Below are positions 1-64,000 of a DNA stretch of 64,000 nt, in pieces (within the stretch, counting starts at the first letter, position 1; each line of letters opens with the position of its first letter). The translations under genes were made by a program, and so were the position numbers. The notes under the pieces are model-generated. The model saw only the letters and a program-made list of their open reading frames with translations, did no database searches and was not told the origin of the DNA. Origin of the DNA: Epiperipatus broadwayi (taxonomy: Eukaryota; Animalia; Onychophora); NCBI GenBank assembly GCA_028023455.1, contig JAQFVV010000001.1:124001-188000 (forward strand), written 5' to 3'.

Positions 1-185
1 TATTGATATAACAAAATTCAAGCATACATATATAGATATTAGTAAATAAATAGTCATATATCATATGACTTAATTTGATAAGCTTGTAATTAGAACTAAA
101 AGATCCAGATAATAGCTTTAAAAAGCTTTATCGATAAATGCCACATGAGAAAGCATTTAAAATCTCTATCTAGAAATTATCCCCA

Positions 186-227
186 GCTCCAGGCCAGTTT
201 CTAGCTATTGGCTTTCCTCAGTGAGAC
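186..227 (-). ncRNA. Diverged family A-type hammerhead relic (U16.1 changed to C)
   Basis: GUCUCA-CUGAGGA-AAGC-CAAUA-GCUA-GAAA-CUGG-CC-UGGAGC; stem II shows a G-C to A-U change relative to family A. Confidence 0.55.
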
Positions 228-439
228 ATTAGGATATTTCAGTCATGTTTTATGAAATATCTAATGCTTAAAATAAAATACTCTCAAGTTAAAGCTTTAA
301 AAAATATATAATAATAATAATTAGCCTAATAAAAATGATTAATAATAATTTATGTATATATTTAAATATGATTTTTTTTAACTAGTGCTTGCTAAAAAAA
401 TTGCATGTGTTTTTTAAATTCATGCAGTTTACAATATAG

Positions 440-1140
440 ACTCCAATGTGCTGCTGCTGTGACAGAGTTTTTCATCAAAGCAAGTAGTTGCTGCAACTAA
501 GTTAATTGGTGAATAGAGCTGCTATTTTATCTAATTAATGTACTATATGGAAGTGAGACTTATGCATCCTACTGATGCATTATAAAGATATTAAGAATGT
601 TTTATTGAAGGATGCTCTGTAAAATTTTAAACATACAATAATAAGTTTGAAAAAGCTAATCAAATTGTTCTTCAATTTGCTGGATGTGATACTATAGAAT
701 CCATTATTGTAAAATCACCCCTTTATTGGATTGGACACATGAAACAAATTACCAATGCAATATTTCCTAAAAGTGGTGTTTAATAGTAAACTTGATCGTG
801 ATTTTCATGGGAGAGGTAGACCCCTCTGTGTTATAAAGATTATCTCAAAAATATTTTAAAGAAATGGAATATTGATTGTTTTCATTGAGAAGATGTGGAA
901 GAGGATAAAATATATTGGAGAGCTGTAGAAAGAAAAGTTTTCTGCTTAAGAAATTAAAAGACGTCATCACAAAATATCAAACAAATAGAAAAATGGACCA
1001 GCATGTTTTCTACATAGATGTATGTATGTCTCACGAATTGGTTTGTGTAGTCATTGCAAAATCCATTTCTAGAGTAGTTTCTTTTCTTTACTTAGAGTTG
1101 GAATGGCTGTACTTGTTTCTGAGTGATTACTGCATGTATG
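440..1140 (+). mobile_element. Decayed non-LTR retrotransposon 3' end (RTE/L2-like); a second copy lies at 15960-16660
   Basis: WIGH..., GRPxxxYKD and RIGLCSH-like remnants. Clear nucleotide similarity between 720-1140 and 16250-16660. Confidence 0.6.
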
Positions 1141-1692
1141 TATTTATATCAAATGAATACAGTCCAATAGGGTGTGATGATTGTAGTTTTAGGAGGCTTA
1201 ATATTATTGGAATCACTTGTTTTAGTTATAAATGCATATTAAGAGCTCTCAACTGTTTTTTCAATGTCTACAATTTTGTGTTTAAATGAGAGAGAATCTT
1301 TTTATTTTTCTGGAAATGTACACATATGCACATATATATTTATGTATGCAAAAATTTATAAGTAATACATATATCCTTGCATTTATATTTGCATATATAT
1401 AATTCTGGATTATATAACCAATAAATTTATTGCATAGCAATAATTATTCTGATTATACTGATCCATGTGACCAAATACGTTTATCAAATTTCATGATAAT
1501 GATAAATACATTTAAAATTTATGTGAATTATACATATATATATATAATGAATTTGAAATAATTTATTTTTATTATTTAATCTTGGCAATTTGTAATCAAA
1601 TTTCTTTTTTTTTTTAATTAGAATATTTTAATGAAGGCAAACTTTTTTAACCTATTTAAAATTATTTTGATTTTTTTTATATATATAATTAG

Positions 1693-1805
1693 CGACTCAG
1701 TTTGCCTTAGAAATGGGTTTTAAAGAAGAAGATCTTCACACCAATGCTTCCATTGATATGTGGAAAAAGTGGCTTGCCAACAAGTGCCAGCCAAACTTTA
1801 GGCAG
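1693..1805 (+). CDS. AGA: Aspartylglucosaminidase internal exon (113 bp), [38 protein letters not shown]; upstream exons lie outside the window
   Basis: AG at 1691-1692 and GTGAG donor at 1806. The translation aligns to human AGA ATTFAQSMGFINEDL...NCQPNYWR, including the Cys equivalent to C163. Confidence 0.93.
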
Positions 1806-4800
1806 GTGAGGTCACTGACCTTTCATAGATAAGTTGAGTAGACTCTTTTACTAAATAAAATAAAAAATTGTTTTTCTAATTCTAAATCAATTAATAAGTT
1901 ATAGTTATTGGTAAAAATCATTAGCTTTGTTTAGAAAAATATTTAATATTTTCATTATCATAATAGAAAAACAACAATTTTTAAAACAATATTATAGAGA
2001 ATAATATTTCCTCTGTCAACCACATCAATTTCAAATATATTTTATCACCATAACCATTTTTATAATATGACTTATAGGGTTGAACCAAACACTAAAAGTC
2101 TTCAAATAACTCTGTAAAATATAACCAAGATTATTAGAGTAACAACTTAATGCAGATAGCATGTTTTTTTTTCCACTTCCAGCTGTATAATAGCTACTTT
2201 AGAAAAACATATTGCACCCAAATCACTCCTTTGTCTTAGTCTATAATTTTAGAAGAAATAATTTATTTTTCTATTCCAGAGTCATTTATTATAAGCTTGA
2301 GTATTTTGTAATGCTGTGAGCACATTCTCAGACTAGTTTCTGACTATTAGTCTTCATCATTATGCAACTTTGTGTTTACACATACACACACCACAGCCAT
2401 TTCTAACTTGTTTATGCTTTTTTTAAACTTTATTTCAATCTACATCTGAGTCCACTTACATGTTCAGTTATGTACTTTTAATGCAAATTTTTTTATTGAG
2501 TAAATATATGAATATATGGTTATACTGTAAATATTACATATGAATCATCTGAATAAATCATGTAAAATTGTTTAAAGTATTTATGAGATATATAATTAAA
2601 ATGCAATGGTGAGTTACCAAGGAATAAATATTATTATATTTGAATTTTAAAAAAATTTATTTCCTAAAAAAATAGTGTAAAAAAAACTGGGGATTGTATA
2701 GTTCGAAAAATAAATTATCTGAAAATTACACCTTTATTGTTTTCACAAAGTGGAAAAAAAAAGGAAAGGGAGGGATTATTTTAAAATCAATGTAATGAAG
2801 TTACAATATAAAATCTAACTGTTAATTTCACTGATTAAAAAAAAAAGATTGTAATTGAGAAGTGGGATTAATAAAATGGTACCATATAGACCACAAAAGA
2901 AATAAGATTAAAGTTATGACCTAATATTGGGAAAGTGGTCTCTCTCTATTAATTAATACATTTAATGATGGATTGTGAGAATGCATGATTGTGATTATGA
3001 TGTTTTTAAATCTGTGTAATACATTACTGGAACAGTAAATGGGTGATTGTTTATGATATCAAGAGTTGAGAATCAAAGTGGAACTAAAATATTTTATATC
3101 CCTATACTTGATTTTGTTGACAATAAAGATAACTTTAATGTGTTAGCAAGTGGAGATTACTATATCTGTGATGAATTTGTTTGCATTAAGTGCCAGGGCA
3201 TTAAAATCTTAATTGATCTTTAAGTATGAAATACAGAAACAGAATGCAATAATAAGCATTATGTTTAGCATATTATGTGCATTTTTTTGACTGAAATGGA
3301 AATAGTTTAATGCTCCATATAATATAAAGATAATAATTTTTTTTTAAAATGACAAATCAGTGTATTTGATATTATGGTATATTATTTTAGAGAAAATGAG
3401 AATGTTTATAAATAACACTTTTGCTTAAATGCAAATATACATTTTATGCAAGAAGTTATTTGTTTTTTCAATAGATGTTAGCAATTGTTTCTAAGTGAAA
3501 TTAGATAATATGAAATAAGGAATTTAGAGAAGGTCCATAAAAATGGAGAAAAGTATTTCTCTGAATGAAATTGTCCAATGGAAGGAGTTGTCTGCTCTAA
3601 TTATCAAGGATAATGAAAAGTTTAGACAGAAGTTTTTTTTAAGATGGAAAAAAATTGATAAATCATACCTGTATGAAATATATTTAATGTTGTCCTTGAA
3701 GATTGAGATTTGTATTCCAATAGATAATGCACAATATAAATAAAAATAGAAAAAGATAATTCAGACACGATTCTTCAGCATAGAAATAAGTAGCACAAAA
3801 CAAGATATGTTTTCACCTATAGAAATGGGAACTTCCTTATTCAACATAAAGATTTATGATTAAGTAATAAAAGGAGTAAGGATTGTTATAAAATTGGATA
3901 GGTGTATGGATGGAAACTGAATCAGAATCTGGATGGCAATTCATGCAGTTTTCCTGTATTGCCTAAGGTAATTAATCATAAATTTAAATAAAATAATTGT
4001 CCATAGAATAGAGAAACCTTGTTTTATAAATTGAAATTGTGATTGATATTTGTGATAAGAATATCCATTGCATATTATCCTTAATTAGTGATTCTATGGC
4101 TTTAATAAGGAGGAGGATTGTTTAAATAAGTCTGGCCCAATTATTTTATTTATTTGGAAGATAACTCCCAAATATGTTTCTCTACAAGACAGTAACAATT
4201 TCTACATGATTTTATTTATTAATCTGTTGATATGTTTACATTAATTATTTACTTGCTTTACTATCTAAATATATTGTTTATTACTCTTAAGTTGTTTTAT
4301 GTTAAGATTATCTTCATTTGTGTTGTATAAATGCATCAAGTTTTAGATGTTTTTTCAACCATAAAGAATGTATACAAAAAGTTAATAACTCATTTAAACT
4401 TTTTCTTGAACTATCCAAAATGTTTAAGCTAATTATGAATAATTTCTTTTATATTTGCATTTTATTGGGTGGAATCCAAGTGTAAATATCTACTAATTTT
4501 ATATTGTAATGTGAAAAAAAAAATGCATAAATAGATGTAAACAAATTTAATTATATATTATAATTAGATATATTTATAATCAGTAAGGAAATTATTAATT
4601 TAGAAGACAAATTGTAGTCATCAAATTACTTAATTTGTGTGACAGATCTGAATTTAACACATAATAGCATGTAATTGATATCTTGGTTATTACATTGATA
4701 ATAAAAGTTAATATATTAAGATTTAAAACTGTAACAATTTATTTTTTTGAATGAAACTTAATCTTTTTAAATAGTTATTATTATGTTTTAGATATATATG

Positions 4801-6712
4801 GAGTAAAAAAAAAAACTCTTTTACATCTTATATTTCCCGTTTCTTTTACTATTGTGTATTTGATGTTCAGGATGTAAATAATTTTGTCTTTTCACTTTTT
4901 TTTAATCATTCAGCTTGATTTATTTAAATAACTTATATTTCACTTTGAATCTTGGTAAAAATTTCCTTATTTTCTATTTTTCAATAGTTTTGAATTGTCA
5001 TAAAATGATTTTGTTTATTATGAATGTTTTTTATTTTAATCATAAAAATTTAAAGTTCATTAATCTTACCTTTTTTTCTTTTGCTAAATACTTGTAAAAG
5101 GATGGCAATTTTAATATTTTATTTTTTTTATTTTTATATTTATGAGATAATAATGGCCATAATAAGCAAGACTACTCAAAAGCTTTTTCATTTTGTTTGA
5201 ATATCTTAATTTTATTGTTAGTTAATATCTGAAGTAAAAGAAAAAAATATCTATATATTCATTTATTATTTATATTAACTTTGTTTTGTCTTTGTTTATT
5301 TAAAATCTCTTACACTTATTTCAATAATTTCTAATATATATATATCACTTTCTCCTCTCTTTCTGTATATATGTGTGTGTGTGTCTGTCTTGATCAGCTA
5401 AAGGATATAACATCTGGTGAAGAAAACTTTCTTTGCATATAAATAAAATGTATCTGCTGTAAGTGCCACTTACTAAATAGGAATATTACTCTCTATAAAG
5501 ATTATGTTTTCCTCCCATTATTGTTTTATTTCTAGCAATTTAATACAAAACATAGACATTTATGACATGAATCATTCAGATATAATTCGCTTTAACTAAT
5601 AACGTGCTTACCATGAAAATAAGATAAGAATATCAATACAAAAGCAAAAGGAGTGTAATAGGCATTTTACCTAATAATAACCAGTTTATTAATAATAATA
5701 AAAATATCAATATTATCATATCATATGATTAAATATTGGGTTTAAATTTATTTTAATGCATTTAATTTGTTCTAAAAGTTTTTCCATGAATTCATCCAAT
5801 TTCTCAACAAAATTGTGGAAGAAATAAAATATAATAAAAATAAAATTACAAATCTATACTTAAAGTATGATAATAATAAAAACAGCATTAATTGTAATAA
5901 TATTCATGAATTTAGGCCTTTCAGAAATTGAGTAAAGTATATTTTTTTTATTTGACAATTAACTTAAAATTTGTGCACATACAATGTACATGTTCTTTAA
6001 TAGTTATATATTTAAATTCACTATCTTAAAGATTTAATTTCTTCCTTGGGTAATGGTGTCCAAAGTAGTTTAGAATATTATTTGAATTGTCAGCAAAGTT
6101 ATCCATAAAACTGATATAGTTTCTTTCTTAGATTGTAATTTTAGTGTATGTTTAATTCTCCATTTGCTTTTAGATTTACAAATTTCATAGATAGGGCTTG
6201 TTGTATTTCATTTAATTTACTTCCAGCATGACATCTTTTCATCTCCAAGGAACTATATAACATGAGGCAGCTAGAAAGATCTCTAACCAATCATCCTAAA
6301 AAACATTGTAGTTTCATTATAGGATTCCATAGCTTTGGTTGGGGAATATATTAAAAAGTTATTTTCCAGTGATAACTTATTGCCTCTTTGCTCTTCAATC
6401 AGTAATTTTATAATTATTATTGTAAGTTTTTCCTTTACTTTTTCTTTCAGCTGATGTTCAGATATGTGATTTGGCTTGTCTCAACTCTCAGTACCAGCTC
6501 ATTTAACAACTGTTCTCTAATCAACTGAAAAGTTGCCCAAAAAAATATTTTCAAAATTCACATGCTACCCACCTATGTTATCAATAAATATTTTTATTCT
6601 GTTCTCATTTGCTTAAAAACCATATGTTGATTTGTTTTCCAACAGATTTATTTATTAGTTTGATTGTTTTGGTCTTTTGAGATTTTCAACATGCAAATGA
6701 ACTCCTTGGTCT

Positions 6713-7289
6713 TTAAATAGTCAAAATAAGAGTCATAGATCACATGACCCTATCTCTTAAGCTTGTAAGTTATAAACAATGAGGATTGCCAATTCCTCTA
6801 CAAGCTTTATGATAAATGCTTAGCCAGAGCCAGCACTTAAAATATCTCTGTCAGGAACCCCCCCCAACCCCTGACCATGGTTTCGTGCTTTGGCACTCCT
6901 CAGAGAGGTGTCAGGGTAGGTTCAGACACTAGATCTAAAAATACCAACCCAAAGCCAAGCACTTATCTAAAAGTTATCTATTGAGTGGAAAATCTGAAAT
7001 TTTCAGACATCTACATGTCTTCAAACCCAGCTATCCAACTCAAGTAGCTATATGGGTCTGATAGATCTTCAGCCATACCATATAGTAGTAGTGTTAGCAA
7101 TATAAAATTGCATAAGACTTATGGCAGAGACTATAAATAGTCAAAATAAGAGTCATAGATCACATGACCCTATCTCTTAAGCTTGTAAGTTATAAACAAT
7201 GAGGATTGCCAATTCCTCTACAAGCTTTATGATAAATTCTTAGCCAGAGCCAGCACTTAAAATATCTCTGTCAGGAAACCCCCCCCCCC
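6713..7289 (-). mobile_element. Family B retrozyme-like element B1: one 420-bp monomer plus a ~157-bp terminal direct repeat
   Basis: AAATAGTCAAAATAAGAGTC recurs 420 bp apart (6715 and 7135). 13-bp TSD AACTCCTTGGTCT at 6700-6712 and 7290-7302. Contains one hammerhead. Confidence 0.88.
6867..6909 (-). ncRNA. Type I hammerhead ribozyme with intact core; predicted cleavage between 6873 and 6872
   Basis: Minus strand: ACCUCU-CUGAGGA-GUGC-CAAA-GCAC-GAAA-CCAUGG-UC/AGGGGU. Stem II is perfect, stem III is palindromic (ACCAUGGU), stem I is 6 bp. Confidence 0.9.
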
Positions 7290-7909
7290 AACTCCTTGGT
7301 CTATTTGTTTAAAAATGTATAATTACATAACCCAAACTTTGTTTAAACATAATAAATCTTTTCTTACTCCCAAACAATGCAAAACCCTCTTTTATACTCA
7401 TATTGTTACATTTTTGATCCAGTTGCATCTTTGAGCATACATTAAAAAAAAAAAAAAAGTATATAGATATTTTGAGTTTATAGTGATTGTTAATGTTTTT
7501 AAGATGGAATATTATTCAACTACGAATAGTTTTAATAGAATTAATATATAGATTATTAAAATAACTCTTGTTATCCATTAAATATATATATGGTGCACAT
7601 ATTATACATTGTTTGCATTCCTCTAAATTTTTTTATTTTATATTTTTCCTTTTAAAACTATGATACAACAGTATTAATATTTTAGTTCTATTTATTTTTT
7701 AAAATCTTGCTGATTTGTCTAACCTTTAGCTATTTGTCATAGTTTTGATACTTGAATTTCATTCTCAACAGTCACAATATTTGACTACTGTCATTCCAAT
7801 GAATGGAAATCCACTGATCAAATGTGTATATAGTTATAATTTGTATAGGTGTTTGTGTGTATATATATATGAGGGTGTATGTGTAATATATATATGTAAT
7901 CATTTTTAG

Positions 7910-8100
7910 AATGTTGTTCCTGACCCTTTACGTTCCTGTGGCCCATACAAACCTGCTAATCAAATATCATCAGAGATGTCCAGAATGAAAATTGGTATCT
8001 CATCAGATAATCATGATACTATTGGCATGATAGCAATTGATGAAACTGGAATAGTTGCTGCTGGAACATCCACTAATGGTGCCCGAAGTAAAATTCCTGG
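7910..8100 (+). CDS. AGA: AGA exon (191 bp) with the autoproteolysis site and catalytic Thr: NVVPDPLRSCGPYKP...HD/TIGMIAIDETGIVAAGTSTNGARSKIPG
   Basis: TTTTTAG acceptor ending 7909 and GT at 8101. Carries the HDTIG Ntn-hydrolase motif (Thr codon ACT 8018-8020, equivalent to human T206) and GTSTNG. Confidence 0.96.
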
Positions 8101-8813
8101 GTATTTTTTTTTTTAATAAGAATAATCTACTTTTAAAAACACTTAGAGAAATATAATTTTAAAATTGGAAAATAATATATTGTTATTTTTTGTTATAATT
8201 TGAATTTCTTTACATTATTTATGAAAGAGTCTTGGAATAAATTGATTAACATATCTGCTAGCTATGTACATGTCCTGGTACATATATCTAAGTAGATAAA
8301 ACTGGAATTTTTTTAGGCTCCATACTAAACAGAGGTGAAAGCATTCATTTAAAGTTATAATATCACTGAGAAAGTGAGATTCTGGAATAAATTGTACTAA
8401 AAGAATACCAAACTATCATTAGTGATAATTGAATTTTATCATTTGATCATAGTATCCTATTGCCTAAATATTTGATTTGCCTTTAAATAGAGGATTTAAC
8501 ATATATAATATGCATAACCTATAGCTAATCCAACTAGTCATTTCACTACTGGTTAGAAAATGAGTATCTAATTATTCTTACCTAAAGTGAAAAACAAGAA
8601 TAGAAAGCTACTAAAATCCACACCACCTGGAAATTGACAAGTTAGGTAATTAATGGTTTTCATTCTTTTCTGGGAAGTTTTTGGATAGGTCTTCGATTGC
8701 AATAGGTTATTTAAAAGCTGTTTTATCTTTTACATTAACTTACACATGCATATATATATATATTAAAAATGAAGTCTTGATTTGATAAATCTGAAATTTA
8801 TTTTTATCCACAG

Positions 8814-8921
8814 TCGAGTTGGAGATTCACCTATCCCTGGTGCAGGAGCCTATGCAGATTCTGAAGTAGGAGCAGCTGCTGCAACAGGAGATGGAGATAT
8901 TATGATGCGTTTTTTGCCAAG
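8814..8921 (+). CDS. AGA: AGA exon (108 bp), [36 protein letters not shown]
   Basis: CAG acceptor 8811-8813 and GTAAT donor at 8922. Contains the hallmark GRVGDSP and ATGxGD motifs; phases match the neighbouring exons. Confidence 0.97.
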
Positions 8922-9349
8922 GTAATATTATTTACTTTCTATGATTGTAGATATTTTTCATAATTATAATAAAGTAACATATTTATTTAGACATTAAGTG
9001 AGTTTTTATTTGTATATTGTTCTCTTACAATAGTATTTTTAATCAGATGATAATTGAAAATAAGATTCATTTATAAATTTTTATCCAAGTTCTAAGTAGT
9101 AAAAAATAATAAGGACAAATTAAATAAGAATGTTTTCTGGAGTGATGCAAGGAAGATACTAAAATAAACTCAGAAATTATTTTTTATTCCACAGTGAATT
9201 GATAATGATTAAAAATTAAATGAAATTTCTTATTTTTTGGGATTTCTTCTAACATTAGTTTAATTCGAGATCTATTAATTCTCTCACTTATTAATGCATT
9301 CTCTTACACATGTATTTACTTTCATTCATTTGTTAATCGTAACATACAT

Positions 9350-11480
9350 CATTTCGTACTTTGCTATAGATTCTAAAGTCCCTATACTGTTCTCTTATTG
9401 TCAAAGATGTATAAACAAGCTCTCTAATTATGCTTGCTAAAAATATTCTTTTGCAGGCATATTTTCTTCTAATATTAAATAGTTTATACCAAAAGTACAT
9501 CATTTGAATTTAATTACATGATTAATTTCATCGATAATATATCCAATTACCTTAACAATTTATCAAAATATTTGTAATATGTTAACTTTAATTCATTACT
9601 TTTAATATTTATTTTCATCTTCCACTGACATTACTTTAGTTTTTTAATTAATTGATAGCTTTTGTAATATTTCCTATAGCTCTAAAATATAGTTTTTAAA
9701 AATCATCCTGCTATTTGTAAAAATTATATCACTTAGATAATTTTCAATTATTTTTATTTCTTTTACTTCCATTTTAATTTGCAGAATTCTTCCTATAAAC
9801 TTATTGTAAAAAGTTATTGAATTATGGAATCACACTATTGTATAACTTCATTAATGCTACTATATAGTCTAATCATTTATTTATCGCTGTTGCATTTTCA
9901 TAATTATTTTTCAAAATTTAACAATATCATGGATCTATGTCATAATATTACAATGCTTTTAATGTAATTTCCAAATACAAAGTGATAATTTGGAATCATC
10001 AAACTTTTCTGTAACATTTTTTAGTACTTTTGAATGTAGTCTGCATTCAATACTTTTAAATATGTAACCATTTTTAAATATATTTTGTTCTTTTGATCAG
10101 ATTGAATCTGAAATTATTTGAAAATGTTTATAATAATCTTAATAAATACTTTTTAATCAAATGTTGGGAAAATGATAGATATGTAATTCTTAATATTTTT
10201 TTACTATCTTTCTTAAATATCTAAACGAGCGTTGCATCTAGGGTATCTTTACCACAATTTTGTCAATAAGTCTTCTATTTCTTTATCTGCTTTTTTAAAA
10301 ATATCTCCAGTGTTTAAACGATTTTCTGGAGTTTTTTCAACCATCATAGATGTTAATGCGTGCCTTACTTTCAATTTAGAATGTTCATTTTAATTGATGT
10401 TGCAATCATAATTTTATTATTATATACAAATAGTTTTTTTGTATTCTTCCAAATAAATGTCATTCTTTTTTCTTACTGTTTAAAAGCTTTCCTATCAATG
10501 CTAAAATGACATTTTATATAATTTAACTTTCATTTCTTCTTAATGGCTTTCCACTTCATGATTACATTTTCTTATATCATCATTAACTATTTGTCATGCC
10601 AATTTACAGACTTTTCATATTGTTCAGTGGATTTCTTTATCTCAATATAAAGTAGGTTATCTTATTATTTTGTTGTTGGTGTTGTTTATTTTATCTGTTA
10701 AGCTATCTTTAATAAAATATCTGTTACCTTCTTATTGACCCATTTACATCTAAATTGTGTTTAAACTTTTAGTAATTTAAAATGATAATAAATTTTAATT
10801 TAAATTTATTGCAGTATGTTTTAAGCTTTATTGATGATATAGCTATACTTGAAGACAATAAGAATGAACTGAGAATGTTGTATTGAATTGAAAAAAGTTT
10901 CAGATTGTTTGGGATCGAAATAAATGTTTTAATAAATAGATCTAAAGCAATGAAACTGGGCAAACATAAGAAAAGTTTTATAGTAAATATTGATCAGGAA
11001 ATTATAGAGGTTAGTATTTGTAAATATTTGGGGAAGTAAATAACCGATCATCAAAGCATTGACAAAATTGTCTTTAATTAGGTTTAATGTTTCAAATTAA
11101 ATCCAAGAAAGAAGTTTGTTAAATATTTTGTTTTAAGAATAGATTTATCTGGAGAAGAAATATTAAGCAATTAAAAAAAAAAACAGGGAAAATAAATTAC
11201 GGGCTTTAGCAATGTAGATATAGAAAAGATGAGTTGAAAAGAAAAAATTATCAAAATGAAAATGTTGACAATAGTTAATGAAAAGAAAAAAAAAGAAATT
11301 TTGGTTTAGATTCATACTCAAAAAAAGTGAATTTATGACAAATATGTTTGAAGGAATATAGCAGGTATGAAGGAGAAAAAAACAATATAATTAATAATCT
11401 TAAGGAAAGAAATAGTTATGAGTTTTTGAGGTAAAGCAAGAAACAGAAAAGATTAGAGAATGTGCTCTGGTTTGGTATAT
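9350..11480. mobile_element. Highly decayed RTE-like LINE fragments (minus ~9350-10700, plus ~10780-11480)
   Basis: KTKVM, INRSKAMK and CKYLG remnants amid many stops; boundaries are approximate. Confidence 0.4.
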
Positions 11481-11990
11481 GGAATTGCCTTTTTGCAGAT
11501 AACTGTTGATGATTTCTCTCTACATGAAACATTATTTTTATTAGTAGTTTTTATTACTTTTCTTTTGTAATGACATATATCTTTTATCACTGTAGAATCT
11601 AGTAATCACATTAATTGAAATATGTATTTTTTGTTAATCAGAAATAATTCTATAATTAATATATGCTGCATATGGTGACTTAGTCATTAGTTAAATCCAA
11701 AGTTGCTTTATTAAATTAAAGAAAAAAATCTTGTAAAAGAACATTATTAAAATTGATAATGTAGAAATAATAATATAGTAGCAGACTTAAACATGCTTGA
11801 ATTCTAAAACACTATTGAGAATAAAAGATTTAGCATCTCATTAATCATTAAAAAAAAAATCAATATTTAATGATATTACCAAGAATTAAAATATAAAAGA
11901 TTTATCTAATCTTTTTGAAAATGATGAACAAAAATTAAGCAAATCATAACCCCCTTTGCCTCTGTAACTATATCAATTTTTTACAAAATA

Positions 11991-12684
11991 TCTGGAATAA
12001 ATTCTATGGTATACAAAACACCAATATTTCTATAGCCAGCTTACGGCACAACTGCCATCCTTAGTAGGATTGTACAATTAAAATTTTTTTAAAAAGTCTC
12101 ATTTAAGTCACACAATATTAACATTTTTACATGAATGGCCAACTTATCATAATTTATGTATATTATCATAATTATATTATAAAATATGTCTCTCCGATTT
12201 TTCTTTTCCTTAAATTGTTTTCCACATGCAAAATAAAAACATTATTAATCAAAAACTTTCATTACAAATGACTAAATGTTCTGCTAATACAGATTTAAAT
12301 CTATCCACAGAATATTATTTATTATACCGAAATGGTCATATTCATGAATTCTGTATTTGCAGAACATTCAGTTATTTGTAATGGAACTGTTTGCTTTGAT
12401 AAAATTTTTATTTTGCTTATGGAAAATGATTTGAAGAAAAGGAAAATCAAAGGTATATTTTATAAATATGATGGATAATTTAAATAAATAAATAATGTAA
12501 ATTGTGTTAATATACATAAATTATAGAAAGTATAGGGCATTCATGTAGGAATGTTAGTGTTGTGTGACTTTAATGAGATTTTTTTTAAAAAAATTTTTTA
12601 TTATAAAATGCTATTCAGGATGGCATTCATGTTGTAAACCGACTATTTATTTTTATATGTTGGTATTTTATATAATATTCCATA
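11991..12684. mobile_element. Family E fold-back MITE-like element with TCTGGAATA termini; relatives at 47261-47690 and 49040-49318
   Basis: Internal inverted arms (e.g. 12055-12112 versus 12562-12625) and long homology to 47261-47690, including TACAGATTTAAATCTAT and CATATTCATGAATTCTGT. Confidence 0.6.
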
Positions 12685-12721
12685 TGACTTTTTTTTTCAA
12701 AATTTGTCATATGTATTTTAG

Positions 12722-12855
12722 TTTTCAAACTGTGGAAAATATTAGAAATGGAATGGATACAACTATTGCTGCTGAAAAAGCCTTAGCTAAAATAGTAAAG
12801 TATTATCCTTCATTTTCTGGAGCCATTGTTGCTACTAACACTCTAGGAGATATCG
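12722..12855 (+). CDS. AGA: AGA exon (134 bp), FQTVENIRNGMDTTIAAEKALAKIVKYYPSFSGAIVATNTLGDIG
   Basis: AG at 12720-12721 and GTAAG donor at 12856. Forms the C-terminal part of track ORF 12564-12920 and aligns to human YQAVEYMRRG...FFGAVICAN. Confidence 0.94.
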
Positions 12856-15234
12856 GTAAGTTTATATATATATATATATTGCTTGATTCTCAATTTTTGT
12901 TACAGTGCTCTAGAATTTGAACTTACTCTTGAAACAAGTGGGATCAGCAGTAGGTTTAATTGACTATTAACTTTTTGTATTAATCTTTCATGATTATGAA
13001 AAGTTTTTTTATTATTATTTTTTTGATGGCAGTGGTTTATCATCTAGTCATTCTATTTTTATTTTAAATTATTGAGAATTGTAGACTCTATGATTCATTA
13101 AAGTTATGGTGTTTTATTAAAGTTCATGACATAGCTGTAATAATAAATATTGAGAGGTTGACCAGCAATAGCAAATTATTGCCAACAATTATCAAGAGTT
13201 ATTAATTATATTAGTCAATTACCTTATTTGCCTTTGGCAAAAATTTAATATTATGCAAATTACAGTAAGGGAATGGAAAATTAGCATCTTCAAATAATCA
13301 AATATTATTATTTGATTGTAGTTCGTTAATGCCTAAATATCTCATCTCTATCTGTATTTGAGCCTAAGATTTAAATTCTTAAAAATTTTCAGATCACAAA
13401 CGAGTTTATTTTTTACTAGATTCCCAATTTAAAGCCAACCCAATTAATCATGTAGTGTTGGACAGTAAATGAGTGTCTGTTTATTATTAAGTCCAAATTT
13501 AATTTGAAATGGTCAGACCAATTTTGATACCATGATTGTAAAAATGAAAAAAGATTATTATATATGATTTTCAATTATTAGTATAAATATCAAACTTCTA
13601 CAGGCATTTAGACCACAGTTTATCTTATAGCATATATGTGTGTGTACATGGGTCTAAAATTTAAATGACTATCAAAATTTAAATACTGAGAGCAAATGTA
13701 AAAAATTTAATTTGTAGAAGTTATTGCACATGTTACTAATTTTCTGAATTCTCAGTACTACTTGCCTGAATTCCCCCTTGATTTATATATATATATACAT
13801 GTATTAATCTGTAACTTGTCATCAGTTAACTATTTTCCAAATGTAATTCACTATACAACAACCAAAGCTTAATATACCAAAAGAACATTCACAATCTGTT
13901 GTCAAGGTAACCTGTATAAATAAAAGATAAAATCCATCTTTTGTTTCTATAGGTTGTTTTAGCAATAGATTGTCAGTATTCTATTGAATTATTAAGTTTT
14001 GGATGATGTGAAATTATACTGTGTGTCTAAATATATTGTAAAAATTTTACTCCGTTATAAGAAAGTAATATTCTACTGACAATGGTAATTTATCAAAAAA
14101 TATAATAATAAAAAAAGCAATATTCATGAATTAATTTAGTCTAAGGAAATTATTAATATCAATGAGTGACTGCATACATTGTGGAGTGATTATACAGTTT
14201 TTATTTTTAAATAACTAATTTATAATAGTCATGGATAATGACTAGGCTGGGCATTTATCCAGATCCAGATGTTTTCTAATCATTATTCTCTTCACATTAA
14301 TAATATTATTAAAAGACAAAGTAAAATAATCTAATTAGAATTCGAATAATAAATAAACAAATAAGAAAATTATTAATAATAACTCAAAGTTTAATTAACA
14401 AACGTAATGAAAATAATATAACAATTCATATTTACATCTGAATAATTGTATGGAAAGCATGTGTATCAGAAAAATCTTTATTTCTTTATAACAATTCATA
14501 CAAAAAAAAGTTTATACTAAGTTTATTTAGTTATCTATTTATGTTCCAGTGAGATCACTTTTTTTTAACATTTGAATTAAGATATATAGTCATAAGAATC
14601 GTCATATTTTAAGCATTTGCAAGCAATTATTATTTTTAATTTCTCATGATTTGTTTTCATTGAGTTTCTTTCATAATTTATTCCCATGAAGTTTTTCCTA
14701 TGATTGAGGGTATCAAAATGTATGCAGATTTATAAATCTGGTCATAGAAGAGTATTTTTGCTTGACAACTAATTAGAGGGCAAATTTTTTTGTGCCAATT
14801 GTCACATATTTTAAGCAACTTGCAAGCAATTATTAAGTCTGCAGAAACATAATTAAATTTTAAGGCAACCTTTTATTTATAGTGAAGCATTCTGAAACTG
14901 CATTATATCTACTTAAATAATCCTTAAATTTTTCTTGAATTCCATTTGTAAGTAGCAACAAAGAAGTGTTTTCCCTATCTTTTCTTTGAAAAGCAGATGA
15001 TGTAATAGTTTTTTTTACTGGTTTCCATAGCAACTGGGTAATTTTATTAATGTATTTTATAATAAAGAATTGTAATACATTTTTAATTTTTATAAATATT
15101 ATTATTAAATTTCTTCATAATTTATTTTATGCATATGACTTTTATAGATTTTAGAAGACATAAAAGAAAATGCATATACATTTACTAAAAAGCTATGCAT
15201 GTAAATTCTGTCATGGAGGTTACAATATATATAT

Positions 15235-15395
15235 ATATTAATTATAAGATTTTCACAGCTTTTATAGATGTAAATATTGACAGTATAGTGAGAATTTGTT
15301 TGCATTTATGTACATAATTAGTTATGATATAATTAAGCAACAAACAATTATAACTGGCAATTGTAAATTGAAATTATGTCATCTAGTAATAATAT
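15235..15395 (+). repeat. Dispersed ~160-bp repeat; second copy at 17296-17455
   Basis: Shared ATTTTCACAG...TATAGATGTAA...AACTGGCAATT...AAATTATGTCATCTA. Confidence 0.6.
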
Positions 15396-15401
15396 TTTTG
15401 T

Positions 15402-15750
15402 ATAAACCACTAAACATCACATGATCACCATGTCTTATGAGCACATAACTGTTATTAAACAGGCAAAACTGTCCATTAGTAGTGCCACCCTGTGCCAACC
15501 AGAGTAATCAATGGATGTCAGAAGACTTGTACATAAAATCCCCATCTAGTGCCTACTCATCCAATATCCCCAGACTAGTTTCTGGCTTGTGGCCTTCATC
15601 AGTAAGGAGAAGGCCACAAGCCAGAAATCAGTCTGGGGATATTGGATGAGTAGGCACTAGATGGGGATTTTATGTACAAGTCTTCTGGCATCCATTGATT
15701 ACTCTGGTTAGCACAAGGTGGCACTACTAATGGACAGTTTTGCCTGTTTC
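15402..15750. mobile_element. Family A element A1: head-to-head inverted pair with 141-bp near-perfect arms (15457-15597 and 15609-15749)
   Basis: The arms are reverse complements. 13-bp TSD ATAATATTTTTGT at 15389-15401 and 15751-15763. Confidence 0.88.
15567..15608 (-). ncRNA. Family A type I hammerhead with intact core; predicted cut between 15573 and 15572
   Basis: UCCUUA-CUGAUGA-AGGC-CACAA-GCCA-GAAA-CUAG-UC/UGGGGA; palindromic stem III ACUAGU. Confidence 0.82.
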
Positions 15751-15959
15751 ATAATATTTTTGTCTATATGGAGAGTTTTACCTGTTTTAAAAAAATTAAA
15801 CAATTAAATGATATTTTTAACTTATGTTCATTTAATTATATAAAGTTTATTATTAATTGCATAAAATGCTCTATTAATATATAAGAATGATCAAAATAAG
15901 TTTTTCATTATTTATTGTAATAATCTAGATGTTACAAAAGTCATTAGTCAGACATATAA

Positions 15960-16660
15960 ATAGAAAGATAGATATTGATGTTGAAATATAACAAAGATTC
16001 CAGTGTGCTACTGCTGCTTTTAACAAGTTAAAAGATAGGGTAAGTAAGTATGATTATTTTATTTAAATTTATTCAGAAGAGAAACTTAGATATCCTGATG
16101 CAATATAAAGTCATCAGAAAAGTTTTATTTAAAGATGCTTCACAATATTTTAAAAATACAATGGCAAAATCACAAAGCCAATCAATATGTTTTTCAACTT
16201 TTTGTATGTGATACTATAGAGTCCATTTTTATAAAATTACACCTACATTGGATTGGATATAATAATGGAAGACTTCCTAAAAGGTATTTTATGATGAACT
16301 TGAGACTGGTTTTTGTGGGAGAGTTAAATCCTGTCTGCATTATAAGGATTATCTCACAGAAATTTTAAAGAAGTGTGATATTGATTGTTTCCATTGGGAA
16401 GATATGGCAGACAATACATTGGAGAGCTACAATTAAACTTAGAGTTGAGGTATTTCAGAAAGAAAACTTATCTACAGAAGAAATTAAAAGATAACATAAA
16501 ATATCAAAGAAACAGAAAAATGGATTATTTGTGGTTCAGAAATTGGTTTATTATAGTCATTGCAAAACTCGTTTTTAGAGCAGTTTTTTTTTCTCTTTAT
16601 TTTCTTTTCTTGGAGTTAGAATGGCCATACTTATTATAAATGGCTGGTATACATGTATGT
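15960..16660 (+). mobile_element. Second copy of the decayed LINE 3' end seen at 440-1140
   Basis: LHWIGY...GRLPKRYF...YKDYL remnants and nucleotide similarity to 440-1140. Confidence 0.6.
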
Positions 16661-16689
16661 AAAACTACAAGATCAGATTTCACCCAAAA

Positions 16690-17186
16690 ATATACTTACA
16701 ATTGTATTAGAGATAAGTTTTATGATGTATAATTAGCAAAGTATGCCTAGCATGCTTTCAACCATTTAATCATAATAGTCATAATCATGGCATTAAAAAA
16801 GAAAATAGCGATATTTATTAGGAAGCAAGTCACAATAGAGAATTTGGATATTTGAATGGTAAATAAGTTATTTGTATTGACCATTATGCATGAATACTTT
16901 TTGTTAATTGCATGATTGACTGGCATTGTGCTAGGCTTCTTTCACTTTGCATTTGGCATCATTATGTTTAGAGCCGACAACATTGGCAGACGTAGGTTCA
17001 AATGTGTGGCCTAGTTTAGATTCGTGCTCATAGAAAATTGATTTAGTGTCAGTATGCACTTTGGTTTGGTTATATAAATATAAATGTTGTGCAATGACTG
17101 TTAGGATTAGGTGGTCGAAAGCATGCTAGGCATACTTTGCTAATTATATAATATAACGCTTATCTCTAATACAGTTGTACATATAT
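16690..17186. mobile_element. Family D: head-to-head inverted ~100-bp arms (16690-16793 and 17084-17186), each carrying a hammerhead-like GAAA-GCATGC-TA-GGCAT
   Basis: The arms are reverse complements. The left arm folds as a type I HHR with an A3/U8 core; the right arm core is decayed. Confidence 0.6.
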
Positions 17187-17571
17187 TTTGTGTTATATTT
17201 TCTGAGATAAAGCTTACTAAATCCTTAAAAATCAAATTTCCTAATTATTTTTTACAAGAAAACAAATATCACCCATAAAAAAATTATATATATATATATT
17301 AATTATAAAATTTTCACAGATGTTATAGATGTAAGTATTGAAAATATAATGGGAATTTTCATGCGATTACCAAGATAAATAACTATAATGCAGTTAAGCT
17401 ATTAACTAATTAAAACTGGCAATTATAATCGAAAATTATGTCATCTAATAATAATACTTATATATATACATACACTGTACACACACATAATACATATCAA
17501 CTGAATTTTTTGCAGTTTGTAATAATTGTTACTAAATGATAATAAATTAATACATTTTGCTATTATTAAAG

Positions 17572-17660
17572 GAGCAGCATGCCATGGATTTCGCGATTTT
17601 CAGTTCAGTTTTCAGAAAACTGGAATGGGTAAAATGTCAACAAAAAATATGACTTGTTCG
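17572..17660 (+). CDS. AGA: AGA last protein-contributing exon, GAACHGFRDFQFSFQKTGMGKMSTKNMTCS; read-through of the donor adds VSNFEILGN and stops at 17688-17690
   Basis: AG at 17570-17571. GAAC...F.F...C pattern matches the AGA C-terminus. Consensus donor CG/GTAAGT at 17661 in phase 0. Confidence 0.9.
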
Positions 17661-17729
17661 GTAAGTAATTTTGAAATATTAGGAAATTGATTTTATATAT
17701 ACATTCAATAATTATAAAATATATTTATG

Positions 17730-17832
17730 ATGATTATATTGCGCTAATGGTGAAGTTATTAAACTAATAAACAAATAATTGTTTATTAGTTTAATAACTT
17801 CACCAATTTGCGTTAAAGCTTAATATAATCAT
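17730..17832. repeat. Hairpin with perfect 27-bp arms (17748-17774 and 17779-17805) plus outer 11-bp arms
   Basis: TGGTGAAGTTATTAAACTAATAAACAA-ATAA-TTGTTTATTAGTTTAATAACTTCACCA. Confidence 0.9.
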
Positions 17833-19562
17833 TACGAACAACTGGCAAAGTAAATCGTTTATTACAAAATATATTTACGTAATTTTTCTCTCTTCATTTA
17901 CATTCACATTAGCAAATATTTTCTTATTTATGATAAAGTTTTATAATTTAGTTTTATAATTTTATTTTTTAATATTAAATCATCTATCCTCTTTATTACT
18001 ATTTTACTGTGCTTTTATTACAATCCAGACAGTTTTGATTGCCTCAGCAATCTTCTTCAGAACTTCTCATATATCCAACCAATAAGAAAGATTTTTTTTG
18101 TTGTTTTTTTTTTTTTAAAACTTCACCCCCACCCCCCCATTTTTATTTAATTCTGCACACTATGTATCATCTATTTGGAACATTAATATTTTCAAAATAA
18201 AAGATCATAATCATTCTTTTGATATCTTTTCCACTAAGCAAAAAATTCAATGGATTTTATAATATATCTTTCTATTCATTGCATGGACTTCTTTTTTTTT
18301 AATCATTGTGATTATAGTTTTTTATCAGTGATATTAAGCTCTCCATTTTAAAATGAAAATCTAAACATTAGTAAAATCAATGTAGTCACTAGATGGCAGT
18401 GATAATAGACTTGATTAACTAGAAGATATATTGAAGAATTGGTTAAGATAGTGAAATAAATTTCAATGTATCTATACAAAAATTGAATAGTTCTTACTTT
18501 CTAGTGGAATATTAAATATCAAAGATTAAGATAATACGGTAGAAAATTTGATAATATATATAATAATAACAGTGGAAAAAAATTGTTATTTTTTAAGGCA
18601 TGTAACAATTTAGTAAAGATAGAAGAAAAATAATGGAATTGTGGATGTATATAATGAGAAGAAAGATTATTGGAAGAAAAAAGTTGATAATTTTTTTTAT
18701 TTGTTTTGTTTTGGGGTTTGTTTTTTGCGGGGAGGGGGTAGGGGATAGCAGAGAAATTAAAAATAAAATAATGAGAAAAAAAACATTTCTTTAAAAGTGA
18801 GATAGAAGGAATAAAAATAAATAAGAATTATATATATTAATTCATTGTAATGATACATCGTTTGTTATAGTCAGATTAGCAAACTCTGTAGCTCAATATT
18901 CATGTATTGTGGTCCAGCTTTGTTACTTTTGGCACTTGAATTTCTTATTAATGCATAAGCATTAAATTATTTGATTATTTATTTTAATGATAATTAATAC
19001 CTATGATAGTGACATTGACCAGACAGTTGCTACATTACATTGCACTACATGAGTTTCTGGATAAACAGTTTTATTTTTGTAAAGAAAGCTGATTGATTTT
19101 GTTTATTGCTTATAGCTTGACTTCTAGAATGGAGTCAAACTATTGTCTAATTTAATGTAAAAATTTGAAGTTATGTGATATATTTTTATGATTTTATCAT
19201 CTTTTTGTCAAAAGTGTTTATGATTAATTTATATCAGGTAACATAACTATTTAAACAAGTTTGAAAAATCTGATTTCACTATCATCTAGTAGCTATTGAT
19301 TTGTTTCAATAGCAAAGAGAGACAAGATGGATTTACAATAGTATAAAAAGAGTTTCAGAAAGAGGGAATATTTTACTCACCAGTGTCTAGGCAAATGACC
19401 TATACACAAAAATTGCTGCTTTGTCTAAGAAGTCATTTTTAATGATATTACTATTATTAGTTGTATCAATATTAATTTTTATATCTGGTACGTTTAAGTC
19501 ATCTTTAACTATGACATATCTAAAGTATAAGGTTTCTTTACAAAGATATATATACATATATA

Positions 19563-19648
19563 ATGTTTAAATATAGGTATACTTTATATCTCTGAAGTAT
19601 AATTGCATCTAAACTCCAGGGATATAAAGTATACCTATATTTAAATAT
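19563..19648. repeat. Hairpin with 35-bp near-perfect arms
   Basis: ATGTTTAAATATAGGTATACTTTATATCTCTGAAG versus CTCCAGGGATATAAAGTATACCTATATTTAAATAT. Confidence 0.8.
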
Positions 19649-20154
19649 TACAGATTCGGCCTGTATCCTATCCATCCTTTTTCTGGGTATTTAAATGGAC
19701 AAGGTGCTATAAATGAGGGGGTCAGAATGACTTAAAGTCAACATGGACATGACAATAATATTGGCATCATCAAGAAATTTGGGTGTTCTACATCAGATTT
19801 TCAATGGTATTGTAGGCTGAAGAGTTGGATGATGGAGAAGATTGTAGCCTGACTATTAAAGTTTGAAGATTTGCTATCTTAATATAAACTGAACACTGAT
19901 TATATATATGTGGGAGATAATGATCTGGACCAACTGATGAGTGCTGGTTCAGCATGAAATACTTATATTGGAGATCATTTATCTTTTTCACATGTGTGTG
20001 ATCACATGTATCAGTTGTATGAGATAGCCAATAAACATCACATGATTACCACATCCTATGCCTGCCTATAACTTTTATTAAGACAGGCAAAACTCTCTAT
20101 ATGTATTGCCACTCAGTGCAAGCCAGAGTAATCAAGGGATTTCAGATCCAAGAC

Positions 20155-20196
20155 TCCTCACTGACAAAGGCCACAAGCCAGAAACTAGTCTGGGGA
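20155..20196 (+). ncRNA. Family A hammerhead with G8A change (C3-A8 mismatch, probably catalytically impaired)
   Basis: UCCUCA-CUGACAA-AGGC-CACAA-GCCA-GAAA-CUAG-UC/UGGGGA; stem I extends by AUCCAA/UUGGAU beyond a GAC/UA internal loop. Confidence 0.78.
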
Positions 20197-20562
20197 TATT
20201 GGATGAGTAGGCACTAGATGGGGATTTTATACACAAACCTTTTGGCATCCATTGATTACTCTGGCTTGGACTGAATGAAGAGTTTTCCCTTTTTTAATAA
20301 CAATTATAGGCGGGCATAGGAGGTGGTGATCATGTGATGTTTATTGGCTTAAAACCAATCCTGCCTAATAGGATATTGGTGGCTGGGTACTGAACTGAGT
20401 TCAGACCCATATGACTATATAAGCTAATGAGCTTGGATTGAAAATATTATGGTGTTTTCAGTTTAAGACTCATGATTTTGTAGTTAAGTAGAGATAAAAG
20501 GTGGCTGCTGGAGGATTGCATTAGATCCTAAGATCTAGGTGCAGTGCTCACAGAGCCAAGGC

Positions 20563-20604
20563 TCCTCACTGACGAAGGTTACAAGCCTGAAACTAGTCTG
20601 GGGA
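20563..20604 (+). ncRNA. Family A type I hammerhead, fully canonical; predicted cut after 20598
   Basis: UCCUCA-CUGACGA-AGGU-UACAA-GCCU-GAAA-CUAG-UC/UGGGGA; stem II is fully paired and stem I is extended by CCAA/UUGG. Confidence 0.88.
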
Positions 20605-21690
20605 TATTGGATGAGTAGGCACTAGATGGGGATTTTATGCAAAAACCTTCCGGCATCCATTGATTCCTCTGGCTTGCACTGAGTGGCAATACATACAGAG
20701 AGTTTTGCCTGTTGTATGAGATAGATTGGATGGCTAAAGGGAGCATGAAAGTCTGGGTTAACATACTTTATATATATGTATTGTGCAAATATGTATATGT
20801 CTAAAAATAATTATTGAAATATATAATGGAGTATTATTACAATGTAAAACTATAAGAGTGGTCCTTCATTTTCCATTTATTACAGCTCTAGATTTAAAAA
20901 AAAAAAAAAGAATTGATTTTACAAAATTGTAATAAGATGAAAAAAATATTTGACATTGTGCTAGTATATCTTTAAATCATATTTATAATATGTAAAATTT
21001 AATTTATGAGCATCTTATGAATAATTAAAAGTGCTTAATATCTCATCTTTTATCTTAGCTAGCTAATAGTGATATCATTTTAGGTATTTTGTCATTTGTG
21101 TAGCTATGAAATAATTTAAATTAATTTATTTATTATATAAGAAAATTATTAACTGATTATATAAATATTTATTTTATATAGCACTATGTTTTATAAACTA
21201 TAATATTAATAATTAGCCATTAAGCTAATGCACATGCCCTTTGTGGATTTTTAAACGCATGTGCATTAGCTTAACTGATTATATATAATTAGAAGCCTTT
21301 ATTTTTTTAGTTGCAAGTTTCCTTTTTATTTATCTCACATACTGTTACATTGTCAGGACACCCAGTTGTGTTTAGTATAGAAGTCTATGTTGGATTTTGG
21401 GGCTCTTAAGCAAATATTTATATATATATTTTAATATTTATAATATAGTTTATTACCTTTTTTATCATCTTTTAATTTTATAATCAGCAGTACATAAATC
21501 CCAAAGACCTAGGAGTCCAAAAACATTTCTTTAGTTTGTTTCACAATATTTATGCCACTGTTTTAATAAAGCAACCAGATTAGATTTTGGTGTAATATTA
21601 CTCTTTTTAAGTTTTTCAACTATTATGTCACTTGAATTTTTTAATTAATTAAGATAATACTTCAGCTATAAAGAGAAACTTAGGATTTAC

Positions 21691-22186
21691 TAAACTATAT
21701 ATCAGTAGTCTTAGCAATATAACATCACTTAAGACTTAAAACAGGGACTATTTATAGTCCCTGCTTTAAGTTTTATGTGATGTTATATTGCTAAGACTAC
21801 TAATATATGGTTTAGCTGAAAATCCCTCAGCCCCATATAGCTATTTGAGTTAGATAGCTGGGTTTGAAGACATGTAGGTGTCTGAAAATTTCAGATTTTC
21901 CATTTAATAGATAACTTTTAAATAAATGCTGTCTTTGGGTTGGTATTTTTAGATCTAATATCTGAAGCTATCCTAGTGCCTCTCTAAGGAGTGCCAAAGC
22001 ACAAAACGATGGTCAGACATTAGGGGGAGGGGGGTTCTGACCGAGATATTTTAAATGCTTTCTCTGGCTAAGCATTTTTCACAAAACCTGTTGAGCAATT
22101 GGCAATGCTCATTGTTTATATCTTACAAGCTTAAGAGAATGGGGTCATGTGATTTATTACTATTTTTTTATTTGACTATTTATAGT
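21691..22186 (+). mobile_element. Family B element B2: one monomer (21746-22186) preceded by a ~60-bp fold-back duplication
   Basis: Reverse-complement homology to B1 and B3. The GACTATTTATAGT hairpin occurs at both ends (period 428). 21691-21751 is the inverted copy of 21754-21814. Confidence 0.85.
21978..22019 (+). ncRNA. Inactivated family B hammerhead (G5A, G12A)
   Basis: GCCUCU-CUAAGGA-GUGC-CAAA-GCAC-AAAA-CGAUGG-UC-AGAC; orthologous position to the B1 HHR. Confidence 0.75.
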
Positions 22187-22693
22187 AACTGCAATTATGT
22201 TTGCAATTATATAATTATAATTATTTACAATTAATGTCTTATTTTTTGTTATTTTGATATTTGCTTTTATCATTTTTAAAACAAAATCAAATTAAATTTC
22301 TTTGTTTTCTATCTAAAACATTTATAGAAAAAAGTTAGCATTAATAAGAAGAAATGATTTAGCTTTTATAATATGCTAATTATTTTCACCTAATCATTGT
22401 TAATATATGAAATGTATATATAATAAAACAAACTTAAAGTTAACTTTACTATTTTATTATATTATTAAATTATATAAATAAATACTAAACTATATATAAA
22501 GCTGTCTTCCCAACGATTCTCCCATATATTCTATTGAAGATGGTGAAATTGCCATTTATGTGTTCTATAGCTTAATATTTTTTTTATATAATTAGCATAG
22601 ATGTAGTAAATTTTAAAAAATTAATTCTAATTTGATTTTGTTACATATTTATTTAATATTATATATATGTGATGATGGTTTTTTTTTTTGCAG

Positions 22694-22750
22694 TGACACT
22701 TTTGGTATCTTCTGTGGAGGCACTTAATAATATTTTACTAATACAATAAA
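22694..22750 (+). other. AGA: Candidate AGA terminal exon: begins with TGA, followed by a short 3' UTR with AATAAA
   Basis: Strong T-tract plus GCAG acceptor ending 22693. The first codon is TGA in phase 0, giving a C-terminus ...MTCS* similar in position to human ...VDCI*. AATAAA at 22745 and 22800. No transcript support available. Confidence 0.45.
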
Positions 22751-23099
22751 AATATATCTGGATATTTTTTAAAGTACATTTTTGTATATTATTTTTTTAA
22801 ATAAAGATTCATACCAATAACATTTCATTATAGTATTTTTAATTTGATTATAGCGTAATATTCATTGTGCTTATATCATAAATACCATATGACTTAATAT
22901 TATGTTGTAGTCCAAAAACTTAAAGTGAGTCAAGCTATTATGAAAAGATATTTTTAAACCAAATATATGTATTCTATCTTAATAACACTGAATTAACTTT
23001 TGGAAAAATCTCGCCAGAATTATAGTGCAAAATTAATTAACTAACAACACTGGGAGTAGGCTGAATATATCGTTTATAAAATGTGCAAATTATTGCAAC

Positions 23100-23610
23100 A
23101 AAATCAGGTGTTCCATTTTTTGGACAATGGGATGCAAGACTCTTTTCTGTTGACTTAATTCAGGTCTCTTTCAATAACCCATGCCTCCTTGAACTTTCTT
23201 TTATGATCATCCCTCTCTATGCAGTAATAATAGAAGGTGAAAACATGTTCTGTAGCACGCTCCTGCTCCAGGAAAATTGACTTATATTGCCAGCCTTCTT
23301 TTGTCTTTTTATAAAGATAAGAGTGCTGGGCAATTCTCATAAATCTATTGGTTCAAGACTACCTATAGTATGTTGTTCTCCATAGTGGAAATGGGCATGA
23401 AAATTTATAAACTATTTGAGGAGTGTGTTCAAATGGAGTTCTGTATTTAGTATTGTTAAGAAGATTGTTAAGAGAGGGCAGTGTTTTAAATGCTATTCAA
23501 GCATTGTTAAAGCAAATTTTCCGAAGCTCTGTTGATATGCTAGAAATACTTTCTCATAGTTTGACTCGGTTCAAGTTTTTAGAGTATTTCATTAGTAGAA
23601 TATGAAAAGA
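23100..23610 (-). mobile_element. Penelope-like GIY-YIG endonuclease relic
   Basis: IVYKFSCP...RIAQH...IERDDHKRKFKEAWVIE, with frameshifts. Confidence 0.65.
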
Positions 23611-25847
23611 GTTTAAAATTAATAATTATATTTATATCCTTAATCTGCAAAGATTTCTTGCATTTCCAAATACCAATTTAAATCTAATTACATTATTGTT
23701 TTAAAGGCATATATATTATATTGACATGGTTATGGGTTGCCAATTATATTATAAATGCAACGTCCGCTGTATTGACATCCATTACTTCAATTATTCAATA
23801 TCCAAAAAGGCAATGTAAATAAGTAAAACATAAAAGTATTAAAATTTATAAATTAACAAAAAAGAAATGTCTTACATTTATATTAAATTTTTCACTATAA
23901 ATACCCAGTTTTTTTTTTCTCAATGTCCTTTTTTTTTAAAGATGGCTACTCTTATCTTTTCAATGCCTCTATCTTGTGCTTTGGTTTGAGAATATCCTTT
24001 GTATTCAACAAAATATTGTTGAAGTATCAAAATAATATTACAGTGCATGTATAAAGGGTGTAATTTTCTTCTGAATAAAATTACATGCAAATGCTGTGTT
24101 TTGTAAATATCACATGGTTCTATTCTGTCAATTATATTTTTTGCATAATTATAAATAACAAGTGATATGTTTTCAACTTAATACTTACTTAGTAAACATA
24201 AAATTGTTAAATTATATGTACCACATTTTTAATATATAACTTGAAATTTATTTAAAAATTAAACATGCATATTTTTTTTTTGATTTTTAAATTGCATGAA
24301 TGATCTTTACACTTTTTAAACATATGCACATTAAATAATTTATGATCTTTACAATTTGAATTTTCTTTACTTTTTTTTGTTTTCAAAAATTTTTAACTTT
24401 GTTTAAAATTGTCTTAAAGTTGAAACATAATAATCTTAGCAATTCTTGCAAATGTAAGAGAATTCATGAGTGCATTCTGCAAGACATAAAATGACTATTA
24501 TTAATTTAATTTTACTATAAATGGGAAAAAGAAGGAACATTTAATTATAAAAATAAATCTTTCTTAAAATATTGAAAAGAAACATCAAATGTGATTTTAT
24601 TTATTTTTATCGATGAATGCAATCAAATGCAAATACTAATACATCTGCATAATTCCATTTTTTTTTAAAAATAGTATTTATAATTTTAATTTGTTTATAT
24701 ACTGTGATTTTTAATTGTTATTTTATAATTGTGTTAATACATATTAAAATGCATCTGTGTTACATATATTTCACTTGAAAAATGGGCAGTTTATTTTTTG
24801 TAAACATGGTCAGATGTCCTGTGATAAATGCTCAATTTGTCACAAGATTAGGTTAAACCTGTATTATCCAAAAAAAAAAAACTTACTGATCTCAATTGTA
24901 AATACTAAAAAATCAAAACATTTGCTATCTCACAGGTAATAAATATGACTGATATTTTTATTGATGAAAATAAGAAGGGTGAAATAATATGAATTTGACC
25001 ATAGTGATTATGCAAACCCTAATAAACAACTATTTGTTTCTTCACTCTGAAAATTAGTTTCTTTGGTCAATTCTTAAAAAGAAACTGTTTTTTACTCATC
25101 TCAAATGTATAAAAAAGGTAGATTGAATTCTAATAATAGTTATATTTAATAAATGTCATATACTGCTGAATACCATTGAAACTGAAATGTATAAAGAGAA
25201 TACATACTTTTAAAAAAATAGTAGAATCTGTTAAAACCATCTCATACATTCTTGAATTATTATTGGAAACTTTATCAAATAGTCCTGTTTATCTTTCATT
25301 ATTAACAAAAAAACTATTTCACACTTAGCTACAACACTGCTTTTCACCTTATTGTGAAAGATCAGTAAATAAGAGACAAATTAATATCTTTAAAATCAGA
25401 TAACATAGAGTAAGGAATGACAAAGATGTCTTCTTTATCTTCCTTATATGATTATCTGAATTTTAATTATATTGATTAAATAGTAACTAAGTTCATCCAT
25501 GAATAACTAAAATATATTAAAGAATAGTAGATACTTTTTAAAATTAAAGTTAAATATGACATTTTATTTATCCAACAATTTGCATATGGTTGATTCAAAG
25601 ATGAAAATTCATTTAAGAATTTTTTTTATTTTTATAAAATGATAATGATCATGGTGTGGGAAGTATTATATTCAAATTTTTTGATGTGAGTGAATGTTTA
25701 TTCCTTATATTAATTATATTATCTTGTGCAATTTATTATCTATATTAATAACCTTATTTGTTACTAGGTTGTAATCTAATATGAATTTACAATATATATA
25801 TATATATATATGTAATAGTATTATGAAATAAAAAATATAATTGTCAC

Positions 25848-26560
25848 TTAGGAACGCTTTCGACTATCCTCATAGTCTTTGTCAACTAATACTTTGAAAG
25901 GTTAACCTTTCCATAATTCCATGATCTTAACATTTGCTGCCTGCCTATTGATTAAGTCCTACTTGTATTTATATATTAGCATAGCTTCCTTTATTTTCCT
26001 TTTATTGTTATTTCTCTCAATTTGCAATATTTTTACATTATTATAATTGAAATTAAAACCATATATACATGATTTATTATGGTCGTAAAAAATGGAAGCT
26101 GATGCATTATTATTATCTTTACAATTTTGTTTTATATTTTGAACCCTTTTTAATAAAAGCAAGTTCTCTTTAGTTCTTTTCTCCAATGTACATCTCAATT
26201 TCCCTATATATCCGTTACCACATCTATATAAATGAATGGATATGTAGGTGTTTTATTATGTATATATTGTGTATATGTTTGTTAAAATTCTGTTTTCATC
26301 ATCTTTATTTGTACAATTTGATATTTTTTAATAAAGATTAATTAATGATAATAAATAAACCAATAAAATATTGTATCATTTTTGTTTAACTTTAAATGGT
26401 CTTGAATATTTTGATTTAGTTATAACAGGATTATTCAGCTTCTTTATCAAATTTAAAAGAAGACGTTTAAAAAAGCTATCTTATTTATGGATTTTGATTG
26501 CATTTATTTAGCCTTATACTGGTTTAGTGACAGCCTTAAATCAAAAAATGTTTTTTAATT
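25848..26560 (-). mobile_element. Penelope-like element 3' relic: GIY-YIG remnant followed by a terminal HHR (25848-25889)
   Basis: YIGKLRCTLEKRTKE...KILQIERNNNKRKIKEAMLI (track ORF 25959-26198) fits PLE GIY-YIG. The HHR lies ~70 bp downstream of the stop. Confidence 0.75.
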
Positions 26561-27512
26561 ATTTTAATACTAAAATTCTAAAGCATTGAGATATACTAAA
26601 ATATCTATGTAAAAGGAATCATCCATTTATTCAAAGGAAACTGAAAATAATAATAATAATAATAAACATGATAAAAATTATTTCTAAAAATATATGTTTA
26701 TCTATGATTTATTTATAAAATAAAGAGTATTTATTTTTAATTCTTTTATTCACATAAATGCATTAAGAAATAAAAAATTAAATTTTCTTCAAATTTCATA
26801 AAAGCATAAATCAGTCATTTTAAAATTGTATCAATATCAATATGGTTTTCAAATCATTTGAAAATAATGCCATTTGGCATTGATATAAGAAATTTGGATG
26901 TTAGTTGTAAATGACTTGATAAATAGATTGGCATTGATGCAATTTTTAAACATGATTATCCCATGTTATTTGTGAAAGCTGAAAAATATTTTTTTATTTT
27001 TAGTGTATTTTTTAGTGCATTTATGTAAATAAATGCATTTTTTAAATATATATTGTTTTCAGTTTACTATTTTTATATAATTCCAGAAATTTCTATTGAA
27101 GAAAATTTATATACAATTTAATACTTCTAGATGGCAGTACTGTGAAGATTCCTAAAATTGTTTGCAAACTTTAAAAAAAGACACCAGAAATACATATGTA
27201 TGCAAAGTTTCAAGTAGATTGGAAAGTGATAAAAATTAAGTAACAAGATTTCTCAGATAGATGGACAGACAAAAATAAGTTAAATAAAAGTATATAACTA
27301 GCTTTTGTAATTTTATGATTTTAGATCACTAAACAAACAGCACTACAATAGGAAAACTAAATGGAGTTTGCCATAATTTTCTGGTCTTCATAAAATAAAC
27401 TTCAAAATTTAGTATTATTTAGCTTCCAAACATAACAAAATTAAGAATGCCATTTGTTTAATATACTAAAATTCATAAATTAAAATGAATATTTAAATAA
27501 AATAATAAAAAG

Positions 27513-28303
27513 TCATTAAAAAACAGTCAATATTTAGACAATATCAATAACAATTAACAAATTCAAACTATTGTGAAGGCAACCTTTTAACAATAAAGGT
27601 GGAATTCCACCTTTGTTAATGGTCCTATATACTTTAATAGATATTAAATATTACAACTTCTGCAGAGACTGAAATTATTGATACAAAGAAGTTTAAATAA
27701 ACCTCTTTAAACAGGTAAGAATGCACACTAATATAATAAATAGTCAATTACAAATTGCAATTATAAATTTAAATTGCACCCAAAGTATTATTTAAATAGT
27801 AAGTGAAATAATGCTCAAGGCTAAATGGGTTTGTAAGTAATCATTAAAAACCAGTCAACACTTAAACAATCCCAATATCAATAATTAACAAATTCAAATT
27901 GTCCTTTAACAATAAAGGTGGAATACCACCCCTATTAATGGTCCATTATACTTATGTAGACACTAAAGATTGCAACTTGACCACAGAGATTGAAATTATT
28001 GATACAAAGAAGTTTAAATAAGCAAATATAACCTATTCTGAATTCAGACTAATCAATAGTCAATGATAACATTACAAACTGCAATTATAAATTTCAAATT
28101 GCACCCAAAGTATTACTTAAATAACAAGTATAATAATGCCCAAGGCTAAATGGGTTTGTAAGTAATCATTCAAAACCAGTCAGCACTTATACAATCCCAA
28201 TATCAACAAATTCAAAGTGTTGTCAAGGCAACCTTTTAACAATAAAGGTGGAATCCCACCTTTATTAATGGTCCAATATACTTACATAGACATTAAAGAT
28301 TGC
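27513..28303. repeat. Tandem repeat, ~320-330 bp unit, ~2.4 copies
   Basis: CAATAAAGGTGGAAT recurs at 27591, 27910 and 28240. The unit contains an AATAAAGGTGG/CCACCTTTATT hairpin. Confidence 0.88.
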
Positions 28304-28685
28304 CTGTTAAAAGTGAAGATTGATACATCATGTTATGAAAGTGATATGTCATCAGTCCTAATGCAATCAGAAACTTTTTTATGAAAGATTCTTATTTATA
28401 GACTTTCTATACTTCAATATTATTTCTTCTAATTAAAAGATTTTTTCAAATTCTTTATGATTTTGTAATATGGTTAAATTTAAAATATGTTTGTTCATGT
28501 GTAACATTTACTTAGATAGTGTTTCCTGAAAGTTTGTGATGATGGTGTTCTAATTGTATTTTTTATATTGGACTATTTCCACCATCAAATATGTGTATTG
28601 AAGGTCTTTAGAAAAATTTAACTTTATTTAAATATTCCAAATACATTCAACTGTTAGTAATAGCACATCAAACAGGTTAGTATAT

Positions 28686-28730
28686 ATACAACGTTTTGAG
28701 AGATATTATACTCCCCTCATCTTCAGGTGT
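28686..28730 (-). ncRNA. PLE-type minimal hammerhead relic (G12A)
   Basis: ACAC-CUGAAGA-U-GAGGGG-loop-UCUCUC-AAAA-CG-UU-GUAU; stem II is 6 bp with wobbles. Confidence 0.55.
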
Positions 28731-29298
28731 TGCTGCCATAATCACTGACCACTGACAGTACTAGCATGGGATTCGAACCTGGATCCTTAGATTCTTATTT
28801 TTTTTAATTTTAAGGCAATGCTCTAACCAACAGCCATCCTGGCAAAGGCAACAGTCAGTAGAAATTTCATATACTTATCTTTGAGGTTCCTCCTGATTTC
28901 TTCATTTTTTCCTAAGAGCAAAGTTGATTAGTGGTTTCCATACATTATGTTTAGTCATACTAGATTGGCTTATGGGATTTTTTGCTATTGTCTTGTGAGC
29001 AGATTGTTTAATATTTTTTTTGTACCTTTTCTTCTCTATCCAATATTTTTGTATTTTTCCAATTGAAGATATGTTCATTGGTACATACATGATCTGCTAC
29101 CTTAGACACATCTGTTTTTTTGCTTCTCTAATAATCAGTTTATGTTCTTGCAAGCGATTTTCAATGGGAAAACTGGTCTACAATATATGTTCTTCCACAT
29201 TGACATGGTATTTCATAGATACAGTTTTTTCTTTTCAGCATTTCAATTTTAGGCTTTGTAGATGTTAGAATTTCTCATAGCATGGTATGGCTCTAGAA

Positions 29299-29840
29299 CA
29301 GTGGTCTTCAACTCTTGGTCCGTGGACGGAGCCAGGCCGCAGAAGTTTTTTTACCGGTCCACAGTAGATTGGCAGGAAAGTTTGTAATAACAAAATAATG
29401 AGTTTAAACTTTTAATTAATATAAACAATTTTTTCATCTCATTTTTACCCAATTAAAAAAAAAGAAACAGAACGACAACAAAATCTAATCAATCATACAT
29501 AAATTAATAGTTTTTCTAGTTATAACCGATGTTTAAGGAGGGGGGGAGGGATAGAATTAAATTTTTTAATACTTTTCTAAAAAAAAAATCAATTAAAAAA
29601 AAAAAAGTTTTTTATTATATAAACTCCATATATATATAACTTCATCTTGTATATTTAACATTGTTGTTTTGATCAGTTATAACAATTATGCTCATCTAAG
29701 GCTAAGCAGTTTACATCTTTAAGAAAATTTATCTACAGACTTTTGCCGGTTCATGAAACCTTGTCCTTATTTTTGCCAGTCCACGAAACCTTATCCTTAT
29801 TTTTACCGGTCCACAGGTGTGAAAAGGTTGAAGACCACTG
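29299..29840. mobile_element. hAT (Charlie/Buster-type) MITE, 542 bp
   Basis: 14-bp TIR CAGTGGTCTTCAAC / GTTGAAGACCACTG. Perfect 8-bp TSD CTCTAGAA (29291-29298 and 29841-29848), matching the nTCTAGAn preference. CCGGTCCAC-like subterminal repeats. Confidence 0.93.
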
Positions 29841-32800
29841 CTCTAGAAGACTTCTGATATTATACTGATTGCAGATTTTTTTAATTTGTCTGCTATTTTT
29901 GGAATGTATGGGTAGCCTACAGTACCAATAATTGTCTTTTTTCTTGATGGTTCTTTTTGTTGTCTATTTAACATTTTCTTAATAACATCTGGTAGGTAAT
30001 CATTTTTCATAAGAGTTTCTTCTATATAGATCTTTTCTTTTTCCAAATTGCTGGTTGCTGAACAAACTTCTTTTGCTCTGTTCCATAGTGATAGTATAAC
30101 TCCATGTTTTGTGTTTCTGATGTGATTGGATGTATAAGCTATGTATTTTCCTGTATGGGTAGGTTTTTGGTAAACTAGTTTTGATTTTGCCATGAGGGAG
30201 TCTTGTCACAAGAACATCTAAGAATGCCAATTTTTGTTGTCCTGATTCTATTGTGAATTCAGTTGAAGGGGATGTTATGTGTTTCCAGTAAGTTTGTAGC
30301 AGTGCTTCATCATGTGGCCATACAACAAATGTATCACCCACATAACAAACTTTAGGTGGATATGGAGTAGTTTTTATAGTAGTGGTTGCAAGTTCTTCCA
30401 TGTAAATATTGCTAGTCAGGGGAGACAGTGGTGAGCCCATAGCCATTCCTTGATTTTATTGGAAGAATTTTGTGTTATATTGAAAGTAGATTGTTTTTAT
30501 ACAGATTGTTAATAGTTCCATTATACTATCAATAGGAAGAGCTGTTCTAGTTTGTAAACTATTATCACCATTTAATATTTTCCTAACAATAGACAATGCT
30601 TCTTCACATGGTACACTCATGAATAAACTTTCCACATCAAAGCTTACCAGTAAGTCAGTTCTTCCAATTTTCATGCTCTTGATTAATTCTAGAAAGTGTC
30701 TGGAATCCCTGACAAAGGACTGGGTCTTGTGTGCCAAAGGACTTAGAACTTTGAGAAGAAATTTTGGCAAAGTGAATTCCTAGAACTAACAATAAGTCTT
30801 AATGTAACATGATTCTTATGGATTTTAGGTAGACCATAAAGATGAGGAAATTTGCTGAAATATGATGCTATTTTACTTTTTTCTGAATCAGTGAAGTCCC
30901 TGTGATGTTTTCTGGGTAATGCTTGTAACTTTGTTTCAATACTTGGTATCGGACATGTTTAATTTTTATAATGGGTTGCATTATTTTAAAAAAGTTCATC
31001 TGTTTAGTGTTAATTCATACATTGATAATTAACAAATTTATTATTATGAGAGTTAATGTGAGCTGTAGTTTTGGAAATTTTGCTAGGATAAAGTTATGTA
31101 CTTTTCAATAAAAATATGAATATAAAGTGATGTAGATGAAACAATATCTGAAATATAAGATTAAATAAATAAAATTATAGAAAAAGAGTAAAGACTGAAT
31201 ACCTTATCAGAGAAACACCATTGAGATTTGGAGAGACACCTGATTTTATCTTATCACTACTATATATTGCAGTTCTGATTGCAATTTATTTTGAGAGCTT
31301 ATAGTGATGCATCACATGTAATTTATTGTTTTATTTTTTAATGTAATTGTTAGCTTATTTATATTATAGATACTTAGATGTTATCCTGTCTACCAAGCTT
31401 GGCTGCTATTTTTTATTAATGTTACAATTTCAGGGGCCCTATTATTATTTATGTGGGTTTTTTTAAATTTTTATTTTACTGAGTATGTGTTACTTGTTAA
31501 ATTTTAATAAATTGATTATAAATTTTATTCAGAATGTTTATTTCAAATTTCTTTTATTTATGTTACAATGCATATATGCCGACATGCTCTGAAAAGTGTC
31601 ATAGTTTGTTTACATTCAGCATCTTTATTTTTGTTACTACTATTGCAAAAAGGTTAAAGTTTGGGATCTTCCTTTGACAGAACAGCATGCAGTGGAGTAT
31701 TTCCGAAGATATGTGATCCTGCCCTTATGAAAAGTCTGTATTAATGGGCACTTTATGTTTTATTTATATATATTAATAAGTTGAAGTCTGTGTTAATAGG
31801 CACAATATAACACTTTACTTTTCTTGTATTTTTATATTAATAAGTTGATTTAATACAATAATAATAATAAAGTGGAAATATAATTAATTTTTGTAGAATT
31901 TTTTCTTTTTTAAAAATAACACGAAAAACAAAATTATTAAATACAACCGCTTCTTGTCAACCATTTTGTTTTAAGTATTTATTATATGACCCTGAAACTA
32001 AATAATTAAAAAATGGCTGTCAAGCTTAGTAGACAGGATAATACACAAGTACTTATTATAAAAATTAAATACTGCCTAACGCTATACTAACAAAATTACA
32101 ATACTAGCCAAAAAAACTAAACATTACTAATAGTACCTATTATATGTATTTTCCAAAATAAAATGTGTTGAATATTTTTTAGTCATTAATAATGTTATTG
32201 CTTTTGATAATTCTAACATATATTTGAATTGTGTTTCCTTTCTGTTTATAACTTTGCTATGTTTACCAATAGCACAAAATATATTTTAAAATATTTAGTT
32301 ATAAAATAATAAATATTAAAAATATATAGAAGTTTAAAAAAAGCAAAACTCAATTTCTACAATCTAAAATGTTGTCATCCCCTCAACTACATATATCAAT
32401 TTTTCACTTAATCATTGATTCTATCAGTTGGTCAGAATTGGACCCATTGTTTAAAATTTACAAGTATTAAATTATAAAATAATGATCAAATCTTAAACTA
32501 CAATGAAAAGAGATAGATCCATTATGACTAATTCATAATCCCGGAAGGCTTGTTCATATAAAAAAAAATGTATATATAATGAGTAAATTGCACTTAAGCT
32601 TTAAATCAGTTTGAGAATCAATTGTTTTTAATTTCGTATAATTTTTGCTAAGAAGATCCAAGTTTAATAGGTTGATGCTAATCATCTTAGTAATACTTGT
32701 CTCTAACAATGTCATTTGACAGCATTCAACTGTTACTATATCGATTCTCAATCTTGAAAAACTAAATATGTTACCATTATCTTTTAAATTCTACATAGAG

Positions 32801-34489
32801 TTTTACAGCATAGTAGTTAACACATCTGCCTGCCTTGCCCATGATCTGGAACTTGAATCTGGGCAGAAACTGGAATGTTTCAGTTCCAACAAGTATTTGA
32901 TTTTTTTAAAAAGTCATTTAGTATTATATTTATTCGTTAGTAAATGGTAATATAGTATACACTAACTAGAGGATACAAAAAAGGAAAATCATAAATCTTC
33001 ACTACCCATATATTTAATGAATATTGTTTTTTGGAAGGATATTGATAGGCCTGCAGTAGACTATTTAAGATGTTTTATCTTTTTTACATATATGGTAGTT
33101 AGCATACTAATCAAGCAAAAATACTTGATTACCTTTGATGGTAATTTGCATATTCTCCTATTAGAATAATAACGCCTTAGAATTTACAGCTACAACAAAA
33201 ATCCTAGTATGTCTTACTTTACTACATCTGCCTCCTCTAGAATATAGTTTTCTTCTATTAATTAACCAAAGATCTGTTTATGCATGCAACAATTTAAAAC
33301 AATTTAAAATATGTTTTTATTTTTCCAATTGCTTCATAAAGGCCATTAATGAAAATGATTTAAATTTTTACTGTGTAAGTTGGCAATGGATTATTTGAAG
33401 GTTAATCAAGGTAAAAGACTTTAATTGCCCACTAGGCCACTCCAATAGTTCTTAATGAAATGGCTTCAATACTTGAGAATTTATAAGAAGTTTGAAATGC
33501 AAAAACTGTCAAAACTAGAATCAGTTCAAGAATCTGCTCCAGTGTCTGAGTCTCTACCACTACATTACCCCACACAGGACTGTCTTATAGAGGAACAATA
33601 AAAGGAGAAGCGATATTTACATGCTTGTCAATTACTGGTTGATAAAGATCGTTTTATTCTCTAAAAATAGCAAGATAATCAATTACCAATTAATATTTGA
33701 TGGTCATCAGTATTTATTATCTGTATATCTAAAAGAAAATTTTTATAGGTTATTTAGCTCGAATTTGAACCCAGGTTGTAAGCGTATGTGCTATCGTTGC
33801 ACACAAGAATCTTAAGTTTTAACTACATACAAATGGTTAATTTAAAATTGATTTTCATTTTTAGAAAAAATAATTACTTTTAAGAAAAAAAAAGAATAAA
33901 AATTTCCATTCCTTTATTAGTAATTCTATTAATATTTTTGAATGTATCTTAAAAAGCTTATTACTAATAATGTTACTTTAATGCATTCTAAAAATAAGAT
34001 AAGTACTAGAAATTAATGCTGAGTTGCTTTGCTTGAGTGGCTTAGCCAATTATTCAAGAGTTTTCTTCAGATTTAAAAAAAAAAAAAGCACAACGTATTG
34101 ACTTCTTATTACTAATGTATGCAAAGGTTAAGTAGTTAAATAATTGTTAATTTATTATAAACCTTGAAAAGTAGTGAGAGGCTAGAATTAATAAAAACTA
34201 TGTTACAGAAGATATATCCTTTAAAATGTTCATTTTATATATATACAGAGATGGATAAAATAAAGTGTCTTGTTTAATTAACGTGAAGCAGGCCCCGTTT
34301 GCATTAAGAACGTATAATAAAATTACATAATATTTAAATAGTGTTTAAAATAATAAGCTATTTCTCCTGAAGAAAAGTCCCAAATTCTTTCAGATAGGGG
34401 AGAGGGGCAAATGTAATCTTACATTGCTTAAATATGGACAGACAATGACGTGACTGAGGAGATTGTGGAGTGTTTTTTTTATATCTCAA

Positions 34490-34561
34490 AGCGTTGACTT
34501 GGAAGCGAACCCGGGATAGCTTCTTGGAAGGCAGCTATGCTAACCGCTAGGCCACCAACGC
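34490..34561 (-). pseudogene. tRNA-Gly(TCC)-derived retrocopy with broken T-stem and anticodon stem
   Basis: GCGTTGGTGG...AGCATAGCTGCCTTCCAAG...CCGGGTTCG...CAACGC matches eukaryotic tRNA-Gly-TCC. It has an A8 tail (T8 at 34473-34480 on +) and a ~16-bp flanking repeat GAGATTGTG(G/A)AGTGTT at 34459-34474 and 34573-34588. Confidence 0.8.
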
Positions 34562-36101
34562 TTGACTAGATTGAGATTGTGAAGTGTTGAACATCACTTC
34601 CATTGACCTCAAATCAATAACTGACCGAATTGCACAAATTGTAACATTCTCATTTTAAAAGATGACAATGTTGTCTGGAAATACTGCTTTTATCGTGGAA
34701 TGGGTGGAATGATGATTTACAAAGTATTCAGATAGTTTTAGAGCTGTGAAGTGTGCTGCAGCAAAAGAACATTCAAAATATAGTAGCCCAAATCGTGATA
34801 ATTTTACCATTTTATTTCTCTATTAAGAAAAAGCATTCTGATTTTCTAGATTTTTTTTTAATGGTAATAATCTATCCTAAACTTTTCCAACAATCAGTGA
34901 AAGCATAAACATTAATTTGTCTGATCATGTGTCATGATTTTAATCATTACTTATTAAAATCCTATATTCATAACATCACCTCAGAATCAATGGCTATGAA
35001 AAGGCAGCTCAGACACAAATATATTTATGAAATCATCAGTGGGTTATTGATTATTTTTGGCAGAAATGTTTGCTTTGTGTTAGCTTATGTTGTGATGTAT
35101 TCCATTGTGTTTGTATTTTATTGAGGGGAGGGGTTACATTTTTTCATGATGATCTTCATTTCTTATAACAATGATTTCTGGTCACGATTGATTTCAGTAG
35201 GTTTTTCATCTTTAATGAATATGATTATCACCTTCGATACTATCAGACTGGAATCTTTAAATATTTCCGTATCTTGAATACTAAATCTCCAGCTAATCAG
35301 ATATCAACAATATGAAATCCTTTAAATTCAGATTTAACATTCCAGATATTTTTAATTTCTTGTGTGATATATCCGTAGAGAAAAAATGCTGTCACTATTT
35401 ATGTCTATGCTACATGATATCCAAAATACAATACTAATAAACTCATTATTCTTTATTGAATTTGTGTCTGTAAATATATATGTTGCCTAAAAATAAGTTG
35501 AATAATGAAGATAAAAAATATTACAATCATGTGATACACATTACTATTTATAAATTGAAGGGTTACACATTATTGTTTAAACAATAATTACCATTGTTTT
35601 CAATCCTTAAGAAAAACAATAATAATAAAAATGAATTATTACTTCGAATTTTATAAGAAATTTGAGGACCAGAAATGACAGCACTGGACAATGATCTGTG
35701 GATTTTGGCTTCAGAATTTCTACTCTTGCACCAGACCATGTATGACCTAGCACTCTTATATATAATTTAGAATAGTTTTTCATATTTAAAATTGTGCAAC
35801 ATCATAAATATTAATTAGTTATAGTGTTTAAAACTTTTTAATAAAAAAGTGAAAACTTATATATATAGTCATAAAAAGTATAATTATATAAATGTTATTA
35901 CCCACTTCAAGAAATTTCCAGGCCCCATTAAATATTAATAAATGGGTGGAATGAATAAAAAAATTGTTAAATCAAAAGAGATGATCGCTGACAAAAACTC
36001 TTCAAGTAAGACTTAAACATGAATAACAAAATAAATTATCTTTAGTCAATAATTGGTTGATCTTAGAACAATAAAATTACACCAATCAAAACAGTATTAT
36101 A

Positions 36102-36513
36102 TGTGATAATATGTTGGACTATTTCCAGCAACTAACATTAAATGTTGAATGTATAGAAAATTTTAAACTTTTCAAATACAAACAACTTGCTCTTAATAAC
36201 ACACAAATAGACAACACAAGCTAGTAATTATATGTTTCAAATAGTATTATTTTCTACTCTTCTTCAGGTGTTGCTGGACTATATGCACAGTGACAATATT
36301 AACACAGGAGTCAAACTTACACCTTTAGATTCTTGATGAATGGCCAGCAACACCTAAAGAATGGAGAATAATAATACTGTACTCAAAATGTGTAATTACC
36401 TCTTTGTCTATTTGTGTATTATCATTAACAAGTTGTAATTGAAAAGTTTAAATCAGGTTTAAAATTGTCTGTACATTTAATGATACATGATGGCTATAGT
36501 CCAACATATCACA
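36102..36513. mobile_element. Family C head-to-head inverted pair (36102-36277 and 36344-36513) homologous to the 3' terminal region of the PLE at 28550-28790
   Basis: Both arms carry CCAGCAACACCT(G/A)AAGA and ATAGTCCAACAT. The spacer retains a decayed B-box segment matching 28765-28795. Confidence 0.7.
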
Positions 36514-37176
36514 TTTGATATACCATCATCACAAACCTTCAGGCAAAAAATGATATTGTGGTTAAGCTTTTTAATTACTGTTTTAATTTTGTGAACAAAT
36601 ATTAGAAGCAATATTTAAAATCCATTTTAGCTACATTTGAGTACTATTCTATTAAATTATTTTAAAAACTATTTAGCAAAGTTTCTTTTACTTCTGTATC
36701 TAAGTACTTAGAAATTATATCAGTTAATCTTTCATAATTTTGAGGCTGATTGGTTTGTCTCTAACTGCAAATGAATCAAATCTATAAACTCTCTCCAATG
36801 GTTTTGTTAAAAAAAAAAATTATAGTAAAGATAAACATAAATTGTATATAGGTGTAAAATTATATTGAAAACTACTTAATGGATTGTAGTAATTATTTGT
36901 ATTAAAAAATCACATTTAGAAAAATAATTCGTATTTGTAGTTCTGCAGAAAATATCCTGTTGAATTTATCAAGGAAAGACTTTTTGAGATAAAATGCCTA
37001 TGGATTAGTGATAATAAACTCATATAAAAGGACTTTTTTATTTTAATAATTAAAATAATTAAGTGAATAGTTTTCTATATACATAAATAGATTTATAAAA
37101 AAGTAAAGATTAATATAGCAATTTACAATTACACAGACATTTTTAGAAAATTGGGCAAAAATATGTAAGTACACAC

Positions 37177-40100
37177 CAGTGCTGAATTTAGACTTGATGA
37201 GGCTCTAAGTTATGATATAAATCCTGAGGCCCCTATCATTTTAAATTACATGAGCTAATCTCAGAAAACCTTTAAAATATATACACCTTTTAAATATATG
37301 GATAAAGGAAATATATTGGCATTTAATTTTTATTAAAAGAAATAATAAAGAATGTGTTTGCAAAATCACAGAAATTATATTATAAAAGGCTCTATGTTCC
37401 AACTTGAAACTTTTTTTTTTCTTGATTTCCCAAATGCAAAATCATTGCATAAAAAGATATGCTGCATAATATGTCACTTTCCATATTCATGAGGCTAAAT
37501 GCAGACAATTTTTCTAAAGACATAGTTGCTCTCAATTCATTTTTTATTCTTTTTAGATGTTAAAATGATCTTTCTCCTGAACAATTTGTTACCATTAGAC
37601 ACAAAAATAGTTATAATATTGCTTCAACATTAGAGAAAAGTAATTGAATATTGTCTTAAAAAATGATTTGATATAAATCTTTGTGTTGAATTTGTTCTTT
37701 TTCAGAATAATTCTTGACATAACCATGGAAGTGCCTCAATTCACTCATGAGGTTAATATCAACATTGTGTGGATACTTTTTCATTAAGGTATCTACTGCT
37801 TTAGGTAGTCATCCATCTGAAGCTTCTAAATCAACTAAAAATGAAAATTTATTTGCAACATAATTATAGACTGTTGCTCTTTTTGTTAAATTTGCCTCAA
37901 TGCTGTCTATGATATGAATGAAGGACTTCAGTTGAAATTTGTCTCTTGGAGAAGGTTTCTCATCAGCATCATGTGCAGCTCCATCATTGTCATTTTTTTC
38001 TGTCTTTCTTTTTTCTGTAGAATTATAATCCACATCAGGCAAACTAGATTTAGCTTCTTCAATATCACCAAAAGTTTCTCGAATATTTTGAACATAGAAA
38101 GTGATACATACAGATTTTCACATGTGGTAAGTGCATCTCTGGATCCCAGAGAGCCAGACTGGTTTTGTGAAATTCTTCCAGAAAATGATTCCATAAATGT
38201 AGCATAAAATCCAAACTCTAGTTCCTCCATTTTTTTCAGAAGAGTATTAACTTGTAGCTCCTTTTTCATTCTCATCAGCATAAATGTGCCTTAGATTATC
38301 TATGATTGGTTTATAATGTACATATTTGGCAGACACTGCTTTGATATGTGCTTCCCACATAGTGTCAGACAGTCTCTTTAGTTTTATGGTAGCTGAGTCT
38401 GTTTTTAAGGAAGATAACATCACAGGCCACCTCTTTGTAGAAGATGAAAAGAAAGTGTGTAGCTCTTGAACAATAGCAAAAAAGTTTACTGCCTCTAAAC
38501 AGCAATCTACAGTGGGATGGCTGAGAAGATTTAGTAATATTCAGCACATGGAATTTATATAACATGCTTACTTAACTCAATGATTTTTTTGTTGCATTCC
38601 ATTGTATTTACCAGCCATATCTACTGCACTATCATATGACTGTCTCATCATTTATTGAAATCTACTTTGCAGCCCTTATATAGATAATCTACCACTATAC
38701 CTTCATCACTGATTTTTCAACTCTAGGAAAGTTAGAAAGTATTCAACAAGTAAACCATCACCAGGTAATACATATTCCACTATAACAGTTAGTTGATCCA
38801 CATGGAAAAAATCAGGCATAGAGTCCACAGACAAACTGAAGTAACCTGCTTTTCTCAGATCATCCAAAGTTGATTCTCTTACTTTATTAGCCATAATCTG
38901 CACAAGTTCATTACATACTATCTTTGATAAATATGATGACCCAGATTCTTTGTTTCAATAGTGTTTTATATGGTTGGAAAGAAATGGATCAAACTTAGCA
39001 ATCAAATTCTAACAAATCAAGGTAGTTGCTATTATTTGATGATTCAAAAGTTTCATTGTCTCCTCAAAAAGCCAATCCATATTTTGCTAATGTGAATATC
39101 ACTGCAACAACATGCTCAATCACATTCTTCCAGTAAAGCTATTCTTCTTTCATTTGTTTTGCTAATCCTGAATTTAAAGTCAAACTCCTTTTTTTTGTCA
39201 AGTATACAAGCAAAGCTTTTCTATATTCTTCAGAGTTTTGATGATTTTGAATAATTGTGGGATTTTACCATTCAGAAAATCCATCAGAAGCTAGTGCTAC
39301 TATTGGTGTTGAAAACAGTTTGCAAACAAAACAAGAATCACAAACAGTTGTTGGAGAGTACACAAGCCATTCCTGATTGTATGCTTCACCATTAACTTTT
39401 CTGTTCTAAAAAAGATCTTTCAAACAATATCTAACCTGATGTTGGAATGAATCCTTAAAATTTTCAATGGACCATTCCAATGCTGATGCTTTGATGGACC
39501 TTTTAAGATGGAGTATGAGAGTATATCCACTGTGATTTCATGATTGTTCCAACTGTAGATGTCAATTTTGTAACAGCACCCACACTCACACTAGGATCAG
39601 TTTCAATATTTCCATCAACTGAGATTCCAGACTCTATGATCCCAATATCAGAATCAGTAGGTTGTTGTTGTTTTGGGCTTTGCTGATCTCCTTAGATTTG
39701 TGGATCATCTTCTATTCCTGAGGTAAAATATCTGTCAAGTTTGGGCAATGCTTTGGGCTCATCTTTAAACTGCTGTTTTCTTTTTCTCTTCTGATATCTG
39801 CTTTCAAATGTTCACTTCATTGTATGGCTGGAAACAGAATAGCAAAAATAAATGCTAGAAAATAAAAGATTATAAACATGAAAAATAATTTATATATATA
39901 TAATTCCTTATATATTTTAGATAACATAGAATACCATGCTAGCTGATCACCAGTCTTGAATATAAAATATATGAAAAAGAAAGGAAAAAAAAAATTTAAT
40001 ATTCATATTTTATCCTTAGCAGGTAATGACAAAAGATATGTAATATATATTTACTTTACAGTTTGCAGTACGAATGACTGAAATGATCCAAGTTAATAAA

Positions 40101-40346
40101 AGGTGGAAATTGATGTATATCAAGATGATTATTTTATTCAATTTAAATAGACTACAACAAGTTAGAATAAATAAAAGCCTGAGATAATATGCTCAAAATA
40201 AAATTAGAAAATTTCTGGAGAAAAAATTTTTTTAAATATATTTTTAAAAAAATTGCATTTGTGATAAATAGGAATTCTTTGAGGCCCCTGCAAATTGTGA
40301 GGCTCTAAACTGTAGCTTATTTAATTTATACCTAAATCTGGCACTA
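37177..40346 (-). mobile_element. Full-length but disrupted hAT transposon (ZMYM1/Tip100-like transposase pseudogene), 3170 bp
   Basis: Imperfect TIRs CAGTGCTGAATTTAG / CTAAATCTGGCACTA. 8-bp TSD GT(A/G)CACAC (37169-37176 and 40347-40354). GAGGC(C/T)C subterminal repeats. YFSLSVDSMPD...VDQL and TNCSGERSF..LKRIK motifs with stops and frameshifts. Confidence 0.88.
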
Positions 40347-41125
40347 GTGCACACAAACGTAATATAAACATGCAGTTTATATCAAATATGATTGTGCCTT
40401 CAACCATGGAGGAATAGGGTTGATTATACTCATATTAAAAAGTGACTGTATAAGAAACAATGCAGGTAAGTGCATACCCAAATTAAATAAAAGATGGGCT
40501 ATAATGCATGATAGTAGTATTGTGTGTGTGAATATATATACTGCATAACATAGCATACTATAATAATTTAATTTATATTAAATTATAAAGATTATCATAT
40601 ATATATATTCGTATATAAATAAGGCCTTGGATATTATTTCAATTTTGTTTATAGATTAACATGTCAACAAAAATAAGTGCATATAAAGTAGTAGTATGAA
40701 ATTAATGAATATGTCAATTTGCCAGCTACATATTCAATTGAAAATAATTATAATATAGTTTACACTACAATCTTTTCAAAAGTATTTAAATATTTTTACT
40801 TAATCACCATTTTGTTTTTAATTAGTTGCAGTTATTTATAATTAAATAATTTATTTACATGTCTGCTATGACACATGAGAAGAAAAAAAAGTATTTACTG
40901 GAAACATATTTACTGTATATTCCTATTAATTGGCTGTTTATTCTTAACACTCGTATAAATTGTGTATTATTCTTTATAAGTTATTTAGCTTAAAAATTTG
41001 AGTTGTTTTTAATTAACACTTATTTAAAGTTAATCTAGGTTGAAATCCAACTATTACTCTAACAACAATATAGTTTTTGTTTTTGTTTAAGAAGTTAAAA
41101 AATTATTCACTAAAAAAAGTATTCA

Positions 41126-41292
41126 AGGCAAAACTCTTTATACAGTAATGCCACCCTGTGCCAACCAGAGTAATCAATGGATGCCAGAAGGCTTGTGCAT
41201 AAAACCCTATCCAGTGCCTACTCATCCAATATCCCCAGACTAGTTTCTGGCTTGTGGCCTTCGTCAGTGAGGAGTGTGCTAGTATGAGATAG
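41126..41292 (-). mobile_element. Family A element A3 with an intact HHR at 41232-41273 (predicted cut between 41238 and 41237) and a short inverted tail fragment at its 5' end
   Basis: Minus strand reads TCCTCA-CTGACGA-AGGCCACAAGCCA-GAAACTAGTC-TGGGGA, followed by the family tail. 41274-41292 resembles the inverted tail of copy A4. Confidence 0.85.
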
Positions 41293-44200
41293 AGTTCATG
41301 TGCTGTTTAATGGTTTAAAAAAATATTCCTTGTATCAAAATCAATTGGTCTAATAATAGCTTTCAGAAAAGTTGAGAATTATTTTTGTTGATCTATTTCA
41401 GTATTTTTTAATTTTATTATTTTGTAACTACTTATAATCATTCGGCCATAATTATTTTAATTTGCGAATTATTCTAGTACCTGAGATTTTTATAATAATT
41501 TTGTGGCAATGCCATTTTTCTTCAGTGATGTGGGGGGGTCGTAGTTGTGATTATTATGAAAGCCTAAAATGCCAGAATAATTTGCAAAGTTAGAATAATT
41601 ATGGCCGGACGATTACGTTATGGCAGTGCTAATTCCAAAATACCCTTCTTTATATGAATCTAAAAATTACTTCAAAATACACCGTTACAGAAATTTGGGG
41701 GAAATATGTAAATAGTTTCTAATATATATTTTAATTAAATTAAAACTCGTTAATTAGGCTTAATCTAACCAAAGACACTTGATTAAATCAAAATTTATAT
41801 AAGAAGCCATTTAATATTTCTCCCCAATATCTACAGTTGCAAATTTTGAAGTTAAAATAGTAGTAGTAATAATTTTTAAAGATATAAAATTGTGTATACA
41901 AGAAGCATGAAGTAATGATTTTTAAAAAAAAGAAATTAATTTTTAAAAATAATAATAACTACATTTTATCTTTAATAAATTCTAAAGTCCATATTTTTTT
42001 GTTTTGTTTTTTAAAATTAAGATCATTTGTGAATTTATTGAATAAGTTCATGCATCATTAAAAGCAGTGCTTAAAAGTGTACAGTTTGTAAATTAGTTTA
42101 ATACATTTTCATTTGTGTTATGTAAAGAAAATATAATTAATATTTTATGGTATTGCAATGCAATTTTTTAAAATCTTTTCTGCATTATTTTGTTGGTTAG
42201 ATGAGTTCTGATGCGCTAAATATGTAGAGAAAAATTTAATGATATATGCACTTAAAAAAAAAAATGTATCAACAAATAAAATAAAGACCATAACCTCAAA
42301 TGAAGGAATAAAATTTTTAACAATTAAATCACATGCTTTTTGTGGACAACCATAAAAGCAGAATTGTATAGATAGCTGAGAAACTAAACCTAATTCAAAA
42401 AGAAATGGAAAGATACAAATGTGATAATATTAGATCAGTTGAAGTGCATTGAGAGTCTGTACAAAGTAAATGAATGTGAAATCATTTGGTCTGGATATAA
42501 TTTTAAAGCATAAAGCTGATGTGGAATTTCTACTAGATAAAAATTAAGGTGTCTTAGGATCTAAATGCAATTATATCAACAAGATTTGACCCAATTTTTT
42601 TTAAGTATTTCAATAATAAAAATATATATATTTGCATCAAATAGTGTAGAAAATAAGATAGACCAGTTCTATAGGAATCTGAAATTGGTACTTGATGCTA
42701 TATTGCATAAAACTGTAATTATTACTAAAAAATATTGGAAATAAAAAGAATAAATGGGAACATTATGCAAAAATATGGTTTTTGAAAAACAAATGTCATG
42801 AAAACTATAGTTTTTCTCTAGATATGCAATTGCAACAGGTCTTCACAAAATAAAGGTAGAGATACATGATTGGTCAACATCAGTGTACAATAAAACTGAA
42901 TTTTCCAAAAAAAAAAAAAAAGACTACAAACTCAGTAATTGAAATTTTCAAATTAAATCTTAAAAAAAAAAGAAGAAGTAATATTCAGAAGCAATACCAA
43001 AGTCAACAAAATACCAGAAGTAAAAATAGTAAAAAATATACAATTTAGGATCAAAAATATGAATATTTTAAGTAATTTCAATACTTTTCTAAATTATAAC
43101 TTTAATATGCAAAATAATTTTAATAATGTTTTAGTGAAAGAATTGAAGTTAAACCAGCAAAAAAAAAACATTTGAAAGACTTGATCACACAAGAAACATT
43201 AAAACACAAGAAATATTAAAACTGATATAAGATAAAATAATTGTAAGAAAAAGAAAATGATTCAAAAGTTTCAAAACAAAAATATTGCATAAGTTGATTA
43301 GAATATCAGGGAGATGAATGCAGGGATATAGCAAAGTTCTAAGGCAAATAAAATTCAAAGAAATAAATAAGATTTATATATACAGTATATAATGAGAGGC
43401 AAAATAGAAGACAATAAAAATGTTCCAATGAAATTGAAAAGTTATAGGAAGAATGTTTTTAGACATTATATAAAGCGGACTTTGATCATAAAATAATTCC
43501 CAATTTTTTAAAAATGCTTTCTGAGATTGGAGTTCATTTGTAATATTGAAATGAATATTTTACTGGAAGATGTACAAAAGGCAGGGAATATATGAAGTCT
43601 TTTATAGTCAGTGATAAAAATAATACAATTGTCTTTTGAGATGATTGGTTTATTTTTTAAGGTCTTCCAATTTGTTTACCCAGAATTGTATCAATAAAAA
43701 TATTGGAATCTAAAAATATACCATGATGATTCTTCCTAATAAAAACGAATACTGCAAATGTTGGAATTGAACATAGTAATAAATAAAATAATTAAATGAT
43801 TTTATTTTTCAGTAGTTCACAAGAAGTTTAATCACTGCGTAAAACCAAGCAGGGTAGTGAAGATATTTTATTGCATAGTTCTTTTAGTCAATATAGAAAA
43901 ACAGAAACAATATAAATATAAAAAATACAGAGTAATTACATTTAAGCACATGTTAATGAAAGTCCTAATGAATATCTTACATATCAGATTAAAGTTTTAA
44001 ATGAAGATAAGCATGGTATATCACCAAGATGAATTTAGAAAAGGCAAGAACAGCAGATAAAGAATATTTTCATTAAACTCTATTGCTAATGATATTGCAT
44101 TATCTTAATTTATTAACTGCAATTATATCATAAATGTATATAATGTAACATTCTTCTTTTGGCTTATGAAAAATTAAATGTAGCAGTTACATTATTTGCT

Positions 44201-45683
44201 GGTAATTTATCAATCCCTGATTCATCAATAAAATATATGTTTGTTTGTTTTTTCAACTTGGGAGAAGTTAATGAATTGAATGTGGAGTGATTGTGTCATA
44301 AGGTATAGATAAACATGTGGAATTTCTATCTGATTATGCTAATTTTTAGTTGAAACAATATAATTCGACTTTAAACTGTAGTGCAATACTACATGAGAAT
44401 AGAATATTATCTTTATATCTTGTTATCCAAATCATTAGAATTATCTACTAATTAAGATACTCAATAATTAGAAACCAAGCTGAATTAATCAAGTTATTTT
44501 ACTCACTCAAAAACAATATTTATAAATTATTAAAAGCATTTTGCTGATATGTAAATAAAATTTACGATTTCAAAATATTTAAAATGTCTCTTCCGATGAA
44601 TTTTTGTTTCAAAATTCATTTTATTTATCATTTCTAAAGGAGAAATTTTATTTCCTATTAAATTTTACCGTGACTTGTTAAAATATTTCTTTGTGGGATT
44701 GGAAGCCATCTTTCACTTTTTTTTTTTTTTTTTTTGAACATGATAGAAAATATACAGTAAGGAAAAAAAATTACTTGACTTTCATAAACTATATACTTTT
44801 TCTTTAATTTTTTTTTCATATAAAATCTGAACTTTATCTATAGTCTGAAGTGATTTTTTTTTTTCTAACTTGGCAGTTTCATTTGATATTAAACTATCTT
44901 TTAATATCTAAAATTTTAAAATTGCATTTTTTTGGTAATCTTTTGTATATTTGATTATCCTGATATCTTGAATCTTATTACCGATTAATTTTTTCTAGTA
45001 TGCTTTCTTTTTTTTATTTTGTGAATACAGTTTTTGGTAAGAATAAAGTAGGTTTTAGTCATTATTGTTTAAAAAGTCAAGATAATCATAATCTTAGTGC
45101 TCATAAAAGTATGATACTCTCTCTATCAATAGAACACTATAAAATATAGACTATTATTTTTACTGCCAGAATATTGGCACATATCAAATCAACCCAGCAA
45201 GACCTTTACTCTCCAGCTAAGAATAATTAAATACTCATATACTGACCACTATCAGATAATTAAGTGGTTAAATACAGCCACTTAGGATGAAAAAAATGTA
45301 AAACCTGTTTGTGATCTGAAAAAAAAAAGACAAAGGTAATTTGATCAGATTTCAAACCCCATGTGAATGCATTAACCATTATGCCAATAGGCTGCCACAT
45401 ACTTTTTGTTTCTAAATTATAAAAAAATTTAAAGCAGTTAGTTTTTAAAATTTATTTAATCATTTTATATGCATTAACATTATATATATTAATTTTAATA
45501 TTCTTATGGATAAAAGATAAATTCATAATATTATTTCCAGGAGCTTTCATGTAATAAAAATATAATAGATTAAATAGCTATTATAAGCTATGAAGATTGC
45601 CAATTCCTCAACAAGCTTTGTGATAAATGCTTAGCCAGAGAAAGCATTTAAAATATCTCTGTCAGGAAACCCCCCCCCCCCAA

Positions 45684-45726
45684 ACCTCTGACTATGGTTA
45701 TGTGCTTTGGCACTCCTCAGAGTGGT
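45684..45726 (-). ncRNA. Inactivated family B hammerhead (GAAA changed to AUAA)
   Basis: ACCACU-CUGAGGA-GUGC-CAAA-GCAC-AUAA-CCAUAG-UC-AGAGGU. Confidence 0.72.
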
Positions 45727-45938
45727 ACTAGAATAGGTTCAGACACTAGATCTAAAAATGCCAACCCAAAGCCAGAGACTATAAATAGTCAAAATAAAGA
45801 GTCATAGATCACATGACCCAATACTCTTAAGCTTGTAAGATATAAACAATGAAGATTGCCAATTCCTCAACAAGCTTTGTGATAAATGCTTAGCCAGAGA
45901 AAGCATTTAAAATATCTCTGTCAGGACCCTCCCCCCAA

Positions 45939-45981
45939 ACCTCTGACAATGGTTTCATGCTTTGGCACTCCTCAGAGAATG
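45939..45981 (-). ncRNA. Family B hammerhead with intact catalytic core but weakened stems; predicted cut between 45945 and 45944
   Basis: AUUCU-CUGAGGA-GUGC-CAAA-GCAU-GAAA-CCAUUG-UC/AGAGGU. Confidence 0.78.
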
Positions 45982-46472
45982 CTAGGGTAGGTTCAGACAC
46001 TAGATGTAAAAATACCAACCCAAAGCCAGCATTTATCTAAAGGTTATCTAATGAGTGAAAAATCTGAAATTTTCAGATACCTACATATCTTCAAACCCAG
46101 CTAGATATACAACTCAAATAGCTATATGGGGCTGAGAGATCTTCAGGCATAGAATATATTAGTAGTCTTAGCAATATAACATCACATAAGACTTAAAGCA
46201 GAGATTATAAATAGTAAAAATAACAGTCATAGATCACATGACTCAATACTCTTAAGGTTGTAAGATATAAACAATGAGGATTTCCAATTCCTCAACAAGA
46301 TTTGTGATAAATGCTTAGCCAGAGAAAACATTTAATATATCTCTGTCAGGAAAATAGCTATTATATTTGTATTATATGAAAGCTCCCGGAAATAATGCTA
46401 TGAATATATATATATACTTTAAATGATCAAATTTCAAAGTTAAAATTTGTCCATGATTTTGTTTTAAATTGA

Positions 46473-47100
46473 TTGTATGCTAAAATTAGAAACAGACCTA
46501 CTCAAGCTGATGAAAAACCCTGGTTATCATTTCCATACATAGCGGCGGCTACCATTAGTATAAACAAAATCTGTGCTGAAACATGCAGAATTAGTCTTCA
46601 TATCTCTCTCACCCTGAATCATCTGATTAACAAGCTGCCCCCAAACAGGTTTCCCAATTCATGTATAAAATTATACATAAAGTTCAATGCAATTTATTTT
46701 GGTGAATCTCATAAAAATCTCTCTACAAGAATCATGCAGCACAAATATCATTACAATTGAGCTAAGAATAATATACATATTTATTCTATTCTCCTTAAAC
46801 ATGAGTCTAAGCATAATCACAGCTTTGAATCTACATCATGAGTATTATGGGCTCTGAAAGAAATTATGCTAAATACAAAGTTAAAGAAGCCTGGCACATT
46901 GCCAATAATATACATGCAATCAATAAGAAAGGATCCTGTGTTTCCCTATCAAAAAAGTGATCATTTAAATAAATTTATTTACATCTTATAATCAAATTTT
47001 ATGTAATTCACCACTTTTGTGATTTTTCTATAAATCTCACAATCCTCTTGGATAACTATAGCGATGAGTATGATTCAGTTAGTTGAAAGCATGCTCAGCA
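46473..47100 (+). mobile_element. PLE GIY-YIG relic with a decayed terminal HHR-like GAAA-GCATGC-TC (47085-47096)
   Basis: IYFGESHKNLSTRIMQH...KVKEAWHI; the terminal motif resembles family D. Confidence 0.65.
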
Positions 47101-47689
47101 TGTTGATATATTTAACATTTTAAAGTATTAAACAAGTTTTTCTTAGGATACATGTTGTATGGATTATTTATATTGAATCACATTGTTGTGAGAAAGGTTT
47201 AAAAAGATTGGAATTACAAAATGTTATTATAAAGTCTTACATATATATATATATGAATACTCTGGAATAATCTTTATAACATGCACTATAGCAATATAAA
47301 AACAATAAATAATAGTTGTAGACAGCTTATAGCAACATACACCATTCTGAGTAGCATTTAACAATTAAAATTTTTAAAAAATCTCTATAAAATCACACAA
47401 CCCTAATGTTCCCATATGAATAGCCAACTTTCCACAATTTATGTACATAATTAATTGCTTATTTAATTTATTGTCTGTCATATTTATAAAATATGACTTT
47501 GATTTTTTTTTTCAAATCATTTTTCACATATAAAATAAAAATATTACTAATATAAAAATATTTACTACAAATAACAGAATTTTCAGCAAATACAGATTTA
47601 AATCTATTCACAGAATATTACAACTTATTATATAAAAGTTCATATTCATGAATTCTGTTTTTCAATGCACATTCCGATTTGCCAAGATA

Positions 47690-48260
47690 ATTGGACTTGT
47701 AGTGGCACACTACTTTATAAATAATATTACATTTATTGATTTTATTAACATTAATCTAACAGTATTTAGTTCAACATTAGGTGCAACATTAATATGTGTG
47801 GAAACTAATGATGTGTTTTTATTACACACTTATTTATATATGGTAATGAAATCCATGTGTAAATTTATATAATATAAATAAAATATCTTTTTTATTATAT
47901 TCTACACTATAATTCATTAACATATATTTCAATATTGAATAATTTATCACTTTAACATTTACATAAAAATATTATTTGTAAATAAAAATGCTCTAAATTT
48001 AGCTAATTTATACATAAGAGGTACATTTGACTTGGGGTGTCAAATCCTCTATTTGACAAAGGTTTTATGAATATTTTATAATTGATTATATTATATTCTC
48101 TCCAAAAAATTAAGTCAAGATGTAATCCAACAATAAGCACATCATCAACATATCTAATATAACCTTTAACCCATAATGGTAAAAATGATTTTAAAATATT
48201 CTCTTTATAATATGAAAATATATAACTGTATAAAACAGCAGAAACTGGCAATCTCATGGG
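47690..48260 (-). mobile_element. PLE RT-to-EN relic with internal deletions
   Basis: PVSAVLYSYIF...YIRYVDDVLIV (track ORF 48003-48257) and NKCNIIYKVVC further downstream. Confidence 0.65.
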
Positions 48261-51120
48261 TTTTATATATATATAAAGAGAGAAAGATATATGTATTTAA
48301 TCATACATTTGAATGTGTAAAACGGTAGCATCCCTAAGATTGGTCACCCAAGCATATGCCTAGAACCTCAAAGGCTAGTTGGGCCCTGTACCTAGCTACC
48401 TTATTTTAATTAACAACACAATATATATCTTATGCATTAATAAAATAGACTGAGAAACAAACATTTTTTGCAAGTTCTTATATATAAAGCTAAAGCTTAT
48501 TTTTAAAATGAAGTGCACCAAATTTTCAAACATCTCACTTTTTTATTTGCTGGAGGCCCTAGACCGTATTTGTGCCTGGAACCTCAAAATCCAAAGGGTG
48601 GCATTGGTGTAAAGAAATATCTCTAGATGATTATTTCTTTTGGTTTACAAACACACACATGTATAAGTAGCTTGAATACATAATTGCTAATATTTTAATA
48701 AATATACAATAAATGGTTATTTTCATTATCATTTTTTAAAAAGTATATATAATACATTATTAGTATTACTTGTTGAGTAATTTCAGACGCTTATTTCTAA
48801 GGTTACAGCCTTAGTAAATTATTACTTAATATAATAATGGGCGTTTAATAAAATTTATAATTATTACTTATTGATTAAAATATATAGAATGGTATTTAAT
48901 GATTTAGTAAATGTTTATACATTTAACAGCAGCACAGGTTTTTTTCATGTTACAGATATTTAATGGTGTTAAATAAAATAAAATATACTGATAAAATATC
49001 AAAAAACTATAAATTTTATATATATATTAATCAAAATTTTCTGGAATAAGTTCTACAACATTCAAATACTAATATAAAGAAATCAATAATAGCTATAGCC
49101 ATCTTATGACAGCTACACCATAGTGAATAGTATTTAACAGTTAAAATTTAGACAGTAACAAAAAATCTCACTAAAGTTAATGTTGTGTGACTTTAACGAT
49201 ATTTGTTGTTGTTGTTGTTTAAATTCTGTTAAATGTTTTTCAGGATATTATACACTTCTGCAAGGTGACTATAGCTACTATCGATTTGTTTTTATATTGG
49301 CACACTGAATATTACAGAATTTATTTCAAAATATTTTGCTAATTATATTTATTTTATCTGATTTTGTATATATGAACATGCTAATTTGAAGATTTAATAT
49401 CAAATACATCTGTTACAGCTACATATAAAGCAATATAATGGATCACATTCTTGAACATCACAGTATATCTGATCAGTTGTTATATACTGTTCTCTTCAAA
49501 GTAGACATTAAATTGAGATAGTGAATTCAAAAAAGCTATTTTTTGCTAGCACTAGAAACCAACAGACATATCTTTGAAGTGAAGGATAGAACAAGCTAGT
49601 TAACATTTATTTGAAAGCAAGCATTTTATTCTGATTAAGTTTAAATTAATGAGTAATTATGCTGCTTATATAGAAAATTGTCAACATGAGTTTAAAAAAT
49701 GTGGCAATTTATATTACATACACATTATAAAATAAATTAGGGCAAATATGTAAAATTAAAGAACAATTTTAAATATTAGTAAAAATATTTAAAATAATAA
49801 AATGGAATTTAAAATATGACTAAAAATAAATATCTTACTTATTTTGATAAAGTGATGATAAGATATATGTTTTTTTCTAATTAAATGTATGCCAGTATTG
49901 TCATCATGTTAAAGTTAGGTATTGAACTCAGGCTACAGACAATTTCCACAATTCATGGATAGTGTAATGATCTTCAAACATGATGATTAATTATGTAAAA
50001 TTAGTAAGCAATGACCATCAAGAATATTTTCTACTGCCTGCAAAATATAGCATTAATCAATGACAATTAGGTAATATTTTCAATATTAATAGTTATTTAC
50101 ATTTCTCTTTCTTTCATTTTTTCTTATTATCTTCAGTTATTTATATTAAGTTTCTTATGTGATTGGCTATTTATTTGCATCAACTATGACCATAGGATTA
50201 TCTCTTCATATAACCATTTTCCAGTCTTTGATTACATTCATGGCATTTCTGACTCTTCTTTCTTTTTTATCTTTTTTTTTTCTATATGCAGGTGTATATT
50301 AACATATAAAGTAAACAAGGATATCTGCATTGAGAAAACTAGGCAGGAGACTTGATTAAAAAACTGGAAGATTTTGTAGTCTTATATAAGGCAGTATTTT
50401 CAGTAAATAGGTTCTTTGAAAAAGATTTGGATAGAAATTTCATTCTGAAAATGTGTGCCAAAATAGTTTTCTTTAGAGAATTGTCTGTTTTTGTAAATAT
50501 AAATGAACCTAGATAAGATTATCTAAAATAAACTATCTTTAAATATCTGGCTTGGTTACTATTCTTCAAAAATTTATTATTTAAGTACTATTAAAACTTG
50601 TAATATTAATATGGGAAATAGAAGTAATATAGGAAATAATGTTGGTAACTATTTATTTATTTTTTCTAAATTTAGAGGACAGAATATGTGAGCATTGTTT
50701 AGTGTGTATCTTTCAGAACCTGAAAATAGAATAGTGCTTATACCTAAGAAGTTATCAAAATTTAGTAAGGAAAAACAAACAAACTATTAAACTGAATAGA
50801 TAAATGTCTATAAGTTATTTTTGTAATAACAGTTCATTGAATGAAAGGAAATTACATGATGTTAAGTTTACTACAAACTCTAACTTAGTATATTCTATAC
50901 TCTTCTTGGAATTTTTAATTGTATCAATGAAAGTTTTTAAAGGTTTTGTGCAATAATATATCTGCTTTCATTTCACTAATGTTTATACTCTAATGATAAA
51001 ATTTATTAGGGATGGGGGAAAGTGTTTATTCTATATTAAATAGTGTTTTCAAAAAAGCTTCCCATAATTCTCTCAAATACCTATGAAGTAAAAACAATAA
51101 TATTGTCTTGGTCTATAAAC

Positions 51121-51206
51121 CAAATCCTCAAACTAGTTTCAGTTTATTGGCCTACAGCGGTAGGGAGCATTGGAGTTGTATAAACGCAGCAAGCAGCCAT
51201 CTTTAC
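51121..51206 (-). repeat. Heavily decayed family A copy (GAAACTAGT retained, CUGANGA lost)
   Basis: Minus strand AAAGATGGCTGCT...CCAATGCTCC...AGGCCAATAAACTGAAACTAGTTTGAGGA parallels the A2 monomer around 20495-20604. Confidence 0.45.
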
Positions 51207-52368
51207 TTATTTTAGATCTTCCAACTAATAACTCAAAATTTAAACATCCTAAATTTCTGAATCCAATTTACAACTTGTTTATGTAGCTATATATTTTAGT
51301 GACATCAGTTATTATCTTAACTATAGACCCTTTTATAATAAAAAAAAGCATCACATGACTCCAATCTTACTTTTAACATCTGCTTTGGAAGCAATAACCC
51401 ATTATATTATACTAATTTAGATCCAACTAGCATAAACTTGAACCTTCAATAATTATTACATGCAAGTATCAACTAAATACTGAGATCAGTGTTTTTTCAA
51501 AAGTGACTACAATTAATATCTAATATAATTGGATCTCTGAAACATGTGATTATTGGTTTACTATCACATCTATACAGCAGTATAAATAAATCGGTTTGGG
51601 TTCAAAACTTTAAAAAAAAATTGAACAAAAAGTTACAGATGAGTTTGTAATGCCTATAAAATTAATAAGTGAAATTACAAATATATTCATGTATGTTATA
51701 TGCTGATCTTTTACTTTTATCTGATGATATTTTGCGGTGTTATATTTTACCTTCTGTCGCAAATATTTATTTCTAAATGACTTCAGCATTTTGCCTAATT
51801 GTAGTTCTCATGTGTATTCCATCTTTAGCATGCTTTTCAACCGAAAGCAATCTATAACATCTCTTTAGAACTATTTTGAGATAATCTTAATAACAAAAAG
51901 TAGTTAACTGTGAATTAATTAACTATTTTTAAGTAATTAAAATTAATGAACAGTATTTTGGAAAGCTATTAAGCCTAATTACAGATTGCATGTTTTCTGA
52001 AGGTCAAAGCGTGCTGTTTTTCTCAATTTTTACGATAAAAACAAACATAATAAAAACATTCATAATTCTTTATAACTCAGATTAAAGGACTTCCATTATC
52101 TTATAAGAATGAAAAAATAAATAAAATTAGCAAATAATAAAATGTATTATTTTATTGTAATAAATTTACTATCCCCTCCCTCTCCCATCTTTCGCGTGCA
52201 TTTACTACAAATTGATAACATAAAAATTTGCTCTAATAAATATTTAAACATTGTATAATTAGTTTAATTTAAATATTATTTTTGGAGTAATGGAAAGAAG
52301 AATGTTAATTAAGAATATAAAAAGGTAAAAATAATCAATGATAAATGTTCGATACAATTGTTAAACAA

Positions 52369-52382
52369 TCGCTAGAGGGCGC
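52369..52382 (+). promoter_or_regulatory. CTCF-like motif TCGCTAGAGGGCGC about 80 bp upstream of the GRXCR-like ATG
   Basis: Close match to the CTCF core CCRCYAGRKGGCRS, and a rare GC/CpG-rich word in AT-rich DNA. Confidence 0.5.
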
Positions 52383-52459
52383 AAAACTCTGAATATGCAA
52401 AAAAAAAAATTATATGTAAACTTGTCTCTAGGTCATGTAGTTACTATTCTCCCAACAAC

Positions 52460-53023
52460 ATGCCGCACTTTATGGCCTCCGATTCTTACGCTTTGAATAA
52501 AGTTACTTCAGATAATGAAAATCTTTTTAAAGAATTGTGTAGAAAATTTGATGAGACACTAAAGCCGAAGTTAAAACCTGTGTCAAATAAAAATGGATTA
52601 CGGAGTTTTTTGCGAAGAGGAAATTATTCTCATTACACTTACCACGGACCATTCAAAGCTTCCAATTCCTTATTGAAAATAAATGGAATTAAAAAACATT
52701 CCAACCCAGACGGAAAAAATCAACTTATTATTCAAGAAAATTCTATATTTCATGAAAATCCAAATAGACCTTTAAACGGAACATCTTTTAGAATAACCTC
52801 CGGTAGTTGCGGCCGAAGTAGTTTCACATGCGGTAGATCTCATACCTATAAAGAAATCGTAAGTCCTTTTCGAAAAGAAGCAGAACATTTCAAAGGGCAA
52901 AAAGATTTATTTAATTTAAATGAAACACAAATTTTAAGCCAAAAAGGAACCGTAAGAGGAGTTAAAAATAGAGTACGAGCCGGAATAGCCACTTTTCTAG
53001 AAATTCATCCCGAATATCAAAAG
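52460..53023 (+). CDS. First coding exon (188 codons) of a glutaredoxin domain-containing cysteine-rich protein (Drosophila CG31559 / GRXCR1-like); downstream exons not found in the window
   Basis: Longest ORF in the track. It ends in GTVRGVKNRVRAGIATFL, which I recognise as the conserved segment preceding the GRX domain of CG31559-like proteins. AAG/GTAGGT donor at 53024. Confidence 0.82.
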
Positions 53024-56000
53024 GTAGGTTATTTTGATATTTTCTTTTTGTTTTTACTACTTATTATTGTACTCATTTTGTTAATTTAATACTGCAGATA
53101 ATGCTTAAGTCATTGTTATTAATTTCAGCTAGTCAAAGAAAAAAATAATATCTAGGAGGAGGGGATAAATGTATATAAATACTAAAGGCGTAAAAAAAAA
53201 GTTTTACTTATGTTTTTCGAGAGTGTATAATGAAGTGGAGCTTATCTATAAAAAATAAAAATGTTAAATTTTGTATGCTACAATTTGTCTGTAGAGATTT
53301 CTGCTTTGCCTTTGCAGTTGTTTCTTTTTTTTTTTAATCTATTAGGGACTTAAACCCATACTTCGATGTGCCATTTAAGTTACTAATACTATATGCCATC
53401 CATTGAAAATGATCCTATGCATAATTGTGTCTGCTAAGTAAAAACTGAAAATAAATACCTTTAACTAACTATACGCGTGAAATATTTAAAGTTAGCTTTT
53501 CCGGAAATTTGTCGTTATGCGCTGTAATAACAAATAGATATTTAATTATCGTCCTAATCATTCAATATTTTATTTTTCACGTCAACTTAATGTAAACAAT
53601 AATTCATAATTTTCTATTAAACTGTTATAATGATATCAATAAAATTGGGCTTTATATCGATCTTAATTCAACCAATGAAAGACAAAATTTACACTTTTTA
53701 TATATCTCGATATAAAGAGTTTATAGTGCAAACTGAAAATTGTAAAAATAATTATGTTAAGTGGTTTGCTAGCAATCATTATCACTGACGATGATTAATT
53801 TCTGCCACTTGATCATGGTATCATATGCTTATTAACCCTAATCTGCTTTCTGACAATAATTTAACATTTACTGTGTTAAGAAGATAGTAAGCAATGGCTA
53901 AACGTAGTCTGATTAACAAAATCACCTTGTTATCTTCTCTCTATTGCAGTACCTACCTTGTTTCCTCCTCTCTATTGCAGTACGAGCATAAAGAAAGCTT
54001 TTTAAATGGCTCAATTGCTGATGATAATAAAAAAAGTTTTGAGGTGGGGGAGGGGGATTTCATTTTTTTCTGAAAAATTGATATGGAATTGTGTTGGTCT
54101 AATATTTTGGAATTCAAATGTCATTTGACTAGCTTTCTCACTTTTTTAAATAACTTAAATTTTAATTCTTGCTGTCTATGAAAATCACTGTATAGATATG
54201 TTAATAATTTGTACATTTTATATTTTGTCATTTTATACAAAAACACCCACATCACTAATACTACAAAGTAATTGAATGATCAATTGCTCAGAAGGAAAGT
54301 CATGAGACCTATAAGCAGCAGAAGTGGCAGTTTAAATCTTGACCAGGGAGCTTTTAATTCTCGAATTTATCTCTGCATTAAAATGAGCACAATACATAAA
54401 TTGAATTAAAATGTACAAACATAAAAGTAAAAAAAAATTAAATTCATTGAATAATAAGACATAATCTTGAGAATTTGTCTTAGTATAAAAAATTATATAA
54501 TTTGACGAACTATCCCAACAAATTTAATTTTTTTAATATTGCCTTATTTGAAACCATGATATAATACTACAAACTTGTCTAGGTGCAAAAATATATAGTA
54601 TACAATTATAAATATGTTAGTAGCTTCTATATATTCTAGCTAGTTATTGAATGCTATATGATGATTTCTTTAGAAGCGGTTATTCTGATATTTTTTCCTA
54701 TTGGTCACATCTTTGTCTCATCTAAGCACAAATGGAAACAAGGTTTTGAATCAAATACATACAATATTAAGAAGTTATGCCATTATTTGCTACTGTGACA
54801 TTATCGGAATTAAAAAAAAATTGTAGTCGTTAATGCAGTAATAAAATATAAAGGCATGACAACAGTAACATATCAGTAATTCAGAGATATTTATAACTAC
54901 TTATACTGCATCTTTTCCCTTGAATTTATTGCTATTGTCATTCAAATATTATTAATTTTTTTTTTACAAAAGTTATTATGTATTAGTAAGGTAAGAATAA
55001 TATTTCAATCTATTCTTTGCTTCATATTATGTTTATTTTTATAGTATATATAATATTCAAGCTAAAACCCAAAATATTGTACAAGGTTTTAATCTCAAAT
55101 GTTATTTATACATTAATTCTGGGATGAGCTATTCTTTTACATTCTCACACCTATAAAAAAATAATTTTCTGGGTTTAAATACATTTAACAATATGTTTTT
55201 GAAGTAAAAGAGGACCTCCTTTTACTTTAATAAAAAAAACCTCAAGAAAAGAGCTATTATAGGTTAATGGATAAAAACTTGTTTAGTCTCAGGTTAATTG
55301 TCAATTATCAGTAATTGGTAGGTTCCTGGTAACATCAAAAGGCAAAAGTTATTTCTGTTTATATGGAAATAATCTCCTTATTTCTATTATTTATTATAAT
55401 AACAATCCATGAAAATATTTAATTCAATGTGCATATATATTAGAGCTGTTGTAATTTTGAAATTAGCAATCTGTCCATGAATTTTTTATAATCAATTTTT
55501 ATTGATAAGATCATTTGGATCTCTTGAGTTTTATTGATAAAAAACAATAATAAAGACAAGAAGACAAAAATCAAAACGATAAATTTAAATATGGAAGTTA
55601 AAAGTCATATTTGACATTTCAATATTAGCTATTATGACACAATATCTTGATTAAGAGAATGCAATGAAACAAATTTTATTGATTATGCTTTTTTCCTATT
55701 TGATTGGGCAGGGGGGACGACAAAATTTAGTTGATTTTCATGATTTAAATAATTTGTTCAAAGCTCCTAAGAAATAATGTTAAATGATCTAAATCTGATG
55801 CTTTCATTTAAAACATTTGGTTCAGTTCTTATTTGGATATGTAGTGAAAAATTGCATTGTTTCTCATCTCATCTCTCACAGCACAGCATGTCACTGATAT
55901 ATGTATATATTTAATATTTTCATGGTTACATGATGAAAAAAAAGTCTTTTGTGAGTTATACCTTGTGTTATTTTGTTTTAATTTTGGATGTTTCAACAAT

Positions 56001-58791
56001 GAAATAACATCTTATTATTAAAAATTCATTAAGATCTTATCCTTGACAAAGAAGAATGTTATTTAATCAAAATGTCAGAAATTAAAACAATATATATCAT
56101 GGAAAATAATCTGCATTTCATTTATGAATAAGTAGATAGAAGTTGTTATTGTTTTTTTTTTTTTTTACTTATTTGTAAATCAATAGATAAATCACAATTT
56201 AAAAAGCCCTTCCTACTAAGCACTCCTGAATCATCACTAATTGATTTCAGAATTGTATAGATTAAAATAAATAGCCATTTATTAGTAAGAATAATAAGCT
56301 ATTTCCTGCTTCTCCAAATAATTTTTATAATTGCCAATAACATTTAAGTTTTTATTTTTGTACATGTTAGAACAAATAGTATATTTTTTTCATTTTAATA
56401 TACTTTAATGAGGATATTTAAGGTCTGTGATTATCTTTAATAGTCAAATGCTATAATAAATTTTGTTAAGGGGATAGCAAGGAATGGCAAACTAATATTG
56501 ATGATTACCAAGAAGCATTTGTTAATTTAACCTCCCTTTGAGGAAAGAACTGGACATATGCACAAACATTATTTACTCATTTATAAATACTATGTATTAA
56601 TTTATAAATAGATTAATAATTAGAGAATCATCAAGATTGTGTGAATGGTATTAAATTATCTATAATTTGGTCTCCATAAACATTTACACACACACCCTCA
56701 ACCCAAATACCCCATAAGCACTTCATTGAATCTTTTTTTTTTTTTTTAATAAAATAAGCTTATATTAGAGTTTGAATAGTGTATATTTATTATAAATATG
56801 ATCTTTAGATAAAATAAAATGTTTAATTGAGATGGAACTCTGAAAAAACTATTTAGTCATTTTTCTCAGTTATTGTATTTTTTTAATGATAAGTAATTAG
56901 TTCATAAGATATACTTATAATGTGTAAAGAATTTTAGGTTTAGGTTTATAAATCTCTTAAAAAGATTATTTTTATTACTAAGTAATAAAGTTAAAAAATA
57001 ATAAAAATATTCTAATTTTTTTAATGTTTACTTTGAGATTTTTAAATTTGGTGGTTACTAATTAATTATATGATTATTTTTAAAAATTAAATGATAAAAA
57101 GTTATTAATATTTCAGAACAATTTAAAAAAGGAAAGTCTATTATTAATATGATTTAATTTTACATTTTATAAATTAACAAAAAGATTTATTTTCAACTTA
57201 TTTTTTCTTTATTCTAGAAAACCCATAAAAAAGTCTTAAAATTATTTCTTAGATTTTGTAAACATATCAGTCATAAAACCATAAAAATTCTTTTCTCAAG
57301 TGCTGACTGGCATTCTTCTTTCTATAGATGGCAAAGAAGATTATTTAGCCTGTCCTGGTTTTAAAATCAAAGTATCTATATACATTTCTTGCCAGAAGGC
57401 AGTTTAGAGCTGGTATAATTGATATTTTACTTTCACCTTGTCTTGATTGGTTAAAATGCATTTAAAAAAACTACAACTTTCTTATACATTTTTATTATTT
57501 TCTAAAATATTCCATTTTTGCTGGTAAGCTAACAATTTATCAACTTTGTTATTCTCCAAAATGATTAAATGTTTATTATTATTGCATGTCATTAGAACTG
57601 TTGTATTTAATAAAATTTCATTCAACAACAAAATAAATGAGGTCGCCAGAATTTACTTAAATTATTGCAATCTGATAAAAATGCATAGCTTAATTAAAAA
57701 CAGTCAATTAATTAAAAATGATTGCAAATTTATTGAGATGTAAAAAAGAACTATAGTGAGCCAGTTGCCATTTTGGCCTTTATATTTATAAATAAATGTT
57801 TGATATACATTCAAGAAATTTAAAGATTTCATCTCTATAATTATTTTATTTTAAAATGTTATATAAAGTAATAAAAGAATTTAATGAAAAGCCATCTATA
57901 AAAAACTATAAATTATTTCTTTGTTCAAAATTAGTCACTTCATTTAATATAATTAATTTAATGGTAAATTTTTAAAAAAAAAAAGAATTACCCATAAAAA
58001 CGAGCAACATTAAAAATAGCAACTATTTTTATTTGATTAAAATTTTTACATTTGCAATATTGTAAGATTGCTTAAGAGAATTAGTGCCTTCCTTATTGTT
58101 AAAATTAATGTTAGAGTCTATTTCTGTTAATAATCCTTTATGAATGAGTGTATAATTTATTAGTGACTGAAAGTCACATAGTTTAAGAATATAGGTGTAT
58201 GTAATTAATATGTCTGTGCAGAAAGTTGTGGATGTTTGAGCAAATTTGATTGTACTGAATAGATGATGAGCAAATGTATCTGACCAACTATAATAACCAA
58301 TACAGAATCCTTTTTTGTTTTTTGGGAAAAAGATTCCGAAAAAAAAAAAAAGTCAGAACATTGGAATAAGTGTGTTTATAGTTAAACCATACAATTATTA
58401 TCAAAGAATTTTGACAATGATTGTATTCTTAATAAATCAATTAAAAGGAAATAGATAATATTTTCTGTTTTTTATACTAACAAAATATATATAGAATTTT
58501 ATAAGCAATTAAGAAATTTAAAAGCAGAAATTTAATGATGACAAGAAAACAGGTGAATAATTGGTTGATTAAAATTGCCAAGTGCTAATCATAGTTACTT
58601 TAAGTCTCCCTTGTTTTCTTTTTGTTGTTGTTGTTGTTTATGTATTGCAATGAATATATGAACCTGAAAATAATATCATAATTTTATAAAAATCAGTGGA
58701 TGACATTTTTTTGTGCATCAGTGATGGAATTTCAAATGGTTAAAGAAAGAAATGATCAGGTTTAATAATTGATTTTAATGATATAGTCATT

Positions 58792-59002
58792 AAACCACTA
58801 AACATCACATGATCACTATCTCATACAAGCACATAATTGTTATTAAACAATTCAAAACAAAGCAAAACTCTCCATATAAGGCTCCTCACAAGCCAGAAAC
58901 TAGTCTGGGGATATTGGATGAGTAGGCACTAGATAGGGATTTTATGCACAAGCCTTCTGGCATCCATTGATTGCTCTTGTTAGCACAAGATGGCACTACT
59001 AT
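58792..59002 (+). mobile_element. Family A element A4: inverted tail arm plus a sense copy whose CUGACGA core has been deleted
   Basis: GCTCCTCA joins directly to CAAGCCAGAAACTAGTCTGGGGA (~13 bp missing); the family tail runs to GATGGCACTAC. Confidence 0.82.
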
Positions 59003-59719
59003 TATTTTATTTATATTTAGATAGAATCAGCTCTGTAATATTAAAATGGAAAGTTAAAAGTCTGACGAGATACATGGAAAAATAGTTTATGATTTACAAT
59101 GTTTTTCTTTTTAGATTTCACCTAGAAAACTTAATTATTAATGGTGTATTAATGGTGTCAATACATGTGAAACTTTTTTAACATAAAAATGACTTTTTTT
59201 ATTATTTTTTAATTAAATTGGGTATTATTTGAGTTTCCAGATAATATTTTTCTTATATTGTTGCAAAAAATAGTATGATGTATAATTTTTTTTTTAATTT
59301 ACAAAAATTATTTGAAATATTTCTTGAATAAAAAGTTAATGTATGAATAAAATAAATCAAACTAAAAAAAAATCATTTTGATTTGAAAATTATTTAATTT
59401 CTGAATGCATGCACTATTATCTATCTTCTAACCACCTTAGAATTAAGTTTGATTGAAAATAATGTTTTTTAAAAAATATATAAGTACAACAAATAAAAAC
59501 TGAGTACAAAAAAATAAATTGTTTAGGGAATATTTTTAATTAATTAAAATTAACAACATCTCTGAATTGTTTAAAAGTTATATTGATTTTTTTAGATAAT
59601 ACTTTTAAAATTCCAGACTAATTTGGTCTCTAAAGAATCCATTAACGACATATATATATATAAAATGTCCATTAATTAAAAAAATATTGTAATAACAATA
59701 ATAAATATAATGATAATAA

Positions 59720-62440
59720 AACTATTATGTATAGTCTTTCATTCCTGAAGAAGTACTTTCAGTTAATTCCTTAATCTGCCTCAACTGCCATTAAGTTAAA
59801 AAAAAAAAGGAAGCAAATGTCATCAACTCAAATCCCACGAATCCCGAATTTTAATGTTAGCAACTTGTCTATTAATTAACTTCATTTTATTCCTATTTAT
59901 TAATATAGCCTCTTTAATTTTTTTTTTATTATGGTTTCTCTCTTTATGAAAAATTTAACACTTTTAATATCAAACTTAAATTTATATTTACATGTCCTTT
60001 CATGATTAAAAAAAAAACTGAAGCAGTCATTACAATTATTTTTACTTTTCACATGCTTATATTAACAATTCATGCTCCTTGAATTTTTTTTCAGTACTGC
60101 GCCTTGATTCACCTATATATGATAACATACATTAAAGCATTGGATCATCAAGGTATAGATCCAGGATATTGTCATATTTTAAAGAATATTTATAAAAATG
60201 CAACAGCAACAATTAGATTATATAATGATACTAGGAAAGTCAACATTGAGAAGGGTATAAAAGAGGGTAACTCCATATCTCCAAAACTTTTTACAGCAGT
60301 GCTGCAAGAAGTATTTTGTGTATTAAAATGGGAATCTAAAGGAGTGAAAGTAAATGGAGATTATTTAAGTCATTTAGATTTTGCAGATGATGTAGTTGTT
60401 TTTGCAAATAATGCTTTAGAGCTGCAGGAAATGTTGCAGGAGTTATCAGATGAAAGTTGGAAAGTAGGTCTAAAGATAAATATTAAAAAGTCTAAAGTAA
60501 TGTTTAATGGATTTTCTCAAAATATGAAAATAAAGATTGATTATGATGAGTAAGAAGAAGTTAACAGCTACAAATATCTTGGTCAGATTATTAATGCAGA
60601 TGAAAACATAATGGATAAAATTAATCATAGAATTAAACTTGGTTGGAGTGCTTTTGGTAGAAATAACTTGATACTAAAAGAAAATATGCCTATGTGTTTG
60701 AAAAGAAAGGTTTTTAATAAATGTGTTTTACCAGTTCTTTCTTATGGATCTGAGACTTGGGCACTTAATAGAAGAGCGATACAGAGACTTCTGACCACTC
60801 AAAGAAGTATGGAGAGATGCATGTTAGGAGTAACAAGAAGAGATCGAAAATGCAATATATGGATAAGAGAAACTATTGACCTCATTGAAAAAATTAAAAC
60901 ACTGAAGTGGAGTTGGGCTGGACATATTGCTAGAAGACATGATAATAGATGGACAATTGAAATCTTAAACTGGATTCCAGGAGATTTAAAAGACCCAGAA
61001 AGAGACCACATGTGAGATAGATGGATGAAATAAGAAAGTGTGCAGGGGTGATGTGGATAAGAGAAACTGAAGATCAGAGATGGTTTGAACTTGGAGAGAC
61101 CTTCTTTCTGCAGTGGATTGATAATGGTTGGTGATGATGATGATGACATCCACAAAAAATTTGATACACAATATTACTTTTCTGCTTGACAGATATGACA
61201 TTTTTAGAAGTATTCATTAATTTATTAACATTATTTGTAACACAAAATGAAATATTAAACACATTCTTATATATATCCTTAAAAAGTTTCACTTGAGCAT
61301 TTTAAACAAATGGAATAGATATCCATTTTTTACTATCAATCTTCAACTCCTTTAAACCATTATATCTTCTTTTAAATAGACATAAACTATTGTTAATCTG
61401 TTCCATCTTATAACTAACTTTAAGCAATTCCTTGACAAATATCTCAACATTTTTTAATTTATCGCACTGATAATAATGTAATTTTTCATTATGAAAAAAA
61501 AAAAGATCTAAAACTTGCCATTTTATGCATAATTGGTACTTTTGATTTACAATTTATATATCCCCTTTTTTTGCAATGGTTTGATTATTAATTTATAACT
61601 TAACATCCTATTATCTCTTATAATAATTAAATCCAAATACTTAATATTTTTGTCCTGTTCATTTTCAATAGTCCATTTCAAGCCTTCTCTACAAGCAAAT
61701 TTATAGTATTGGTATATCCACACACAAAAACATCATCCACATACCTTTTGTAAATTTTAATATCTTTAAAAGAACACATATTTAAAATACTACTCTCATA
61801 TATAGACAAAACAAAATTTCAAACTTGTGCAACAACAGGCAGACCCATAAGCCAACCTTGAGACATTTTATAATATCCACTTTCAAAAGAAGCAACAAAG
61901 TTATCATCAAACAATTTTAAAGAATTAATAAAATTTTATCTTATATTTACAAATACCTTTACTTTTTAATGCATGTTCAATATGGAATCCAGTCTATCAA
62001 TCAAACTATACATTTCTGTTATATCTAATGAAGTAATAACCTTCTTATTAATCATTATATTTTTAATTCTAGCTACAAAATCAAAAGGTGACCCAATAAT
62101 ATTTTCCCTAGTCCTAAAAACTCTTGTAATAGCTTACCAATATATTTAGAAGTCTGATACATAAATGAACCACCAATATCAATCATAATTCGCAAAGGAT
62201 TGCCTTCCTTATGTAACTTTATATTTGCAAAAAATATGAGGACATACCAGCACAGGAAGGATAAATCTTATATTATACATTATTACTTATGTCTTTATTT
62301 TTAACATTTTTTAAAATATTGTTAATAATTTTTTTCTCTGACTATCCATATTATATTCTTCATGCACTTTAACTTTCTCAGTATACTGACATTTCATCAT
62401 TAAACATATCCACAGCCCTTTATCTCTTTCAAACAAATCA
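59720..62440 (-). mobile_element. Penelope-like element relic (RT, GIY-YIG, terminal HHR-like motif at 59747-59788), split by an RTE insertion
   Basis: KLHKEGNPLRIMI, ITSLDITEMY, GLPMG, RYVDDVF and KQKSNIVYQIFCGC motifs. The EN sequence resumes at 60132. Confidence 0.85.
60133..61145 (+). mobile_element. 5'-truncated RTE-clade LINE: RT C-terminal half, one in-frame stop at 60551-60553, (TGA)5 tail
   Basis: GIKEGNSISPKLF, LDFADD, YKYLGQ and KWSWAGHIARR motifs. Tail at 61132-61146. 4-bp ACAT duplication at 60129-60132 and 61146-61149. Confidence 0.92.
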
Positions 62441-62519
62441 TATTATTCTTCAGCCTCTATTTAAATTCCAAAATGGCCAATTCCCATGACTTATCATATG
62501 GAATCACATTCAATTTATT

Positions 62520-63215
62520 CACTTAATTTTTTTGATAATTTCATCAACAATATGAAGTTGGTTATAAGATTGAACCAATTAACAATACTTTATATCAATT
62601 TTAGAAAAAGTTATAATGGGTTAAAGGAGTTGAAGATTGATAGTAGAAAATGTTTTATCTATTCCATTTGTTTCAAATCCTCAAGTGAAATTTTTTAAGG
62701 ATTTATAGAAGAATGTGTTTAATGTTTCATTTTGTGTTACAAATAATGTTAATAAATTAGTGAATAATTCTAAAAATGCAATACCTGACAAGCAGAAAAG
62801 TAATATTGTGTACCAAATTTTTTGTGGATGTATGTTATCAAATATAGGTGAATCGAGATGTAGCATTGAAAAGAGATTAAAGGAGCATGAATTGTTATAT
62901 AAGCATATGAAAAGTAAAAATAATAGTGATTTAATCACTGTCAGTTTTCTTAGATCATGAAAGGATATTGAAAATGTTAAGATTCTTTATGAAGAGAAAA
63001 ACCATAAAAAAAGAAAAATTAAGGAGGCTATTTTAATAAATAGGAATAAAATGAAGTTAATTAATAGACAAGTTGCTATCATTAAAATTTGGGATTCATA
63101 GAATTTTAGTTGATGACATTTGCTTCCATTTTGTTTTTTGAACTTAATGGCAGTTGAGGCAGGTTAAGGAATTAATAAAAAGTACTTCTGCAAATTGAAA
63201 GAGTATATAATAGTT
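62520..63215 (+). mobile_element. Inverted partial copy of the same PLE (EN plus terminal HHR-like motif at 63150-63191)
   Basis: Reverse complement of 59720-60132 joined to 61150-61470; track ORF 62715-62960 reads KQKSNIVYQIFCGC..IGESRCSIEKRLKEH. Confidence 0.85.
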
Positions 63216-64000
63216 TATTACCATTATATATATATATATATTTTATTGTTATTATATATATAGTGATTATTTGAATTTGAGACAAACTGGGTATTTCTCA
63301 AGTATTACATATATGAATTATAAATGTATAAGTTTGTAACTGTTAAAACTTTTAATATCTTTTCTAATTTTTTTTCATTATTGCAGACCTCATAATTTAT
63401 ATTATGCAAGTAAAAAGCTGAAAATGTTTTCATGTTGTTTATCAACAAAAGTGGGTGCACCCAAAAGTATTAATCAAAAATTATATTTTTGAACTATTTG
63501 TGATTTTAGGTCCTTTTATGTCTGTGCTAAATTTTAAGAAGCTACTACTTAATTACTTTTCATATACTTTGGTTGTTGTTGTTTTTTGCTCTTTTTTTTT
63601 TTTTTATACAAATGAGTTTGTTTGTTTTTTAAAAAAAAAAAACAACAGTTGACTAACATTTGATTCTGTCATTACAAATATATTAATGTGTTTTTATGCT
63701 GCTTTTTCACCATTAGACTGTAATATTAAATAGTTATTATATTCACATTGGTTTTATGCTTTAATAAAAAAAAGAATGTGCTTATAATTTTAAAATATTA
63801 ATAAAATAAGCCTTATTTTGTGAATTATTAAGTATCTTCAAATTTATATGGTAATTACATAATTAAAGTTACTTTTGGAATTGTTTTTGACTAAACTAAT
63901 TTTTTTAAAAAATATTGTATATACTGCCAATACAAAGAGATGAAAATATGACATTGTGACGGAAACTCACTATTATAGCTTCTGAAATTAAATATTGCTA

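What the first reader, a model, noticed from the sequence alone, without database searches (positions are those of the whole stretch)
186..63191. A community of hammerhead-ribozyme retroelements: two non-coding ~410-425 nt retrozyme-like families alongside Penelope-like helpers
Seen: more than a dozen motifs of the form stem I-CUGANGA-stem II-GAAA-palindrome-UH-stem I, on both strands. Family A (15402, 20028, 41126, 58792; relics at 186 and 51121) and family B (6713, 21691, 45586) share no obvious sequence. They converge on the same design: a ~410-425 nt monomer, one HHR per monomer, many internal hairpins, partial tandem arrays, 13-14 bp TSDs, and a 6-bp proximal stem I followed by a 3-nt bulge and further pairing. 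At least six PLE relics (RT and/or GIY-YIG) lie in the same window, several ending in HHR motifs. Established: minimal type I HHRs with palindromic stem III occur in PLE terminal repeats and in metazoan retrozymes (Schistosoma Sm-alpha, newt satellite 2, cricket pDo500). Such HHRs cleave as dimers, and retrozymes can yield circular RNAs. Inference: A and B are non-autonomous, circRNA-forming retrozymes mobilised by PLE RT/EN. The class is known; these families may not be.
Basis: partly seen in the sequence, partly recalled or inferred. Interest (0 to 1): 0.92.

Follow-up and report, generated by a model that had tools for sequence, protein, structure and literature searches.

The report
Hammerhead retrozymes inserted Penelope-style
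This stretch of an AT-rich animal genome is littered with short non-coding mobile elements that carry a self-cutting "hammerhead" RNA motif and were pasted in with the footprint typical of Penelope-like retrotransposons; this is a clear example of a known kind of element, not a new kind.

Summary
The observation largely holds. The window contains 13 hammerhead (HHR) motifs, 5 of them with an intact core. A strict descriptor finds 4, against 0.01 expected by chance. Families A (408-454 nt) and B (422-434 nt) are real and high-copy, with at least 5,700 and 2,600 candidate loci. Both form tandem arrays.

Corrections:
- A and B are homologous (z=7 against random genomic segments), not convergent.
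- A third HHR family (C, about 417 nt) lies at 19598-20014.
- The RT at 60101-61128 is an RTE-type LINE, not a PLE. Only 3 solid and 2 weak PLE relics were found.
- Rfam's Hammerhead_1 model detects only the B-type motif.

Both families have two alternative 3' termini, 57-59 nt apart. Head-to-head composites always carry one terminus of each type (17 of 17). In 14 of 17 the whole composite is flanked by a 10-15 bp TSD. This matches the published PLE footprint: 5' truncation, partial tandems, an adjacent inverted copy and a one-sided tail. Young intact PLEs (817-aa ORF) with their own minimal HHR are present in the genome.

Self-cleavage and circular RNA remain untested, because no run on record as RNA held the element. 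Other reports of this scan reached the same reading on other stretches of this genome.

The parts
6711..7296 (-). Family B, 1.4 monomers. It runs from monomer position 1 (about the HHR cleavage site, 7296) through the HHR at 6867-6909 to the long-type 3' terminus T2 at about 6711-6714. Flanked by a 13-bp TSD, AGACCAAGGAGTT.
   Evidence: Rfam Hammerhead_1 scores 34.3 bits at 6867-6909.
21694..22220 (+). Older family B copy (81-87% identity). A short inverted piece at 21694-21759(-) is joined to a + strand array at 21746-22220. The HHR core has decayed (CTAAGGA, AAAA) at about 21990-22030. The hairpin at 21690-21815 is the inversion junction.
45581..46353 (-). Family B array of about 1.8 monomers with an internal deletion. 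It ends at the short-type terminus T1 (45584). The HHR at 45939-45981 has a broken helix III (CCATTG) and a G-U pair at 10.1/11.1.
15403..15749 (-). Family A head-to-head composite. The sense arm at 15403-15609(-) carries an intact HHR at 15567-15608 and ends at T2 (15403). The inverted arm at 15610-15749 ends at T1. The 13-bp TSD on the + strand is ATAATATTTTTGT.
20025..20714 (+). Family A head-to-head composite. A short arm at 20026-20140(-) ends at T2. A 1.4-monomer + strand array at 20143-20713 ends at T1. Its HHRs are 408 nt apart: 20153-20195 has G8 changed to A, and 20563-20604 is intact. The 14-bp TSD is GTTGTATGAGATAG.
41125..41320 (-). Family A head-to-head composite. The arm at 41125-41274(-) carries an intact HHR at 41232-41273. 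A short + arm at 41283-41320 ends at T2.
58790..58986 (+). Family A head-to-head composite. An arm at 58790-58858(-) ends at T2. In the + arm at 58888-58986 the HHR core is deleted at the junction.
19598..20014 (+). It has a sharp 5' start at about 19598 and a 3' end at about 20014. Its HHR at 19928-19973 has a 6-bp helix II. A small inverted 5' piece lies at 19561-19597. The genome holds at least 5,800 candidate loci.
40..230 (-). Old relic of the A/B superfamily (69% to B positions 19-159). Its decayed HHR at 186-227 has U16.1 changed to C. Helix II reads AGC/GCU, a compensatory change relative to GGC/GCC in A.
2325..2366 (-). Decayed A-type HHR relic (C3 changed to A). Helix II reads GAC/GUC, a second compensatory variant.
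51132..51173 (-). Strongly decayed A-type HHR relic.
28560..30952 (-). Largest PLE relic. RT plus GIY-YIG lie at 28878-30952 (58% identical to the genome's intact 817-aa PLE). The 3' non-coding region has tRNA-like A/B boxes and a decayed PLE-type HHR at 28684-28732 (G12 changed to A).
25905..26222 (-). PLE GIY-YIG endonuclease relic.
62712..63098 (+). PLE GIY-YIG relic. Its inverted partner copy lies at about 59698-60132, and a weak RT relic at 61113-62237(-).
60101..61128 (+). Not a PLE. This is the 3' half of an RTE-type APE LINE (83% to an intact 985-aa copy with Exo_endo_phos plus RVT_1). A second LINE relic lies at 9455-10368(-).

Best explanation
Families A, B and C are non-coding, non-autonomous short retroelements of the animal 'non-LTR retrozyme' / Penelope-associated type. 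A and B are diverged members of one superfamily.

Each monomer of about 410-450 nt carries one minimal type I hammerhead motif. The motif has a full catalytic core, a 6-bp helix I that continues into a long closing helix, a 3-4 bp helix II, and a loop-less palindromic helix III (ACUAGU or ACCAUGGU). The palindromic helix III implies pairing of two motifs.

Shown here: the copies were inserted by target-primed reverse transcription with the Penelope footprint. That footprint consists of 10-15 bp TSDs, variable 5' ends, head-to-tail partial multimers, an adjacent inverted arm, and a 57-59 nt tail present at only one end. The two alternative termini, T1 and T2, lie about 107-128 and 162-166 nt downstream of the cleavage site.

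Inferred: transcripts are cut by the paired hammerheads to unit length and possibly ligated to circles. The RT/GIY-YIG endonuclease of the genome's active PLEs then copies them in trans, priming from both nicked DNA strands.
For: The HHR motifs exceed chance, and one passes the Rfam score.

Compensatory changes between related lineages:
- Helix I positions 2.1/1.1 are A-U in A and U-A in B. Positions 2.6/1.6 are U-A in A and A-U in B.
- Helix II reads GGC/GCC (A), UGC/GCA (B), AGC/GCU (relic at 186) and GAC/GUC (relic at 2325).
- In contigs of three other organisms, position 2.1 of the B-type HHR is changed. Position 1.1 is changed to match in all of the few contigs that reach it in two of them, and in about half in the third. 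Only the HHR and the ~200 nt upstream of it are conserved there.

The sampled copies point to a source with an intact core: 36 of 51 A copies and 15 of 22 B copies are still intact.

Footprints:
- T1 and T2 termini occur in both families.
- All 17 composites carry one terminus of each type, and 14 of 17 have 10-15 bp TSDs against 6 or less in controls.
- Junction positions are variable.
- Arrays reach at least 13 units.

The published PLE hallmarks are the same (PMC8557442).

Young PLEs are present: many 817-aa open frames, 2,847-bp tandem units, their own minimal HHR, and head-to-head 3'-end pairs.

The monomers fold better than shuffles, and the two ends are brought together in a closing helix.
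Against: There is no RNA evidence at all. No run on record as RNA held the element, and only contigs could be laid.

The A/B tails show no significant similarity to the 3' regions of the two young PLE families examined (z=2.4 and 0.7). The helper is therefore not identified.

The Rfam type I model misses the A- and C-type motifs. Family A has an A.A mismatch at 10.1/11.1 in place of the usual G-C.

Individual copies decay in the core as fast as in the flanks. In the small sample, 5' ends of insertions do not cluster at the cleavage site. Hence there is no genomic trace of cleaved templates apart from copy 6711-7296.
Confidence: 0.8

Rival explanations
1. Family A is a DNA transposon derivative (a MITE or foldback element) bounded by inverted repeats. 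On this view the hammerhead-like motif at the hairpin tip is incidental.
For: Copy 15403-15749 and many genomic copies are near-perfect palindromes of about 310 nt, with 93% arm identity. They match the query on both strands.
Against: The palindrome centre differs in 8 of 8 aligned copies. In an unbiased sample the junctions lie anywhere in the monomer. The two outer ends are not inverted repeats of each other, because one arm is 57 nt longer. The same family forms head-to-tail multimers and 5'-truncated simple copies. The 10-15 bp TSDs are longer than I know, from general knowledge, for cut-and-paste superfamilies. Family B has the same termini but is mostly unidirectional.
Confidence: 0.03
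2. A and B are SINE-like passengers of the very abundant RTE-type LINE (at least 190,000 candidate loci) rather than of PLEs.
For: The LINE is young and by far the most abundant RT in the genome, and intact 985-aa copies exist. LINE relics lie in the window. No PLE 3' similarity was found either.
Against: A and B show no similarity to the LINE 3' UTR. The literature describes inverted adjacent arms and a one-sided tail as PLE-specific and not seen in LINE TPRT (PMC8557442). The elements also share the minimal HHR design with the PLE non-coding region.
Confidence: 0.07
3. The arrays are ordinary satellite DNA expanded by unequal crossing-over. The hammerhead is an inherited but now functionless relic, and there is no ongoing RNA cycle.
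For: Long homogeneous arrays exist, for example at least 13 units on C13491 and 8 units in L010. Cores decay neutrally in individual copies. No RNA data are available.
Against: Thousands of dispersed short copies have TSDs and defined 3' termini. B copies are 94-98% identical, which indicates recent spread. Compensatory changes between lineages and conservation of the HHR half across species argue for past selection on the fold.
Confidence: 0.1

Closest known systems
Metazoan non-LTR retrozymes (Cervera and de la Pena, NAR 2020, PMC7229834)
   Same: Non-coding tandem repeats of 150-450 bp, each with one type I HHR. GC content below 45%. TSDs longer than 4 bp. High copy number. Highly self-paired monomer. 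Co-occurrence with PLEs.
   Different: That paper defines retrozymes by canonical HHRs with loop 1-loop 2 contacts and assigns the minimal variants to PLEs. Here the HHRs are of the minimal, loop-less helix III type. Circular RNA expression is not shown here. Most family A copies are twin-armed dispersed insertions rather than long arrays.
Minimal HHRs in the pseudo-LTRs of Penelope-like elements, and the PLE insertion footprint (Craig et al., MBE 2021, PMC8557442)
   Same: Minimal HHR with a very short palindromic helix III. Also 5' truncation, partial tandems, an adjacent inverted 5'-truncated copy, and a tail extension at only one end. The genome's own 817-aa PLE shows the same layout.
   Different: A, B and C have no ORF and no detectable sequence similarity to the PLE non-coding regions examined. 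The tail is 57-59 nt, against the published 30-40 bp.
Non-LTR retrozymes as non-autonomous PLE derivatives in vertebrates (Li, Clavereau and Pollet, bioRxiv 2026, 10.64898/2026.07.22.740005)
   Same: The same hypothesis: retrozymes depend on and derive from PLEs, and the two co-occur.
   Different: Their evidence is co-distribution and pLTR sequence homology in Xenopus. Here homology to a PLE was not found, and the link rests on insertion architecture. The host is an invertebrate-like AT-rich genome whose PLE and LINE proteins are nearest to insect ones.
Schistosoma Sm-alpha, newt satellite 2 and cave-cricket pDo500 hammerhead repeats
   Same: Short repeats of 330-500 nt with type I HHRs whose weak helix III requires two motifs to pair (recalled knowledge; the newt case is cited in PMC7229834).
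   Different: No sequence relationship was tested.
Non-autonomous Chlamys PLE derivatives such as MRC1 (PMC8557442)
   Same: Non-coding elements that make pLTRs and multicopy head-to-tail insertions using PLE machinery.
   Different: They share 3' ends with their autonomous partners and lack HHRs. A and B carry HHRs and show no shared 3' end.

Membership tests
Hammerhead ribozyme, type I (Rfam RF00163) | Conserved core CUGANGA ... GAAA ... UH with helices I, II and III, and helix I open | tested here: met
   Five motifs carry the complete core and three helices. The descriptor gives 4-6 hits against 0.01-0.03 expected.
Hammerhead ribozyme, type I (Rfam RF00163) | Score at or above the Rfam gathering threshold (34 bits) | tested here: inconclusive
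   The B motif at 6867-6909 scores 34.3 bits, but only with lax filters, and there are no hits in gathering mode. The A- and C-type motifs are not reported even at E<=10.
Hammerhead ribozyme, type I (Rfam RF00163) | Helices supported by compensatory substitutions | tested here: met
   Pairs 2.1/1.1 and 2.6/1.6 are swapped between A and B. Four different Watson-Crick versions of helix II occur in A, B and two relics. A change at 2.1 in other species, matched at 1.1 in the few contigs that reach it, points the same way. The count was made by hand, because the MAFFT alignment A1 misplaces B by one column.
Hammerhead ribozyme, type I (Rfam RF00163) | Site-specific self-cleavage | not testable with these tools
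   No raw RNA reads were available.
Metazoan non-LTR retrozyme | Tandem non-coding repeats of 150-450 bp, one HHR each, low GC, TSD longer than 4 bp | tested here: met
   A monomers are 408-454 nt and B monomers 422-434 nt. GC is 0.39-0.41. Arrays range from 1.4 to at least 13 units. TSDs are 10-15 bp.
Metazoan non-LTR retrozyme | Canonical HHR with stable helix III and loop 1-loop 2 tertiary contacts (PMC7229834) | tested here: not met
   Helix III is a 4-6 nt palindrome without a loop, and helix I is a continuous stem. The motifs are of the minimal, PLE type.
Metazoan non-LTR retrozyme | Expressed as unit-length linear and circular RNA | not testable with these tools
   No listed run is on record as RNA, and contigs only were available.
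PLE-mobilised non-autonomous element | 5' truncation, partial head-to-tail tandems, adjacent inverted 5'-truncated copy | tested here: met
   All four A copies in the window, and at least 13 of 29 unbiased A loci, are head-to-head composites.
PLE-mobilised non-autonomous element | Tail extension present at only one end of the insertion | tested here: met
   Termini T1 and T2 lie 57-59 nt apart. All 17 composites carry one of each type and none is homotypic. The published description is in PMC8557442.
PLE-mobilised non-autonomous element | Sequence shared with an autonomous PLE (pLTR or 3' end) | tested here: not met
   No significant similarity to the 817-aa or 809-aa PLE families.
PLE-mobilised non-autonomous element | Potentially active autonomous PLE in the same genome | tested here: met
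   Many uninterrupted 817-aa RT plus GIY-YIG frames occur in 2,847-bp tandem units with their own HHR.
MITE / foldback DNA transposon | Terminal inverted repeats at both ends and a fixed internal structure | tested here: not met
   The ends differ (T1 against T2), the junctions differ in every copy, and unit number is variable.
LINE-dependent SINE | 3' tail shared with a LINE, or an A-rich / simple-repeat tail | tested here: not met
   No similarity to the RTE LINE 3' UTR. The termini end in ...TTTA with no A tail.

The most novel reading that the evidence does not exclude
The elements may be modular. The HHR plus the ~240 nt upstream of it is conserved across at least four organisms. The ~185 nt downstream of the cleavage site, which holds the T1/T2 priming sites, is lineage-specific. 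It may be exchanged to match the local PLE reverse transcriptase. The strict one-T1-one-T2 rule would then reflect a two-site entry of a dimeric PLE RT/EN on one (possibly circular) template. That would make these abundant short elements a natural read-out of the still unknown Penelope integration mechanism.
Probability: 0.2. Interest if true: 0.55.

Novelty: new member of a known kind. Interest (0 to 1): 0.35.

Why it matters
This adds an invertebrate-type genome in which hammerhead 'retrozymes' can be tied to Penelope-like machinery by their insertion footprint rather than by sequence homology. The footprint consists of twin arms, a one-sided 57-59 nt tail and 10-15 bp TSDs. It shows that two apparently unrelated families are one diverging lineage that keeps the ribozyme fold through compensatory changes. 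It also warns that the Rfam Hammerhead_1 model missed four of the five intact-core motifs in this window. The thousands of young copies could serve to dissect how PLE endonuclease and RT resolve integration. The kind of element and the hypothesis are already published, and this scan has reported the same reading elsewhere in this genome.

Tried and rejected
1. Rfam at gathering threshold gave no hit. Rfam on a 751-nt sub-window gave no hammerhead hit for the A or C types.

2. Variant cores (A3-U8, U3-A8, G3-C8), noted elsewhere in this genome, are absent from this window.

3. RNA evidence was sought, but no listed run is on record as RNA. The four runs laid were contigs. They showed only cross-species conservation and no molecule ends.

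4. I looked for a helper by sequence. A/B against the 817/809-aa PLE non-coding regions, and against the LINE 3' UTR, gave nothing significant. The 18-nt match TTAATAACAGTTATGTGC reached z=2.4, with 8 of 300 shuffles as good.

5. Core conservation against flanks in individual copies is uniform at 80-99%.

6. An inversion-junction hot spot at the HHR appeared in 8 of 8 palindromic copies. It is an ascertainment effect of the palindromic query, because the unbiased set has junctions all over the monomer.

7. 5' ends at the cleavage site: only copy 6711-7296 and perhaps L011 show this. There is no enrichment.

8. RNAcofold of isolated motifs favours dimers by 5-8 kcal/mol but does not return the double-hammerhead fold, so it is not decisive.

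9. ARAGORN finds no tRNA in the window or in the PLE locus.

11. The organism could not be named. The PLE and LINE proteins are 48-60% identical to unnamed metagenome-derived proteins (top hits). The nearest named relatives, at 42-55%, are insect proteins.

Full report
SETTING. The window is C1:124001-188000 of a 5.6-Gb, 18,588-contig assembly. Its GC content is 26%. It holds few ORFs. The retroelement proteins of this genome are 48-60% identical to unnamed metagenome-derived proteins. Their nearest named relatives, at 42-55%, are insect PLE and RTE proteins. The species could not be named.

ARE THE HAMMERHEADS REAL? Rfam at gathering threshold reports nothing. With laxer filters, one Hammerhead_1 hit appears at 6867-6909(-), scoring 34.3 bits against a threshold of 34.

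- The loose pattern CTGANGA-N(6-30)-GAAA occurs 15 times against 2.5 expected.
- A full descriptor requires a 6-nt helix I, the core, helix II closure, GAAA, a palindromic helix III, UH and the return strand of helix I. It finds 4 sites against 0.01 in simulated sequence. A looser version finds 6 hits (5 distinct motifs) against 0.03.
- Intact motifs lie at 6867 (family B), at 15567, 20563 and 41232 (family A), and at 19928 (a third type).
- Eight further copies are visibly the same motifs with disabling changes.
- The count of 'more than a dozen' therefore holds only with relics included.
- Swapped-core variants reported elsewhere in this genome are not present here.

THE FAMILIES. In the genome, the full family A monomer has at least 5,723 candidate loci at 79-95% identity. 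Family B has at least 2,632 at 94-98% identity, with arrays of at least 13 units.

Unit lengths are 408-454 nt for A and 422-434 nt for B. GC content is about 0.40 against 0.26 for the surroundings. Both monomers fold better than all 100 shuffles (z=-3.8 and -3.7). In B the two ends are brought together by a long closing helix that continues helix I.

A third family (C) occupies 19598-20014. It is about 417 nt long, with a sharp 5' start and at least 5,801 candidate loci. It carries the 19928 hammerhead.

A AND B ARE RELATIVES, NOT CONVERGENT. A global alignment of the two monomers scores 175.5. Shuffles give 91 +/- 11, and random genomic segments of the window give 83 +/- 13 (z=7.0). Without the hammerhead the z-score is still 5.2. 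Shared blocks include TCAGACCCATAT, AGATCTAG and the regions around both 3' termini. The common design is therefore inherited.

EVIDENCE THAT THE FOLD WAS SELECTED. Individual copies decay in the core as in the flanks. This includes CpG-type G8-to-A and G12-to-A changes, as expected after insertion. The majority state nevertheless has a perfect core, and 36 of 51 A copies and 15 of 22 B copies still have one.

Between lineages the helices are kept by double changes:
- Pair 2.1/1.1 is A-U in A and U-A in B.
- Pair 2.6/1.6 is U-A in A and A-U in B.
- Helix II reads GGC/GCC (A), UGC/GCA (B), AGC/GCU (relic at 186) and GAC/GUC (relic at 2325).

Contigs of public runs from three other coded organisms match only window 6871-7110, which is the hammerhead plus about 200 nt upstream of it. 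They carry no listed variant inside 6873-6903. They have 2.1 changed, and 1.1 changed to match in all of the few contigs that reach it in two organisms and in about half in the third. The depth at 1.1 is low, and 39 variants were not shown.

Family A has an unusual A.A at 10.1/11.1. Together with the 4-nt helix III, this is probably why Rfam misses it.

HOW THE COPIES GOT THERE. Both families have two alternative 3' termini.
- In A these are T1 (...GCCTGTTT) and T2 (...GTGGTTTA).
- In B they are ...CATTGTTTA and ...GACTATTTA.
- T1 and T2 lie 57-59 nt apart and about 107-128 and 162-166 nt after the cleavage site.
- 5' ends are variable, and many copies are partial head-to-tail multimers.

Very often a second arm lies head-to-head. 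All four A copies in the window, and at least 13 of 29 loci found with a non-palindromic query, are such composites. In all 17 composites examined (15 A, 2 B) one outer end is T1 and the other T2, never two of a kind. In 14 of 17 the whole composite is flanked by a direct repeat of 10-15 bp (median 12). Shifted controls give 6 bp or less. Each composite is therefore one insertion event.

The near-perfect palindromes of family A, which look like microRNA hairpins to Rfam, are such twin-armed insertions. Their centres differ in 8 of 8 copies. In the unbiased sample the junctions lie anywhere in the monomer. This excludes a TIR-bounded MITE.

THE LIKELY HELPER. The genome holds at least 97,000 GIY-YIG candidate loci. 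Many are uninterrupted 817-aa RT plus GIY-YIG frames, arranged in 2,847-bp head-to-tail units. The roughly 393-nt non-coding part contains tRNA-like A and B boxes and a minimal hammerhead (helix III ACGU, cleavage after UU). The element has a fixed 3' terminus that lies inside the first codons of the next ORF. A sister family (809 aa, 79% identical) shows a compensatory change in helix II. PLE 3'-end fragments also occur as head-to-head pairs.

However, neither PLE non-coding region, nor the LINE 3' UTR, shows significant similarity to A or B. PLE dependence thus rests on the footprint, on co-occurrence and on the shared ribozyme design.

WHAT THE WINDOW'S 'HELPERS' REALLY ARE. With the genome's own proteins as queries, the solid PLE relics are 28878-30952(-), 25905-26222(-) and 62712-63098(+). 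The first holds RT plus endonuclease and is followed by the tRNA-like module and a decayed hammerhead at 28684-28732. Weaker relics are 61113-62237(-) and 46509-46829(+). The longest RT ORF (60104-60553, element 60101-61128) and 9455-10368 belong to an RTE-type LINE with an APE endonuclease. That LINE has at least 190,000 candidate loci and intact 985-aa copies.

MECHANISM AND STATUS OF EACH STEP.
- Shown: motif, homology, compensatory changes, termini, TSDs, twin arms, and the presence of intact PLEs.
- Inferred from the literature: palindromic helix III means cleavage by two paired motifs, unit-length RNAs may be ligated to circles (PMC7229834), and PLE RT/EN acts in trans (10.64898/2026.07.22.740005).
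- Untested: transcription, cleavage, circles, and the identity of the helper.

The fixed internal termini mean that reverse transcription starts at defined sites 107-166 nt past the cleavage site. This fits either read-through multimeric transcripts or a circular template. The data cannot tell them apart.

COMPARISON AND VERDICT. The elements work like, and are best filed with, animal non-LTR retrozymes and PLE-associated hammerhead repeats. They fail one criterion of the 2020 definition (a canonical HHR with tertiary contacts). They also fail the sequence-homology criterion used in 2026, at least for the PLEs examined. They are new members of a known kind.

Other follow-up reports of this scan on other stretches of this genome reached the same 'retrozyme inserted Penelope-style' reading. 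I reached it independently.

Noticed in passing
window 19598-20014: A third hammerhead family (about 417 nt, at least 5,800 candidate loci). It has a sharply defined 5' start and an HHR only about 40 nt from its 3' end. The family A composite at 20025-20714 inserted exactly at its 3' boundary.
   Followed up: partly
window 28780-28870(-); L069 6830-6950(-): The PLE 3' non-coding region carries tRNA-like A and B boxes (TGGCTCAGTTGG ... GGTTCGAATCC) directly upstream of its hammerhead. ARAGORN does not call a tRNA. The conserved A/B block (A)GTTCAGACCCATAT faintly resembles the B-box region.
   Followed up: partly
window 27513-28303: A tandem repeat of 2.4 units of 325 nt (79% identity) lies just 3' of the large PLE relic. 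No hammerhead motif was detected, and its nature is unknown.
   Followed up: no
window 12033-12625 and 47319-47662: Another repeat family, forming a large imperfect inverted repeat at 12053-12625, with a related copy at 47319-47662.
   Followed up: no
window 572-902 and 16095-16411; 15225-15404 and 17286-17466: Further dispersed repeats (74-80% identity) that were not classified.
   Followed up: no
L069 330-470: A 5'-truncated family A piece of about 105 nt (T2 end) with a 13-bp TSD (ATAATGTGTTTTA) sits directly at the 3' terminus of a PLE tandem array. This suggests insertion next to existing PLE ends.
   Followed up: partly
window 6871-7110 in runs X3, X6, X9: In three other coded organisms only the HHR-proximal part of family B is present, at very high contig depth. 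The 185 nt after the cleavage site, which holds the priming termini, is not conserved. This hints at exchange of the 3' module.
   Followed up: partly
G000 contig numbering: Hits fall in three contig ranges (C1-, C6197-, C12393-) of equal size (6,196 each), and some loci look duplicated (for example C7540 and C364). The assembly may hold several haplotypes or versions, so copy counts may be inflated up to threefold.
   Followed up: no

What the first reader, a model, noticed from the sequence alone, without database searches (positions are those of the whole stretch)
20014..20724. Family A tandem with two sense-strand hammerheads 408 nt apart inside the putative last AGA intron
Seen: HHRs at 20155-20196 (G8A) and 20563-20604 (canonical) delimit a 408-nt monomer (20191-20598). 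The monomer is full of hairpins (20355-20379, 20390-20404, 20522-20537) and lies in a 14-bp direct repeat. Unlike A1 and B1, these HHRs are on the AGA-sense strand. Established: palindromic ACUAGU stems let two HHRs form a double hammerhead in which each core cuts the partner's site. Inference: within one pre-mRNA the intact core could cut at 20190/20191 while the G8A core fails at 20598. This predicts asymmetric intron cleavage that might favour the read-through AGA 3' end.
Basis: partly seen in the sequence, partly recalled or inferred. Interest (0 to 1): 0.8.

Follow-up and report, generated by a model that had tools for sequence, protein, structure and literature searches.

The report
Decayed hammerhead retroelement copy downstream of AGA
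The two self-cutting "hammerhead" RNA motifs are real, but they belong to one old, partly decayed copy of an abundant non-coding jumping element, inserted by Penelope-type machinery about 2.3 kb past the end of the AGA gene's coding sequence; this is an ordinary example of a known kind, not a switch built for the gene.

Summary
Two + strand type I hammerhead motifs lie at 20155-20196 (core CUGACAA, G8A) and 20563-20604 (core CUGACGA). Their cleavage sites are 408 nt apart, and an exact 14-bp direct repeat flanks the element.

The layout is therefore TSD, inverted arm with tail, 1.4 tandem units, TSD. This is the published insertion signature of Penelope-like elements. Two other family A loci in the window show the same asymmetry and 13-14-bp TSDs.

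The element is a non-coding non-LTR retrozyme copy. G8A is private to this copy and sits at a CpG in a CpG-depleted window (o/e 0.21). The two repeats differ by 10%.

The host-gene reading is not supported. AGA homologues end at 17660 and a stop lies at 17688-17690. No AGA-like coding follows up to 22 kb, and the element starts 2324 nt after the stop.

The double-hammerhead logic is sound, but its effect on AGA is untested. The scan had already noted the same family layout (s1-085765, s1-172147) and a comparable sense-strand case judged ordinary (s1-086062) elsewhere in this genome.

The parts
20014..20027 (.). Left target-site duplication GTTGTATGAGATAG
   Evidence: Exact 14-mer repeated at 20711-20724, abutting both ends of family homology. 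P about 6e-8 at fixed positions.
20028..20142 (-). Inverted, 5'-truncated copy of the unit's 3' region. 20028-20082 is the 55-nt 'tail', absent from the right end. 20083-20140 is the inverted copy of 20655-20712.
   Evidence: the repeat finder I1 (20026-20096 vs 20279-20349, 89%), I3 (20083-20140 vs 20655-20712, 95%) and I5. Alignment A1.
20143..20550 (+). Tandem unit 1 (408 nt), non-coding, GC about 41%
   Evidence: Direct repeat D1 with spacing 408. GC content and longest open frame of 60 codons.
20155..20196 (+). Hammerhead 1: helix I UCCUCA/UGGGGA, core CUGACAA (G8A at 20166), helix II GGC/GCC, helix III ACUAGU, C17 at 20190
   Evidence: Descriptor scan and alignment A3. The other three family copies have G at this position.
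20191..20598 (+). 408-nt interval between the two cleavage sites (the would-be monomer RNA)
   Evidence: MFE -125.3 kcal/mol, z = -3.79.
20551..20710 (+). Partial unit 2 (160 nt), ending at ...GAGAGTTTTGCCTGT, 112 nt after cleavage site 2
   Evidence: The direct arms at 15.7 kb and 41.1 kb have the same end point.
20563..20604 (+). Hammerhead 2: canonical core CUGACGA, helix II AGGUU/AGCCU (differs from the family at 20579, 20580, 20588), helix III ACUAGU, C17 at 20598
20711..20724 (.). Right target-site duplication
17571..17690 (+). Last AGA-homologous coding exon. Homology ends at 17660, GTAAGT lies at 17661, and the in-frame stop TGA is at 17688-17690.

Best explanation
The interval 20014-20724 is a single, old insertion of a non-autonomous, non-coding hammerhead retroelement. 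It is a metazoan non-LTR retrozyme, the scan's 'family A'.

Inferred from the layout: the enzymes of a Penelope-like element (PLE) made the insertion by target-primed reverse transcription. This left a 14-bp target-site duplication, an upstream inverted 5'-truncated copy carrying a 55-nt tail, and a partial tandem of 1.4 units of 408 nt.

The two hammerheads are the element's own processing motifs. In an intact multimeric transcript, two neighbouring motifs pair through the palindromic ACUAGU (helix III) and swapped helices I. Each core cuts the partner's site, releasing unit-length RNA that can be circularised (published for this class, inferred for this family).

In this copy the upstream core has lost G8 through a CpG-to-CpA transition, and the two repeats have diverged by 10%. 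At most one of the two sites can still be cut, so no 408-nt monomer can be released. The copy is best read as dead.

It lies 2.3 kb downstream of the AGA stop codon in TE-rich DNA. Nothing indicates a host function.
For: Hammerhead anatomy:
- Anatomy and statistics of both motifs.
- The helices hold in all four family copies (94% of cells paired, against 22-44% when the partners are slid).

Insertion layout:
- Exact 14-bp TSD.
- Inverted arm and tail.

Other family A loci in the window:
- The direct arms end at ...GTTTTGCCTGT (15.7 kb) or ...GTTTTGCCT (41.1 kb). The inverted arms at 15.4 kb and 58.8 kb continue about 55-57 nt further, to ...TGTTTAnTGGyT.
- TSDs are 13 bp (15389-15401 / 15751-15763) and 13/14 bp (41316-41328 / 41111-41124).

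Published PLE signature:
- Partial tandems, an inverted 5'-truncated copy at the 5' end, and a tail at only one end (PMC8557442).
- The tail is the sequence between two internal RT start sites, roughly 85-90 nt downstream of the hammerhead cut, as I reckon from the paper's figures (PMC11167929). Here the two ends lie 112 and 167 nt downstream of the cut.
- Type I hammerheads with a 6-bp helix I, short helix II and a 1-2-bp helix III capped by a palindromic loop, in 150-450-bp AT-rich tandem repeats with TSDs longer than 4 bp, define metazoan retrozymes (PMC7229834; PMC4209133). Their derivation from PLEs is argued in bioRxiv 10.64898/2026.07.22.740005.

Non-coding and decayed:
- Longest open frame 60 codons; GC 41% against 23-30% in the flanks.
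- G8A is private to this copy and lies at the N7-G8 CpG. Window CpG o/e is 0.21. The 15.6-kb copy shows the other decay product, CTGATGA.
- 13 differences in 135 nt between the two repeats.

AGA coding ends at 17660/17690.
Against: - No autonomous PLE with sequence similarity to family A was found in the window, so the partner element is inferred from the insertion signature only.
- The tail is 55 nt, longer than the 30-40 bp typical of PLEs.
- Rfam's hammerhead models do not match.
- Only four family hammerheads are available. They show no compensatory change, so there is no covariation evidence.
- Cleavage and transcription are untested.
- The two repeats could have differed already in a heterogeneous multimeric template, so 10% divergence is only an upper guide to age. 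The TSD is still 14/14 identical.
- GTAAGT sits exactly where AGA homology ends (17661). A 3'-UTR intron that reaches the element cannot be excluded.
Confidence: 0.85

Rival explanations
1. The element lies in a terminal AGA intron. In the pre-mRNA, the intact downstream core cuts at 20190/20191 through a double hammerhead, while the G8A core fails at 20598. The resulting asymmetric cleavage shifts AGA 3'-end choice.
For: - Both motifs are on the AGA-sense strand.
- The double-hammerhead pairings are all possible and nest in cis, at +7.3 kcal/mol over the MFE.
- GTAAGT lies at 17661, directly after the last conserved AGA codon. The hexamer occurs about 3e-4 per nt on this strand.
Against: - AGA homologues end at 17660, a stop follows at 17688-17690, and no downstream AGA-like exon is found up to 22 kb.
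- Six AATAAA hexamers lie before 20000.
- The motifs are parts of a TSD-flanked transposon copy with private decay mutations.
- The inverted arm would form a 94-bp duplex around HHR1 before HHR2 is transcribed.
- Dimer-type hammerheads cleave poorly in vitro (PMC4209133).
- A comparable sense-strand case in this genome was judged ordinary (s1-086062).
Confidence: 0.04
2. The locus is still an active retrozyme source. It is transcribed from its own promoter and yields 408-nt linear or circular RNA.
For: - There is one full unit between two hammerhead sites.
- The monomer is significantly structured (z = -3.79), as retrozyme RNAs are (PMC7229834).
Against: - Release needs cuts at both sites, but the C3-G8 pair is broken in HHR1. 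C3/G8 single mutants abolish cleavage in a PLE hammerhead (PMC11167929).
- HHR2 departs from the family in helix II.
- The repeats differ by 10%.
- No promoter evidence was obtainable.
Confidence: 0.05
3. This is not a retrotransposition product. It is either a local tandem duplication or satellite fragment, or a foldback/MITE-type DNA transposon with terminal inverted repeats.
For: Long inverted repeats lie near both ends (I3), and there is a direct repeat of 135 nt (D1).
Against: - The inverted repeat is offset from the left terminus by 55 nt, so the termini are not inverted copies of each other.
- A 13-14-bp TSD recurs at three independent loci.
- The arms are 5'-truncated at variable points but share fixed outer ends, as expected for reverse transcription from defined 3' start sites.
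Confidence: 0.03

Closest known systems
Metazoan non-LTR retrozymes (Cervera and de la Pena 2020, PMC7229834)
   Same: - A type I hammerhead inside an AT-rich, non-coding tandem unit of 150-450 bp.
- TSDs longer than 4 bp.
- Helix III too short for monomeric action.
- A structured monomer.
   Different: - Only 1.4 units are present, and one core is mutated.
- Expression and circular RNA are not shown.
- This copy also shows the inverted arm and tail, which that paper does not describe.
Penelope-like element insertions and their pLTR hammerheads (PMC4209133, PMC8557442, PMC11167929)
   Same: - Partial tandem (pLTR-like repeat carrying the hammerhead).
- Inverted 5'-truncated copy at the 5' side.
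- Tail at one end only.
- Two discrete 3' ends downstream of the hammerhead.
- TSDs of more than 10 bp at AT-rich sites.
   Different: - No RT/GIY-YIG ORF, so the element is non-autonomous.
- The tail is 55 nt rather than 30-40 bp.
- No sequence similarity to the PLE fragments in this window.
- Helix I/II dimensions are those of 'canonical' type I motifs rather than the most minimal PLE variants.
Newt satellite 2 / axolotl HHR_Amex1 double hammerheads (Forster et al. 1988 as cited in PMC4209133; PMC7229834)
   Same: A helix III of 1-2 bp capped by a palindromic loop, so two tandem motifs must pair to cut. Each core acts on the partner's site.
   Different: A different sequence family. Here one partner is G8A, so at most one cut is expected.
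Conserved intronic hammerheads of amniotes (HH9/HH10; recalled from memory, not checked here)
   Different: Those are single-copy, deeply conserved, have stable helices and are matched by Rfam models. This one is a private transposon copy, it is not matched by Rfam, and it is not shown to be intronic.

Membership tests
Hammerhead ribozyme, type I | Conserved core C3-U4-G5-A6-N7-G8-A9 ... G12-A13-A14 ... non-G at position 17 | tested here: met
   HHR2 (20563-20604) has the full core. HHR1 (20155-20196) has A at position 8, so it fails this feature.
Hammerhead ribozyme, type I | Three helices around the core: helix I open, helices II and III closed | tested here: met
   Helix I is 6 bp and helix II is 3-5 bp. 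Helix III is A-U and C-G around a 2-nt centre, effectively 1 bp plus the palindromic tetraloop CUAG. 94% of cells are paired in four copies, against 22-44% when the partners are slid. There is no compensatory change.
Hammerhead ribozyme, type I | Match to curated covariance models (Rfam Hammerhead_1 and relatives) | tested here: not met
   No hit at gathering score on the window. No hit at E<=10 on 1.7 kb or on 81 nt.
Hammerhead ribozyme, type I | Site-specific self-cleavage | not testable with these tools
   Needs in vitro transcription and mapping of the products.
Metazoan non-LTR retrozyme | Type I hammerhead in head-to-tail repeats of about 150-450 bp, non-coding, GC below 50% | tested here: met
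   408-nt spacing and 1.4 units. GC 41% and longest open frame 60 codons.
Metazoan non-LTR retrozyme | TSDs, when present, longer than the 4 bp of plant retrozymes | tested here: met
   14 bp here, and 13 and 13/14 bp at two other family loci.
Metazoan non-LTR retrozyme | Expressed as unit-length linear and circular RNA | not testable with these tools
   No transcript data are available. This copy is predicted unable to release a unit because of G8A.
Penelope-like element type insertion | Partial tandem plus an adjacent inverted 5'-truncated copy | tested here: met
   Inverted left arms are also present at the other three family loci.
Penelope-like element type insertion | Short 'tail' extension present at only one end, reflecting two internal RT start sites | tested here: met
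   A 55-nt tail lies on the inverted arm only. The same asymmetry holds at 15.4-15.8 kb; at 41.1-41.3 kb the inverted arm is tail sequence only and the direct arm lacks it. Its length exceeds the published 30-40 bp.
Penelope-like element type insertion | RT plus GIY-YIG endonuclease ORF | tested here: not met
   No ORF longer than 60 codons. The element would be non-autonomous. PLE ORF fragments exist elsewhere in the window but share no DNA similarity with family A.

The most novel reading that the evidence does not exclude
AGA transcription reads through, or a 3'-UTR intron starting at the GTAAGT of 17661 spans, the element. In that RNA the intact downstream core cuts at 20190/20191 via a cis double hammerhead, and this single asymmetric cut influences AGA 3'-end formation or transcription termination.
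Probability: 0.03. Interest if true: 0.6.

Novelty: new member of a known kind. Interest (0 to 1): 0.14.

Why it matters
As a host-gene switch it would matter, but the evidence points the other way. This is one more decayed copy of an abundant hammerhead retroelement.

Its modest value is as a clean worked example. A non-coding 'retrozyme' unit carries the full Penelope-type insertion signature: a 13-14-bp TSD, an inverted 5'-truncated arm, and a tail on one end only. The two fixed 3' ends lie 112 and 167 nt after the ribozyme cut. [quoted passage not shown]

It also shows that the N7-G8 CpG of this family's core is a decay hot spot in a CpG-depleted genome. One product (N7 C to U) is harmless and the other (G8A) is inactivating.

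Tried and rejected
- **Rfam:** gathering scan of the whole window, then E<=10 on 1.7 kb and on 81 nt. No hammerhead model matched. The only hits were sub-threshold miRNA-like matches to an AT-rich palindrome at 19556-19655.
- **External copies:** exact-pattern scans of metagenome contigs and viral contigs with the family hammerhead and the conserved post-cleavage block found nothing. Family statistics therefore rest on four loci in this window.
- **Flank homology:** BLAST of 19700-20027 and 20711-21100 against the window found only AT-rich low-complexity matches. A nested insertion into another family A copy is not supported.
- **AGA C-terminus:** the last-exon peptide found nothing in PDB sequences. 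Exon 4 matched human aspartylglucosaminidase chain B residues 66-109 of 141. A search with a tardigrade AGA did not bring up this genome's own gene model, so I could not read an annotated 3' end.
- **Other scans:** the tRNA scan found none in the window. The sigma-70 promoter / terminator scan is irrelevant for a eukaryote and was empty.
- **Covariation:** with four copies the test is uninformative.
- **Readings rejected:** a chance motif and a MITE/foldback DNA transposon (the termini are not inverted copies of each other).

Full report
**1. The observation**

The window is an AT-rich (26% GC) animal sequence.
- 20155-20196: helix I UCCUCA/UGGGGA, core CUGACAA, helix II GGC/GCC, GAA, helix III ACUAGU, C17 at 20190.
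- 20563-20604: the same helices, core CUGACGA, C17 at 20598.

The sites are 408 nt apart. CTGANGA..GAAAC occurs 7 times in the window, against 0.31 expected. The repeat 20143-20277 / 20551-20685 is 90% identical, and the 14-mer GTTGTATGAGATAG flanks the element at 20014-20027 and 20711-20724. A match at fixed positions has probability about 6e-8.

No Rfam hammerhead model matches, even at E<=10 on 81 nt. The identification therefore rests on the motif, its helices and its family context.

**2.

The stretch 20028-20142 is an inverted copy of the unit's own 3' region. 20083-20140 is 95% complementary to 20655-20712, and 20026-20096 is 89% complementary to 20279-20349. The full layout is:
- TSD;
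- inverted 5'-truncated arm, whose outer 55 nt (20028-20082) have no counterpart at the right end;
- unit 1 (20143-20550);
- partial unit 2 (20551-20710);
- TSD.

BLAST of the element against the window found three more family A loci, at 15403-15795, 41126-41275 and 58790-58999. Aligning all arms shows a consistent asymmetry:
- The direct arms end at ...GTTTTGCCTGT (20.7 and 15.7 kb) or ...GTTTTGCCT (41.1 kb).
- The inverted arms and the internal unit continue for about 55-57 nt more, to ...CATGTGATGTTTAnTGGyT.
- The inner (5') ends of the arms vary.

TSDs are present at two of the other loci: 13 bp at 15389-15401 / 15751-15763, and 13/14 bp at 41316-41328 / 41111-41124.

**3. What it is**

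Partial tandems, an adjacent inverted 5'-truncated copy and a short tail at only one end are the published hallmarks of Penelope-like element insertions (PMC8557442). The tail has been explained in vitro by two internal reverse-transcription start sites lying downstream of the hammerhead (PMC11167929). Here the two fixed 3' ends lie 112 and 167 nt after the cleavage site.

The unit is non-coding (longest open frame 60 codons) and has 41% GC in flanks of 23-30%. Its hammerhead has the architecture described for metazoan type I motifs:
- a 6-bp helix I, followed by a small internal loop and a CCAA/UUGG closing stem;
- a short helix II;
- a helix III of 1-2 bp capped by a palindromic loop (PMC4209133).

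Such motifs sit in 150-450-bp AT-rich tandem repeats called non-LTR retrozymes, with TSDs longer than 4 bp (PMC7229834). [quoted passage not shown] The locus fits that class on every feature I could test. It lacks only an identified autonomous partner: the PLE fragments in the window share no DNA similarity with it.

**4. State of this copy**

Among the four family hammerheads, only HHR1 has A at position 8. The change is CG to CA at the N7-G8 CpG. The window's CpG observed/expected ratio is 0.21, against 1.29 for GpC. The 15.6-kb copy carries the other decay product, CTGATGA, which is neutral for the ribozyme.

G8 pairs with C3 and is essential. Single C3 or G8 mutants abolish cleavage in a PLE hammerhead (PMC11167929). 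The specific effect of G8A with C3 retained is from general knowledge of the ribozyme.

HHR2 keeps the core but differs from the family at three helix II/loop 2 positions. The result is a 5-bp stem instead of 3 bp plus an A.A mismatch. The two repeats differ at 13 of 135 positions. I read the copy as old and unable to release a unit-length RNA.

**5. The double-hammerhead argument**

With ACUAGU pairing between the two motifs, topology requires swapped helices I. Core 2 (intact) then surrounds C20190 and core 1 (G8A) surrounds C20598. All 26 pairs are canonical or wobble and nest in cis. The constrained fold is 7.3 kcal/mol above the MFE of 20143-20620. Monomer mode would instead cut at 20598/20599, so mapping the cut would tell the modes apart.

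In a transcript that enters from upstream, however, the inverted arm pairs with 20247-20349 (94 bp in the MFE of 20014-20724). This encloses HHR1 before HHR2 is made, and the swapped helices would have to cross that duplex. That last point is inference.

**6. The AGA link**

AGA exons lie on the + strand at 1689-1829, 7910-8113, 8773-8922, about 12720-12860 and 17571-17660.
- Pfam Asparaginase_2 matches four of them.
- Exon 4 aligns to human aspartylglucosaminidase chain B residues 66-109 of 141.
- tblastn of fetched homologues covers all five.
- Homologues end at or within five residues of 17660. One 347-aa protein aligns to its last residue there.
- An in-frame TGA follows at 17688-17690.
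- Nothing AGA-like lies between 17.7 and 22 kb, and six AATAAA hexamers precede 20000.

The element starts 2324 nt after the stop. Downstream DNA is filled with transposon ORFs. A GTAAGT sits exactly at 17661, so a 3'-UTR intron cannot be excluded. Its existence and extent are unproven.

The two hammerhead copies that do lie in proven AGA introns (6.9 kb and 15.6 kb) are antisense. This fits the reported depletion of retrozymes from introns but is too few to test.

**7. Verdict**

The ribozyme logic is right, and the host-gene interpretation is unsupported. This is a new, decayed member of a known kind. Earlier notes of this scan describe the same family layout elsewhere in the genome (s1-085765, s1-172147) and judged a similar sense-strand copy ordinary (s1-086062). 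My analysis agrees with them independently.

Noticed in passing
window 19930-19971 (+): A further hammerhead with a canonical core: CCAA / CUGAUGA / GUGCUG-GUU-CAGCAU / GAA / AUACUUAU / A / UUGG, with an outer AUGAUCU/AGAUCAU stem. It lies 43 nt upstream of the TSD on the same strand and is the only copy of its kind in the window. Its helix III is not palindromic.
   Followed up: partly
window 20015-20027 and 58816-58828: The 13-mer TTGTATGAGATAG of the TSD recurs, reverse-complemented, inside the tail of the 58.8-kb family A copy. The flanks show no other family homology. It could reflect a target preference for tail-like sequence, or it could be chance (about 1e-3).
   Followed up: partly
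window 15389-15763: A head-to-head family A insertion with an exact 13-bp TSD (ATAATATTTTTGT). The two arms join inside hammerhead helix II, and only the minus-strand arm keeps a full core (CTGATGA). It lies antisense in a proven AGA intron.
   Followed up: partly
window 41111-41328 (-): A short family A copy with the consensus hammerhead intact (CTGACGA), a roughly 40-nt inverted tail piece joined directly to helix I, and a 13/14-bp TSD.
   Followed up: partly
window 58790-58999: A family A copy in which the hammerhead core (CUGAYGA plus half of helix II) is deleted and the right arm is truncated. No TSD was found.
   Followed up: no
family A loci at 20143, 41275, 58870 and 15600: The 5' ends of the direct arms cluster within about 30 nt around the 5' edge of the hammerhead, not at the cleavage site. 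This suggests the templates were uncleaved RNAs, or that there is a preferred switch point there.
   Followed up: no
window 17661: GTAAGT lies immediately after the last codon that aligns to AGA homologues. The read-through stop is 9 codons later. A 3'-UTR intron or a tiny terminal exon is possible.
   Followed up: partly
window 19556-19655: An AT-rich near-perfect palindrome (46-nt arms, 87% complementary). It gives sub-threshold matches to several miRNA precursor models on both strands and is probably a small foldback repeat.
   Followed up: no
window 21690-21815: An inverted repeat with 62-nt arms, 92% complementary, 2 nt apart (I2).
   Followed up: no
window 29750-30960 (-), 46470-48300, 60080-63100: Open frames with reverse-transcriptase and GIY-YIG-like motifs (Penelope-like and LINE-like fragments), seen only in the six-frame translation and not searched further. 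Transposase-like frames also lie at 37800-38950 (-).
   Followed up: no
whole window: CpG observed/expected is 0.21 against 1.29 for GpC, implying heavy CpG decay, presumably through methylation.
   Followed up: partly
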